From Octopus vulgaris (Eukaryota): a stretch of 64,000 nt of DNA. Below are positions 1 through 64,000 of this stretch, piece by piece; position 1 is the stretch's first letter, and each line of letters starts with the position of its first letter. The notes under the pieces are model-generated. The model was not told the origin of the DNA, did no database searches, and saw only the letters and a list, made by a program, of their open reading frames with translations. The translations under genes and the position numbers were made by a program. The DNA is taken from contig OX597823.1 in the NCBI GenBank assembly GCA_951406725.2, positions 103,168,001 to 103,232,000 of the forward strand. The letters run 5' to 3'.

Positions 1-1592
1 GCTAATGAGAATAGTCTTAAACAGGATTAAAATACCTTAAAATACCTTAACTAGTATACTGTCTGATAGAAATAGTAAGGTCTAAATATGTAAAAGAAAA
101 TAATATCAAGTTGTTGAGATTTATTTTTATTGTAGTAGCAAACAGGTTTAATTCTTGAAAAATTTGAATACAGTCATATTCTCTGAGTAAGGAAAATTCC
201 AATTTTTGAAGTTCATATGGGATTAGTCTACCTACAGCTTTTTCAGACCCTGTGAGACCTATTCCTCTTGAACTCTACATGCTGATGGCTGTAGATAAAA
301 CATGAACAATGATGAAGTTCCTGAAGTTACGGAGAGGAAATGGTTAGTGTATAGCTTGGAATGCATGGGGGGGGGGAGTGGGTGTCTTGCTTTCTTTCAT
401 CTGACACAACATGGATGTAGAGAAAGAAACAAGAAAGTCAGGTGGTCCTGACACAAAGCAATGAAGTTGGAACAATGGTACAGGTTTAATTTTCATTTGC
501 AATGAAGGAAGAATACAACAATGGTTTCAGTTTACAAATAATTGTGAGATTATCATAGTTTTTACTTGTCCTTTTATTTCTGTATTCCATAGGAAAGTAA
601 AATATTTGTACTAAATTGATGGTGATACAACAACATCATCATCATTGTTTAACGTCCGTTTTCCATGCTGGCATGGGTTGGACGGTTCGACCGGGGTCTG
701 GGAAGCCAGGAGGCTGCACCAGGCTCCAGTCTGATCTTGCAGTGTTTCTACAGTTGGATGCCCTTCCTAACGCCAACCACTCCGTGAATGTAGTGGGTGC
801 TTTTGCCACTGGCACGTGCCAGGGGAGGCTGGCAGTGGCCACGATTGGAACACATCTATATAATTAGTCATTGGGTAAATATTGCAGTGTAGGCAGATAA
901 TCTCTGGGAAATTCAAGCCCAAAACTTGATTTCAAGTCTTAGTTATTTCACATAGCTAAAGAATTTGTTAAAGGGATAAGCATAACGCAATAGAATTTTC
1001 AATCTCTCCCACATCTATAAACTTAATATCTACATGGAGAGAAGTTAGTTAAATTCTATCCAGTAAGTCAGGCATTTTCTTTCTCTCTTCTTCACAATCC
1101 GAATGCACTTCAGTTTAGAATGTCTGTAAACTAAATCTATATGAAATAAAAATTTACTTTGCATTCACAAACCCTTGGCATATTTTACTCCCCACTCCTT
1201 CATTTCAACTCTCAGACACACAATCAAGAGAAACATTTGTAATTCATAGATGTCTTTAATCAGTTAACTATTCAGGACCCCTAGTGAAACCACTGAGCAC
1301 CCCTGTCACACTGCCAAATTCTGTTCTAAATATAAAAAGGTTTGTCTATATTTCATCTCATGGTATGTTCGAAACCCTTACGTGATCACTTGGCCACCAA
1401 GAAATAGCAGCTAAATCACATCCTACCATTTTAGAAAAGCAAAGACGCTGTAGCTAGTGTAGTTATAGAGTCCTAGATATACTATGCCTGAAACTGAAAT
1501 AGGATTTTCTTGCCTGGAATTCCTTTGATCAGTAATATGTTAAATGAGAGCTAACCTGGAAATAAACAACATCAATAGGAAGGAAATCTTAC

Positions 1593-1983
1593 CAGAACTT
1601 GAGATATTCATACAACTGTACATACCATATATGGTATACACATAAAGAGTTCCTGGAGGCATGAACATAGCTTCAGTCCGTTTTGTTCTTCTATTGTTGT
1701 AAGAATGGGAACATGCATCTTCAATGCCACAGTATGCTTCTGTTTCCACTATTTTACCACAAACCTGAGAGCCATCATCGAATGCTCGTACAATATACTT
1801 GCCAAGAAGAGCTCTGCTAAGTTCTACACATTCTTTTTGGTAGAAAGTGCCTATAAGCCTAAGGCATGGATCAAACAGTTTTTCAATGCTTGAAGAACTT
1901 TCCTCCTTGTTTTGTTTGGCAAAATATTTACAAGTGGTTATTTCAGAATCTTTATGCTCAGCTTGTCTCTTTTTTGATGCCAT
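1593..1983 (-). CDS. MPG: DNA-3-methyladenine glycosylase (MPG/AAG), first coding exon; gene continues left of the window
   Basis: Translation has the AAG motifs LSRALLGK, GKIVETEAY, SHSY..RRTKRTEAMF, PGTLYVYTIYGMYSCMNISS. Acceptor tttAG at 2000-1999 follows a pyrimidine tract; donor G|GTAAG at 1593/1592 (phase 1). The ORF-track tail 1540-1592 is intron read-through. Confidence 0.95.
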
Positions 1984-2348
1984 ATTTCTTTGCTTTCACT
2001 AAAGACAGCGAGAGATGAAAAGAAAGATATGAGAAAAATGTGAAAGAGAGCGATTGGGAGGAGATGAAAAAGTAGTGAAGACAGATACACACACATAGGT
2101 AATATATGATATATCGTTTATTTTTGACAAGTTTTAGCCATTGGACTGAAGCTATGCAGGGGCACTGCCTTGAACAGTCTTAGTTGAACAAGCTGACACC
2201 AGTACTAAATTTTTTAAGACAAATATATATTCTATCACTCCACTTTTGCTGAACCACTAAGTTATGGGTTACAGGGATATAAACCAAAATTGGTTGTTAC
2301 GTGGTGGTGGACAGGGTAAACACAAACACTAAGACACACTCACATATG

Positions 2349-2384
<36 letters not shown>

Positions 2385-2424
2385 CTAGACTACCTGTGGC
2401 CTGTTGGATCACCAATAGTTAAAG

Positions 2425-2880
2425 ATACCCCAAAAAAGTGTATCTTGGGAGCCCATGGTCCGATTCATGGAAAACTTGTTTTATTCCATTTGTATTCACA
2501 TTTCTATGGTACCTTACTTTCAAAGCATTTTCCCCATTATGCGCTGGTTTAACTATTTATAAAGGTATCCGAAAAAACTGTGTATCTCGGGAACCTATGG
2601 TCTGATTTACGCGAAATGTGTTTTATTCTGTTTGTATTCACATTTCAATGGTACCCTACTTTCAAAGTATTTTCCCATTATGTGCCGGTTTAGCTGTATT
2701 AAATTACGGACAAGTGTGCATGCAAGCAAGTATGCAGTCATAAAGGTGCCCCCCAAAAGTGCGTATCTCAGGAACCAGTGGTCTGATTTATACGAAACTT
2801 ATCTTATTCCGTTTGTACTCCCATTTCAGGGGCACCTTACTTTCAGAGTATTTTCCCATTATGTGTTGGTTTAACTATAG
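2425..2880. repeat. Three diverged tandem copies of a unit of about 150-180 bp
   Basis: GTATCT..GGA.CC..TGGTC.GATT...TTTGTA.TC.CATTTC...ACCTTACTTTCA.AG.ATTTTCCCATTATG recurs at about 2440, 2582 and 2762. Confidence 0.85.
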
Positions 2881-3534
2881 AAACTATCTTAATTTTGTTA
2901 AATATAGCTATTTGTCTGTTCCATTTTCAATCCTTACAATGTTCCTTCCTTATATAAAATATGACAATGAGTGTCATTGCCATACAAGTGATCTTTGCTT
3001 CCAATCTTCTGTCTGACCCATGCAATTATGTATTATTTAAGGGAAAGAAATTTTTAGCTGTTATTTCTAGCAGATCAAGCAAGCACACAGAAGTCCCCTC
3101 AAATATTTCAGGCACAAATTCGATTGTGACCGTATAAAACTATCATTTACACCAAAATATAAGCATTACCCTCAATTACAACAGTTGACAATAATTAAAA
3201 GTCATTAACTATACGGTAATAAGGAAATAAAAAAATGGCTCTTGTTAATTTGACAGCTATTATTTTTGCTTGTTTGTAAAGTTAGGTTTAAGATAAGTGT
3301 AGTTTTGGTGCCTGAGGCTTTTATTGTTAAAGGAGAATGTGAGGTCTTTATGTAATTAGTGTTGAATATGTCTAAAAGTTTAATTTCAGGTAATTAAAAT
3401 GTCAAACCTTATCATACATACATACATACACATTTGTATCAGCCTCTGTGTGTGTGAGAGATAGAGAGATAGATAGACAGAGAGATAGAGATAGGGATAG
3501 AGAGATAGAGACAGAAAGTGATAGATAGATAGAT

Positions 3535-3595
<61 letters not shown>

Positions 3596-4099
3596 AGCTA
3601 ATTTTATTTGGCCAGTAATATCTTACAAAATTACACAAACACACCATACAGATACAGAGATGCAGTCACTCTCTCTGCAAGAAATATCAGTCAAATCATT
3701 CTCAAAATCACAATCTAACATCTTAAAAACAAAGTGATACAGTGGACACTGTTGTCCTGGATACCCCGCCCCCGCCAAAAAATCTGATGAGCATGCACTA
3801 CATGCCTGTATTCTAGGCGTAACAGCTGGAACTGATGCAACCTACTAGTGCAAAAATTTTCACATATGCACAGGATGGGGGTGGTGTCACCTCCCACCCT
3901 AAGGATTTTGCCCATGTGACATTAGTTTTGGTGGGAAAAAACGAAGTCGGATACTTATTTCTAGCAGATCAAGCAAGCACACAGAAGCCCCCTCAAATAT
4001 TTCAGGCACAAATTCGATTGTGACCGTATAAAACTATCATTTACACCAAAATATAAGCATTGAATAAATAGAAAAACAAGAAATCTTCCATTAGCAATT

Positions 4100-4189
4100 T
4101 ATCTGAAGAATTGCTAATGGGAGATTTCTTATAAGTTTTTCTACATGTATATCAATCTAACTCATATTGGTGAAGAAACATACGTAATA
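4100..4189 (+). ncRNA. Degenerate type-I hammerhead ribozyme
   Basis: TAT-CTGAAGA-[TTGCTAATGGGAG...CTCATATTGGTGA stem]-GAAA-CATACG-TA-ATA. Stem I is only 3 bp, and there is an adjacent inversion at 4069-4143. Confidence 0.5.
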
Positions 4190-4938
4190 TGGAATAAACA
4201 TTATTATTTTGACTGGCATTCGTTGCTAGTGGAGCGCTAAGAGTACCATAGGAGTGAGATCGTTGCCAGAGCAACAAGCTGGCCTCTGTGCCGATGGCAT
4301 GTTAAACACACCATTTGAGGGTGATTGTTACCTGCGTCACCTTACTAGCACTTGTGTTGGTGGCACGTGGAAAAAAAAAAAACATTCGAGCGAGGTTGTT
4401 GCCAGTGCCGCTGGACTGGCTCCTGTGCAGGTGGCACATAAAAAGCACTATTTGAGTGTGGCTGTTACCAGTACCACCAAACTGGCCCTCGTGCCGGTGG
4501 CACATAAAAGCACCCACTACACTCTCAGAGTAGTTGGCGTTAGAAGGGCAATCAGCTGTAGAAACTCTGCCAGATCAGATTGGAGTCTGGTTCGCCAGAC
4601 CTCAGTCAAATCGTCCAACCCATGCTAGCATGGAAAGCGGATGTTAAATGGTGATGATTATGGCTTGGTTCCATCCCAGGCCACAATAACAAAGTCCACC
4701 TGTCACACTTCTCAGTCCATCATCATTGCCTTGAGGTCCCAGATACATTCCAGGCCAGTGTCTGCAATCAAGTTGTTGATGTGTGATGATGCTTCCCTCT
4801 TCTTACATCACCATGAAGTGGGTTCCACAAGAATAATTTGGATGCTTCCAGCAGAGGATGGCACACACAGTGACCTGATAGTCACAGCTGTGTTTGCCCA
4901 ATCTTCTCATTAACTTTTTGCAGGTCTCTATAAAAGCA

Positions 4939-5434
4939 ACCTATTTCTTTACTACCCACAAGGGGCTAAACATAGAGTGGACAAATAAGGACAGACAAAG
5001 GGATTAAGCCAATTACATCGACCCCAGTGCGTAACTGGTACTTAACTTATCGAACCTGATAAATTAAGGCGGCAAGCTGGCAGAAACGTTAGCACGCCGG
5101 GCGAAATGCGTAGCCGTATTTCGTCTGCCGTTATGTTCTGAGTTCAAATTTCACCGACGTCGCCTTTGCCTTTCATCCTTTCAGGGGTCGATAAATTAAG
5201 TACCAGTTACGCACTGGGGTCGATGTAATCGACTTAATCCATTTGTCTGTCCTTGTTTGTCCCCTCTGTGTTTAGCCCCTTGTGGGTAGTAAAGAAATAG
5301 GTACTTAATTTATCAACCCCGAAAGGATGAAAAGCAAAGTCGACCTCGGCGGAATTTGAACTCAGAACGTAACGGCAGACGAAATACATCTACGCATTTC
5401 GCCTGGTGTGCTAACGTTTCTGCCAGCTTGCCAC
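4939..5434. mobile_element. Nested SINE pair: plus copy 5068-5300 inserted in a minus copy of the same family; more copies at 40331-40458(+), 41217-41447(+), 45799-46216(-, tandem), 51462-51690(+)
   Basis: GGCGGCGAGCTGGCAGAAACGTTAGC head, GAGTTCAAATT B-box, CCTTTCATCCTTTCGGGGTCGATAAATTAAGTACC core. GGTACTTAA.TTATC is duplicated around the insert. Confidence 0.88.
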
Positions 5435-5865
5435 CATCTCTATAAAAGCAATCATTTATCATATGCTGCTGCCATTTCACATTTAGGGTCATATGTAACA
5501 TCCTTGTGTAACATCCATTTAGTCTGTTTGATAATTTCTGTCTCAGTGTCCATGTTTTACTGTCACATAATAGCACTGATTTGATTGTAGCAAATTTTCC
5601 AGTTTTCTCTTTTAATACGCAATTACTTTGCAAAAAGTACTTTCTAGTATTTAACAGCATTCTTCAATGTTTCCAACTTTGATATGGATCATAACATCTA
5701 CGGATATACTTTGGAGAACTAGAAAATGCAGATATGCTTCATGAGAGCACAACTTGCACTATAACTCTATCTACATACTATATATAATACTAGCAGAAAT
5801 ACCCGGCATTGCTCAGGATTACAATGGCATAGTTTGTATATATATTACAATTATGTTGAAACAGT

Positions 5866-6155
5866 GGAGGCGCAATGGCCCAGTGGTTAGGGCAGCGGAC
5901 TCATGATCACAGTTTCGATTCCCAGACCGGGCGTTGTGTGTGTTTATTGAGTGAAAACACCTAAAAGCTCCACGAGGCTCTGGCAGGGTGTGGTGGCAAC
6001 CCCTGTTGTACTCTTTCGCCCCAACTTTCTCTCACCCTTTCTTCCTGTTTCTTGAGTAATGCTGCGATGGACTGGCATCCCATCCAGCTGGGAGGAACAC
6101 ACATGCCACAGAAACCGGGCCCATGAGCCTGGCTAGGCTTGAAAAGGGCACATAA
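5866..6155 (+). mobile_element. tRNA-derived SINE (third family)
   Basis: TGGCCCAGTGGTTAGG A-box and GTTTCGATTCCC B-box followed by a non-tRNA body. Confidence 0.7.
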
Positions 6156-7061
6156 ATATAAAAAATATGTTGAAACAAGTGATGTAGGAAAGTGAAGCAT
6201 TGACGAGAAAACATTTGTGGAGTAAATGATGGGCTCTGTTTGGAGGAATTCAGGCCCTAATCTGTCATGGAAAATTGGAGTTGTGGGGTAAGTGATTTTT
6301 GAATGCATTGAAAAGCTGTCAGTGGATATACTCTCCTTTGTGACGGTTGGGACTGCATCTAGCATGACCCATCGCATGGTTGACAGTCGAATGAATGTAG
6401 GTGTACATTCCGCAAATGGGCTACAATGGGAGATGGCAACGGGAAAGTGAACTGTTGCAGAAAGCGAAGGGTTGACATTGGATTGCTGGTGTGGCTGTGG
6501 AATAAGAAACATAAACTGAGCCACAGACAAACATTCATATACAAAATGTGATGATACTCTCATACATATAGTAAGACAGACACACACAGACATACATAGC
6601 TTTTCACCTCACTGGTAGTGGTGGTATAAAATGTCCTTTACTATCGTGTACATATTGAATGTGCAAACACACACACAGACACATACACACTCATATAAAA
6701 TGTCCTGTACTATAGTTGACAAGAAAGATTATTTCTATGAAATGAAAAAAAAATATCATATGTTGACATATATATGATTTATAATTCTCCTTTGACATAA
6801 AACAATGGAACCTTTGTAAGGTGCAGCATTAAATTTTGTTTCGAATATCTGTTCTTTAATATTATTATATTTGATTTGATGGAAGGATGTTTTTGGACTT
6901 CCAAACATTTCCAGTGAATAAAAAAAAAGGTATGTCATGAAGGTCTAATAGGGGAAAAAAGTTATTAATAATGTGGCAGCAGTCTTCTGAGAATTTATAC
7001 AGAAATACATGACCCTTGTTAACTGGTCTGGAACCAAGAATGCTGGAAAATTGGTTGTGTG

Positions 7062-7131
<70 letters not shown>

Positions 7132-7308
7132 GACTGTACAGACAGCGTGTGTGTAGATAAATTGTAAGTTCACAAACATTGTAGTCTTGCTGCGTAAATA
7201 ACCAGTTTCGAGTGTTCACTGGTTTAGGCCTTCAGAGAGAAGCAACAGTTTAGAGTAATGAGCAACGAATCCAGTTTTACTCATTTGCATATCCGTACAT
7301 TCACTTAC

Positions 7309-8891
7309 TTTGTGTATTAAATAACTAAAATACTAAATATACTGATATATAAATGCGTAAAATCGGCGCCTGTCACTCAAAGTATTTTTGATAAGTAGCT
7401 CAAATCTGCATTCTCATTCTCTGGAGGAGGCCAGCTCCAGTGAATACAGTTAAGATGGTAATAACCTGTCAAAAATAGTTGAGATTAGGTTCGTCCTAGA
7501 AACAGAGAGAGCCCTGCTACTTAATCACAACATACCCCCACTCATTCACTCTCTCTCTTTTTGTTTCTGTCAGTGTCTGTAATTTGTCTCTAATTTAATG
7601 GCATTTTGCGATTCTGTATACATCTATGTGAACTCCTAAATGCTTGTCTATCTATTGAAGTTGCGCTTGACCTGTCCCTGAAACGTCCCCTTATTCGGCG
7701 CGTTTGTGACAAGAACAAAGGATTTTAAGTGACAGAACATCTCTTCGGCATTTCGCATCGTCTTCGATGTTGCCTCTCATGCTTCTGTGATAAGAACCAG
7801 GTTCTACAAGTCGAGGGTCAGTTAAGATGTCTTCATTTTTCAATTTGTGATCTTATGCATGTTAGAAATCAGCTATGGGTAATAGAATCGGAATATTCAT
7901 CCGTTGATGGTTAAAGGAATAAGCACCAGTTAAGTTGTGAGTGAAATCATCTATCAGATGTTATTGTGTCTAAGATTAAGATTAGTTTTAGGCCGGTGGA
8001 TAGCAAAACTAGCAGAACAGTAAACAAAATGCTCTGTCATTTTATATTCTGAGTTCAAATCCTTTCAGGAAAGCTGTACATTTCATCCAACGCCGCAGTT
8101 TAATTAATTGTTTCTTTCTAACAAGATTTCTGGCCTTGTGTTTGTGTTACAAATCGTTATTATTTTTCCAAGTAAATCAATGTAAGATCTTTTGTTAGTT
8201 TCAGAAGGGATGCGAGAATCATGTGCACAGCCTTTTATTCTAGACCAAAACAAAAACATTTAAAAAAGATATTATCCAACATTCAACGATAAAAACAAGA
8301 TAAGCCTAAATTAAAATTAAAATCAACAAGTTAATAGGAAATTACATCAGTATTTAAGAAGCTCACACGAGTAAGTTCCTTCCGTGTATGGAAATGCCTT
8401 CAAGGAGTAACTTAAATACTGATCCAGCAATCATCAGTTTCAAAGGAAACAACTTATTTTATCTCAAATCACACACCGTACCATCCATAAAAAGGTAAAA
8501 TATATTGAGTAATATAATTCGTGGTACACACTGTCTAAAAAAAGTGACAAGATAGTTAAGACTGGAATGCTTTTAATTATAAACCTGACTAAGATCAATG
8601 AAGGATTCAATATCTACCGCAAATTTTTATCGGGAGACTTAATCTGGCAACCGGTTTAAGACGACCACATGGTCATAATCCCTGGTTGCCATTAGCTGAG
8701 TTCAATCTGTTTCAAACAATCGGACAAGTTCTACTAGTCATTGTGGCGCTGAAAAATGGTCCATGAAGTTGTTTTTTTTAATTTTTAACGACCATATTAA
8801 GACGTTTAGCATGTTTTTTTTCTATCTATTTACATATATATATGGAGCAATAAACGGAAATTTGACTCTCTCTCTCTCCATACAAACACAC

Positions 8892-8926
<35 letters not shown>

Positions 8927-9543
8927 CAGTCAAATTAAATGGACAGTAGTCAAGTAGATGTAGGATATCGTGAAATGAGTCAGTGAGAGAGCCACTACTT
9001 GTCCGTTATGCTAGAAATAGCAGCTAAATCTTCCTCGAATCCAGCACTTATATTAAAAAAGGGATACATTGAATAGCCTAGTCGTATTATTGAAAGGGGA
9101 ATGTCAGCTGTAAATGTTTCGATTAAGGGCATGCCCAGTCACAGAATGACAGTTGACATCGGGTTAAAAAAAACAAACAAATGTATTAGAAGCAGTACTC
9201 AACAATCGTCTTAAGAATAGTAGTTATTGTAGCGGCAGTTGTAGTAGTGGATGTAGAAGCAGTAATATTGGAACTTGCATGTCAATGAGAGCCCATTGCT
9301 GTCCTGAGATTAATAGATAGTGGGAGGGAGGGTGAGAGAGAGAGAGAGAGACTGAAAGAGAAAGAGAGGGTGGGCGGAGGTGAGAGAGAGAGAGAGAGAG
9401 TGAAATAAACAAGGCGTCACTATTTCCTCGTTAGAAACCCAGTAATGGTTGCTTGCTCTTGTTCACAGCACATTAGATACCTGTTCTAATTAAAGAAAAA
9501 AGAAAAAAAAAAAGGGATAATATTTTTCTCGTCTTTCGCAGAG
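7309..9543. promoter_or_regulatory. Candidate bidirectional promoter region with putative non-coding first exons of MPG (minus, donor at 7308) and iRhom (plus, donor at 9544)
   Basis: Outward-facing consensus donors: AAA|GTAAGT on minus at 7309/7308 and GAG|GTAAGT on plus at 9543/9544. The interval has few recognisable transposons and several CpG-containing motifs. Both first coding exons start with acceptors, so upstream UTR exons are required. Confidence 0.45.
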
Positions 9544-10426
9544 GTAAGTCTATTGTCTTTCGTTTCCACCCAAATTACTTTCTAATGTCCCGATTTATCA
9601 CAAATCTTTCATTATTACCTTAGTTGAATTAAATAGCGGTAAACTTTCCTTCACTGCCTTTGTTATAATTGATAAAGGTAAACTTCCTTAAAATGTTTTA
9701 GTTACTGATAGAAGTATAAATCAGACTTTTTATGTTTTAGAAACCATATCTGGAAATGTGCAGGTGAGCTTAGGAGATATTACAATAATTAGAAACGACC
9801 TTTTTAGAGTTGAAATACCTGATTTCTCCCCACTTCCTCTTTACATGTATCAACAAAACCCTCTTGGCTTGGATATACTTTTTAACTAAAGGCCGATTTA
9901 TTAAATGACCAGTAATTATCTCGGTCATTCTTTCTCATGTATAAATTGAAACCAATAAGTAATTAATAAATTACTTAAATTGTATTAGTTTCGGTTCTTC
10001 ATACCAATGTATATCTAGTTTTTCTCCAGGTTGCTAGCTTATTTTCATTTAGTCCTAGGCCAGCTCTAATTGACGAAACGTATGATCAATGGTGAGCCTG
10101 CCAATCGTGCCCATCCCATTTTAGCAATAGAGGTAAACATTAAAGTAAACCGAACAATTACCCCTAAATTGTTTACTAATAGCGGCCTCTCCATTTTGGA
10201 TAATGATAGAGGCAAACTTTCCTCTCCTCACATGATAGATTTCTTTAAAACATGGTATCTTATTAAACTCATCCACTGATCACATAAGCACAAAACATAT
10301 ATCGCCACACAACCTAAAGAATGTTGGATTTCCTTACTCATCTCTACTCTTTTCTTTCTCTCTCTATGTGTACAAATACATTGATACATACATACATACA
10401 TACACACATACGTGTGTATGTATCCA

Positions 10427-10467
<41 letters not shown>

Positions 10468-11335
10468 AATGCATATATTTTTTTTATTAATCGAGATCGG
10501 ATTGTTTCATGTACTGGAACGAAACTCTCGACCTTTGAGTCACCGTAACGTCTACTGATTATTAATAAACATCAATATATATATTCTCATGTTTTGAATC
10601 ATTTTCCTGTTTGCATCACCAAACACCACACACACACACACACACACACACACATGCATGTATGTTTTTATGTTCAGTTATATATATATAACAAAAAACA
10701 ATTTTTCATTAATCAGAAGGGTTACTCTATACTTTTGTAGAGTACAAATTTAATTATTCTTAATATTAATTGGATAGTGACTTCGAAGTTTCGGGCAGCT
10801 AAATCATCGTCGGACTGTATAATAATATTGAGGGTGAGGAGTGAATGAGCGCACAAAAGCGAGAAACTCCAAGTAGCACCAAAGTGAATCATCAACTTCT
10901 GTGTCTTTGTGTGTGCAAATAAATACTCACATACATACATATGCCTCACATCTCTCTCTAACACACACACACACACACACACTTACACACATGTATGTAT
11001 GTGTGTATATATATATACATACACATTTGAAAAACATTTTGAAGTGGTGTATTTTTGAGTGGGGTGCAAAAGGAAGTCTTGTCATATAGTTGGTGATATC
11101 ATATAGTAAGTAGGTGGGAAATTTAATCAAGCGAAAGAAAGTTTTTTAGTACTGATAGGTAAGAATGAAATTAATATTTAATACAAAGTTGAGTGTAAGT
11201 TGCCACTCGGAGTCCCCGTTCGCGATTCTCAGGCGACTTGTTGTTACTTGAGGGTTCGGGATTGTGTGTGTATGTAGGTGTATTTTTTAAACATCACGAA
11301 ATTTGAAAATAAGTTCTTTCACGAAGTTGCTCAAA

Positions 11336-11668
11336 TACATATATACATACATACATGCACACACACATACATACACACGTACATACACACATACATACAT
11401 ATACACATACATACACACATGCATTCATTCACACATACATACATACATTCACACATACATACGTTCATACACACGTACATACACACATACATGCATACAT
11501 ACACACATACATGCATTCACACATACATATATACATTCATACATACATACATACATACATGCATTCACACATACATACATACACACGTACATACACACAT
11601 ACATACACACATACATACACACATACATACACACATGCACGCATTCACACATACATACATGGATACAT
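11336..11668. repeat. (TACA/CACA)n compound microsatellite
   Basis: Directly visible. Confidence 0.95.
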
Positions 11669-13178
11669 GCAAGTTTACAAAATTAAAATTTGTTACATTC
11701 ATATTTGAAATCGCCAGACCGAATTCGTAGTCTAAGACACTGCGTCATGATATTGAGTCCTTTATTTAGTTCCGCTACCTTTGTTCCCACGAACATGTGC
11801 ACCATCCTTTATATTTATTTCTAAAGCTATGGTATCGTAAACAACACATAACTTAATATATAATAAACTTGAAGGGCGTACTTCACTTAATTAAACTTAA
11901 TTTCTAAAATGGAATATGTCTGGGGAAAAGGAAAAGACGTGCGTATGTTAGGTATTACTTTCATGAAAAGGTTCCTCCAGAATCGTGGATCAGTTGCCTG
12001 CATATAGATATACATAGCTGTGTATGACTTCATACATTGTATATATCCAATATATGAATATGCTTATGTGCACAATGATTATTTTAAACTCTAAAAGGCT
12101 TCCTGTTTTCAAATATGTATTTTCCTTTGACCATTTCTACTGTATATATTCACAAAATTCTGTTTTACACACATAACCCCCGCCCATCCCCGATTAGCCG
12201 ATGTTACATCATTTACATCCATGCTATAAATATTTTGATCATGACATGTGAGCCTTGTCACGGCTCTTTAGTTTATTCCAACAACCATTGTGGATATTTG
12301 ACCATGCTATAGCAATGTTTTGTGTTGGTGTTCGTATTTGTTTTACAAAATGTATCGGTGACTCAGCTTGTTGCCTTTTTCATTGAAGACTTGCATCAAT
12401 AATGTCTGAGTATAAACGGATCCAAAGATATTACAAACCGTTTCTTAATGAATCATACAAATGTCTTTTCTCTCTTTCTTGATTTACCAATATGTATTTC
12501 CCGAAAATAATCTCTGACAGTTTCAAATATAATTAATTAATTATTTAAACCAAAACTAATTCTAATTAACTACACAATAAATTAAAACCTTGCAAAAATA
12601 TACAACATAAACATAATTACCTCACTTAGCGTCTAATTACTTGGCCTGTTAAATTCATTTATAATGTTTATATAAAAATGTGCATGACAAGTATTCATTT
12701 CATATATGTATGTATTTTATACAATGTCCAATACTTGTGTGTGTGTATGTGTAATTATATAGTCGTTTAAGAATCCATAAGTCAGGACAAAGGCACTCGT
12801 TTGTGGATATATTTAATCAACGTATATTTATTTTCCATTCTGCCATTTCTGAGAAGCAGTTATTAGAAATTTGTCTGATTATCTAATATCAAGTGTGAAA
12901 CCAATTGCTTAATGGATCTATAATACTGTATACACCATTTAACGTCCGTTTTCCACGCTGGCCTGGGTTGGACAGTTTGACAGGAGCCGGTAAGACTGGG
13001 GGCTGCACCAGGTTCTGTTGTCTGTTCTGGCATGGTTTTCTACGGCTGGATGCCCTTCTTAATGTCAACTACTTTACAGAGTTCACTGGGTGCTTTTTAC
13101 ATGGCACCAGCAGCAGTGCTTTTTATGTGGCACCATACACTGATTATATTATATATGTATATATATATATATATATAT

Positions 13179-13419
13179 AAACCACCTTTTATCAATTCAA
13201 AATGAATGATTAAATTACACCATCTAGAAAATTACAAATAATAGAAAAGTTAAAATTAAAATAACAATTAAAAAGTAAAGATTAAGTAAATTACAAGAAT
13301 AATATAATGTATATAATTGGTACTTTTTAATTGTTATTTTAATTTTAACTTTTCTATTATATGTAATTTTCTAGATGGTGTAATTTAATCATTCATTTTG
13401 AATTGATAAAAGGTGGTTT
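13179..13419. repeat. Near-perfect 99-bp inverted repeat with 43-bp spacer
   Basis: 13179-13277 is the reverse complement of 13321-13419, with one mismatch seen. Confidence 0.92.
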
Positions 13420-13553
13420 TTTTCTAATATTCTATATATATTATATTGTGTGGAATTTAATTTAGTATTTCTAAATTGAATTCTTTTTCCTTGTAAGTTT
13501 GGATTTTATTCCCTCAAATAATGATTATGTATAATATATATATATATCTGTAT

Positions 13554-13592
<39 letters not shown>

Positions 13593-13671
13593 GTATATCA
13601 TATATATATATATATCTGTATATCATATATATATATCTGTATATCATATATATATATATCTGTATATCATC

Positions 13672-13702
<31 letters not shown>

Positions 13703-13744
13703 TATCTGTATATCATATATATATATATATATATATATCTGTAT

Positions 13745-13786
<42 letters not shown>

Positions 13787-13911
13787 TATCTGTATATCAT
13801 ATATATATATATATATATATCTGTATATCATATATATATATATATATCTGTATATCATATATATATATATATATCTGTATATCATATATATATATCTGTA
13901 TATCATCTCTC

Positions 13912-14288
13912 TCTATATAAACGGCAGTTTGTCTGTGTGTGTTTCTGTGTGTCTGTTTGGTTGTACCCTCACCCTGACCACTGCTTTCAACCGATTCTGA
14001 TGAAACTTGACACACACATAGCCCAATGTCATAATTCAAAACTAACGCAGCGAAAATTTTGAAAAGTTCCCCCAGTTCTGAAAAAAATCGATAAATTCGA
14101 CATGGGGTCGAGAATCAGAAACACAAACCACAGACTGTCTAGGGGACGCAACTCGACCTTTTTTAACTCAAAAAAAATTTACCATCATTTTTTTCCCATT
14201 ATTTTGCTATTTTTTGGCTATAACTCTCTAAAAATGCTTTATAGTTATTTCCCTTACAAACCTGAGCAACGCCGGGCGATACTGCTAG
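13912..14288 (+). mobile_element. Non-autonomous Helitron-like element
   Basis: 5' TC start, subterminal hairpin CCTGAGCAACGCCGGG, 3' CTAG|T end, inside a (TA)n array. Confidence 0.72.
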
Positions 14289-14698
14289 TATATATATATA
14301 TATATATCTGTATATCATATATATATATATATCTGTATATCATATATATATATATATCTGTATATCATATATATATATATGATATACAGATGGCTTATCT
14401 GGAAAAGCAGCTTAGACCCTACTACATGTCTAAATACAAGGACAGAGCTTTTCGGATCATGCCCACATGTGACTAAGTTTCTGTTACGTTTTTGGTCCCC
14501 TAAAGAAAACAGATAGAACATGCTTTCTATGTTATGTCCCAAGAAGAATTTATATATTTTTATATATTTTTTATGTATTTTTATATAATTTTTATGATGA
14601 AAAATGCGAGCGATGTATAAGTACGCAGGCAAGCAGAGTTATAACAGAGTAATTTCCCTTTATTTAACGGTATTTTTTCATAACGTTTTCAAATAGCC

Positions 14699-14761
14699 AG
14701 ATAACCGAAGAGATGGTGTTGTGGATTTCCACTTCGGCATCTGAAACTCAGAGTTTTATCT
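14699..14761 (+). ncRNA. Variant hammerhead-like fold (U4C core, extra U before GAAA)
   Basis: AGATAA-CCGAAGA-GATG...CATC-T-GAAA-CTCAGAG-TT-TTATCT. 6-bp stem I, near-palindromic stem III, GUU triplet. Confidence 0.45.
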
Positions 14762-14889
14762 TGACTACCGAGTAATGTAACATATTGTATAGATAAATTT
14801 CCTCTATTTACATAATATTGAGGTCTCTTTCTTTCTTTTGTTATCTTACCGTTTTATCAATATATATATATATATATATAAATCTGTAT

Positions 14890-14934
<45 letters not shown>

Positions 14935-15209
14935 CAAAATTAGAGTATGGAGAAACATACTTAAATCAATAAAACATCAACTATCCGATGATACCCAATC
15001 AATACTTTAATACACCATTACATATGAGTAAAGGCATTATACAAAATGAGATATACAGTAATAGTAAAAAGATAAAGAGATATAAGTAAAAAATTTCAAA
15101 TATAATATGCAATTAAATCAAAACTGACAGCTGTTTCGGCAGTGAGGGCAGTCGCAGTATATTGGATATATATTATCCCATGGTGGGTTGAATTTTCAAC
15201 CCCTATCTC

Positions 15210-15251
<42 letters not shown>

Positions 15252-15558
15252 GTATATCATATATATATATATATATCTGTATATCATATATATATATATA
15301 TATCTGTATATCATATATATATATATATATCTGTATATCATATATATATATATATCTGTATATCATATATATATATATATATATATGTATATTATATATA
15401 TATATATATATGTATATCATATATATATATATATATATCTATATATCATATATATATATATCTGTATATCATATATAGATATATATCTGTATATTATATA
15501 TATATATATATCTGTATATCTATATATATATATATATATATATCTGTATATCTATCTA

Positions 15559-15627
<69 letters not shown>

Positions 15628-15729
15628 GTATATCATATATATATATATATCTGTATATCATATATATATATCTGTATATCATATATATATATATATATAT
15701 ATCTGTATATCATATATATATATCTGTAT

Positions 15730-15760
<31 letters not shown>

Positions 15761-16166
15761 CTGTATATCATATATATATATCTGTATATCATATATATAT
15801 ATATGCCTGGCCCCGTGCCGGTGACATGTAAAAGCACCATCCGTTCGTGGCTGTTTGCCAGCTCTGTCTGGCACCTGTGCAGGTGGCACGTAAAAAGCAC
15901 CCACTACACTCACGGAGTGGTTGGCGTTAGGAAGGGCATCCAGCCGTAGAAACACTGCCAGATCTGACTGGGCTGATGAAGCCTTCCAGCTTCACAGACC
16001 CCAGTTGAACCGTCCAACCCATGCTAGCATGGAGAACGGACGCTAAATGATGATGATGTGATGATGATATATATATATATATATATATATATATCTGTAT
16101 ATCATATATATATATATATATATATATCTGTATATCATATATATATATATATATATATATCTGTAT

Positions 16167-16203
<37 letters not shown>

Positions 16204-16228
16204 GTATATCATATATATATATCTGTAT

Positions 16229-16267
<39 letters not shown>

Positions 16268-16292
16268 GTATATCATATATATATATCTGTAT

Positions 16293-16331
<39 letters not shown>

Positions 16332-16933
16332 GTATATCATATATATGTGTATGTGTGTGTGTGAATATGTGTCATACCTCACCTTTAACCGTCACTTATT
16401 ATCTACGGTCAATTCCCCACACCCATCATGACTCAATTACTATAGCCACCACTTCATACATCTGACTTCCATCTCTGTCTCCTTCCACTCTTCCACCCAG
16501 CACATCATCTCTCTATTTTCTGATCTATCTACAGGTTTATTATACTACTACTACTACTACTACTCTACAACCCTTTCTGAACTGTCACTTAACTTGTATC
16601 CTCTCATACTTGAGCATCTCAAATCCTGACATCAAGCTACTTCTCCCTCGACTGCAATCCCATTCAGGCGAGGGAGTTTCTTTTACTTTGTATTGCAAGT
16701 TATATGGGGACCTCACTAACACCAATGTCATGAAGAAGAGCACCCAATACACAGTGTAAGAGACTAATGTTAAGAAGAGCATCCAGTCATAGAAACCATG
16801 TTAAAGCAGACATCGAAGCTTGACTGGCCTGCAGCTAAAATGATTCCTGTCATACCATCCAACCCATGTTAGCATGGAAGAATGGAGGATGTATATTAAA
16901 TGATGATAATATGTATGTGGGTCTGTGTCTCTA

Positions 16934-18561
16934 TATAATCAAATGAATAACAGATGATAGATAATTGTCAGCTCATTACAGCTGTTTCTTATGCATATTT
17001 ATATTGGCTGCTGCATAAATCTCAAGGGGTGCTTATGCAACGACTATTCATCTTTTAAATTAAGACATAGGGCTGGCAGGATGTCTCTAGCCACAAAAAT
17101 TTGGGAGATTAAGGACGATAATGTTAAATTTGATAGAGTTGGGACATTATTAGGGTCACTAAACTGTTCTTAAACAGTAGATACAGATGCAGACTTTACT
17201 GCATGGGGCTTTTTGAAATTTTAAGGAGATCTAATAGTGAAAGTCTACTAAATAATAAACTAGACCTTTATCTTTCCTGTATCCATAAAGCTACCTGCAC
17301 ATTTAAATACTTTAAGGACATTAAACAACCCCTATAATAGCCCCCAACCTAGGTCCAATCTAATTTACTCCCTCTTTTGCTGACCCTTTCGTTTATCGAT
17401 TTACTCATTCATTTCTGAGTCCTTCTGGTCTCGTTTTCCCTTTACCTTTTAACTGCTCTTACAATACATACATGGTATGCTACATTGAAGGAAGAACTAA
17501 CCATTCTATCCGTGGTGTACCTGGTATTATGCAGTAGCAATGACAGTGATACTTAACCTCTGGTAGCAGCCTGCACACCCTAGCCAGTTTGTTTCCATTC
17601 CTACTAGGTATGTATTCCTTACATCAGCATACAGTCTTTTGAGCAGCATTTGTTAAATAGTAGATAGAACACACTATCCAAACCTCTCACCCATGACTAT
17701 TGTTTCGAGTTGCTTTACCTAATTCACACAAAGGTAATTATACCAATCCAATTTTGATATCATCGCCACCTGTTTAACATTCCATATTGTTAATCATTAG
17801 ACTACTGCCTACTGCTGGCTTTCCTTGATATCCGATCTGCTAATTCCTCAAACTCTGTACTAAGTATAGTTCATTTAAGCTCCTTATTGATAGGTTGCAC
17901 TCTACTATAACTTCAGTTCCATAAAAGTTAGATCTTGTTATTTGATTGCCTTTGTACCCTCCCCTTACTTTCAACCAATGTCCACTGAATACCCCTAAAT
18001 CTTGTCTATCTCTGTCCCCCTCCCTTATATCACTAGCTAGAGATTCTTATACCCTGACCCTATTGCCTGATTGGCTTGTATGCTTTTACTTTTCATTTTT
18101 CCTTCACTCTTATGTTTGATTTATTTATCGTTTATTTTTTGCTTTATCCTTAATTTATTTTATGACCTCTCCTTACTTCCCACTGCTCTAAGCCTACTAT
18201 AATAAATTATCACCTACACCTCACTCCAGTCTGCCTATGATCTAGTCTAGCAGACTCCTCCTCACCTCAATCACTGACCTTAGAGATCATATTACACCCT
18301 TTCAAGAACTATATTCTTAACCTGAACGGCCAACATAGTTGGTCATTCTCCCATATCATAGTTGATCTCCATAGACTCCATCCACACATCCCTCCTCTAT
18401 TCTTGGAATATTCTTTTGTTTTGTAAAATTACTTCTCATCTGATGATTACGGGCCTTTTATAATGGAGTAATGTTCTCATTCTACTATTAAAAAGTTATG
18501 TAAGAAACAGCTGTAATGAGCTGACAGTTATCCATCCTATGCTATTATTCATTTGATTATA
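16934..18561 (+). mobile_element. 5'-truncated Penelope-like element: GIY-YIG remnant, long 3' region, HHR-bearing terminal repeat, inverted partial repeat at the 5' junction
   Basis: 16994-17290 translates IYIGCCINLKG..SSFKLRH..SLATKIWEIKDDNVKF (PLE endonuclease). 16934-16991 is an imperfect reverse complement of about 18501-18561. Confidence 0.75.
18435..18520 (+). ncRNA. Type-I hammerhead ribozyme in the terminal repeat of a Penelope-like element
   Basis: CTCAT-CTGATGA-[57-nt hairpin TTAC...GTAA]-GAAA-CAGCTG-TA-ATGAG. Core intact, 5-bp stem I, palindromic stem III ACAGCTGT, GUA triplet with predicted cut after 18515. Confidence 0.8.
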
Positions 18562-18601
18562 ATACACCAAGGAAATTTATGACTTGTCAGATACCCTAGA
18601 G

Positions 18602-21060
18602 CAGGGGTGGGCAACCTTTTTTGAGAGTGCTTGCCAAAACTGGCAAAATCTCTGACACAAAATTCTTGCACGTGCCAACCAAATTTTTTGGAGAACTACT
18701 TAAGAAAGTAGATGTGAAGAACTCTTTTAATAAATGATAAAAAAAATCATCATAGGGTAGTAAAACACAGTATATAATGATGGGAAATGTATTCATTCAC
18801 CTTCAAAGTTACATCTAAACAGCAATGAACTTTTGCCACTTTTAAAAGACATCAGATGAAATATCAGTCTGGCAGAAAACTTGCAGACAACCTTTGCCAC
18901 TTTCAAAAGAAAACATCAGTCAGATGAAATATCAGTTTGACAGAAAACTTGCTGACTCCTTTCACTATACATGTATATATACAGTATTATCAGTGGGTCT
19001 TCTGCTGCTGCATCACTGATGACACAGATTTTGTATCGGGGTTTATATTTCATAACCTTCAGAGATATGCATGTCCTACTAGTTTCATCCGTCAGGTTAC
19101 TCCTATTACAAGACTTAACAAATTTGATCACTGAGAACAAGGATTCAGAGGAATATGTTGATAAAAACATGGAAGTTTGTGCTGTTGCAAATTTTTTTAA
19201 ACTGGAAAAATTTTCTGGAATGGCATCCCAAGTTCTTAATAATTTGTTTTCCACACTCCTCTCTGGTACTCCTGTCACTAATCGCTTTTCTTCACTATTT
19301 TTTAAGTCCACTCTAAGATCAATAAATTTTTGCTTCCAAATTGAGCTACTTTGAAATTCAATCAACTGCATTTCAAAAGCAACCATTTCTATCCATGAAA
19401 TCATTTGTATGTTTAGTTCTTCCAGTTTGATAATGTCTGGGAACTTCATGAATTTTGGTGTTTCTTCCAGTTCCCTGAATTTAGCAAACCTTGTAAAATA
19501 CTGCTCAAAAAGTTGACATTGTAATGTTCTGTCATCTTTTGAGAGATCATTGATGTATCTCTTTAGGTTTGGGAAGTATCTAAATCTCTCATTGTCCATA
19601 TCCTTCTTAAAAACTTCTACCTTCATTTCAAAAGCCTTTATGTAACCAAACATAACATCAAGTGTAATTTAACATTGAAGTCATTCAAATGTTCACAAAA
19701 ATCTGCAAAAAACACCAGTTTACAAACCTACACGATGTCAGACAGTTCTTGATGAGAAACATGTTGGTCATTCAAAAAAAGCTTTATCTCATTTATGCAT
19801 TCAACAATCGTTTCAGAACCAAACCTCAGCTAAGCCATCAAACATTGTTGTACATTTTCAGTCCTTTATACACCGATTCTACCTCATTCAGTAAAACGTG
19901 ACATTATTTAAAGCCTGAGCAGAAATGTAATTCACAACCTTGGTAACAGTCTGCATCATTTCCTGAAGTTCCTTCGGGCCCGCTTTTGCACATAAAACCT
20001 CCTCGTGTAAGATGCAATGAAAACCTATCAGTGTGGGGACCCAACCTAGGCCCCCATATCTACGGCGTTCGCTGCTGGAATAAAGAGTGGTTGGAGATCA
20101 CGCGGTCGTTAGCCTCAAATTGCCAGGTCTGGTCGGTGTTTGTGAGAGATGCAACATTGAGGATGAATGAAGCCAGCTCAACCCAGGTGAATGCTGTCTC
20201 AAGTCAAGTCAATCAGTGTGTGACCAACTTCTTTTGCAAACAGGTTTATAAATCCTACCTTCTCACCAGTCATGCTGGGAGCACCGTCTGTTGTGATGGA
20301 TACTACTTTTGAAATGTTAGTTTGTTGAGAAGAGAATTCGTTCACTGCTTCTTTACATATTTCAGCCCCAGTAGTATGCTCAGGCAGTGTTAGAAGGGCA
20401 ACCGTCTCTTCACATATTTCATCACCATCACAAAATCGAGAAAAAGTGGCTAACCTAGCTGATGATGTAATGGCCGTACTCTGAACTTTCATCAATACAA
20501 ATAGAAAAAACCTACATGAAGTCAAATCTTTTGTCAATTGTTCAGAAGTGTTCTTCTCCAACTTAAGTATTCTATACTTAACCATTTTCCTACTTACAGA
20601 CAATTCTTTAATGCACTGAATAATCTTTTCCTTTTCTGTAAAATTGTCAAAAAGGAAATTTGCACACTCTAGCCAAGCTCCTTTAATATTCTCCTCATTA
20701 CTGAGTGGCTTTCCATGCTGAGCAATTACTTTTGAAACCTCAAGACTAGCAGCAGCTAAGTTGGAACTGGTTTTACCCGAGATAAAGCTTATAAAAGTAT
20801 CAGTCTGTTTTTTTGTTTTGCTGAGTTCAGGAGAAAATAATTCTCCTTGTTCCTCTTCAGTTTAATTGCTTAAGTTCTTATGAACACTTTCAAAATGCTT
20901 TTTTTACAGAAGGAGTTCTATAAACAACAGTTTTGGAACAGGAAATACATAATGCTTTATTGTTTTTCTTAATCCTACCAATCTTTTCAGTCTAGTATTT
21001 TTGAAATTCTGTAATAACCTCTTCCGTTGAATGACATCATTTCTTAGCTGGGGGTCCTGA
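18602..21060 (-). mobile_element. hAT (Charlie/Buster, GTF2IRD2-like) transposon fossil
   Basis: TIR CAGGGGTGGGCAAC at 18602, preceded by CCCTAGAG. ORF pieces include SITTDGAPSMTG and SMFLSTYSSESLFS...RSNLTDE; frameshifted. Second TIR not found. Confidence 0.85.
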
Positions 21061-22229
21061 CATTCTGCACAATGTATAAAGGGCTGACAAAAAAAAAGAA
21101 AAGAAAAGAGAGAGAGAAATAATGATATACATGAAAAAGGAGGAAGAAAAGTAAAATGTCTTTAAGTGATTAATAAGTTTGATTAAACCACTTTACTTTT
21201 TATTAGTTTTTTAATTAAAGTAAACAAAAAAAAATTAGTTTGCTATCCACACAAAACGGTAGGGTGGGCGTGGTGCAAACATAAGTAAAGAAAAGACAAA
21301 ACATGCAACAAATCACGACATGACTACCCAGACTTGCATGAGGGCTGAATTTAGCGGCATCGACCTGCAGCCCTTTAAATATGATTTAGTCACTTGAACA
21401 TTGGTGGACATCAAATGATCTGCACAACAAAAATTACAATACAGTACTAGCTCATTTATTAGAAATTGTCAAAAATGTTGTGATATTATTGTACACAAGC
21501 TGTACAAGTATATTTACTGTATTCATAAGTCAGGACAAATAGCATGATAGGAAATCAAGGAAGAACTGCATAAATGTAAGTATATTTTTCAACTTATGTT
21601 TAATATACAGATCAGATCTGTATTACAAAGAAACATTCTAGAAAACTTATCTATTCTTACAAGGATTTCTAATCTGACCAGATATACATACTATGGAACT
21701 TGTTTTACACTTGTTTAGGCAGCATAATCAAATCTGTTGTTATACAAGATTAGTATCAATCAAATCTACAGTCACAAGATATAATAAAACCATGCAGATG
21801 GCACCCCTATGCCACTGATGCCCACTAGCATAGCTGGTCCACCTCATCTCTCTTAGAAGCCAAAGCTAGGGTTAAATTTAAGCAAAATAGACTAAGAATC
21901 TTATGAAGTTGAAGTACCAACTACTGGCAAGTGCATTGTTAACATGATCTATGGGCCACCCAGTGAACTAGTGTGGCAGACACAAGAATTTGAAGTTCCT
22001 GCTTGTAAATTAGTGCAGATCATAAGAGGATCTGAACAATCAGTGTCTGGAAAATTGGCGTAGATCTTGTTTATCTGTCAATGTATGTGTGTGTGTGTAT
22101 GTATATATGTGTGTATCTATATGTGTATGTATATGTGTGTGTGTATATATGTAAATATATGTTTGTGTTTATATATATATTCTGACTCCATAGCTTCTAT
22201 GCAACCCATGGAAGCCACCTGGATGTTGC

Positions 22230-22620
22230 CCAATATGTTCATTGAAGTCACCAGCCACGAAGAGAAGAGTCACTGTCATTTGTTGATGAGGTAGTCTGCA
22301 AATGGGTGTCATTAAGTCAATCTTTCTCATCATCTGACACTACGGTTGAAGAGTGCAGACAGGACAAAAATAACAGTTGCTGTTCCACTTTGCAAATTTA
22401 GTTTAAGCTTAAGTATCCTCTCACACACTCTGACTGCCTTATCAACCCATTTCTCAACAAGAAGTATGCTCACACCACCAATCCTATTACTATTACCGAC
22501 ACAGAAGAAGGTCCCCTCCACCTTACTTCTTGAATGCAACATACCTACATGCCTTTGCTCCAGTATCTTGACAATCTCACCAGACCTACCTTTCAGTTTG
22601 TCCTTTCTCTAAGGGTGAAG
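22230..22620 (-). mobile_element. RTE AP-endonuclease fragment
   Basis: GGVSILLVEKWVDKAVRVCERILKLKL, typical of the RTE endonuclease N-terminus. Confidence 0.6.
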
Positions 22621-23279
22621 AAGGGAACAGGTGGATGGGAGACAGCATTCTGCATCTAAAAGGTTTGTATTGACGTTTGCCAGGCATATCATATAAGTTC
22701 ATATGGGTTATCTTACACTTCACACTTGCTGCATCAACCAGAAGAAGAGGGTGAGTTATACACTACTGTTTATACAAGGATGAAATAGCACTGAAAATTA
22801 ACTCCACTTGCCACATCTACCAGAAGAGGAGGATGTAGTATACAAGATAAGATAAATAAAATAGAGCCAATAATTGGCCCATTGGTATGTATACTTGTCA
22901 TATCTCTGATGCTAGCAATGCTGTTTTTATCTTATTGTAGTAGTGGTAGTACTACTGTTGCTGCGAATGGTCTAATGTCAACGGGAGGTGGAAGAAAGCT
23001 TTCTGTACAGGTTTCTGATATAGAAGGGAGGTTCCAAGAGAAAGACTTCCTGTATAGGTGTGGGATGGGAGGGTACATTGTGAACTACAAAGTCACATGG
23101 TTGCAACTTCTAAAAAAAAGTGAAACTTCTAAAAATGGAACTGACAAATGCGTGATAAAACAGCATGAGAGGGCATGATAAACATTCAACAAAATAGCAT
23201 GGGAACCCAGGATGTATATCTCTGTATATATTGGGAGTATAGATTATTTATTTGCATAATGACTGTCTCAGGAAAAAAT

Positions 23280-24481
23280 AAAACGTTTTTATTTTTTGAG
23301 ATATATTCAAATTTGTGTCTGTTTGTCTTCATGACATCTGTTGATCTCACTTGATGAACCCATCTTTAGCCTTGATGATATCCTCCAGGTGACCTTGGAA
23401 CCAGCCACAGGCCATTGTCACTATCTCCTGTTTTAGGCCTCTGAAGGCCCTGGTAATCCTGGCTCTCAGCTCATCCTTTGTGTTGCAGCTGGATTGGTTG
23501 GTCTCTCTTTCCACTGCACCCCACACAAAGAAGTCAAGGGGATTGCAGTCAGGTGAGTTAGGAGGCCAAATGTCAGGTGTTGTGTGATCGAAGGCTGATG
23601 TGGTTAGAGTGCAGAGTCTTGCTGTCACATGTATGGCCTCCCTGTAGCTACCCAGTCGATCCAGGGCTGCACCACCTTGCTCAGGGTACAGATGTAGCTG
23701 TCGGTGTTCAGCTTGAGGCTCTTAGGGAAGAAGTGGGGTGGCATTATATCACCTTCGCTGTTGATGACATCAAAGACCATGATTGTCACTGGAAATTTTG
23801 TCTGCATGTCTCATGGCATGTCTTTGGGTGAGACTGTGAGCTATCTGCAGTATGGGGAGTTAATCTTCTGATTTTGACAGAAATTCTTCTCATTGGAGAA
23901 GAACCACTGCATGTCTGGCTTCAGTGAGTATTTTAGCTTGTTGGTCAGCTTTTGGTGTACTTGAGTCACTTTTCTTGCATTACCTTGGATAGAAATTGTT
24001 TCTTCCTCATCTTGCATGAAAGGTAGCGAATGTCCTCACCAGTCTGTTGAGCTTATCATCCACATCTTTCTCTTGTTCAATGGCACACATTGATTTGCTG
24101 GGATCATTGTTGATGATTTGGATTTCAGTGATGAATTCTAGTGTTCTGATGGCATCAGATTGGCGATCATAGATTTTCCTCTCTGCTGTTGCTTCATAGT
24201 CAAATCCTGCATCTTCCAGCTCCTTTCTAACCCTTTCCACCATCATTCTGCTGACTCTGAGGAAGTCTGAAATTCTTTGATTGTCCTTACAGCACAGATT
24301 CCAAGAAGGACTCTGTGCTTCTTCCACAAACTGGTGAGGTCTAAAACCTTCCAAGGTCAATTCTGCAAAAAAAGTAAAAATGGGTTTTTGTTTTTAAGAA
24401 GAAATAAACTGACAATAGAAGTTTTAAAAAATGCATAAAATTAGCAGTTGAAAATTGCAAATGAATACTGTCAGCACCCTG
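23280..24481 (-). mobile_element. Tc1/mariner-superfamily transposon fossil (maT/DD37D-like)
   Basis: WPPNSPDCNPLDFFVW motif and WFFSNEKNF; terminus CAGGGTG next to TA at about 24481. Confidence 0.82.
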
Positions 24482-24574
24482 TATATACATACGCATGTCT
24501 AAGTATATATGTACATTCATATGCATATTTGTATGTGTATATATATATATATCTATATATATATATATAATCGA

Positions 24575-24990
24575 TCGACATCAATGGAATTTGTAGTTGT
24601 GGTACCAGTGCCGGTGGCACATAAGAGAACCATCCGAACGTGGCTGTTGCCAGCACCGCATCAACTGGCCTCCGTGCTGGTGGCACGTAAAAAGCACCAT
24701 CCGATCGTGGCTGTGCCAGCCTCGCCTGGCCTCCGTGCCGGTGGCACTTAAAAAGCACCATCCGAGCGTGGCCGTTCGCCAGCCTCGTCTGGCACCTGTG
24801 TCGGTGGCACATAAAAAGCACCCACTACACTCACGGAGTGGTTGGCGTTAGGAAGGGCATCCAGCTGTAGAAACATTGCCAGATCAGACTGGCCTGGTGC
24901 AGCCTTCGGGCTTCCCTGACCCCAGTTGAACTGTCCAACCCATGCTAGCATGGAAAGCGGACGTTAAACGATGATGATGATGATGATGAT
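24575..24990 (+). mobile_element. Solo RTE 3'-UTR copy; related copies at ~634-845(-), 4213-4660(+), 12935-13135(-), 15805-16068(+), 30215-30470(-), 30790-31162(+), 37350-37590(+), 62709-62910(-)
   Basis: Matches the 3' UTR of the LINE at 56476-56870: GTGCCGGTGGCAC.TAAAAAGCACC units, GGCGTTAGGAAGGGCATCCAGC, and a (GAT)n tail. Confidence 0.85.
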
Positions 24991-25199
24991 ATATATATAT
25001 ATAGTAAGTCCCAAAAAATGAAGAGCAAACACGAAAAAAACAACAACACGAGGACATTATTTGAAGCGGGATGTCGTCACGGATCATCTTCAACGTTGGG
25101 AGTGATTATTCAATCGCACTGATCAGCTACTGCTGATACAGTCAGCAGATCAGCATTTGATACAGTCAGCAGTCAGCATTTGATACAGTCAGCAGATCA

Positions 25200-26490
25200 G
25201 GACTGTACATGGTGCTGGGAAAATGTGGCTGTCCCCCTTTACTACTGCAGCAGCTCATTGTTTCGTTCCATGATGATATGAAGGCCACCATTCAGTTTGA
25301 CAGTTTAATATCAGATAGCTTCAACATCGACAGGGGAGTAAAACAAGGTTGTGTCTTCGCATCAATCCTTTTCAGAATTTACTTTGCTCTATTGCTGCAG
25401 TATGCATTTCAAGAGTTGCCGGGAGATGTCTACCTTTGTTGGGGAACTGATGGGTCACTCTTTGATCTTTCTAGACTTCAGGCCAAGACTAAGATCAATA
25501 GAGCAACAATAAGAGACTTTCTCTTCACCGACGATGCGGCACTTGTTGCTCACAGGGAATTAACTTTACAAACAATGATGGACCACCTATTATCAGCATG
25601 CAAGGCCTTCGGTTTGGTCATCAGTGTAAAGAAGACAGTCATCCTCACTCAGGAGGACACAGCAAAAGGCCACATAAAGCTTGAGACAGTGGACAGGTTC
25701 TGCTATCTAGGGTCTACCATTTCCTCTACTGCTTCACTTGATGATGAGATTAATGTCAGGATTGGGAAGGCTGACAAAACGAGTATGGAAGAACAAGAGA
25801 TTAGACATCAAGATCAGGGTTTATGAAGCATGTGTTCTCAGCACACTCCTCTATTGTTCTGAAAGATGGACCTTGTACAGCAGACAGGAAAAATGCTTTG
25901 GCATTTTCCATCTCAGATGTCTCTGCAAGATCTTAGGGCTAACATGGCGCAACAAGGTCACCAATGTTGAAGTGCTGGCCCATGCGAATCTTCAAAGCAT
26001 GACAGCTATCTTGTGTATGAGAAGATTAAGATGACTGGGGCATGTCAGGAGAATGGATGACCATCAAATCCCGAAGCAACTGCTCTATGGAGAACTGGTC
26101 CAGAGCAAGAGACCAAGGGGAAGACCAAAACTGAGGTATAAGGACACTTGCAAAACTAGTTTGTCCAAGTGTGAGGTGGATGTCAGCACCTGGGAAGAGA
26201 GGGCTCAGGACAGAACAACATGGAGGACTGTGGTGAAGGAAGGAACTGCTTCGCTGGAGAGCAGCTACAGAAGAAAACAAGTTGAGAAGCATCAGCAGTG
26301 AAAGGAAAACAACAGAAATGCAGAGCACTGAGAGCCACCCTGTTGGTATGCAAGTACTGTGACAGAAGCTGTGTTTCAATCATAGGAAGAATCAGCCATG
26401 AAAGAAGCTGCAAGAAAGGGAACCCCTGATATGTTCGAGTAAGTGATCTCTAAGCTAAATTGACCACCTGCATAGACGAAAAGGGTCAAT
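25200..26490 (+). mobile_element. RTE (BovB-like) LINE 3' fragment
   Basis: GVKQGCV, FLFTDDAAL, FCYLGS, IPKQLLYGEL..RPRGRPKLRYKD, terminal C..C...H..C remnant; frameshifted. Confidence 0.88.
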
Positions 26491-26910
26491 TATAATTATT
26501 ATATTGTATATTTGTATATATGCTTTTACTTGCACAAGAATGTAGACGTTACTATGATTTAACCCCTAATTCACTTTCTGCTGACCTTTGTAAAAAACCA
26601 AAAAACAAACCCAAAATATATTTTGTCTCAACTTGCACTTAATGTTTTATATGGGTGTGTTGTGTGTGTGTGTGTGTGTGTGTGTTTTAACTAATACAGG
26701 AATGTAGATGTCACTGTGACCTGACCTGGAAATCACCTGCTGACTTTCATAAAAAGTACATCCAGATATACCTTATTATTCTGTCAAAGATGTACTGTAA
26801 TCTAAAATGCAAAATTCATGGAAAAATATGCACTTGGTTTTTCTTTCCTTCTTTTTGGAATGTCTATTGTTATTTTTGTTTTGACCTACCTGAACTTGTA
26901 TTCAATACTT

Positions 26911-26946
<36 letters not shown>

Positions 26947-27026
26947 ATTTGGTTTGTTGTGAAAATGGTACTCCCTTTCTCACATGACAAGAGTGGTGAG
27001 TAGCCATTATAAAGTCAGACAGTCAT

Positions 27027-27785
27027 TGTAGGAGGTCTGTAGAGTTATTGTATGAATTCTCAGTTGGAATCGGTGTCAGTTATGTGATTTATATGAGTTT
27101 GAGTTACTGCCAAAGTCAACGCTTCAAAGTCATTGTCTTGCAGATCTGTCAGTGATAGCACGATAGATGGGTCAAAGATATAAGACGCGGAATACTGCCA
27201 CAACACATTAGTGGTGACAAGAATATTACAGTACCAAAGATAGAAGTGGATGAGGATCCACATAATAACAGTGGCAACAAGGATTTAAACAATTCATGTG
27301 GAGAATGTTGGAAAAAAAATTTTTTCATGAGAAAATAGACGATTCACACAGATGACGTTGAAGAATTTTTTTGTGTTGAGAAATTAAAAACTCAGCAGCT
27401 GAGTCACAAACATTTTTGTTGTATATATTTTAGAAAAAATCCGTAAAATTGTGGGAAAACTTGTTAATGGGTTTTGTTGAGTTGCAAAAACAGCAACAAC
27501 AACAACTCAAAAAACAACAAGAACAACAACAAATGCTACAACTAATGAAGTTGGTAACAAAACTGGAAAATATGTTTTCACCAGACCATGTAGCAAATTG
27601 AATAAATGAATTTAAATATGACCCAGAAGGAATTACTTTTGAGGCCTATTACTGAAGATCTGACCAAATTTTTGAAAAAGAATGAGAAGACTGGATGGAC
27701 GAACTGAAACGCGTCCGATTCTGAAGAAACTGGTGAAAATAGAGTATGAGAAATACCGAAACTTTATATTGCCTAAAAAAAGTTT
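27027..27785 (+). mobile_element. Ty3/Gypsy LTR retrotransposon remnant (putative 5' LTR 27027-27270, PBS-like TGGCAACAAG, degenerate gag)
   Basis: TG...CA-bounded segment followed by a PBS-like motif. 27570-27780 translates, with stops and a frameshift, EFKYDPEGITFEAYY...EYEKYRNFILPKK, resembling invertebrate Gypsy gag. Confidence 0.65.
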
Positions 27786-27810
27786 CTGTCCTTTATGTTT
27801 GAAGATCATG

Positions 27811-27899
27811 AATTCATCTGATGAAAATGGTTTCTTTACAGTGATGTAATGTTCTCATTAATCAGTTAAAGGAGTTGCTGGAAACGGCTGTAATGAATT
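27811..27899 (+). ncRNA. Type-I hammerhead ribozyme, same family as 18435-18520
   Basis: AATTCAT-CTGATGA-[hairpin capped by TAATG-TTCT-CATTA]-GAAA-CGGCTG-TA-ATGAATT. 7-bp stem I; the base of stem II is degraded. Confidence 0.72.
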
Positions 27900-29054
27900 T
27901 TACTTCTTTGTTACTCATATTTTATTCATATATCCTAGAAAAAGTTGCTGATAGAATAAGTACTAGGCTTACAAAGAATAAGTCCTGGGGTCACTTTCTT
28001 TGAGTGAGATTAGTTTTGGATAAATGTAAGAGAAGAGATATGAGAAGTGATTTAGTGTAGTACTCTATGAGTAACTATTGTTTCTATACATTAATTACAC
28101 ACTCACTCTTACTTCTTACCATACACATTCTAACGGTTCCATCCTTCCTTATACTGCCTAGATGCCACAATGCAGATGTGCACTACTTCTTTAAATAGAT
28201 ACCTTGGAAATGCTGTCCAATAGAATCATAATAACTTAAGTTTCCTTCAACAACACAAAGACACAGTTGCTACCGAAATCAACTAAAAACTTCTACAGTT
28301 CAAACTCACTAGACTAAGAGGACTTAAAAAACCCCGTTGATGTTGCCCTTCCCTCACTCCTGACCAATCAATAAATCATTAGGTTCAACTCTCTCTAACT
28401 TTCATGACTCTGATCCATCTGTCCATTTTCTCCACCTACTATTCCTGGGCAGCAACTCCTCCATTGGGTTCTATTAGAAGCAATCCTCATTACATTTTCC
28501 TGCTAGATTCCCAAGCAACTAAAACTCTTATTATTTCATGCATTTCAATCTTTGATGGCACTTCTCAATAACACCCAGACCCATCTATTAACAACTTATG
28601 TTTTTGCAAGGTAATCAGTGAAATTTGGACTCTTATGAAATAGTTGTAATCAGTTCCTCTTTGCTTTTCCCATAGCAAACTCTTCTTTCTGTATGGTGTC
28701 TGATAGTTTGGATGTTCTTTCCAGGATTCTTCAGAATGGCATGATGCATGATTGTGCAGGTACCATCCAACATAATATTTTTGATGGTGTAAAAGATGCA
28801 CAGAAGATGCACCCCAGTTTCAGTAGTACATATTCAGAGTAACAGTTTGTATTGCATTAAAGTTTATAGGAGCCCAAGTTTGCATATCAGACCTGGGGTG
28901 ACCTTTGGGGACATTTAAAAAAAAAAAAGTGCCATCAAATATGGTAGTTTATATATATATATATGTATGTATGTATATTTGTATTATTTTAATTTCCTGT
29001 AATTATTCTTTTGTTTTTCAATTTCAGATCTCAATTTGACACCAAATAAAGAGA

Positions 29055-29182
29055 ATGGCAACACATCGAAAATCTTCCACTCCGAATCCATTTCAGCATG
29101 AAACTGTTCCAAAACAAGCCTCGAATCTATCAAATGTGGAACAACAACCAGCTTATGATAATCGTCTGCGAAGGCTTAGCTC
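29055..29182 (+). CDS. RHBDF1: Inactive rhomboid protein (iRhom), coding exon 1 (exon begins 29028, ATG 29055)
   Basis: ttttcaatttcAG acceptor at 29027, with an in-frame TGA before the ATG. Encodes MATHRKSS...RLRRLS. The phase-2 donor TC|GTAGGG joins in frame to 29618. Confidence 0.75.
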
Positions 29183-29617
29183 GTAGGGACAAATTCTTTG
29201 CATTTCCTAACATTGTATTTCATTGCATTAAAATTTTCAAAGAAAAATGAGACCATCATGATGATTTAACGTCTGTTTTCCATGCTGGTATAGGTTAGAT
29301 TGCTTGATAGGAGCTGGCAAGGATGGAGAGCTGCACCAGGTTCCATTGTCTGGTTTGGCTTGGTCTCTTCAGATGAATGCCCTTCCTAACACCAACCACT
29401 CCACGGTGTGTACTGGGTGCTTTTTATGTGGAACCACCATAGATACTTTTTAAGTGACACCAGCACAAGTATATTTTAAAAGCATATAGAAATGGTAGTT
29501 TGAACTAAAGTTCTGTATTCGTTTTTTCCTTTTGCATTTGAACTTTTAAATATTAATCTCGGAACAGATTGCCTGTTGACTTATTTGATCTTTTCATTTT
29601 TTTCTTTTTTTCCATAG

Positions 29618-29948
29618 CTCCATGAAGAACAACGTTGCAGATTTCTTTGGAGTTGGCAAAGAGAATGAAAAGCGTGAAATGGAATGGCATAATCGACGTT
29701 TACGATATCATAACACCATTGGCAAAATCAAAGACGATTATTTGAGAACATCAATGGATGATCAAGTAGACTCAAGTTTGTATTTGCAGGCATTACCCCG
29801 TGAAATACATGACCCTTACAAACGACCAAGTCATCACATATCTTACACAAGTGAAAGCACCAGTACCACCTACAAAAGACTACATCCCAGAAGGAAACGG
29901 AAAGAGTCAGTAGTATCATTAACATTAAAAGGCATATCATCAATTACT
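29618..29948 (+). CDS. RHBDF1: iRhom coding exon 2 (cytoplasmic N-terminal region)
   Basis: SMKNNVADFFGV and RRKRKESV resemble the vertebrate iRhom motifs ADWFGV and RRRKRESV. Acceptor ccatAG, donor ACT|GTGAGT. Confidence 0.9.
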
Positions 29949-31623
29949 GTGAGTAGAATTTTTTGTACTATTTCCTGATTGGAAAGAAATGTTGTTTTTA
30001 TGTCTGTTTTTCTGTGTTGGCCTTGTCTGGATGAACTCATATTACCGAGGCATTGTTTTATAGCTGGATGCCTTTCCTGTCACTAAACTTTACTTGTTTT
30101 TCAAGTAAGGTATTTCTATCACTTGTCTTCAAAAGCGCAGAGATAGGAGATGATTTTTTTAAAACTTGATACTTTCATGCAAAGCACAGTCTGTAAACAT
30201 TCATTCTCACATACATCATCATCATCATCATCATCATCATTTAACATCCGTTGCCCATGCTGGCATGGGTTGGATGGTTTGACCAGGGCTGGCAAGCTGA
30301 AAGCTGCACCACCTCCAGTCTGATTCGGCATGGTTTCTATGGCTGGATGCCCTTCCTAATGCCAACCACTCCACAGAGTGTAATGGGTGCTTTTACATGC
30401 TACCAGCACGGGTGCCATTTGCATGACACAAGCATCTGCCATGACTGCGGTTTTACTTGGCTTGATGGGTCTTAAATGCAAACACACACACACCACCACC
30501 ACCACCACCACCATCATCATCATCATCGTTTAGTATCTCTTTTTCAATGCTGTCATGGATTGGACAGTTTGAAATAAATCTGGATGCCTTTCCTAATCCC
30601 AACCACTTCACAGGGTGCTTTTTTTCATAGCAGCAGTACTGGTGAGGTTACTAGGTACCCACAATAGAAGCACCTTCAGCTGAGTGGGGTATAGTATACT
30701 GTGTGGTTGACAAAATCAAAAATGAACAATGCACTTGCTCAAAATTAAAAGTATAAAATGATGACAATTTATCCATCGCATCCTGTGTGGTTGGGGCAAG
30801 CGAAATCGAAATCGAATTGAACCAGCCAGGATCCCTGGTCTGGTGGTACGTAAAAAGCACTATCCGACTCGTGGCCGATGCCAGCACCACCTCGACTGGC
30901 TTCCGTGCCGGTGGCACATAAAATACACCAATCTGACCGTGGCCGTTGCCAGCCTCGCCCGGCACCTGTGCAGGTGGCACGTAAAAAGCACCCACTACAC
31001 TCACGGAGTGGTTGGCGTTAGGAAGGGCATCCAGCTGTAGAAACATTGCCAGATTAGACTGGAGCCTGGTGCAGCCTTCTGGCTTCCCAGAACCCCGGTC
31101 GAACCGTCCAACCCATGCTAGCATGGAGAACGGACGTTAAACGATGATGATGATGATGATGATACACACACGCATACACATATGTAGATATAGATCATTA
31201 TCATCATCACACACACACACACATGTAGAGGCTTGACTTAATACACCCATGTTTTATGAACCCCCCAAAAGTTTACAAAACATCAAGAAGAACCTTTCAC
31301 CCAATTCACCTTCTGCTGCCTGTGGAGGAGTGCTTAGCAGACACCACTGGAAGAGGCATAAAATCTTTTTTACCAAGTTAGAAATGATAGTGAAAAGATT
31401 GCTTTGCCATGATGAAAATATTTCTTTTTTTTGTTTTGGCTTCTTCATGTTGTTGGTTCATAGGCACAGGTGTGTCTGTGTGGTAAGAAGCTTGCTTACC
31501 AATCTCATGGTTCCGGGTTCAGTCCCATTGCATGGCACCATGAGCAATCATTTTCTACTATAGCCTCAGGCTGACTAAAGCCTTGTGAGTGGATTTGGTA
31601 GATGGAAACTGAAAGAAGCCTGT

Positions 31624-31674
<51 letters not shown>

Positions 31675-32376
31675 ATGTGGGTTTCTCTGTGTGTGTGTGT
31701 GTCTGCGTTTGTCTCCTCACCATTGCTTGACAACCGATGCTGGTGTGTTTAGTTGTTCAGCAAAAGAGACCGATAAAACAAGTACTAGGCTTACAAAGAA
31801 TAAGTCCTGGGGTTGATTTGTTCGACTAAAGGCAGTGCTCCAGCATGGCTGCAGTCAGATGACAAACAAATAAAAGAGTAAAAGAGAAAAGAAAAAGAAT
31901 CGAATCCCAGTATTTGACTTGTACCATATTTATTAACCCTGAAGAGATGGAAGGTAACGATGACCTCAGTAGGGTATAAACTCAGAGTGCAGAGAGCCAT
32001 GGCATTCTATTTGATGCTTTAATCTCTCTGCCAGTGCACCATCTCGAGAGTAGGTGATGATGTGAAATTGAAGAAGACAGTGTTGTTATGTCAGTGGTAG
32101 ACTTTAAGACATTGGTGATGGCAACAGCTGGTGTCTTTATGTAAATTTTCTATTTCTTTTTTATTAATCAAAAATATTTCTCTGTAGAAATATATTACAA
32201 TATTGTATAAAAACTCTTTTATCTCTCTCCAGTTTTTCTTTCTCTTTATAAATATTTGTTAACATGAGTTAGAACTCTGTATTCGTTGTGTAGCTTTACT
32301 TTCCAATCTATTTTTGTTTAACCTCAACCCTTTATTCCATTTCATCTCACAGCTGTTTCGCTTCTCCTTTCTCTAG

Positions 32377-32466
32377 AGTTTAAAGAAAAAGCAGCCAAAA
32401 CCTAGTATTACTCCAAACAGGAGTTATGCACCAGCAAGTTTACGTATTGATGAAGATTCTTCACAG
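32377..32466 (+). CDS. RHBDF1: iRhom coding exon 3
   Basis: SLKKKQPKPSITPNRSYAPASLRIDEDSSQ (cf. iRhom RSFTPASF). Acceptor ctctAG, donor CAG|GTAAAA, 90 nt, phase 0/0. Confidence 0.85.
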
Positions 32467-32530
32467 GTAAAAAAAAAAAATACATAAAAAGTATTTTGGG
32501 TTTTCTTTATATTTCTAGCTTTATCTTTTA

Positions 32531-32910
32531 CTAGCAGTATAGCCCGGCGTTGCTCGGGTTTGTTTCGACCCTTTAGAATTGGAATTTTTGAAAAGTAAAA
32601 ATTTTGCATTATGTAGTTTGTTATTCTCTTTAAGTGAACATTTTTCTGGCTGAAAAACACCGAAAAATGGCGACACTGCAGCAAAAAAAATCGTAAAAAA
32701 TGGGGATTTTCATAGAAATAATGCACCTTTTTAATGTAAATAATTTTTGGTGTTAACATGGTTCGATTTGAATTATTTCTTCTATGGAAGCCTTCTATCA
32801 TACTCTAAATTTTGGTCAACTTGTGCCACAGGGTCTCGGAGGAGATAGTGTTAGTTGAAGGCTATCAAACCTACCATACACAGACAACTTCAGCTTTATA
32901 AATATATAGA
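32531..32910 (-). mobile_element. Non-autonomous Helitron-like element
   Basis: Same 3' end (CCCGAGCAACGCCGGG..ATACTGCTAG) on the minus strand, with a TC start. Confidence 0.72.
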
Positions 32911-33041
32911 GATTTAAAGCAGAGTTTGGCAAAGTTAGGCCATTATGATGTCTTCTGTGGGCCTTAGACCTTTTGTTAAAAATTTTGCAGTTTAATGTAT
33001 TTGCTAATCGTTGGATAGTTGATGGGTTTAGATGTCTTTTA

Positions 33042-34282
33042 CGAGGGGCGTTCAATAAGTAATGCCCCTGACTCACTTCCCATAGCAGTAGAGCAACCAC
33101 ACTTGGCACAGTTATTAGTCTTTTCCTTCATAGGAACTACCCAGAGTTATGCATTTCTCCCATCGTTTGATACAGCTCTGGAGACCGTTTTTGTAGAAGA
33201 CCCCAGCTTGGTCCTCCAACCACGACGTGACTTCAGAAATCAAGGCTGCATCATCTGGGAAACGCTTTCCTTTCAAAATCAACTTCATGGCTGGGAAGAG
33301 GTGAAAATCAGAGGGTGCAAGGGGAGGAGTTCATAGCTGCACGCCTGTGCTTCTGATCTGGCGACACGCGAGTTGTGGACCGGAGCGTTGTCCTGCAGGA
33401 GGAGGATGCCTTTGCTGATCTTGCCCCGCCTCTTGATTTTGATAGCTTCTCTTAATTTCCATTGTGGTACCCTTTGCCAGGAAATCTGTCATCACTACTC
33501 CGTCCTGGTCCCAGAAGACTGTGAGCATAACCTTGTCAGTGGAGGGCTGCACCCTTGCCTTCTTTGGAGGAGATGAGTCACGGTGCTTTCACTGCATTGA
33601 CTGGGCTTTGGTCTATGGATCATAGTGATGGACCCAGGTTTTATCCTGTGTGATCAGTCTTTTGAAAAATTTTGACTCATCTTCTTGGCACATCTCCAAA
33701 TTCATCCTCGAGCACTCAACGCGTTTTTGCTTCTGGAAAGGTGTGAGCAACCTGGAAATCCATCTGGCAGACACCTTTTGCATATGCAAATGGTCATGAA
33801 TGATAGTTTCCACAGACCCGGTACTAATCTTGACCTTATGGGCTATTTGGCGAATAGTTATGCGTTGACCTTCCAAAATGGCAGCCTCAACTTGACAGAC
33901 AGACGTCTCATCAACGGCAGAAGGGGGCGACCAGATCTGGGAGCTGTTTCCACAGAGTTCCGACTATGATTGAATTCACAATGCCAGCGTTTTACAAGGT
34001 CATATGATGGGGCATCATCACCATAAGTTACTTTCATTTCATCAAAAGTCTCCCGTGGTGTGCGTCCTTTCAAATACAAAAACCAGATCACTGCTCGACA
34101 CTCAACAGGCTCCATTTCACACTTGACTCAGTTCAAACACCTGTAAATCAGAAACCACAATTAGTTCAGAGCTGTAATTCGCCACTTAATCTATAGAGGT
34201 ATAAATAAGTGCACATGCAAAATTTCAGCTAGATCAAACAACTGCAAGTGGGTCAGGGGCATTACTTATTGAACGCCCCTCG
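33042..34282 (-). mobile_element. Mariner transposon, near full length, degenerate transposase
   Basis: About 36-bp TIRs (CGAGGGGCGTTCAATAAGTAATGCCCCTGAC) with TA on both sides; motifs KVSARWISRLL, ITQDKTWVHHYDP, KVMLTVFWD. Confidence 0.93.
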
Positions 34283-34395
34283 TATATCATGAATATACAG
34301 GGTGTCCACAAAGTTTTTGTTTACAGAAATATTGCCTGTGATGAAGATGGTGTTAGTAAGGATGTGTGTGAATATTTTTACATGTAAAACATACA

Positions 34396-35133
34396 CAGGG
34401 TGCAATGTATAAATTGTTGCCATTTTTATATTTTTAATGTCACACATGCACATTGTTTTTGACTTTGTTGACTACACAGTATAGTAGGGTCAGTTGGGCC
34501 CCACCTGTGAGAAAAACAGCACCATGATGCAATTCACTCTGCCAGAAATTTGGAAACAACATGCTGTACTTCTTGGCATTCATGCTGGAAGTTTCAATAT
34601 GAAGATTTCAGAGTGTTTGGGTATCAATCTGAGGACAGTGCAGAGAATTTGGAAAGAGTTGGATGACTCTAATGGTGATTACAAAGGTACGGCAGCGTGG
34701 AAAACTCACTCTGGTTCTTATGATAAGAAAAGAACTCCTGAATTTGTTGGTGAGATCCAGGCCATGATTGACAACAATCCTTCCAAGTCAATCAGGTCCA
34801 TCACCAGGGAATGTCTGAGTTTCTTATCAGGTAGGTAGTGCATGAAGACATTTGGTATTTTTCATACAAGATTAGAAACGGCCAATTTTTATTCCAAGCC
34901 ATCAAGGACTAGAAGAAAGACCATACTAGGAAGCTATTGAACAAACTCAAGTACCCCCTCCAACTGAACATACTTTGGTTTTTCTCAGACAAGAAAATTT
35001 CTGCCAGGATCAGATACTCTTACATTTGAAAATATTTTTATATAATTTTGGTAAATATATCTGTTAAAATGAGATATCAGTGTTATATTCTTTTTTTTTT
35101 TAATTTGGACAACAATTTATTCACTGCATCCTG
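34396..35133 (+). mobile_element. Internally deleted Tc1/maT-like element
   Basis: Imperfect TIRs CAGGGTGCAATGTATAAATTGTTG / CAACAATTTATTCACTGCATCCTG; N-terminal transposase related to 24007-24360. Confidence 0.75.
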
Positions 35134-36028
35134 CATATGTTAGGCAGGGGCGGATAGATAGGGGAAGTATGAGCAAATGTAAAAAAAATAGCAGAAAAAT
35201 AATCTGGTGGGCCATTACGAAAAGAAGTTGCTGATCCCTTATTTAAAGCCATGATTTATTATTAGAAATTCTACCCTCTTACTAGAGTTGACAGTGGATT
35301 TTCCATGGGCAGCATTTTGATGTAGGAGAATAGCATTTGTGTAATAAACTGATATAGATACTTCTGTCCTATAATACCAGTTATAGCCATGTGGTGAAAA
35401 TTTGATTTCAGTTAGGTATGAGACATGACAGAAAGTGTAACATATATGAATCTATATTTCTACTGTAACATACAATGGGTTGTAATTTACTTTTGAGTAA
35501 ATTAAAGAAGTGTTGCCATTTTTGAATGATTGTGTCCTGCTATTTTGTGATATCAATAGAGGCATTGAATAGGTGCAGTGGGGGAGAAAAAATGTGAAGC
35601 ATTGATATAGTGGTACAGTGTTTTAATGATGTAAATAACATCACTTGTTGCCTATTCAGTTCATTATGAAAGGGCATCTACATGGTCTCTTGGTTTGCTA
35701 GCTGTCTAATCACCCTCATATTCTCTTCTACCATTTTAAAAATAGTAAGCGCCCACTGGACATGTAGTTTTGAATGTGCAGAAAGAGGTCATTGTCAAAA
35801 CTGGAATGCTTTTGACCATAGCGCTGATTAGGAGCTAAAAAAGCACCAACACCAGCCCAGCATGATTTCTTACATAAGTACAAGGCTGACAATTTATAAG
35901 AGAAGGATATAGTTGATTGAATTGAGCCAGTACGTACTGGCATTCATTTTCTCATCCTTGGGTTGACAAAAGGCAAAGACTATCTCAGGGAGATTGAATT
36001 CAAATCATAGAGGCAGGAAACTAATATA

Positions 36029-36152
36029 CAGGGTGTCCACAAAGTCTGGGTACATGGAGTAAATAAAATCATAACATAAAGAATTAAATATAAGAAATAA
36101 TTTCTTAAAGTATGTTTTAATCCCCATGTACCCAAACTTTGTGGACACCCTG
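36029..36152. mobile_element. Tc1/mariner MITE
   Basis: TIRs CAGGGTGTCCACAAAGT.TGGGTACATGG with TA on both sides. Confidence 0.88.
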
Positions 36153-36739
36153 TAGATGTTATTTATTTATTAATGCTCTACTGGCATTACTCAGTTAAAT
36201 AATGATATTTTAAATAAATAGAAAACCTTGGGGTTGTTAAGTGTCCGCAACGACTACAGTGAGTTATATAATCACAGCTTTGTAATAGAAATTCAATATC
36301 TTGATCACACATACCTTCTATTTCTTGACTTGTTGAATTATGCTTTTTACTTGTTTCAGTCATTAAACTATGGCTATGCAGGGACACCATCTTGAAGGAA
36401 AACCCTTCAAACAAGTACTTTTTTTCTTAAGCCTGGTACTTATTATAACAGCTGCTTTTTGTTGAGCTGCTGAATTACAGGGACATAAACAACCAACACC
36501 AGTTGTCAGGTGGTGGTGATGGAGGACAAGCCAAAAGACCCCCCCCACTTCATATATAGAGAGAGAAGGGTAAAGACTCCTTTTGATCGTGGATGACCAT
36601 GGGATTGCACCTAGAAAGTTCCTCTGAGGCACAAGTCTGGGTAAGATTTTTTATGGAGGACCAGCAGTTGTCCATGCATACCAGTCTCCCCTCACCATGC
36701 CACTGATGTTATCCAAGGAAAGACAAAAGCCAATACAGC

Positions 36740-37045
36740 TCTGATCCACAATGCCAAGGCAGATTCCATCCTGACGAAGTGCTTATTTCTCACTATTGTT
36801 ATCTTTTTGGCACTTTCACAGAAACTTACTGCAATGGTAGTCCTGATTGCCACCATGTTCTTCTTTATATAGCATATGGTGCTTTTGTTGACCACACAGT
36901 AGCGACCTACTGCAGCTTGACTTTTACCTTCTTGGAACATATCCAGCAGTTGTACCGTCTCATGGGGCATCATAATCTTTTTCTGGCGCTTAGGTTCACT
37001 GCCAGAAGCCTTAGAAGTTGTAGGGCGTTTGGGCGGCACCATAGG
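36740..37045 (-). mobile_element. Tigger/pogo transposase N-terminal (HTH/CENP-B-like) fragment
   Basis: GKSQAAVGRYCVVNKSTICYIKKN...MESALALWI. Confidence 0.75.
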
Positions 37046-37676
37046 GCTTTAATAACATGCTACAAAAAACACAGCATTCAACAAAATACTCAAGATAGCT
37101 ACTGGATGCAGTTTTTCTGCCAAAAAACTACAAGATTTTCCTTTCATCTAACATGTTCATACCACCAATGGGAGATTGAGTAGCGATTAAAAATAATCAT
37201 GGTTTTGAAAAATTAAGCTTGTATTACTGCTAGATACTGTAATCTATACTAAAGTAATAAGAGAGACAGAGAAGGACCAGCAAGTGACCTAATTTCAGTT
37301 GGGCTATATTGGCTCATGACCTTAAAGATCATCCTGTTGAAATAAACAATATGTAAAAGCACCAACCGATCGTGGCCGTTTGCCAGCCTCCTCTGGCCCC
37401 TGTGCCGGTGGCACATAAAAAGCACCCACTATACTCACGGAGTGGTTGGCGTTAGGAAGGGCATCCAGCTGTAGAAACACTGCCAGATCAGACTGGAGCC
37501 TGGCATAGCCTCCTGGCTTCCCAGACCCTGGTCGAACCGTCTGACCCATGCTAGCATGGAAACCGGATGTTAAACAATGATGATGATGTATGATGAAATG
37601 TAGCTATTAACGTAGTCTCATGTTGTATATATCTTTGGTCTGTTATCAGTAGCCCAAGTAATACTTGTGCGATACA

Positions 37677-37747
<71 letters not shown>

Positions 37748-37748
<1 letters not shown>

Positions 37749-39107
37749 TAGCATTAAAGACCCGTCGTTGCCGGGTCATAGTGCTAGTGCATGTATATAT
37801 GTATATATATATATGCAACCGCCAGACTTCGTATTCGTTATCTGTTCCTTCTGTTTTGCACAGATAACCGCCAGACTTCGTATTCGTTATCTATTCCTTC
37901 TGTTTTGCACACAGATAACCGCCAGACTTCGTATTCGTTATCTATTCCTTCTGTTTTGCATATGTGAATTACAGGGTCTGTCATGCCCGGAGTCCAACTT
38001 TGATAGAAATAAGCATTCTTGACTGCTATTTCTATTTTTTCGGTATGCGGTCAAGCAACCTGTTTTGCCTGTCCCTTTTTCTTATATACAATATATATAC
38101 TGAACTTTACAGAAGTTCCTGCCGGTAATCGGCTATATTTACATACCGAATTCTACCAGTAAATAATTGGGTTTTTTTTAAAAGCCTTTATAGAAATTAT
38201 TTACTCTTATCATAATATATATATATATGTGTACATATTACATGTACATCTATATATATACATCTACACATAAAATACAAAATACAAAGTTATATCTTGA
38301 TATCGCTAGTGATAACAATACTCAAAATATATAACAGACTGGAATTGTAGGCCCGTCTCTTGTAATTTCGATCAATTGTATCTTGTCCTCCCTCTTGTAT
38401 AGAAGTGTGGCTACAATCCAACCTACCTCTACTTCGGGTGGGGGTGGGGGGCAATTTTAGTTTTTTTCTGGGATGTCCTACGTCCCAGATATAAAGGTAA
38501 AAATAAAATATTTCCACTTTGCAAGGTTCAAGTTGAGTACTCCTTTGCACGCTCCGTTGACTCGAACCTTGCTTCTATTGTGGTGAATTTACCGCCTCTG
38601 ATTACCTTTCATAGTTGCACCAAGACACTTTTCGAAGGTGCTTTCCTCCATGTGTTCAAATCTTCTTTTTTCTCTACATTGTATACTTTATAGACAATAG
38701 TCTTTTCTTTAATTCAATTTTTTATTATCCATCTGGACTATTCCATTTCTGCACGCTAATTTTATTTTTAATTTATTCCCATTCATGTGAAACCACTTCA
38801 AGTCATTGATGCAATTTTATACCAATTGCTATTTTTACTTTGTTACGATTATATTATACTTTAGTTTGATTTTAATTATTACTTACTACATATAATTCAA
38901 TTGTTATTATTATTTTTATTGTTAAAGTGAAAGTATCTGACATAAAATAGTGAAAAAGATATGAAAATTTTTTTTGCCGATGACACTCCCCGGACCCTAA
39001 GTAAGGCATGTGTAAAATTTGAATGAAATTGGTTGTGTAGTTCTCAAGTTTTAGGGAAACACACAGACAGACAGACACACATTCTCAGTTTTATATATAT
39101 ATAAAGA
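37748..39107 (-). mobile_element. Helitron-like element with an internal tandem repeat of about 51 bp (37817-37960, 3 copies); probably composite
   Basis: CTAG end with hairpin GACCCG...CGGGTC; TCTTTATATA start at 39107; AACCGCCAGACTTCGTATTCGTTATCT repeated three times. Confidence 0.55.
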
Positions 39108-39112
39108 TAAAG

Positions 39113-39149
<37 letters not shown>

Positions 39150-41508
39150 TATATATATATATATGTGTGTGTGTTGACTACAATGAGAGGTTGTTGTTGT
39201 TGAGAGACAAATACAATGGGAGAGAAGGAGAGAGTGTGTGTATGTGTGAATATGGATAGATGTCGCTATACTGATTAGCAAGCTTTAATTGAAAGCAGGA
39301 ATAAGAGATACAAGATACAGTGTACTTGTATCTAAAAACAATCAAGCGACGTGATGTGTGACTATTCTAATCAGAGGGAGCTTCAACTGTGAAGGGGTGT
39401 CCAGTAAGCTGTGAAATACAGTATATTGTTATTAATAATTTAGCCTTAAAAAGTGTGAAAAAATATATATTGCCACGGAAAAAGCCATAAAATATCACGG
39501 GCAATATTTGCGATTCCACAAATATGCAGTGGTTTCTGTGAACAATTATTAGTTCCGTGAATAACTGGGACCACAAATAAGCTGGGATACACTGTATATA
39601 TATCATGGGCTTCTTTCAGTTTCTGTCTGTAAAATTCTACTCAAAAGGCTTTGGTTGGCCCAGAGCTGTAGTAGAAAGCACTTGCCCAAGGTGCCATGCA
39701 ATGGAATTGATCCCAGAACCATGTAGTTGGGAAGCAAACTTCTTACAGCTGCATTTTAAATAAAATTTTCAAAATTAGTTAATCTGACTGATTTAGTGGC
39801 CATGAAATGGTTACAAATTTTGGCTTATTGAAAACTACATTCACTTTCTGGCAGACAACTATCATATATCTGTTTGTTTACAGCTACCACTTAACTCTAG
39901 TTGAAAGGACCATTTAAAGTTCAACAGAGCAGGCATAAGGTTTAGAAGAGACATGAAATACCAGAAAATGTCAAAACTATCAGAAGAACTAAGTTAAATA
40001 TGCCAAATTTCTAATAGCTTTAAATAGATGTTCATTGTCACTGAAGCTGGTTCGTTTTTAGTTTGTCTTGAATAACATTATGAAAATTTGAGTTTTTCAA
40101 TTCATTTGCATAAATCTGCATACATCTGCCATTTGCTGCATTTTGCAACTCTTATTTTTTATTTCTTACTCCAACTTACATCATCTGAAATATAGTGGGA
40201 AATTCCACCCATGCTATAAGATACACACCTATATATAGATGCTCTCTCTCTCTCTCTTTAATACTCTAAATGTATAATTTTGGTTCATCATCATCATCCT
40301 GTTTTCCATGCTGGCATGGGTTGGATGGTTTGGCGAGCTGGCAGAAACGTTAGCACGCCGGGCAAAATGCTTAGCGGTATTTTGTCTGCTGTTACGTTGT
40401 GAGTTCAAATTTCGTCAAGGTCGACTTTGCCTTTCGGGGTCGATAAATTAAGTACCAGTGTTCTGGCCCCTTCCACTGCAACACCATGGCTGCTCAGAAC
40501 CACCTGTCAATATAGGTGTCAAAACTCATGCAGACCAGCACAAGCTTTATTGAGTCAGATGTTTCTACCATTCTCAATGTTCATTTTTGCTGCACCACTC
40601 ATCCTCACTCTTGAGCTGGATGTAATGTCTTGCTTTCTCAGTGGCTTGTGACAATTCTGGAAATTATTAAAAGAAAAATCATTACAGGACTAGCGATATT
40701 AAAATTTAAATTAACATTATAGCACACACACATGGTTGTGTGGTAAGAATTTTGCTTCCCAACTGCATGGTTCTGGGTTCAATCCTGCTGTGTGGCACTT
40801 TGGGTAAGTGCCTTCTACTATAGCCTCAGGATGACCAAAGCCTTGTGGATGGATTTGGTAGATGGAAACTGAAAGAAGCCTGGTATGTGTATATGTATGT
40901 ACTTGTATATTTATATATGCTTTTGTGCATATATTTGTGTGTATGTGTGTGTGTACACACACATATATGTACATATACATGTATGTGTGTTTTTGTATTT
41001 ATGCTTGTTCCCCCACCACCACTTGACTATTGGTGTTGGTTTGTTTATGTCCTGTGACTTGTTGGTTCAGCAAAAGAGATCAGTTGAATAAGTACTAGCC
41101 TTAATAAAAAAATAAACACTTAGGATGACTCATTTGACTAAAACCCTTCAAGTTGGTGCTTCATTGTGGCTGCCGTCCAATGACTGAAACAGGTAAAAGA
41201 TACAAGATAGAAAACAGCGGCGAGCTGGCAGAAACGTTAGTGCGCTGGGCGAAATGCTTTGCGGTATTTCGTTTGTCGTTACGTTCTGAGTTCAAATTCC
41301 GCTGAGGTTGACTTTGCCTTTCATCCTTTCGGGGTCGATAAATTAAGTACCAGTTATGCACTGGGGTCGATGTAATCGACTTTATCCGTTTGTCTGTCCT
41401 TATTTGTCCCCTCTGTGTTTAGCCCCTTGTGGGTAGTAAAGAAATAGATACAAGATAGAAAAGACTTAAATTCTTTCTTTTAATTCTGTCTTAAATCATA
41501 TTTTATAG

Positions 41509-41624
41509 GTTCCTCCTCGAGAAGATAGTATTATAGATGATGTATTTTTTGATGAAGAAATAACGGAAGAAGAGAAAACCCTTGAACAAATTCCTGAAGA
41601 AGGAATTGTTGGAGAAGCTGAAAT
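41509..41624 (+). CDS. RHBDF1: iRhom coding exon 4
   Basis: VPPREDSIIDDVFFDEE... (cf. iRhom DEVF motif). Acceptor ttatAG; donor AT|GTAATT is phase 2 and matches the next exon. Confidence 0.8.
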
Positions 41625-43507
41625 GTAATTCATAAACTATTGTTTTAGAACAATTGATTTCTTTAATTTTTAAAAAATATATTTCTTTATAAATTTTACT
41701 TGTTAAGAATCTTTGTAGGTGCCAGCATGGTTGTGTGGTAAGATGTTAGCTGCTCAACCACATTGTTTTGTGTGGCATCTTGGTCAGGTGTCTTCAAGTA
41801 TAGCGTCAGGCCAATCAAAGCCTTGTGAGTGGATTTGGTAGATAGAAACTGAAAAAAGCCTGTTGTATACATATGTGTGTGTGTTTGTGTCTGTGTTTGT
41901 CCCCCACCACCTCTTGACGACCAGTGTTCAGTGTTTATATCCCCATAATTAGCAGTTCAGCAAAAGATAGAATAAGTATTTGGCTTCAAAAAAAAATTCT
42001 GAGCAGATTCATTCAATTAAAATTCCACAAGGTAGTGTCCCACCATGACCAGAGTCTGAAAACTGGAACAATTAAAAGATAAAAGAAGATATAATTTATA
42101 TCTGCTTTACCAATTAATTAATTTAAGGATGTTGAGCTGTGTATATTGCCTTTCTAGATGCTCCTGTCTTAAGGGATAGGTATAAATGTCAAACATAATA
42201 AACAAATTGAGCACAGAGTTTGGGTAAGAAGATCTTAAAAAGACTGAAGCATACAGTGTGGAATTTGTTATGGATTTAAGAAGTGCAGCTTGATAAGTGT
42301 AGATCACATCCCATTCTGAGCTACTGCACCGTGTCAGTGGCCAAGACTTAATTTTCAACAGTGCATTCTATCTAGATGTAAGGGCAACAAAGTGATTATA
42401 GTTAAGTGTTAGCACTGTAAAACTGTTGAGCATTTTTACATTTGGCTTGCCTAAGCTTAGTTCAGCTCACCACCTTCCATGGGAATAATTCTGGCTATAG
42501 ATATGTTTTCACTGACTTGAGATAGAAAAGGCTGAGTAAGCGTGATATGGCATCTATTGTGGGTTTAAGAGGTATAGTTTGCATTGCCTTGAGTTTGTAT
42601 AAAAAGAAAAAAGAAAAATGGGATTGACAGACACATTGAGTTGGTTTAATTAGAGGTGTCATCATCATCATCATCATCATTTTTAACTTCCACTTTTCCC
42701 TGCTCACATTGGCTGGATAGAATTTTGTTGATGTTGATTTCCTACAGCTAGATGCCTTTCCAGTCACTAACCCTTACCTGCTTCCAAGTAAGGTAATATT
42801 TCCCCATGACCAGCTATGTTTTCACAGAATATTGGACACAAAGGACACTGCATGATAGTGACACTTGTTGACAACTATCACGCAATGTCAAAGTAGGGAG
42901 ACAGTACACACACACACACATTGTATATATACAATGGACTTCTATCAGTTTCCATCTACCAAATCTACCCTGGTTGTCCCAGGGCTTTGGTAGAATAGAA
43001 GACACTTTCCCAAGGTGCCATGCAGTGATACTAAACCTGGCACCATGTGGTTGGGAAGCGAACTTCTTGCCACACAGCCATACCTGTGTCTAGTGTATAT
43101 TCATTTAATCCAGAGATTTTAGCAATTATTGATTATAATTAAGAAGTATGTTTTGGGATAAAGGAAATGTAGAGTGGTTCATATTCTGTATAATTGGTAC
43201 AAGTTTATTGACTGTCACTCAGGTGTATAATCAGATATACTGGACATCATCATCATCATTTAATGTCTGTTTTCCATGCTGGCATGGGTTGGACAAATGT
43301 AAAAATGTCTTAAAATTTGTTTGTGGGTAAGTAAAAGGGGTTATCCTGACCAGTTTCAGTCCTTTTTTTAACACTCTTTAAGGACTTTAACCTGTTCTTC
43401 CTGTTGCCAATCCTTACTTATTTCCAAGCAAGATAATAATTGCTCATGATTGGAAGACTGGCACTGAAGGATGCCTTCTATATGATGGTGACATTTGTTG
43501 ATAGCTA

Positions 43508-44783
43508 TTAGGTTGTCCAGAAAGTTCTGAGTGCTTTTAAGCACAATTTTTTTAATGCTTCATTAAACACACTTGAAACATAATATAGTTAAAACTTTGG
43601 CGTTGCTTGAAGTGGTAGCACATCACCTCTTTGTTCCTGACTAAAAATAGATTTGTCTTTCATTCCGGTTACCTTTTATTGACATTTGAAATGGAGAACC
43701 AAAAATTTCATATTTGCATTGTAATGCTTTTCTTGTTTTTTTTTTAAAAAGGGAAAATGTTGCAAAGACTTGCAAAAACATTTGTGAAGTTTACAGTGAT
43801 GATGATGCTGTAGGTGAATCAACTGTTTGAAGGTGGTTTGCGAAATTTCAAGCTGGAGAGTTTAGCTTGGAAGATGACGGTCACAGTGGAAGACCTTCAA
43901 AATTGGAGGAAGATGCTTTGAAGGCAAAAATCAAAGAAACCTCAAATATCATGACAAGAGAAGTCTAAAAGTATGGCTCATGTACACCTAGTGAAGCTAG
44001 GATACATTTCTCACTGTAATGTATGGGTCTCTCATAAACTCTCATAAACTCTCAGAATTGCTTGCACTGGTATTCTGTTTGTGATATGCTTTTGAAACGG
44101 AATGAAACCATGCTTTTTTTGAAACTACTTGTGACTGGAAATGAAAAATGGATTGTGTACGAGAATGTAGTGCAAAAAAGATCCTGGAGTTTGCGTAACG
44201 CTCCCCCAAAACAGCAACAAGAGATGAATGCCCATGCCAAAAAGCTATGCTTTGTGTTTGGTGGGATCATAAAGGCATTATTTATTATGAGCTTCTCCCA
44301 CAAAACTAGACCATTATTCTGATGTGTACTGTCATCAGCTGGCTAATTTGAACCAAAAAAATCCAAGAATTGAGGCTGGGGATTGCTAACAGAAAAGGGG
44401 TAGTGTTCCAACAAGACAATGCCCTACTACATGTATCTTTGGCTATCTGAATAAAGTTACATGAACTTGGCTGGGACCTCTTACCCCACCCACCATATTC
44501 TCCTCATAATGTGCTGTCTGGCTACCACTTGTTTTTGTCTCTAAAGAACTCATTGCAAAGAAAAACATTTAACAATTTAGATGGAGTCAGAATGCATCTA
44601 AATAACGTTTTTTCTTCAAAACCAAAATTTTATGTTGATGGAATATTTAAATTGCCTGATAGATGGGCAAAGGTTATTAGTAATAATGGAAATTATTTCA
44701 TTGAATAAAATTTATTAAAAGGTCAATTATTTATATACCTTTTAGCATATTAAAAAACGCTCAGAACTTTCTGAACAACCTCA
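43508..44783 (+). mobile_element. Mariner (Mos1-like, DD34D) transposon, full length, inactivated
   Basis: TIRs TTAGGTTGTCCAGAAAGTTCTGAG / CTCAGAACTTTCTGAACAACCTCA with TA on both sides; LVTGNEKWIVYEN, FQQDNA, HPPYSP, YHLFLSLKN; many stops. Confidence 0.93.
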
Positions 44784-45324
44784 TATCACATGTCAAGACG
44801 ATGTGCATACACACATTTGCATACATACATGCCTACACATATATGACAGACTTCTTTCCAGTTTCAGTCTTTCAAAACTACTCACAAGTTTTTTGTTGAC
44901 CTGGGGATATAGTAGAAGACACTTGTCCAAGGTGTCACACTGTGGGATTGAACTTGAAACCACATGCTTAGGAAGTAAACTTCTCAACCACACAACGCAT
45001 GTTTGCATGTTTGATAATTTTAAAACAGTTGCACAACGCTACCAACCAATTCCATTAAGGTTAGAGAATTAGTAGAAATTAATAAGTTTGATTGTTGTAA
45101 CATTTCATGGATCTGGTTTTCAATGGAAGGCAGAGAAAGATGAATGTGCTGTTTAGGCTGGCAGTGAAGGGGAGTGAAGGAGAAGGGCCAAAGAGAGGTG
45201 GTATGAGGATGAGAATATGGAAGTGGCAAGGAAAAAGGGAATGAATTAGAGGTAATAAACAAGAGGAGGACAATGACCAAGTTCTAAAAATAGAGTTGTG
45301 ATTGATGTAATTATATGGTGAATG

Positions 45325-45473
45325 TAAGGTGATTGGTGTAATTATAAGGTGATTGGTGTAATTATAAGGTGAATTGGTGTAATTATAAGGTGAGTGGTGT
45401 AATTATAAGGTGAATTGGTGTAATTATAAGGTGATTGGTGTAATTATAAGGTGATTAGTGTAATTATAAGGTG
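45325..45473. repeat. 20-21 bp minisatellite (GGTGATTGGTGTAATTATAA), about 7 copies
   Basis: Directly visible. Confidence 0.95.
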
Positions 45474-46476
45474 AACGAAGAGACAGTGTTAAAATATGTT
45501 CACAGCTGTAGAGGCATACACACTTAACAGACTCCCTGATGTGCATATATATACAGCATGTACTCACAAACAATTGTAGAGTCAAAGTCACAACCAAGTG
45601 TGTTAGAGTATAGAAACCTGAAATAGACAGTCCGAAAAATAACAAAAATTGAAGAAATAAATGGTTGTGGGATTTGAGAAGTGAATGGGGCAAGAATCAG
45701 AAGTTGAGCTAGATTATGATATCATGTGGAGCGGAGGTTCTCAGGTTGAAATATGGAAATATGCACCTTAAGTTGGTAGGTCTCTCTCTCTCTAACACCT
45801 ATTTCTTTATTGCCCACAAGGGGCTAAACATAAAGGGGACAAACAAGGACAGACATAGGTATTAAGTTGATTACATCGATCCCAGTGCGTAACTGGTACT
45901 TAATTTATCGACCCCGAAAGGACGAAAGGCTAAGTCGACCTCGGCAGAATTTGAACTCAGAACGTAACGGTAGACAAAATGTCTATTTCTTTACTACCTA
46001 CAAGAGGCTAAACACAGAGGGGACAAACAAGGACAGACAAACGTATTAAGTCAATTACATTGACCCCAATTGCATCACTGGTACTTAATTTATTGACCCC
46101 GAATGGATGAAAGGCAAAGTCAACCTTGGCGGAATTTGAACTCAGAACGTAACGGCAGACGAAATACCGTTAAGCATTTTGCCCGATGTGCTAACGATTC
46201 TGCCAGCTCGTCGCCTTAACACCATGACATTGGAGTACAGATACTGATTAATTATCATGGAAGAGCTGAGGCGAGCTGAAGTGACGAGTTATGAATTTAA
46301 GGATTTACAAACCATTATTAAAGTATCAACCATCTCTCAAATAAAAATATAAATTGAAGTTATATCAAAGGTATGGTTTTGAAGCATATACTTTGGATCT
46401 GTTGTTAAGACATCACAAGTCACATCTACAAAGAAAATTATCCTATGAATCTAATTTTCAGCAAAAATTTTTATAT

Positions 46477-46853
46477 AGGCATAGGAGTGGCTGTGTGGTA
46501 AGTAGTTTGCTTACGAACAACATGGTTCCGTGTTCAGTCCCACTGCTTGACACCTTGCGCTAGTGCCTTCTACTATAGCCTCGGGCCGACCAAAGCCTTG
46601 TGAGTGGATTTGGTAGACGGAAACTGAAAGAAGCCCGTCGTATATATGTATGTTTGTGTGTCTGTGTTTGTCACCCCAGCATTGCTTGAAAATCGATGCT
46701 GGTGTGTTTACTTCCCCGTAACTTAGCGGTTCGGCAAAAGAGACTGATAGAATAAGTACTTGGCTTACAAAGAATAAGTCCTGGGTGTCGATTTGCTCGA
46801 CTAAAGGCGGTGCTCCAGCATGGCCAGTCAAATGACTGAAACAAGTAAAAAGA
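46477..46853 (+). mobile_element. tRNA-derived SINE with internal (TA/TG)n; other copies ~31461-31890, 40728-41200, 41717-42085, 56275-56440, 60440-60642 (+) and 2130-2340, 39605-39750, 42935-43090, 44845-45005 (-)
   Basis: A/B-box head (TGGCTGTGTGGTAAG...GTTCAGTCCC), CORE-like ACCTTGGGCAAGT in sister copies, shared tail GACTGAAACAAGTAAAAGAG. Confidence 0.88.
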
Positions 46854-47005
46854 GTATATAATGAAAAAAAATTTTTTTTTTGCATAAGAAACTAAAAAAA
46901 ATAGCTAAGGCATTTCAAGGGAAAAGTATTTTGTGTATGAAAGAAAAATATGTATTGCCAATTAGAATTTTCATCTATACATATTCCTTCATATTTCTGT
47001 TGTAG

Positions 47006-47239
47006 ATCACCAAAAACTGCTCCTGTGCAGGATAAACCACCATCAGCAGTTTCTTATGATACCGTTGATGCACCTATTGGGCTTAACAAAATTAAAGATA
47101 CTGTTATTTCATCAATGTTAAAAAGACCTCACAAGAGACGCTATGGTATGGGTCTCTTGGGTTCCATGCTGCACCAAAGAGTAAAAACTCGCTTACCAGC
47201 TGATGTCAAGAGTCAACTTGATGAGTTAGATAATTACAG
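47006..47239 (+). CDS. RHBDF1: iRhom coding exon 5
   Basis: ...KRRYGMGLLG...DVKSQLDELDNYR, the conserved pre-TM1 iRhom segment. Acceptor tgtAG, donor AG|GTAAGT. Confidence 0.92.
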
Positions 47240-47665
47240 GTAAGTAAAAGAAAAAATAAAATAAAAAATATGTTGTTTGTTAGTGGTCTCCACCATTGAA
47301 CAAGATTGTTATATATGTTTATACTTCAATAACATCATGTTATAATCTCTCAGATTATTCTGTTTGTCAGATATTTGTATGTTTGAGTATTATGCTTTCA
47401 ACCATCTTAATCATGAAAATCATTGTTTAACGTCCACTTTTTCATGGTTGCTTGGGTCTGATGGAATTTGTTGAAGCAAATTTTCAGTGGCTGGATGTCT
47501 TTCTGTCACCAACCTTACTTATTTCCAAGTACGGTAATATTCTCCATGATCAGACATGTTTTCATGGAAGTTTGGAAACAAAAGATACCACTTGTATGAT
47601 AGTGATGTGTGTTTACAACTATCACATGAAGTCAAGGCAAGGAGACAATAACACACACACGCATA

Positions 47666-47699
<34 letters not shown>

Positions 47700-48439
47700 T
47701 AACAACAGATGGATTGTAGTTCACTACAGCTTTTTCAGGTGTGTCTTCTATTGATGTTACATCATGCAAAAAGAAAAATCCATTCCATTTTCATCAAGTG
47801 GCTTCATGTAAGAATTAGACATTTTGAACATCTCAATAACAAGTAAAAAGTCTCATTTTGACTGCTGACCAAAATTCAGTCAGAGAATTGTGATTGTATG
47901 TATAACTGGGGTATAAAATCCATGTTTATTTTAGCAAGTATGTATTTGTCTTCAAGTATTTCTACATGATAGCAATATCACTGATCTGACCTTGGGGATT
48001 TACTATTTAAGTACCTGTTACACTTAAACTCTGAAATTTTTTTTCTCACAAACACACACACACTCTCTCTCTCTCTCTCTCTTTCCCTCTCTCTATGTGG
48101 AAGACATGGGACGAAGTATTGAAGGCCAATCTCAAAACGGCAAACCTCATGAAGGAGATGACAGAGGACCGAGCTATGTGGCACATTGCTCCACTTGAGG
48201 AAATCCATCCACCACAACAGAGTTGAGATCCTAAAACCAAGGTGCCACATTAAAAGCTTCCAATGCACTCTGTAAAATGGTTGGCATTAGGAAGAGCATC
48301 TAGCCATAGAAACTGAGCCAAAACAGGCTTTGGAATCTTGTGTGACCCATTCCTTGCCAGTTCCTGTCAAGCTGTCCAATACATCCAGCATGGAAAATGG
48401 ATGTTAAATGTTGTTGTTGATCTATATATCTACATATAT

Positions 48440-48503
<64 letters not shown>

Positions 48504-48769
48504 CATCCATGTGGACACATTTCTTTCCTATGACATTACAATTTTCTTTCACACACTGTCTTGCAATCCGAAATACTTCAGTTCTTTGGTCCTCAGGTCA
48601 CTGGACATTGGCAAACTTCTTCTTTTCTGCTTCTTCCTTGGTTATATATACCTGTCTCCTACCTTCCCTTCTGGCTATCTGATACAGTTTCCTGCTACCC
48701 CCACTCTTCCAGTTCTTCTAGGCTTGCTTCTTTGCTCTAATGGCCCTGTATAGTCAACTGCTACAATAG

Positions 48770-49560
48770 AAAAGGGGATGCTGTAGATAGAAATGACTAA
48801 AGAGGCACCAAATTGCTAGATCAGGTGATGAAAGTTACAGAGAGGGTCATAGCCCAACTAATTAGGAAAAGAGTTAGCTAAGATGAGATGCAGTTTGGGT
48901 TTGTGCCAGGTAGAAGCACCATCGATGCTATATTTCTGGTAAGGCAACTGCAGGAGAAATACCTAGCCAAAGATAAACCTCTGTACTTGGCTTTTGTTGA
49001 CGTGGAGAAAGCCTTTGACAGGGTGCCTCGATCCCTTATCTGGTGCTCAATGTGGAAACTAGGGATAGATGAGTGATTGGTAAGAGCTGTACAAACCCTG
49101 TACAAGGATGCTGTCAGTAAAGTGAGGGCTGGCAATGAGTATAGTGAAGAATTCCGGGTAGAAGTAGCAGTCCTCAGCCCTCTCTTATTCATCATGGCCC
49201 TCCAGGCAATAATAGAGGAATTCAAAACAGGCTGCCCCTGGGAGCTCCTCTATGCTGATGACCTTGCTCTAATAGCTGAGTCGCTATCAGAATTAGAGAT
49301 GACGTTTCAGATGTGGAAGCAAGGTCTAGAATTGAAGGGCTTCAGAGTCAACCTAGCGAAAACCAATGTCCTAGTAAGTAGGAAGGCAGACAAATCACAA
49401 ACCCCTTCAGGTAGATGGCCCTGCTTGATCTTTAGAAAAGGTGAAGGTAGAAACTCCATAAGATGTACCTGGTGTAAGCTATGGACACATAAGAGGTACA
49501 GCAACATCAAAGGAAGGTTAACTGGGAAGATAGTTTTTGTGCACAGGGACAATAAACACT
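48770..49560 (+). mobile_element. RTE LINE RT fragment (same family as 56476-58351)
   Basis: QFGFVPGRSTIDAIF, AFVDVEKAFDRVP, LLYADDL, with stops and deletions. Confidence 0.9.
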
Positions 49561-49605
49561 GAAGATGTATTATTATATCATTTCTGTACTTACTACTGGA
49601 ACTTA

Positions 49606-49915
49606 TCTGTTGCGATGACAAGGGTTCCAGTTGATCCAATTAACAACAGAACATCCTGCTTGTGAAATTAATGTGCAAGTGGTTGAGCACTCCACAGAGA
49701 CCCTTAACATAGTTCTTAGGGACATTTAGCATGACACAAAATGTGACAGGGTCAACTCATTGAATTACAGGTACTTCTCATTTTTGCCAGCTGCGTGGAC
49801 TAGAGTAATGTGAAATAAAGTGTCTTGCTCAAGGATACAATGTGCTGCTGGGAATCGAACTCATGACCTTACAATTGTGAACTGAATACCCTGACCACTA
49901 AGCCACATGCTTTCA
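49606..49915 (-). mobile_element. tRNA-derived SINE (fourth family)
   Basis: Minus strand TGGCTTAGTGGTCAGGG...GAGTTCGATTCCC...TCCTTGAGCAAGACACTT. Confidence 0.7.
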
Positions 49916-50462
49916 CATTTCTGTATTTAATATTTTTCTGTATGTATATTATTATCAAGATGTGTAAGTTGTTAATACAACTTTGGGCTGCAAAGGAAAT
50001 GTTATAACACATTGAAGATAAATTTTAATGAATGGTTGTGTGGTTAAGAAATTTGCTTTCAAACTACATGGTTTCAGGTTTGACTCCACAGCGCAACACC
50101 TTGGGTTGGGCAAGTCACTGGTCTTCTACTACAGCTTTGAGTTAACCAGTTCCTTGTGCATAAGGTTTGGTAAAACGTTTCTGTTCTTATGTGGTAAACT
50201 TTAATCTGTCATCTGGTTTGGCACCACCGTCAGGCTCTTGAGTGCTTTTAGCAGAGGTTCACTCTGTCACAAGCATTCAGGCCAAGTGTCTAGTCTTAGG
50301 AGAACTTCCTACCACCAATCCTGTTGGCCCTGAAAAGAGCCAAAGAACCTTTGACTAAACCATTAAAAAAAGCAAACAAAACAAAACAAAAAAACCCCCC
50401 ACCATACTTAGCTCTGCTGTATTCTTATACAATAAGACATCTTATTTATTTTCTTTGTTCAG

Positions 50463-50574
50463 GCCTTATTTCACATACTGGGTCACCTTTGTACAGATTA
50501 TTGTCTTCCTGGTCTCCATTTCTGTTTATGGTCCTGCTCCTTTTGGATTTATGGAATATGCTAAATCAAAACCT
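50463..50574 (+). CDS. RHBDF1: iRhom coding exon 6 (first transmembrane helix)
   Basis: RPYFTYWVTFVQIIVFLVSISVYGPAPFGF, the iRhom TM1 signature. Acceptor ttcAG, donor CCT|GTGAGT. Confidence 0.95.
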
Positions 50575-52688
50575 GTGAGTATCTTACATGTCAATCTAGA
50601 AAAACAAGTGAACAAAAAAAAAAAGCCAAACTTTCTTTTGATAGTTTAGAATTTTTTTTGTTATTTATTTTAAAGTATGGTACTTAGTTATCATTGTTAC
50701 CTTGCTTATATTTTGGTTCAAGTTTTCTTGATGGTAAGAGTTGAGTGCATTTAAATTATAGATTCTTTTCAAAGGTCTCAGATCCTGCATCATATTGTAT
50801 GAGGTTTTGACTTGGAAGTTGGAACTGGATGGTCTTTCTGTTGACCACTGGCTTCATAATATTATTACAAGTTAATACTTGTGACATTAATTTATTTTAT
50901 TAATTATAGAGCATGTTTATTAATAAGAATAACAAAGCTTTTTTTTTTTGCTGTAAAGTTTACTATAAATTTGTGTGTGTGTGTGTTTGTGTGCATGTGT
51001 ATTACATGCTTATTTTCAAAAACGGAAAAAGAGCAAAAATCACACATAATACACATTTATGTATTATATAAAAGGAAAATAAATTAAGAGGAATAATTCA
51101 GGAGCACCAATTATTCAACTTTTGGATAAAATTAAGGCAGGTGTACTGAATGTTTTGAAATTTCCCTCTGGATTAGAGCAAAGATTCTCAAGAAGGATGG
51201 GAGATCATTTCAAGAAATTAAGGACACATTCACCAATGAAAGAAATGACAAAGGACTGAGATGATTGATGATTCACTGTGCATGAAAAGAGCCATCTATC
51301 ACAAGAATAACGATGTCCTAAATGCAATCTATGGAAGCTTGTAACCCATTCTAAGACCATGTCAAGCATTTCCTTGTACTTCATTCTCCTAACACTTAGC
51401 CTCCTTCTCCATATTATATCTCTATGGCACTACTCAGTGGCAATAATTGCTTATGTTTGAAGGCGGCAAGCTGGCAGAATTGTTAGCACGCCGGACGAAA
51501 TGCTTAGCAGTATTTCGTCTGCCGTTACGTTCTGAGTTCAAATTCCGCCGAGGTTGACTTTGCCTTTCATCCTTTCGGGGTCGATAAATTAAGTACCAGT
51601 TACGCACTGGGGTCGATGTAATCGACTTAATCCGTTTGTCTGTCCTTATTTGTCCCCTCTGTGTTTAGCCCCTTGTGGGTAGTAAAGAAATTAATAATTG
51701 CTTGAGTACAGAATCAGCGCAGATTACTCCCTCCTCTCACTTTCTGTGCACTGAGACTTACCTCCTCCTCCTCTTGAATCTTTACTTATTCTCATTATCT
51801 TCCTTTCCTTTTCCCATGCTATTCTGGCCTCCTAGCCTTCAGATATCCATCTCCTCCACCATACTCCATCTTATCACCTCATATGCCTGCTATCATTCTC
51901 AATACCCTCTCATATCCACCATCATTAAACACACATTCATGTACCTACTTATCTTCCTCTCCATCACTCCTTCACCTTGCACATCCTCCTCCTCCCTTAT
52001 GGTCTATCCTCCAACTGGTGTCTTCCTCAGATTCTCCCTCTCTATTCTCATATTTCCTAGCAATCACACTTTCACCTTTGCTTATTATTCACCACATTCA
52101 CCTCTACTCTCATCTCTAACCATCTTCTAATCTCCCCTCACATTCTTATGAAACTACCTACCATTTTCTTCTTCTTGATCCATTTACCATATTCTTTCTT
52201 ATGCTCACCTTTTTGTACTTTCAAAGTTTGCTCTGGCACTTTGTCACTACCATTTTTATCTTCTTCATCTTCTTCCCAGTTTCTACTACCAACCTTATAT
52301 AATGTTGGGTAGCCATGTACTTCCTCTATGGCAAGATACCTGTGCTTGTCTCTCTACTGTACATTAGCCTCTCAGCATCTGGCAAAAAGCTACCTTCTCT
52401 AATACCTGACACTTAATCATGGGGGTTTTTCTCTCTTCTGTTCTTTTTCTGTTTTGCAAACTACTTGGTGACTTTTACATGCCAGAGGCATGTAAGCAGT
52501 ACCCAGTACACTCTATATGATGGTTGGTGTTGGGAAAGGCATCCAATAACAGAAAACCCATCAAAGCTAATGCTGGAGCTTGGCACCCCTCCCCACTGTG
52601 GATTACCAGGTCCTATTAAACCATTCAACCCATGCCAGCATGGAAAACTGATGCTAAGTGACGATGAGGATATATATATATATATAGA

Positions 52689-52862
52689 GTTCATGAAAAA
52701 AACAAAAGACGAAGACAGGTGGCTTACAAAACAAACAGATGTATTAGTATAACGCTCGGGAATTGAAAAAGTCTTTTACGTTTCGAGCCTACGCTCTTCC
52801 ACAGAAGGGAACACAGGAATAAACAAGGAGAGAATAAAAAAGTGTGTAGTGGTTACCGAATT
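52689..52862 (-). mobile_element. Solo terminal-repeat fragment of the same PLE family as 58497-58690
   Basis: Shares GTATTAGTAT..CGCTC.GGAAT..GTCTTTTACGTTT.GAGCCTACGCTCTTCCACAGAA with 58559-58630; adjacent to (TA)n. Confidence 0.75.
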
Positions 52863-53205
52863 TATTTATGTATGTATGTTGTGTGTATGTTTGTGTTTCC
52901 TTGTCGAGATACCATGTGATTGTTGTAAATGAATGTCGTTTGTTATTTTGCAAAAGTATGTCTGTCCATGGAGAAATATTACCTTCCTTTGAAACATGTA
53001 AGGACTGGCAATGGGAAGGTCAACCATCCGTATAAAATCTGTGTCAGTAAACTCTGTCCAACTCATGCAAGAAAAGGAAAATGATGATGATGATGGTGAT
53101 AAAGTGTTCTGGTACTGAAGGCAGAAAAAAAAACACATTTCACAATATTCTTTCCCTGGACTACAGAGAGTAGTATTTGATACATTGGTTGTTGGTTTTA
53201 ATGTA

Positions 53206-53415
53206 CGAGGGAACACTGAAAAGTTCCTGGCTTTAAGGGTAAGGCTTGGTTGGAGGCCCAATCTTCCAAGTTCTTTTGCAGGGTTTAGGAAAACTGAAGA
53301 ACCGCTGCAATAACTGTGTGAATCTGAAAGGGGAAAATGTTGAATAGAATCATAATTAACTGATCCTCCTGTATTTCCTTTTACCCAAAGCCAGGAACTT
53401 TTCAGCACCTCTTTG
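53206..53415. mobile_element. Mariner-derived MITE
   Basis: TIRs containing CTGAAAAGTTCCTGGCTTT / AAAGCCAGGAACTTTTCAG, TA-flanked. Confidence 0.8.
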
Positions 53416-53543
53416 TAATCTGTCTAGAAAGTTTTTGACTAATTAATTTGGTCCACATTTTATATTGATGAGTATTTATTTCTTTGTTAAACTAAAAGGT
53501 GTAAATATTCATTTCTAGCTTTTTTCTTTTGTTGTTACTTCAG

Positions 53544-53618
53544 GTTCTGATGCCAAGCCTGGCAATTGAATATAAGGAATACCGAGATGTTGCTAATATG
53601 TGGTTTGGTCCTCGTCAG
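53544..53618 (+). CDS. RHBDF1: iRhom coding exon 7
   Basis: VLMPSLAIEYKEYRDVANMWFGPRQ (cf. ENFWIGP). Acceptor ttcAG, donor CAG|GTAACA, 75 nt. Confidence 0.9.
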
Positions 53619-53714
53619 GTAACATACAAAGTATTATTAATGTATTGTTGTTTGACCCTTTTATTATCATATTTCTGTTGATATTCACTGATTTTTGTTT
53701 CAATTAATTATGAA

Positions 53715-54262
53715 ATCCTTTGCATCAAATGGCAGAATCATATCCCCAACAAAGATGTCCTCAAGCAAGCAGGAATACCAAGCTTGTTTGCACTCCTCAC
53801 ACAAAGACGTATGAGATGGCTTGGACATGTTAGCCGTATGAAAGATGGCAGAATCCCCAAGGACATACTCTACGGAGAGCTTGCTAGGGGTACTAGGTCT
53901 GTGGGTAGACCGATCTTACGTTACAAGGCCTGCAACATCAATATTAGCAGTTGGGAAGCAATTGCCAGCAATTGAGGAGATTGGGGACGTAGCGTAAAAG
54001 AGGGAACACAAAGGAGTGACAGAGAGAGAGAGAGAGGAGAAATGGAAAGACAAGAAAAGACGTCAACATGAAACTATGACATTACAACCAGCCAGGCAAA
54101 GTCTTTGCTACATTTGCGGTACCTGCCAGAGAGAGTGTTTGTCAAAGATAGGACTACACAGCCACAGCAGGAAATGTATCAGGACATGAAATGTAAAAGC
54201 CAGACTAGATTATTTTATGTGCAACTCCATTGTCTCCCGAGACAAAAAGGATGCCTACAACA
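53715..54262 (+). mobile_element. RTE LINE 3' fragment
   Basis: RRMRWLGHVSRMKDGRIPKDILYGEL and a terminal zinc-finger remnant. Confidence 0.82.
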
Positions 54263-56475
54263 ATTATGAAAATAATGATGAATTTAATAATACAACTTCG
54301 TCATTATTAAGCTGGTGTTCTGGACTTAAATTAACCTAAAATTTTGTATGGATGGTTTTAATTTAGATAATCTTAAACAAGAAAATTGTATCGTAGAACC
54401 AGAGGCAGTCTCAGGCGGGTTGTTATAAAAAGGGTTAAGGAAAATGTGTTGAAAGAACAAGTTAGACAATGACCGAGAGCAGCTAGCCAAACTAGGGGCC
54501 TAGGCAACAGTAGAACAGCAATGATCCATAGTAGAGGATAGTATTGGTGATGGAGATGATAAGATCCGCAGAAGTGAATAGATAGCAGTGAAAGAGCAAT
54601 GATCTACAGTAGAAGGAAGTCAGTTGTGGGGGGACAGAATCCACAATAGGAGAAAGACCATTATGGTTGATCAACAGTGATCAGTATTAGAGGATAAACA
54701 GTGGTGGTGGGGGCACTGTTCTGTACTAGTGGCTGACAGTATCCTGTTTAATGCCTTGTGGTATTGATTTTCTTTCCCATTCCTCAATAATCAGGGAAAA
54801 TGAATCCAATTGTGTATGTTTAAGTAATTATTTAAGTATTTAATATGCCAGATATAAATGTCATATACAGTTTCATTATATTCAAATGCAATGAAACTGA
54901 AGTGCAACAAAAGGTTGAATGATTTTAGAAATAATGGTTTCAAATTTTGGTACAAGGTCAGCTGTTTCAAGAAAGTGGGCAAGCTGATTATATTGACCCC
55001 AACGCTCAACTGGTGCTTCTTTTACCAACCCCTTGCAGTGATGTCAGTATGTGACAACCTACAATTTTACAATTGCATGCGAAAAAGAGGGGTCACCATC
55101 TTGTATGTAAAACGACAAGAAAAATAAGAACTTGTGAGATGTTCAAAATAAGTCATAACGTATTTATTGCTGGATGCAATGTGTTAACAAATAAGAATAG
55201 TTTGAAAGAAAAGGCTTGTAACATATTACATGAACATACTTTGCTACCATATGTCTCAAAGCAAATGAGGCGAATATGTGTGCGTGCGGGTGTATGTGTG
55301 TGAATGGCATGGCTCAATGTGTACACCTAGGAACCGTTAGGCAAAAGGAGTGTGAAATTAGAATTGCGTAGTAAGAGATGAATGAGAAATCTCTGACTTC
55401 CATGTCATCTGGAAATGAATTGAAAACTTCTAGAATATCTGAGGATTTTCGAGAAGGTCGAGGGAGATTACTCTTGTTAGATCCCTTTTTCGTTTTATTT
55501 TCCTGCTTGACCACCAAGGGTCACTTACACCCTGAAAGGATGAAAGTAAAGTTGACCTTGGCAGAATTTGAACTTTGAATGCAAAGGCAGATGAAATGCT
55601 GAGAAGCATTTGGCCTGGGATGGTAATTTTTCTTCCAGCTCACCATATTAATGATTTTAGAAATATTAACAACTGTTGCAATAATTAATATTAATTGGTA
55701 AGCAGTATTTAGCAAAAACTATATCTTATTGTTCATAAATCTGCTGCTCTGAGTTCACATATACAAGGTTTCTTATCTTTGCTAGTCAGCTGTCTACTGT
55801 CTACTTCAGATGTATAGCTTTAAATGGGAACATTATTTGGTGTTGATTTATAAAAAAACATTCTGTATTTATCAGTGATATAGTGAAGGGGTCTCTGCTT
55901 GATGGTCAAGAGTTTCGATGCCCCTATTTTAATTAGACAGCATGATAAGCAAAAGGAAATATTGCATCCCTTTACGCCTACATCTGGAGATGACCGGACA
56001 CCTTGACTCCCCACGTGCCATGCCTCTTGTCAACAAAAACTGTTTAACTTTGAGATGTTGGTATATATAATAAAGACAATAACTAATAGGTAAAATACAT
56101 ATTAACATATGTACACACACACACACACAGAGGCATACGTATATACTTACAATAATGTAATTACATAGGTAAATATAAATACATATCAGTAACATACACA
56201 TATATTTATAACATATCTACATAGGTAAATATATACATAAACGAATATAACTGCTTGGGTTAGATATACAAAATAGGCGCAGGAGTGGCTGTGTGGTAAG
56301 TAGCTTGCTAACCAACCACATGGTTCCGGGTTCAGTCTCACTGCATGGCACCTTGAGCAAGTGCCTTCTACTATAGCCTCGGGCCGACCAAAGCCTTGTG
56401 AGTGGATTTGGTAGATGGAAACTGAAAGAAGCCTGTCGTATATATGTATATATATATAAATATATATAATTATAT

Positions 56476-58351
56476 ATCATCATCATCAAATCGTTTAACG
56501 TCCGTTTTCCGCGCTAGCATGGGTTGGATGGTTCGACCGGGGTCTGGGAAGCCAGGAGGCTGCACCAGGCTCCAGTCTGATCTGACAGTGTTTCTACAGC
56601 TGGATGCCCTTCCTAACGCCAACTACTCTGTGAGTGTAGTGGGTGCTTTTTACGTGCCACCGGCACAGGTGCCAGGGGAGTCTGGCAGCGGTCACGATTG
56701 GTTGGTGCTTTTAACGTGCCACCGGCACGGAAGCCAGTCAAGGCGGTGCTGGCATCTGCCACGTTCGGATGGTGCTTTTTATGTGCCACCGGCACAGGTA
56801 TCACACCTACTATTTCCATTGATATTTATTTCGATGTTCATGTACTTGACTCAATAGGTCTCCTCAAGCACTGCGGGTTGTTCTAAAATCCAAGGTACTT
56901 TGAATGGGCAGAAGCTATGCGGAACTGGTGCAGGAAGCAGCCCGGGTCTTTGCAGTCACAGCATATCTCTAGAGGTCTCGGTCCTTCGTCATTGCCTCTG
57001 TGAGGCCCAATGCTCTGAGGTCATGCTTGACTACCTCATCCCATGTCTTCCTGGGTCTATCTCTCCCCCTGATACCTTCATTGACATTACACATCCAGCG
57101 GATCATGTTAGCTTCATTTCTTTCAAGTCTACGCATGTCCTCTGCAGTCACAGCCCATGTTTCACTACCGTGAAGCATGGCAGTTCGCACACATGCATCA
57201 TACAATCTACCTTTCACTCTGAGCGAGAGACCCTTTGTTGCCAGTAGGGGTAGGAGCTTTCTAAACTTTGCCCAGGCTATTCGTATTCTAGTGGTGACAC
57301 TCTCTGAGCATCCACCTCCACTACTAACTTGGTCACCCAGGTAGCGGAAACTATCAACTACTTCTAGTTTCTCCCCCTGGAGTGTGATGGAATCTGTTTT
57401 CTGAGTATCTGTGGTGTCTATTGTCCCTGTGGATCTGCCACACATGAAAGCTATCTTGTCAGTTAATTTCCCTTTGATGTTGCTGCACCTCTTATGCGTC
57501 CATAGCTTACACTGGGTACACCTTATGGAGTTTCTACCTCCTCCTTTCCTACAGATCGAGCAGGGCCACCTGCCCGAGGGTGTGTGTGCTGAGTTCGTCT
57601 TTCTGCTTACTATAACTTTGGTCTTTGCTACATTTACTCTAAGGCCCTTTGATTCTAACCCTTGCTTCCACGCCCGAAATTTCTTTTCTAGTTCCGGTAG
57701 TGATTCTGCTATGAGAGCCAGGTCATCAGCATAGAGGAGCTCCCAGGGGCAACCTGTTTTGAATTCCTCTGTTATTGCCTGGAGGACTATGATGATTAAA
57801 AGGGGACTGAGGGCTGAACCTTGGTGTACACCTACTTCTACCCGGAATTCTTCACTATATTCGTTGCCAATCCTAACCTTGCTGACAGCCTCTCTGTATA
57901 GGGCCTGTACAGCCCTTATTAGCCATTCGTCAATCTCCAGTTTCCGCATTGACCACCAGATAAGGGATTGGGCGACCCTGTCAAAGGCTTTCTCCAAGTC
58001 CACAAAAGCTATGTAGAGGGGTTTATCTTTAGCTAGGTATTTTTCCTGCAGTTGTTGGACCAGGAATATAGCATCAGTGGTGCTTCTACCCGGCACAAAA
58101 CCGAACTGCATTTCATCTAAGCAAATTCTATCCCTAATGAGATGGGTTATGACCCTCTCTGTGACCTTCATCACCTGATCCAACAGTTTAATACCCCTGT
58201 AGTTATTTCTATCTATAGCATCACCTTTACCCTTGTAGCAGTTGACTATGGTGCTGCTACGCCAGTCATTGGGTATGACTCCATTATGAATTACCTGGTT
58301 TACAATGCGGGTGACTAGGCCATAACCCACACAACCAGCTGTTTTAAGCAT
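56476..58351 (-). mobile_element. RTE-clade LINE, 5'-truncated: RT, C-terminus, structured 3' UTR and (GAT)n tail
   Basis: ORF has NYRGIKLL, QFGFVPGRSTTDAIF, FVDLEKAFD, GVHQGSALSP, YADD, FRYLG. It runs directly into the repeat ending GGACGTTAAACGAT(GAT)n. Confidence 0.92.
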
Positions 58352-58362
58352 CCAATGTGCTA

Positions 58363-58478
58363 TGCTTACTGCACCTAGGTTTCCCAAGCGGTCACCCATC
58401 TAAGTACTGACTAGGCTTGACGTTGCTTAACTTCGGTGATCAGACGAGAACCGGTGCTTTCAATGTGATATGGCCATA
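58363..58478 (-). pseudogene. 5S rRNA pseudogene (near full length)
   Basis: Minus strand reads ATGGCCATATCACATTGAAAGCACCGGTTCTCGTCTGATCACCGAAGTTAAGCAACGTC...AGTACTTAGATGGGTGACCGCTTGGGAAACCTAGGTGCAGTAAGC, a metazoan 5S sequence with several substitutions. Single copy, no oligo-T terminator. Confidence 0.9.
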
Positions 58479-58496
58479 TATATATATATATATATA

Positions 58497-60386
58497 TAAC
58501 GGGAAGGTTTACGAAAATAAACAAAAGAGGAAGGCAGGTGGAATACAAACAAACAAATGTATTAGTATGGCGCTCAGGAATAGAAATAGAGCAAGTCTTT
58601 TACGTTTTGAGCCTACGCTCTTCCACAGAAAGATACATAGAAAAGAAACAAGGAGAGAAAAAAATGCGTGTAGGAGCTAATGGTCCATCATGGCGTTCTG
58701 ACTTCAGGTAGAAGTCAGAGGTCAGGCGTTAGATGCTAGAGGGATAGTAGGGGAGATAACAGGGTCAAGTGACTTCACCCCAACACGAAGGTGCGTGTGT
58801 GTATAAGAGAGTATGTATGTGCGTGTGAAATAGGGCTGGTGGTCTGGACGTGTGTATGTATGTATGTGTGGGTGTGGAGATATGGGGATGGGTGTGTGGG
58901 TGGTGTGTTGTGATATGATATGTGTATGTGTAGGTGTAAAGATGTGGGGATAGGTGTGTGGGTGGTGTGTTGTGATGTGATGTGTAATGTCATATGGTGT
59001 AGTGTAGTGTGGTGTGATGTTGTGGGGAGGTGGGGGGGCGAGAGTGGGGAAAGCCCATGCGGGGTGTGGGTTCGGATGGGGTTGGGGTAGAGTGGGGGTT
59101 GTGGAGAGAAGAGAGAGAGGAGGGGGAGGGGAGAGAGGAAATGAGGAGGAGGGAGGGGATGGGAAGAGAAGGGGAGTGAGGGAGCAGAGAGAAGGGGAAG
59201 AGGGAAGAAGAGGAGGGAAAGAGAGTAGGGGTGAAAAGATGAAGGACTGAAGAGAAGTAGGAGTTGGTGGGGTAGGTTAGATGCAAAGGAGGGGGAGAGT
59301 TGAGCCCAAATGGTGTAAAAGAGCGAAGAGAGAAGATTAATCTCTGTTCACGACGCAAGCGGGAATCCGGATGGCCTCTGTGCAAGGACAATCTCAACAC
59401 AGACAGATGTTGCAAGGAGTGACGGTGGAGTGGAAATGGCGTGAGACTGGTGTGTCATTGGCGAGGCGGATGTCTCGGAGGTGTTCCGCAAACCAGTCAG
59501 CCAAGCAGCGTCCTGCTTGTCCGATGTACAGGGAATGGCAGAGAGAGCAGGAGATGCAATAGATGATATTGCTGGAGGTGCAGGTGAAGGAGTCGATGAT
59601 GGGTGCCAGTTAGGAGGGTGGTGTTGGAGAGTTAAGGGCAAGTGCGGCAACGTGGGCGGGAGCAGGGGAACGAGCCAGGTTGGGAGGTAGGGTCAGGGAA
59701 GAAGCTGTGGACCAAGAGGTCTCGTAGGTTATGGGCTCGTTAGAAGGAGGGAAGGGGTCGGTTAGGGAAGAGGTGTGAAGTGGACGGGTCGGACTGGAGA
59801 TGTTGGAAAGCTCGAAGAATGGTGCGTTGGAGAGGTAGGGTGGTGGGGTGGTAAGTGAGGGGAAAAGGGAGGCGGGAGACTGCAGGGCGGGTTCGGGGGA
59901 AGAGAGCAGATGCACGGTCTACGGAACGTGCTCTGGGAAGGGCGGTGTGGATAGTGGTGAGGGGGTATCCATGTAGGATGAAGTGGCGAGCCATGAGTTG
60001 AGACTCAAAGTCATGGTTGTCACTACAGAGCCTACGTAGACGGAGGAATTGGGAATAGGGGATGGAAAGCTTGGTGTGTTTGGGGTGGGAGGAAGAGAAG
60101 TTTAGGTATGAGTGTGAGTCTGTGTGTTTGTAGTGAATGGAGGTGGTAAGAGTGGAGTGATGAATGCTGACCGAAATGTCAAGAAAGGAGACAGAGGTGT
60201 TGGAAATAGTGGAAGTGAAGTGGAGGGCAGGATGGAAGGAATCTAGATGTTCACGGGAGAGTGAAGTGGCATCGATAATGTCGTCAATGTAACGACCGTA
60301 TAGTTCGGGAGTGGGACCAGTGAAACTAGAGAATATTTGGGCCTCAACATAGCCAACGAACAGGTTCGCATAGTTGGGGCCCATTC
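58497..60386 (-). mobile_element. Penelope-like retroelement (RT C-terminal half + GIY-YIG), 5'-truncated and frameshifted
   Basis: MGPNYANLFVGYVE, GRYIDDI, SFLDISV, YKHTDSHSYL..SSSHP, IPYSQFLRLRRLCS; downstream YCISCSLC..LYIGQTGR and RLRREQRLIFSL..P.GLN. Flanked by (TA)n on both sides. Confidence 0.9.
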
Positions 60387-60398
60387 GCGATATATGTA

Positions 60399-60453
<55 letters not shown>

Positions 60454-61658
60454 TTGTTCCCCCCAACATCGCTTGACAACCGATGCTGATGTGTTTACGT
60501 CCCTGTAACTTAGCGGTTCGGCAAAAGAGGCCGATAGAATAAGTACTAGGCTTACAATGAATAAGTCCTGGGGTCGATATGCTCGACTAAAGGCGGTGCT
60601 CCAGCATGGCCACAGTCAAATGACTGAAACAAGTAAAAGAGTATATGTTTATACATGTAAATAGAGAGAAAGCAAAGACGGAAAAATTTTCAGATAATGC
60701 ATATTCAAGTATAAGTATATAGGCATTTATAGATTAATAGAGCAAACTTACACAGTGCAAAAATGTAGAAAATTAAAGGGGAGCAGGTATGGTGGTACAG
60801 GTCCGATAACTGTTTCTGGGGTCTGTAGCTACTTTGTAATGTCGCAGATGTATTTCACAATAATATGCAATCAATAATGGAAGAATATAAACATTGGGTA
60901 GATCCAGCCTTTGTCTTCAAGGTGGAGAAATCAAAATCTAACATTTCAAATGATAATGCAGGGAAATTTAAAGGTAAAATGGGTGAAGAGTTGTGAGTGG
61001 AGGGAGGAAGCAGTTGTGAGTGGAGGGAGGAAGTAGGTAGCTCGTTTGATTCTTGCACTGAGTGGAGTGTTGTGTCCTTGAGTAGTGTGCTTACTTTCTG
61101 CTTGTTTACTCAGTTGAGCACATATACTCATGGCAGCTGGAGAAGGAGCTTAATCCTTTAACACACTGACATTCTTTTGAACGACTCTTGTTCACTTTCC
61201 AGGTACATTACTGTATATACTTTATATGCACTTTTGACAAGTTGTGGTGCACCTGAGCATTGTATACAATAATTTCATTATTATTATGTTCAGTTGCCTT
61301 AAACACCAAAGAAAGTGGGATAAAATCTGATAAATTTTAATGGGCTGAAGATTTAGATTTTACCTTTTTTTAATTGGTAAATATAAGCACCTATCAGTCA
61401 CACATGCACCCACTTACCTGCCCGATGGTTGAGTGGCCAGTGTCTATGATAATACTCAGTATTACTCTTTGTAGACAATAATTCTAATAGATATTCATAT
61501 ATGAGAATGGATTGTTAATAAGAATCTGTTATCTCCACAACAGTACTTTCTGATCAGAAACAGAGAAGCAACTCTTAAACCACACTGTACAGCCCTGTTA
61601 TTTTATCAAAGTCTAATATTTTGTTTACCTCTAACAGTTATTTTTGTATTTTTCCTAG

Positions 61659-61820
61659 GCTGATCTCATTCACTTGGGGGCCAAATATTCTCCATGTATG
61701 CGAAAAGATAAGAACATATTGGATGCTTTGGAAAAAGATCGAAACCTTGAGCGCGAATCAGCTTGTTGTGTCCGTAATGATGGATCCGGTTGTTCCCAGA
61801 TGACTGAAAACAGATGCAGT
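61659..61820 (+). CDS. RHBDF1: iRhom coding exon 8 (start of Cys-rich luminal iRhom homology domain); gene continues beyond the window
   Basis: ADLIHLGAKYSPCMRKD...SACCVRNDGSGCSQ closely matches the iRhom IRHD motif. Acceptor cctAG, donor AGT|GTAAGT. Confidence 0.96.
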
Positions 61821-62094
61821 GTAAGTAACAATAAAGTATTTGAGTATCAGGATTATGAAGAGGAATTCACAAGAGGTTCTATAGACATCAACCATTTTGT
61901 TACCATATTGTTATTTTCTTCAGCTACCTCTGTTAACCCTTTTGATGCCGATGCCAGTACCCCCTGACTGGCTCTCGTGCCGGTGGCACATAAAAAGCAC
62001 CAACTACATTCTCGGGGTGGTTGGTGTTAGGAAATTGTGTCATCTTGTCATTATCTCATCCTTTCATGCTTACTGGTTCTACATTATTGAATAT

Positions 62095-62462
62095 GCGATA
62101 CAAATAAGAAGATGATATTCTTTCAAATGCAGAGTTACCGCTAGAACGGCAAAAATACTGGGTAACTTACCCTTACAAGGTGGACAAATTTGCAACAACC
62201 AGCCATGGGACTTGAACCCATAACCCTTAGAGACTCGGGTTGGGTGCTTTACCATTAAGCTAAACTGCCCACTGACAAATTCATCTGCCGAATTAGATAC
62301 TAAAAACTTTAGCTTTATATAACAACCATGTTTGTGTAAAGAAACAAATATTTGAGTTCCATGGTTGGTTGTTGACAAATTTTTCTACCTTTTTAATGGT
62401 AAGTTACCCAGTATTTCTGCAACTCTGTGTTTGGAAAAATATAATCTTATTTGTATTGTACA
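62095..62462. repeat. Element with imperfect inverted arms of about 110 bp and an internal tRNA-like head (minus, ~62200-62270)
   Basis: AAATACTGGGTAACTTACC...CAACAACCAGCCATGG is mirrored by CCATGGTTGGTTGTTG...GGTAAGTTACCCAGTATTT. Minus strand has TAGCTTAATGGTAAAGC...GGGTTCAAGTCCC. Confidence 0.7.
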
Positions 62463-64000
62463 ATACACATTTCAACTCCTGATAAAAAAAAAAATTGTTT
62501 GCTTACATTTATACACATGATTGAATATGCATGTTTTTTTGTTTTGTTTGTAAGGAGGATATGACAACCTCTTTAGTGCTGGTACCACATTAAAATATAC
62601 TCTGTACCCTCTGGAAGGTGGTTGGTGAAAGGAAGGGCACCCAGGCATAGAAACCATTCTGAAAATGAAATATACAAGCATCAGTCTGTGAAGGCAGTAG
62701 CTTCCAATCATCATCATCATCATCATCGTTTAACGTCCGTTTTCTATGCTAGCATGGGTTGGACGGTTCGACTGGGGTCTGGGAAGCCATGGAGGCTGCA
62801 CCAGGCTCCAATCTTGATCTGGCAGTGTTTCTATGCCCTTCCTAACGCCAACCACTCTGTGAGTGTAGTGGGTGCTTTTTATGTGCCACCGGCACAGGTG
62901 CCAGGGCAGGCTGAAGAACTGATTTTGACTGTGATGACCTGTTCCAACCTACCAGTATGGGAAAGTAGATATAAACATGTTGATAATAATAGGGTGTGAT
63001 TTGAAGAAGATGTGGCTGCTATTTCTACAAATTGAGAAACTGCTTATCAGTTCCTTGTTTAGCTTGTAAGAGCAGAGATAAATAAGCCTGGAAAGGTTTG
63101 AAGAAGTAAAAGTTATTCCTTGTTGTTCTAACACACCATTATTGGAGCCAACGAAAGTGCCTCTATAAAGTATCTCCACATACTAGAAATAAGTCAAATC
63201 TTCCTCAAATTACAGTTATTTTGTCAGAGCCATAAGTTTTGCTATTGGTTGCTCTTCCTACTTCTAACTTGTAAAGAAGGAGTGAACTGTTTAGTCAGTC
63301 AGGCAAACTGAGATATGTAAATTGTGGAAAAAAACCCCAAAAAAACACTGCTTGTAATTAAATTTGAACTCATCGTCATGTAATTGTTAGTCCAGCTTCA
63401 TCTTACAGCAGTTTTGCTCACATGCAAAAAAAGAAATCATTGTCACTACCATTTCTCCTCTTTTTATTCTTTTTGCATAATTTTGGGGGTAAATTTTGTT
63501 GGAACTAATTTTACCATAGATTTTTATGTTAAAGTCATTTGAAAATTATGCAGTGACCTCCAGCTCTGTAACTACACTGCCTTGCACATTATCTGACTAC
63601 TTTCTGATCTGTCCTCCTTCTTGAGCTATTTTTATCTCTCTCACTTTCCCACCCCATACCAATATTTCCTGTTAACTATACCCTTGTTCATTGCTCATTA
63701 CATTCACCTCTACCCCTATCTCTAAGCTCTTTGCTGTTACTTTCTTCTCACACTTATGAAATTACCCATCCTCTCTGCCTTCCTCCCCTGAGCTACTGCC
63801 CATAATATCTGTTCTGTTCACCTTCTTGCACTTTAAGAGTTTGTTCTTTCTTTCCAGCCACTCCCACCCTTTCCTGTGTTATGTAGGGTAACTATGTATC
63901 TCCTCATATAGCTCGTTCCTCTAGCCTTTCTACACCTGTAGTATAAAGCTACCGTCCCCTCTCTCAAATATACCTCTCCACTCAGTGAAGGGGTCTTTTT

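Follow-up and report, generated by a model that had tools for sequence, protein, structure and literature searches.

The genes RHBDF1, MPG and NPRL3 stand beside the alpha-globin genes of vertebrates, on 16p13.3 in human, and the locus analysed here raises the question of whether the same neighbourhood exists in an octopus, how old it is and what has kept it together. The window, a stretch of 64,000 nucleotides, corresponds to C10:103168001-103232000 of the 2.8-Gb Octopus vulgaris genome. Three genes were consecutive on chromosome C10, in the order NPRL3(+), MPG(-) and iRhom(+), each with an intact reading frame. The three gene families are mutually unrelated, and each gene matched the family of its vertebrate counterpart in Pfam and in solved structures. 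Protein matches at 98-100% identity bore Octopus names, in agreement with the molluscan origin considered in the preliminary description. The window held coding exon 1 of MPG and the first eight of 14 iRhom coding exons. Exon mapping placed MPG and iRhom next to each other in divergent orientation, with 27,071 bp from ATG to ATG, as the preliminary description had claimed. NPRL3 and MPG were convergent, with 14.2 kb between their stop codons. The 264 kb of sequence read around the locus contained no N.

MPG comprised two coding exons, one of them left of the window.

1592..1983, minus strand: MPG coding exon 1, with the ATG at 1983-1981, a GTAAG donor after 1592 and residues 1-130 including VETEAY
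1984..2313, minus strand: 5' UTR part of MPG exon 1, a minimum extent (contigs cannot show the start site)
C10:103165773-103166115 (window -1885 to -2227), minus strand: MPG coding exon 2, left of the window

The frame 1543-1995(-) matched positions 2-82 of Pfam Pur_DNA_glyco (PF02245) with E 3.8e-31, and the exon 1 frame matched human AAG with E 2.9e-27. The splice donor of exon 1 was seen in four of four runs, whose spliced contigs had pieces beginning at 1592. Unbroken contigs reached from 1592 up to 2175 (X1) and 2313 (X5). Together, the two exons (1983 to 1592 and -1885 to -2227) encode 245 amino acids, of which 244 were identical to P0075, a protein named Octopus sinensis DNA-3-methyladenine glycosylase-like. 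The full Pur_DNA_glyco domain was present, covering positions 2-181 of 181 (E 4.4e-61). IVETEAY aligned identically with human AAG; we take VETEAY to be the active-site stretch of MPG / AAG, in which the glutamate presumably has its role. Besides one intact MPG locus, the genome contained a copy on C14 that is interrupted by five stop codons.

iRhom was located with the 759-aa protein P0001 (inactive rhomboid protein 2-like, Octopus sinensis), which matched in 14 plus-strand tblastn pieces at window 29055-77116. Eight of these lay inside the window.

29026..29182, plus strand: iRhom exon with the ATG (29055), P0001 residues 1-43; a pyrimidine tract and a 'cag' acceptor lie upstream
29618..29948, plus strand: iRhom coding exon 2, P0001 residues 43-153, 100% identity
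32377..32468, plus strand: iRhom coding exon 3, entered by the joint 29948->32377; contig pieces stop at 32468 in X5, X6 and X8
41509..41625 (approximate ends), plus strand: iRhom coding exon 4, P0001 residues 184-222, 97%
47007..47240 (approximate ends), plus strand: iRhom coding exon 5, P0001 residues 223-300, 100%
50458..50577 (approximate ends), plus strand: iRhom coding exon 6, P0001 residues 299-338, with the first transmembrane helix as placed by alignment
53544..53618 (approximate ends), plus strand: iRhom coding exon 7, P0001 residues 338-362, 100%
61659..61820, plus strand: iRhom coding exon 8, P0001 residues 363-416, 100%, the start of the cysteine-rich iRhom homology domain

Beyond the right edge of the window came six further coding exons, the last ending at window coordinate 77116. 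The interval named in the preliminary description, 1593-61820, runs from the splice donor of MPG exon 1 to the end of iRhom coding exon 8. The GT..AG joints 29182->29618 and 29948->32377 were present in contigs of all four runs; the tblastn piece for exon 3 extends into the intron. The exon at 29026..29182 was not the first of the iRhom mRNA. Contigs of four of four runs started to match at 29026 and bore 39-173 letters 5' of this position, pointing to an additional non-coding exon upstream, no shorter than 173 nt. These letters matched nowhere on 16501-36500, and the first exon therefore lies further left, possibly near MPG.

An iRhom is defined by a rhomboid domain, a cysteine-rich homology domain that separates the first helix from the second, a long cytoplasmic N-terminus and a proline preceding the catalytic-serine position in a GPxG motif. 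The rhomboid domain of the octopus protein was recognised by PF01694 (E 2.3e-32), and all 13 proteins that were aligned shared a conserved iRhom homology domain. Exon 8 matched residues 436-499 of human iRhom2 with E 3.7e-15, whereas exon 5, the juxtamembrane cytoplasmic part, showed a weak match to human iRhom1/2. The octopus motif reads GPSG, that of chordates GPAG. Domain content, homology domain and GPxG motif identify the protein as an inactive rhomboid (iRhom, RHBDF). Exon 8 had one match in the whole genome, indicating a single iRhom gene.

The space between MPG and iRhom was filled with repeats.

2314..29025, no strand: MPG-iRhom spacer, with transposon remnants, SINE-like repeats and (TA)n / 12-mer arrays
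11335-11668 and 13526-16346, no strand: tandem arrays in the MPG-iRhom spacer
18919..20861, minus strand: hAT-like transposon remnant with two long ORFs, of 250 aa and 220 aa, and a weak Dimer_Tnp_hAT match
25161..26031, plus strand: retroelement reverse-transcriptase fragment, Pfam RVT_1 E 5e-11

All 94 ORFs of 2000-29030 that passed the filter (at least 60 aa, not low-complexity) were scanned against Pfam, and no recognisable host gene was found among them. The matches were one RVT_1 and three under the curated cut-offs (hAT, Atrophin-1, RFX), in line with the earlier statement that no other host gene is recognisable between the pair. This search is blind to exons below about 45-60 aa and to genes without a Pfam family. 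The largest ORF of the spacer, 18919-19668, had at least 67 further matches in the genome, on many chromosomes and most with stop codons; the second ORF of the hAT-like remnant was assigned from its position. Neither an Rfam family nor a tRNA was detected in the spacer with Rfam and ARAGORN. CpG-rich 500-bp windows were absent from it except at 24401-25200, where contig depth was 10^4. The NPRL3-MPG spacer was also full of transposon debris and contained no host-gene domain in ORFs of at least 60 aa scanned against Pfam, a search with the same blind spots. Many transposon insertions and simple repeats are tolerated in both spacers, an observation counted against constraint.

The preliminary description had predicted NPRL3 to the left of the window, convergent with MPG, and the gene was indeed found there on the plus strand, 14 kb past the 3' end of MPG. 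Octopus NPRL3 (586 aa) was recovered as 12 collinear plus-strand pieces at window -45953 to -16382, and a plus-strand exon left of the window matched Pfam HTH_NPRL3 with E 6.9e-14. The protein aligned end to end with human NPRL3 (residues 5-564, E 7.7e-128). It carried the domains of the GATOR1 subunit, NPR3 (PF03666, E 3.9e-45) and HTH_NPRL3 (PF24064, E 1.6e-17). Its last exon matched the genome once, in keeping with a single NPRL3 copy. Six collinear Tuberin exons marked TSC2 at C10:103008413-103017509(-), about 105 kb further left than NPRL3. The next gene to the right of iRhom was LTV1-like; SNRNP25 and POLR3K, which had been expected on this side, were not found there. LUC7 was located on C5 and C9 and Exo70 (EXOC7) on C6, both off C10. 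That these two left the neighbourhood while the trio held was counted for constraint. Seven globin loci were found in the genome, none of them on C10.

With NPRL3, MPG and iRhom, the octopus locus mirrors the vertebrate neighbourhood, as had been proposed: the same three families occur in the published RHBDF1-MPG-NPRL3 order. Wetten et al. 2010 (PMC2975663) give this order for the fish MC/MN locus of cod. The published orders are POLR3K-C16orf33-C16orf8(RHBDF1)-MPG-C16orf35(NPRL3)-globins-LUC7L in platypus and 5'-Rhbdf1-Mpg-Nprl3-Hba in mouse. These texts give order alone; we assume that RHBDF1/MPG are divergent and MPG/NPRL3 convergent in vertebrates, as in octopus. A vertebrate-like order in octopus suggests that molluscs and vertebrates inherited the arrangement from their shared ancestor. 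Consecutive and without a recognisable intervening host gene, the trio is probably one ancestral bilaterian block that was inherited and not re-assembled. This reading draws on octopus and vertebrates and, for the pair only, on amphioxus. A block that predates the protostome-deuterostome split also predates the arrival of globins beside NPRL3 in vertebrates, and the arrangement is thus likely older than the vertebrate globin cluster. For the claim that the linkage precedes the split, the vertebrate order and the amphioxus pair in Wetten et al. spoke in favour. Against it stood the separation of the pair in Ciona, taken from the same paper, and the assignment of Lottia iRhom to another linkage group. 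The further claim that the linkage survived coleoid rearrangement fits the intact trio, with LUC7 and Exo70 on other chromosomes.

A mis-join in the assembly, or a pseudogene among the three, is hardly credible. Spliced contigs from four runs of four studies matched both MPG and iRhom, all three frames were open, and the MPG and iRhom proteins named Octopus sinensis agreed at the same-contig level, both listing a longest contig of 109,703,381 bases. An independent re-association of the genes in octopods and chordates would find some room in the heavily rearranged coleoid genomes, which gained many new neighbourhoods according to Schmidbaur 2022, and octopus was the sole protostome examined. 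By our own arithmetic, two named genes become neighbours with a chance of ~2/N, roughly 1e-4 (N being the gene number), and a given three-gene order and orientation arises with ~1/(4N^2), or < 1e-8 for N ~2e4. The genome-wide expected number of such chance triplets is far below 1. In addition, a fourth 16p13.3 gene, TSC2, lies near the three genes in the shared order, and supplementary file 7 of Simakov 2013 assigns MPG and RHBDF alike to ancestral linkage group 5 in animals ranging from sponge to human, making re-association very improbable.

What has kept an ancestral block together is a more tentative matter, and the shared regulatory constraint suggested in the preliminary description is one candidate. 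We prefer, with less than even confidence, that bystander-type regulation, with interleaved cis-regulatory DNA, holds the trio together. In vertebrates, the alpha-globin enhancers sit inside NPRL3 introns. By analogy, control elements of one octopus gene would sit in or beyond its neighbour, and a break in the trio would then cost expression. A block that nothing holds, a neutral survivor among a few hundred old neighbourhoods, is about as likely. The 14-kb and 27-kb spacers, filled with transposon debris and simple repeats, show that insertions were tolerated, and the products of the three genes are functionally unrelated. RHBDF1 and MPG lie on different chromosome arms in Ciona, according to Wetten et al. 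(PMC2975663), and the pair appears broken in Lottia too, which has no MPG entry and has iRhom in another linkage group (Simakov 2013 linkage table, supplementary file 7). The trio was also missing from the blocks in supplementary file 4 of Simakov 2013 and of Schmidbaur 2022, two catalogues requiring conservation in several species; therefore it may be broken, or MPG missing, in many of the catalogued species. Neutral survival fits less well with the gene order kept between octopus and vertebrates, with the retention of the trio while LUC7 and Exo70 were dispersed, and with the enrichment of published conserved pairs for co-regulation and for divergent orientation, the commonest, as described by Irimia et al. 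2012 (PMC3514665). A single bidirectional promoter for MPG and iRhom, with a 5' non-coding iRhom exon beside the MPG start that could not be split from it, is less likely than either and on the whole improbable. The genes are divergent, the MPG 5' UTR reaches at least 2313, and the iRhom ATG exon opens at the acceptor 29026, its upstream letters lying off 16501-36500 in four of four runs. Yet among the pieces listed, no iRhom contig piece fell on 1-13400, no CpG-rich window occurred near 2000-3500, and such a promoter leaves the retention of NPRL3 unexplained.

Compared with the vertebrate flank, the octopus trio differs in its surroundings. None of the seven globin loci found shares its chromosome, LTV1 takes the place of SNRNP25/POLR3K beyond the RHBDF1 side, and LUC7, a flank gene in vertebrates, is on other chromosomes. 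Where vertebrates have RHBDF1 and RHBDF2, the octopus has one iRhom gene. The octopus genes are spaced by 14 and 27 kb of repeats, unlike the closely spaced human genes, which are a few kb apart or overlapping. Human TSC2 (16p13.3) is about 2 Mb from the trio, against about 105 kb in octopus.

Our literature search found no report of the NPRL3-MPG-iRhom trio or of any protostome case. The RHBDF1-MPG adjacency is already published for amphioxus (Wetten et al. 2010, PMC2975663). In that paper, RHBDF1 (17_000132) and MPG (17_000133) are consecutive models on scaffold 17, taken to represent the globin flank before vertebrates arose, and the argument concerns chordate linkage groups, not bilaterian age. 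Amphioxus thus resembles octopus as an invertebrate with iRhom and MPG consecutive, but it is a deuterostome, and the evidence there covers the RHBDF1-MPG pair only, as an order without directions. Among the blocks in supplementary file 4 of Simakov et al. 2013, EXOC7-FOXJ1-RHBDF2 occurs in human, Trichoplax, Nematostella, amphioxus, Lottia and Capitella, and MPG-LUC7L-PDIA2 in human and Daphnia. They place iRhom and MPG each in old neighbourhoods, the same class of finding as the octopus trio, but with other partners, of which Exo70 and LUC7 are off C10 in octopus. The pairs and genomic regulatory blocks treated by Irimia et al. 2012 likewise keep unrelated genes adjacent over bilaterian time, a likeness to the octopus trio that consists in gene adjacency and in the divergent orientation of one pair. 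A genomic regulatory block is defined by arrays of conserved non-coding elements that extend across a target gene and its bystanders. The octopus pair can also be set beside bidirectional-promoter pairs. These have start sites < 1 kb apart on opposite strands and are divergent like MPG and iRhom, whose coding starts sit 27 kb apart.

The octopus locus was represented by three host genes in the order NPRL3(+), MPG(-) and iRhom(+) on the chromosome-scale contig C10. The host genome comprised 2.8 Gb in 227 contigs, with the window at C10:103168001-103232000 on the plus strand and a GC content of 27-48% in 4-kb windows. The best protein matches, with 98-100% identity, carried the names Octopus sinensis or O. 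vulgaris, and the preliminary description's proviso that the DNA be molluscan therefore holds. Flanks of 100 kb on each side were scanned as stop-to-stop ORFs. Low-complexity ORFs were removed before scanning (218 of 1,239), and all scans covered ORFs lying within locus borders, with nine border-crossing ORFs outside them. Transcript evidence came from contigs of four runs from four studies, guessed to be RNA (14 runs were marked 'RNA?'). Low-depth unspliced contigs, such as 7346-9184, and parts of the spacer free of contig cover were uninformative either way.

MPG was identified from the minus-strand frame 1543-1995, which matched positions 2-82 of Pfam Pur_DNA_glyco (E 3.8e-31) and human AAG (E 2.9e-27), with an identical IVETEAY stretch. 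A whole-genome family search placed the rest of the domain beyond the window, 3.5 kb further left, at C10:103165797-103166138 (L007:7773-8132 in the flank scan). With negative coordinates lying left of the window, a two-exon model from 1983 to 1592 (GTAAG donor) and from -1885 to -2227 (ctgcag acceptor) gave 245 amino acids, 244 of them identical to the O. sinensis protein. Contig pieces started exactly at 1592 in all four runs, and in three runs the contigs beginning there carried extra letters off the stretch, as expected of spliced mRNA. Upstream, MPG contigs were unbroken to 2175 and 2313. The sole other Pur_DNA_glyco match in the genome was a decayed copy of MPG exon 1 on C14 (79383031-79383393, plus strand; L002, L006), showing 42% identity and five stop codons.

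The O. sinensis 'inactive rhomboid protein 2-like' (759 aa) mapped as 14 collinear plus-strand pieces at 29055-77116. Eight pieces lay inside the window, the eighth ending at 61820, which was also the end of the preliminary finding. The joints 29182 to 29618 and 29948 to 32377 were present in all four runs, both with GT..AG borders. The protein held a Rhomboid domain and the cysteine-rich iRhom homology domain (human iRhom2 436-499, E 3.7e-15), and carried the proline ahead of the serine position. The divergent arrangement of MPG(-) and iRhom(+) as neighbours, as first described, was confirmed. The homology-domain exon had one match genome-wide, and this single octopus gene stands for vertebrate RHBDF1 and RHBDF2. 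In Simakov 2013, RHBDF1 and RHBDF2 likewise form one bilaterian family.

At the motif before the lost catalytic site, the octopus protein reads GPSG and has kept the serine (last exon, 76673-77116). Among 13 aligned iRhom proteins (protein alignment A1, columns 940-945), GPSG was found in two octopuses, two gastropods and a leech. GPAG was found in a mussel, a priapulid and all six deuterostomes, including amphioxus, hemichordate, tunicate and vertebrates. The iRhom introns contained further elements. A full-length 5S rRNA match (58363-58481, 91 bits) abutted and overlapped the beginning of an ORF of 476 aa (56969-58399) that encodes a reverse transcriptase and a PHD-like finger. Both lie on the minus strand within one intron, and the element at 56969-58481 resembles a chimera of 5S and retroelement, or else the head of a 5S-derived element. 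A related reverse-transcriptase fragment was located at 49077-49562 (+). A tRNA-like match at 62197-62269 (-), also intronic, scored 29.9 against the Rfam gathering value of 29 bits with no ARAGORN call and is probably a tRNA-derived repeat.

The spacer between MPG and iRhom (2314-29025) was searched for intervening genes. All 94 filtered ORFs of at least 60 aa were scanned, yielding one reverse-transcriptase match and three matches under the cut-off (hAT, Atrophin-1 and RFX). A 250-aa ORF at 18919-19668 had 67 further genome matches, mostly interrupted by stop codons and spread over many chromosomes, and is therefore a transposon remnant. RNA genes were not found in the spacer with Rfam at gathering scores or with ARAGORN. 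From these ORF, RNA and repeat results, the earlier statement that no other host gene is recognisable between MPG and iRhom stands, within the limit that a short-exon gene belonging to no Pfam family would escape such scans. The spacer also held an AT-rich tract at 11335-16346, with a GC content of 0.27 in 12001-16000, (TA)n arrays reaching 290 copies and an ATAC array with a 12-mer unit. It is the single portion of the spacer on which contigs are silent. Its arrays were placed as follows.

Tandem arrays in the MPG-iRhom spacer
11335-11668, spacer, 12-mer array
13526-16346, spacer, (TA)n arrays

In all four runs the contig depths, when summed, reached 10^3 to 10^5 at 448-894, 4024-6258, 24505-25171, 27840-28506 and 29841-33175. 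These stretches are very abundant, probably SINE-like repeats, recurring in both spacers and in the iRhom introns.

NPRL3 had been predicted to lie left of the window and convergent with MPG, and was found there. Among the 150 left-flank ORFs nearest the window, a plus-strand ORF matched HTH_NPRL3 (E 6.9e-14) and another matched NPR3 weakly. A 586-aa Octopus vulgaris protein named 'hypothetical protein' mapped to the plus strand in 12 collinear pieces spanning -45953 to -16382, the mapping covering all but residues 59-72 and 248-258. It aligned end to end with human NPRL3 (E 7.7e-128) and comprised the domains NPR3 and HTH_NPRL3; its last exon was single-copy in the genome. Since the plus-strand NPRL3 lies left of the minus-strand MPG, the two genes are convergent. 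They are separated by 14.2 kb from stop to stop, and a reverse-transcriptase fragment was the sole thing recognised between them. The 3' ends showed no overlap at the coding level, being 14 kb apart. In the genome-wide search with Pfam NPR3 (72 of 95,303 candidates scored), the sole match, on C2, was rejected as a false poly-Ser/Leu/Lys hit. A weak ABC2_membrane_3 match, which sits on the last NPRL3 exon in another frame, was also dropped.

Further left, the 54 kb next to NPRL3 held transposon families only (142 ORFs of at least 68 aa). In the next 100 kb, where 150 of 208 ORFs of at least 70 aa were scanned, a minus-strand ORF matched Tuberin (E 3.4e-21). In a genome-wide search, Tuberin exons occurred at one locus only, six of them in collinear order at C10:103008413-103017509 (-). 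TSC2 was thus placed at about -159588 to -150492 (L032, L033), the mapped exons being those of the Tuberin domain, one of which matched human tuberin 792-857. A search with PF11864, which we take to be the tuberin N-terminal family, gave no match, and the TSC2 5' end is therefore without a position. TSC2 and the NPRL3 start are separated by about 105 kb and the two genes are divergent, with no other host gene recognised between them at the sensitivity of the scan. TSC2 and NPRL3 encode brakes of mTORC1. In human, both are 16p13.3 genes and lie about 2 Mb apart. One weak ABC_membrane match at L028:5120-5389 (23.5 bits, below the cut-off) was dropped and had no solved-structure match.

Right of iRhom, SNRNP25 and POLR3K had been proposed as neighbours to look for. 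Neither domain was found among 150 of 178 ORFs of at least 72 aa across 87 kb, nor among 113 shorter ORFs (45-71 aa) within the 20 kb adjoining iRhom. The next recognisable gene was LTV1-like, on the same strand as iRhom, with four Pfam LTV exons (L020:2724-8206), the first at window position 96724 and the others to 102206. Beyond it were transposons and, about 42 kb further, a SUZ12-like zinc-finger exon (L024:9763-9987, -). LTV1 and SUZ12 are both taken to be genes outside 16p13.3 in human. Seven globin loci were found, on C1, C3, C11 and C26, and none on C10. LUC7 genes were located on C5 and C9, and Exo70 on C6. These block partners of MPG or iRhom elsewhere have left while the trio, with TSC2 near, held.

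The deep ancestry of the trio is well supported, on evidence from few lineages. Octopus sinensis was the one species common to the MPG and iRhom match lists, and the MPG matches listed included no other mollusc or annelid. MPG was found in Potamilus, Lymnaea and the crinoid Anneissia by a full HMMER search with one cluster look-up; none of them was in the iRhom match list. By our own arithmetic, the probability that three named genes lie next to one another in a specified order and orientation is about 1/(4N^2), below 1e-8 for N of about 2e4. Restricting all three to a single linkage group of 1,000 genes gives about 2.5e-7. For about 2e4 human triplets the expected number of cases is far below one, so chance re-association is very unlikely. 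We infer bilaterian age for the trio and independence from globin; the arrangement suggests that the NPRL3-MPG-iRhom backbone preceded globin and was probably already present in the bilaterian ancestor.

The analogy of the vertebrate locus leads us to favour, tentatively, interleaved regulatory DNA as what may hold the trio together. Neutral survival of the block comes a close second and would equally be a tentative choice. A core promoter shared by MPG and iRhom is possible but unsupported, and requires the iRhom first exon near 2.3-3 kb. The ATG-bearing exon opens at a splice acceptor (29026), and iRhom contigs extend 39-173 letters 5' of it in sequence absent from 16501-36500. This 5' exon found no place on 16501-36500 among the joints listed, nor among the pieces listed on 1-13400. 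A promoter search by CpG islands returned repeat-borne windows only. The sole CpG-rich spacer window (24401-25200) had contig depths of 10^4, indicating a repeat. Returning to regulatory DNA, a broader and rather improbable version is that TSC2-NPRL3-MPG-iRhom is a regulatory neighbourhood of bilaterian age, in which control DNA within and around NPRL3 served its neighbours before vertebrates and alpha-globin was captured later. The alpha-globin locus serves in textbooks as a model for the long-range control of genes. If this version were true, the globin enhancers in NPRL3 introns would have been recycled from a far older shared domain, and the same constraint would include the proximity of the two mTORC1 brakes. 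Octopus offers an outgroup in which to ask whether NPRL3 introns already held regulatory DNA for neighbours. It also poses the question of why this trio of housekeeping genes resists separation where the wider neighbourhood scattered.

In Wetten 2010, amphioxus RHBDF1 and MPG are consecutive gene models and the Ciona genes lie on different chromosome arms. The supplementary tables of Simakov 2013 give EXOC7-FOXJ1-RHBDF2 and MPG-LUC7L-PDIA2 as old blocks and assign MPG and RHBDF to one ancestral linkage group. They list no NPR3-bearing block and no MPG entry for Lottia, whose iRhom is in another group. The block table of Schmidbaur 2022 (1,865 cephalopod and 4,998 metazoan rows) contained none of the trio's gene names or Pfam numbers. 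Preston 2025 describes Nprl3-globin synteny as older than 500 million years, and does so for vertebrates alone. A full-text literature search returned no report of the trio or the pair in any protostome, its scope excluding the Irimia 2012 supplements, Zimmermann 2019 and Albertin 2015, which may list the pair. Old microsyntenic blocks are a known class, and the octopus locus is a modest addition to it as a protostome case of the pair already noted in amphioxus.

Human RHBDF1, MPG and NPRL3 are taken here to have the directions -, + and -. The octopus NPRL3(+), MPG(-) and iRhom(+) represent the published vertebrate RHBDF1-MPG-NPRL3 order, read from the opposite strand. The octopus trio has the same backbone as the vertebrate alpha-globin flank but is linked to no globin, and the cause of its persistence therefore need not involve globin.

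Follow-up and report, generated by a model that had tools for sequence, protein, structure and literature searches.

Long-stem-II hammerhead ribozymes of Hydra-type Penelope-like elements at the iRhom locus of Octopus vulgaris

The window analysed here is a 64-kb stretch of the Octopus vulgaris genome in which two hammerhead ribozyme motifs with an unusually long stem II lie on the strand of a putative iRhom gene. The locus raises the question of whether the two motifs act together on the host transcript, as the original prediction of a heterodimeric ribozyme held, or have another origin. They are, with high probability, the end repeats of two old and separate insertions of Hydra-type Penelope-like elements (PLEs), probably carried in the iRhom 5' intron as inert passengers, and their long stem II is a trait of the element lineage.

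The two hammerheads and their elements

Both motifs are real and lie where they had been predicted, each with the CUGAUGA and GAAAC boxes and an AAUG-UUCU-CAUU cap. Copy 1 (18435..18520, + strand) is a type I hammerhead with a palindromic stem III; it sits in an old Hydra-type PLE, within the 3' pseudo-LTR. Its stem I is formed by 18435-18439 and 18516-18520, the CUGAUGA box occupies 18440-18446, the 57-nt stem II spans 18447-18503, and the GAAAC box starts at 18504, with a predicted cut after 18515 (all + strand). Copy 2 (27811..27899, + strand) has its stem I at 27811-27817 and 27893-27899, a 56-nt stem II at 27825-27880 and a GAAAC box from 27881, with a predicted cut after 27892 (all + strand). 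CUGANGA and GAAA boxes and a U16.1-H17 site are found in both copies, and stem I closes the 5' and 3' ends with 5 bp in copy 1 and 8 bp in copy 2, as expected of type I. In copy 1 stem II is closed beside the core by a U-A pair at 10.1-11.1 (pairing probability 0.7). Copy 2 lacks this core-closing pair (A·G), whereas the other eight members of its clade pair there. The A·G mismatch alone is not fatal, since 10.1-11.1 is mismatched in 29/83 old copies of the family and U·U occurs there in published Hydra motifs (PMC8557442).

A scan of both strands of the 64 kb for generic hammerheads returned three candidates, namely copies 1 and 2 and a weak match at 4098. Rfam at gathering thresholds gave no hammerhead match in the window, its only two matches being a 5S rRNA and a tRNA; the long insertion in stem II is the likely cause of the miss. 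Copy 1 belongs to a 5'-truncated PLE (16998..18600, + strand) comprising a broken GIY-YIG endonuclease remnant (about 17000-17316, + strand), a 3' region of ~1.1 kb, the hammerhead and a tail, and ending at a hAT-like transposon. An inverted half-copy of the same pseudo-LTR, consisting of the 3' half of the hammerhead and the tail, lies at 16934..16997 (- strand) and had been overlooked in the original prediction. Copy 2 lies in a solo pseudo-LTR fragment of about 155 bp from a different subfamily (27787..27940, + strand).

The old family, its younger sisters and the long stem II

The two-box pattern has 83 intact-core matches in the genome and none in the reversed control, so the motifs are not due to chance. 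The 16-nt 3' box is matched 393 times (2 in the control), and the 1.6-kb element body is repeated genome-wide. The inverted piece is found upstream in 26/83 family copies and downstream in 0/83, and element tails continue into TA repeats. Copies 1 and 2 fall in different starred clades of a family tree that took in the 10.2-11.2 columns and whose bootstrap is not settled; judged by their sequences, they are separate insertions of different subfamilies. The cap is exact in 24 of the 83 old copies, with loops of UUCU (42), UACU (12) or UUUU (7), and its AAUG-UUCU-CAUU form is the commonest family state, shared by descent. The fourth pair of stem I is kept in 75/83 copies; the first three were preset by the search pattern. 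RNAalifold on the 83 copies gave no consensus structure, and the A-U/U-A swap at 10.2-11.2 needs just 1-2 changes on the tree, counts of changed cells not being counts of independent events. The old-family stem II arm is three-segmented. For the window's own family, the 150 of 12,464 candidates that were scored yielded no long ORF (frames open for 329 aa at most at ≥58% identity), and the old-family pattern had no match in metagenome contigs.

A reverse transcriptase (RT) remnant is followed by the endonuclease (EN) in locus L094, and the RT-EN order is intact in the sister-family locus L174. The GIY-YIG label is weak (Pfam E 0.023, below the cut-off; atlas 0.93). The CxCX5C linker, and CxxC and CxH flanking conserved E and N, were recognized by eye in L137 and L174 against PMC8557442. 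RWR and DKT motifs (RWK and DKT in the reference) are present in L174, this region coming from the sister family only, and the CCHH motif seems absent from the endonuclease by eye. Pseudo-LTR, inverted truncated copy, tail and (TA)n targets are all present. By its C-terminal GIY-YIG-like domain with the CxCX5C linker and the CxxC and CxH motifs, the element is a PLE with Hydra-type motifs. Assignment to the Naiads was rejected, the endonuclease being C-terminal (it follows RT) and that of Naiads N-terminal. An endonuclease beside L006/L095 was likewise rejected as belonging to this element; it is of another family, ~37% identical to that of L174.

The younger sister families account for 2,145 hammerhead matches in the genome (control 0). 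Their stem II of 56-59 nt has the same length as in the old family and a largely different sequence, 29-33 of 57-59 columns of the arm being identical between families. One of them, represented by L174, whose hammerhead lies at 7383-7482 of that locus, has an intact ORF of 1,091 aa, and in sister-family loci the same repeat stands before and after the ORF. In the young stems 93% of cells are paired, with both sides changed in 61 instances, compared with 26 in shuffles. In 12/33 distinct young rows the two sides of the palindrome centre have both switched from G-C to A-U; these palindrome-preserving double changes, with the 8/8 pairing of the window copies, uphold the reading of the motifs as type I PLE hammerheads with a dimer-type stem III. 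The 10.1-11.1 pair is U-A in 43/83 old copies and G-C in 34/46 young ones. The compensatory changes and the constant length across families show, at the level of sequence comparison, that the long stem II was kept by selection in the element lineage while it was active. A tertiary contact by the cap, proposed earlier, is doubtful; the cap loop was rejected as a conserved docking loop, as it varies within the family and is wholly different in the sister families.

Hydra-clade PLE hammerheads were already known (Craig et al. 2021, PMC8557442) and are alike in being type I, in the sense strand and near the element 3' end, with a short palindromic stem III, in several cases ACAG..CUGU, and a cut after A. 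The elements themselves share the C-terminal GIY-YIG with CxCX5C linker, the inverted 5'-truncated copy, the tail and the TA-rich targets (PMC8557442). In the 25 Hydra elements tabulated in that paper, the sole octopus family Hydra-1_Obim among them, the boxes are separated by no more than about 26 nt (by eye), compared with 51-61 nt in the octopus copies; stem II is indeed unusual, as had been noted. Long-stem-II precedents in the same paper are PLE-X1 of spike mosses (about 48-53 nt between the boxes) and eight cases of 'HHR_half_core' Naiads (core halves 35-50 nt apart), but these are of other clades, EN-less or with an N-terminal EN, and are single consensus entries flagged as deviating, for which the consulted parts of the paper hold no covariation analysis. 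Minimal metazoan PLE hammerheads (Cervera and de la Peña 2014, PMC4209133) are also dispersed, mostly single and variable, with palindromic 15.2-16.2, a dimer model and close opposite-strand pairs; their helix II differs, having 6-8 bp and a conserved G10.1-C11.1, where the old octopus family mostly has U-A. Amniote intronic hammerheads, the CPEB3 ribozyme and the Clec2 discontinuous hammerhead, whose cleavage is linked to a poly(A) signal, resemble the octopus copies in lying in a host intron or having a large insertion, but are host-conserved loci (PMC6765202), whereas the octopus copies belong to a decaying repeat family. No description of a long-stem-II hammerhead variant was found in the literature searched, although Lünse et al. 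2016 may list such variants.

The iRhom gene and the fate of the inserted copies

The host gene is iRhom, on the strand of both hammerheads, as had been proposed; this is supported by a homology-domain match (exon piece 61737..61823, + strand; E 3.3e-4 to iRhom1 over 29 aa) and by spliced RNA contigs. An exon at 29028..29182 (+ strand), with a likely start codon at 29055, is spliced in 4/4 runs to the next coding exon (29618..29948, + strand), and each contig has 38-135 more letters upstream. A putative non-coding first exon lies at 9407..9543 (+ strand), with its donor at 9543 and its presumed start taken from the longest contig overhang; between 9310 and 27000 there are three consensus donors, none beyond 11158, and the 9543 exon is plausible as the first exon of iRhom. 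An exon at 9204..9308 (- strand), detected in one of four runs and with a loose end resembling an MPG exon near 1980, is probably exon 1 of MPG, which is transcribed divergently, and likely marks a shared MPG/iRhom promoter region. RNA contigs place copy 2 in an intron, as had been expected, and copy 1 is likely intronic too. None of the contigs in the four runs covers copy 2 itself, which is uninformative either way.

Decay was followed in 30 loci chosen by element body, blind to the ribozyme, 25 of which span it. Core differences (34/368) were compared with flank differences (495/4197; p=0.15); 8 of the 25 retain an intact 11-nt core. Inserted copies thus appear to decay at about the neutral rate, the core bases being lost about as fast as the flanks. 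Few old copies are as well preserved as copy 1, which has 0/15 core differences (expected about one time in five at a 10% rate, by hand arithmetic), 3/56 differences in stem II and 18/173 in the flank, and which ranks 82-83 among the 83 for having the base of stem II formed. Copy 2 carries damaging changes, the A·G at 10.1-11.1 and those behind a predicted misfold, a GCUG(GAAA)CGGC hairpin with probability 0.98.

The two copies had been proposed to form a heterodimer that cuts the iRhom pre-mRNA co-transcriptionally. Both are sense to iRhom and keep their catalytic boxes, and their stem III 8-mers do pair 8/8, although cross-complementarity is a family-wide trait by which any two members cross-pair. 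The co-occurrence of two such copies is uncommon; for two intact-core copies that differ in subfamily and share a strand and a 10-kb interval, the expectation is ~0.01 pairs from 83 copies and ~0.3 from 393 (hand arithmetic, in a window picked for this very feature). All folding energies given here are predictions. Relative to the two monomers folded separately, the mixed double hammerhead is predicted to be less stable by 5.5 kcal/mol; of 600 family pairs drawn at random, 54% score equal to or better than copies 1 and 2. The heterodimer would also require stem I to cross-pair, with 4 and 5 bp, against 5 and 8 within the copies, and 9.4 kb separate the two. The inverted copy (16934-16997) is predicted to pair with 18497-18561 in a + strand transcript, in a duplex of -76 kcal/mol (-19 for the entire copy 1 fold) that is present in the 16900-18650 MFE structure, so that the 3' half of copy 1 would be clamped by its own half-copy; copy 2 is predicted to misfold. 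Minimal PLE hammerheads have low activity in vitro and are poor cleavers even as dimers (PMC4209133), the PAc hammerhead cleaves only with its protein (PMC11167929), and spliced iRhom contigs occur in 4/4 runs, with which partial cutting is still compatible. A heterodimer acting on iRhom is therefore most improbable. An effect of copy 1 alone, as a sense intronic poly(A) site, as an inter-transcript homodimer or, with its inverted half-copy, as a 65-bp dsRNA editing substrate, is also very unlikely, if slightly less so. Its AUUAAA hexamer (18487..18492, + strand), which lies on the 3' side of stem II with its last base 23 nt short of the cut site, is kept and followed by a U/GU-rich tail, the homodimer is predicted to be slightly favourable in isolation (-1.5 kcal/mol), and the long duplex is itself a prediction; but the hexamer is predicted to be paired (probability free 0.0005) and the cut site to be blocked by the inverted copy. 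The iRhom-specific claim adds little.

A likely poly(A) signal within stem II

Copy 2 has lost its hexamer, but an AAUAAA or AUUAAA hexamer stands 24-25 nt before the cut site in 44/46 young copies examined (AAUAAA 21, AUUAAA 23) and occurs in 55/83 old copies; shuffles give 2.6-2.7%. It is readable on the opposite strand too in 18/46 young copies. The feature fixed across families is thus this poly(A)-signal hexamer and not the cap loop. The hexamer probably serves the element as its own poly(A) signal, and the long stem II likely carries and partly hides it ~24 nt before the cut site. In the consulted parts of PMC8557442 no hexamer within stem II is described, and 5/25 Hydra elements have one just upstream of stem I.

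In an active element, the repeat with its hammerhead would stand before and after the ORF, and the two hammerheads of one transcript would join by their palindromic stem III into a dimer and cleave in that form, a step suggested by the literature and the palindrome-preserving changes. Genomic 5' junctions were compared with the cut site for traces of such cleavage: 3/30 tail-picked copies start within ~2 nt of the cut (by eye), and in a fairer set 9/50 start between -6 and +12 of it, three at -1 or 0 and five at +3 to +12, with no sharp peak. We tentatively propose, as a possibility short of a favoured one, that the Hydra-type lineage carries a composite device, in which a dimer-dependent hammerhead holds a poly(A) signal in a stem II of 56-59 nt and the sites of ribozyme and poly(A) cleavage coincide; in the 5' repeat the signal would be masked by folding, and the RNA would continue into the tail that reverse transcription uses. 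In retroviruses such as HIV-1, a terminal repeat at both RNA ends contains a poly(A) hairpin in which the hexamer is partly paired. The octopus hairpin differs in that it is part of a hammerhead, as its stem II, and the cut site of that hammerhead lies where poly(A) cleavage would be expected; the likeness is an analogy only.

It is about equally conceivable, and still short of probable, that the long arm is only a structural or protein-binding platform, for instance for the RT/EN protein, and the hexamer an A/U-rich structural leftover. PAc cleavage needs the ORF protein (PMC11167929), the hexamer is partly paired within stem II, and integrated copies extend ~34-45 nt beyond the cut site, which means that the RNAs they were copied from had undergone neither cleavage nor polyadenylation at that point. 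On the other side, the hexamer switches between AAUAAA and AUUAAA, the two commonest poly(A) signals, and keeps its distance of 24-25 nt from the cut, while so little of the rest of the arm is identical between families. Such a platform concerns the role of the arm and is compatible with the window copies being passengers.

What PLE hammerheads do is a standing question: their cleavage in vitro is poor, and in the sole reconstituted system insertion does not require them (PMC11167929, PMC4209133, PMC8557442). Because its copies are near-identical, its ORF is intact and its natural covariation is strong, the young family opens this question to direct testing, and the fixed poly(A) hexamer provides a concrete hypothesis for it. 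Earlier relaxed searches used a 7-17-nt spacer for the cores (PMC8557442), and long-armed hammerheads may therefore be undercounted. If the composite device is real, it would give PLE hammerheads a defined job, represent a class of hammerheads missed by short-spacer descriptors, and mean that more than 2,000 ribozyme-plus-poly(A) cassettes have been seeded across the octopus genome.

Hammerhead copies and their carrier element

Two hammerhead motifs lie on the forward strand at 18435-18520 (copy 1) and 27811-27899 (copy 2), with predicted cut sites after 18515 and 27892, as in the original prediction; an Rfam scan of the window returned no hammerhead match. A two-box pattern gave 83 matches in the genome searched (control, 0) and the 16-nt 3' box gave 393 (control, 2), counts so far above the controls that both motifs belong to a repeat family dispersed in the genome, here termed the old family. 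Copy 1 forms the end of a 1.6-kb repeat (16998-18600) that is found genome-wide and begins with a broken endonuclease remnant. Longer relatives carry an RT remnant and, after it, a GIY-YIG-like domain (a label weak by profile) with a CxCX5C linker and CxxC/CxH motifs. A C-terminal GIY-YIG, CxCX5C and CxxC/CxH are features that section 11 of PMC8557442 lists for the Hydra clade of Penelope-like elements (PLEs), and the old family is assigned to this type by motifs. An inverted half-copy of the copy 1 repeat lies at 16934-16997 (minus strand); such a truncated piece is the usual PLE insertion layout according to PMC8557442, and is present upstream of 26 of the 83 old-family copies and downstream of none. 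The element is interrupted after copy 1 by a hAT-like DNA transposon (18601-about 21100; weak Pfam match, E 0.0087), beyond which no continuation was seen among the matches listed. Copy 2 is carried by a solo fragment of ~155 bp from another subfamily; a tree of the 83 copies, in which stem II columns are included and the bootstrap is not settled, separates copies 1 and 2 into different starred clades.

A 5' boundary ~50 nt before the hammerhead is shared by the window (about 18384) and loci L006, L015, L026, L044, L063, L069, L070, L079 and L090, and is likely the repeat start or transcription start of many old-family copies. Two copies, L073 and L074, have almost the same flanks although 11.7 Mb of a single contig separates them, and are likely a segmental duplication. 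Other remnants in the window are an endonuclease C-terminus of another Hydra-like family (14388-14513, plus strand), between the large TA arrays of the intron that likely holds copy 1; a disrupted coding sequence shortly before copy 2 (27560-27780, plus strand), which presumably resembles a Ty3/Gypsy gag region; and an open frame (59740-60615, minus strand) with no Pfam match, presumably similar, by its motifs, to the Penelope-like RT of another clade.

The iRhom intron and the proposed heterodimer

A splice from 29182 to 29618 is present in contigs of four of four runs, presumed to be RNA. Upstream of 29026 the same contigs have a further 38-135 letters, which lie outside 27000-29025, and copy 2 is therefore intronic in iRhom, as had been proposed. 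The contig match starts two letters into the acceptor AG, which is what an upstream exon ending in AG would produce, and consensus donors of the matching kind number only three in 9310-27000, with none after 11158. This acceptor overlap, the few donors and the divergent MPG exon and promoter (MPG at 1543-1995 and 9204-9308, the latter its likely first exon, minus strand) favour the putative 9543 exon as a plausible upstream exon of iRhom, so that copy 1 is likely in the same intron. MPG (minus) and iRhom (plus) stand head to head around 9.3 kb; MPG and RHBDF1 are neighbours in the vertebrate alpha-globin region as well, which would make MPG-iRhom an old microsynteny. A 29-aa piece at 61737 matches both iRhom1 and iRhom2, and the Rfam scan placed a 5S rRNA copy (58363-58481) and a weak tRNA-like match (62197-62269), both minus strand, inside iRhom introns.

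In the original prediction the two copies could pair through their stem-III 8-mers, if the 9543 exon is real, and form a heterodimeric ribozyme that cuts the iRhom transcript. The 8-mers do pair fully, but not specifically, as homodimers and any two family members pair likewise. A double hammerhead exchanges stem I strands, giving the mixed pair 4 and 5 bp, compared with 5 and 8 in the copies on their own. By prediction, the mixed structure is 5.5 kcal/mol worse than two monomer folds (homodimers: -1.5 for copy 1, +1.3 for copy 2), and its predicted energy is equalled or beaten by 54% of 600 random old-family pairs. The inverted half-copy, which precedes copy 1 by 1.5 kb in the transcript, is predicted to bind 18497-18561 in a duplex of -76 kcal/mol that occupies GAAA, stem III, the cut site and stem I. 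The predicted copy 1 monomer also hides its palindrome and cut site in a hairpin (18508-18523), common in its subfamily, which could serve as an intrinsic off state. In copy 2 the stem II pair closing the core (10.1-11.1) is A·G, the sole such case among 9 clade members, and through this G a hairpin with a GAAA loop is predicted to form across the core (probability 0.98).

Preservation of copy 1 is good (differences: core 0/15, stem II 3/56, flank 18/173) and speaks against a reading of the copies as inert, as does the closeness of two same-strand copies, of which about 0.01-0.3 would be expected by hand arithmetic, in a window selected for such a pair. Family cores differ about as much as flanks: among 30 loci chosen by element body, 25 span the ribozyme, with core differences of 34/368 versus 495/4197 in the flank (p=0.15) and the 11-nt core intact in 8. 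With unfavourable predicted energies, copy 1 predicted to be blocked and copy 2 misfolded, a heterodimer cutting iRhom is unlikely, and both window copies are probably inactive.

Long stem II in old and young families

Stem II is 51-61 nt long in all 83 old-family copies, the search pattern itself demanding 50-62. In predicted folding it is more stable than its shuffles (median z -1.55, with 27/83 below -2; adjacent controls, 0.11 and 6/83), and named pairs are kept in 84.8% of cells versus 38-49% when slid. RNAalifold gave no consensus structure for the 83 copies, as expected of neutrally decayed sequences. Younger sister families were reached by protein search. Intact Hydra-type ORFs of 1,090-1,091 aa with long Asn-rich insertions and no Pfam match occur at L174:2900-6172 (plus) and L175:3672-6941 (minus); the endonuclease of the family with the 1,091-aa ORF shares 44-51% identity with the remnant in the window. 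The L174 and L175 hammerheads are near-identical and this family is, judged from its sequences, recently active. Young hammerheads were found by a scan allowing 8-90 nt for stem II, and their pattern has 2,145 matches (control, 0). Their arms are 57-59 nt, and from family to family only 29-33 of the 57-59 columns agree. The young copies covary: in 46 of the 2,145 (33 distinct cores, some being paired ends of one insertion) pairing holds in 93% of cells, and both-side changes number 61 versus 26 in shuffles, affecting stem I, the palindrome and both the base and the tip of stem II. Homodimers are predicted favourable for 34/46 young versus 18/83 old copies. Kinship among copies inflates the counts of both kinds. 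Further candidates at L188:7499 (minus), L182:9525, L190:7121, L185:876 and 817, and L189:7812 have a stem II of 60, 26, 30, 16 and 14 nt; hence several other hammerhead families coexist.

A fixed hexamer in the stem II arm

AAUAAA or AUUAAA is found in 44/46 young copies (21 and 23 by form), ending 24-25 nt before the cut site, and in 55/83 old copies, 54 of these at 19-25 nt from the cut (shuffles, 2.6-2.7%). It is retained in copy 1, lost in copy 2 and absent from the candidate with a 60-nt stem II. The spacing corresponds to the usual poly(A) geometry, and a U/GU-rich tail lies 3' of the cut site. The arm may carry the element's poly(A) signal. Against this reading, 18/46 young copies also have an opposite-strand hexamer, the hexamer is predicted to be mostly paired, and integrated copies continue beyond the cut, which means that the templates behind them had escaped processing at this point.

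The sister-family locus L183, where copies on one strand are spaced by 3.5 and 1.3 kb, and the dimer model described for PLE hammerheads in PMC4209133 and PMC6765202 together suggest that hammerheads in two repeats of one element transcript would pair for dimer cleavage. Hammerheads in PLE repeats are already known, the Hydra clade included (PMC8557442), and the long-armed form of the old and young families is a variant on these. In the Hydra elements tabulated in PMC8557442 (n=25) the distance between boxes does not exceed about 26 nt, in contrast to 51-61 nt here, whereas the spike-moss PLE-X1 motifs and Naiad 'half cores' described there are a precedent for long spacers. Targeted literature searches of partial coverage found no description of a long-armed, hexamer-bearing PLE hammerhead. 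The combination of long arm and hexamer, as a finding at the level of the family, merits testing.
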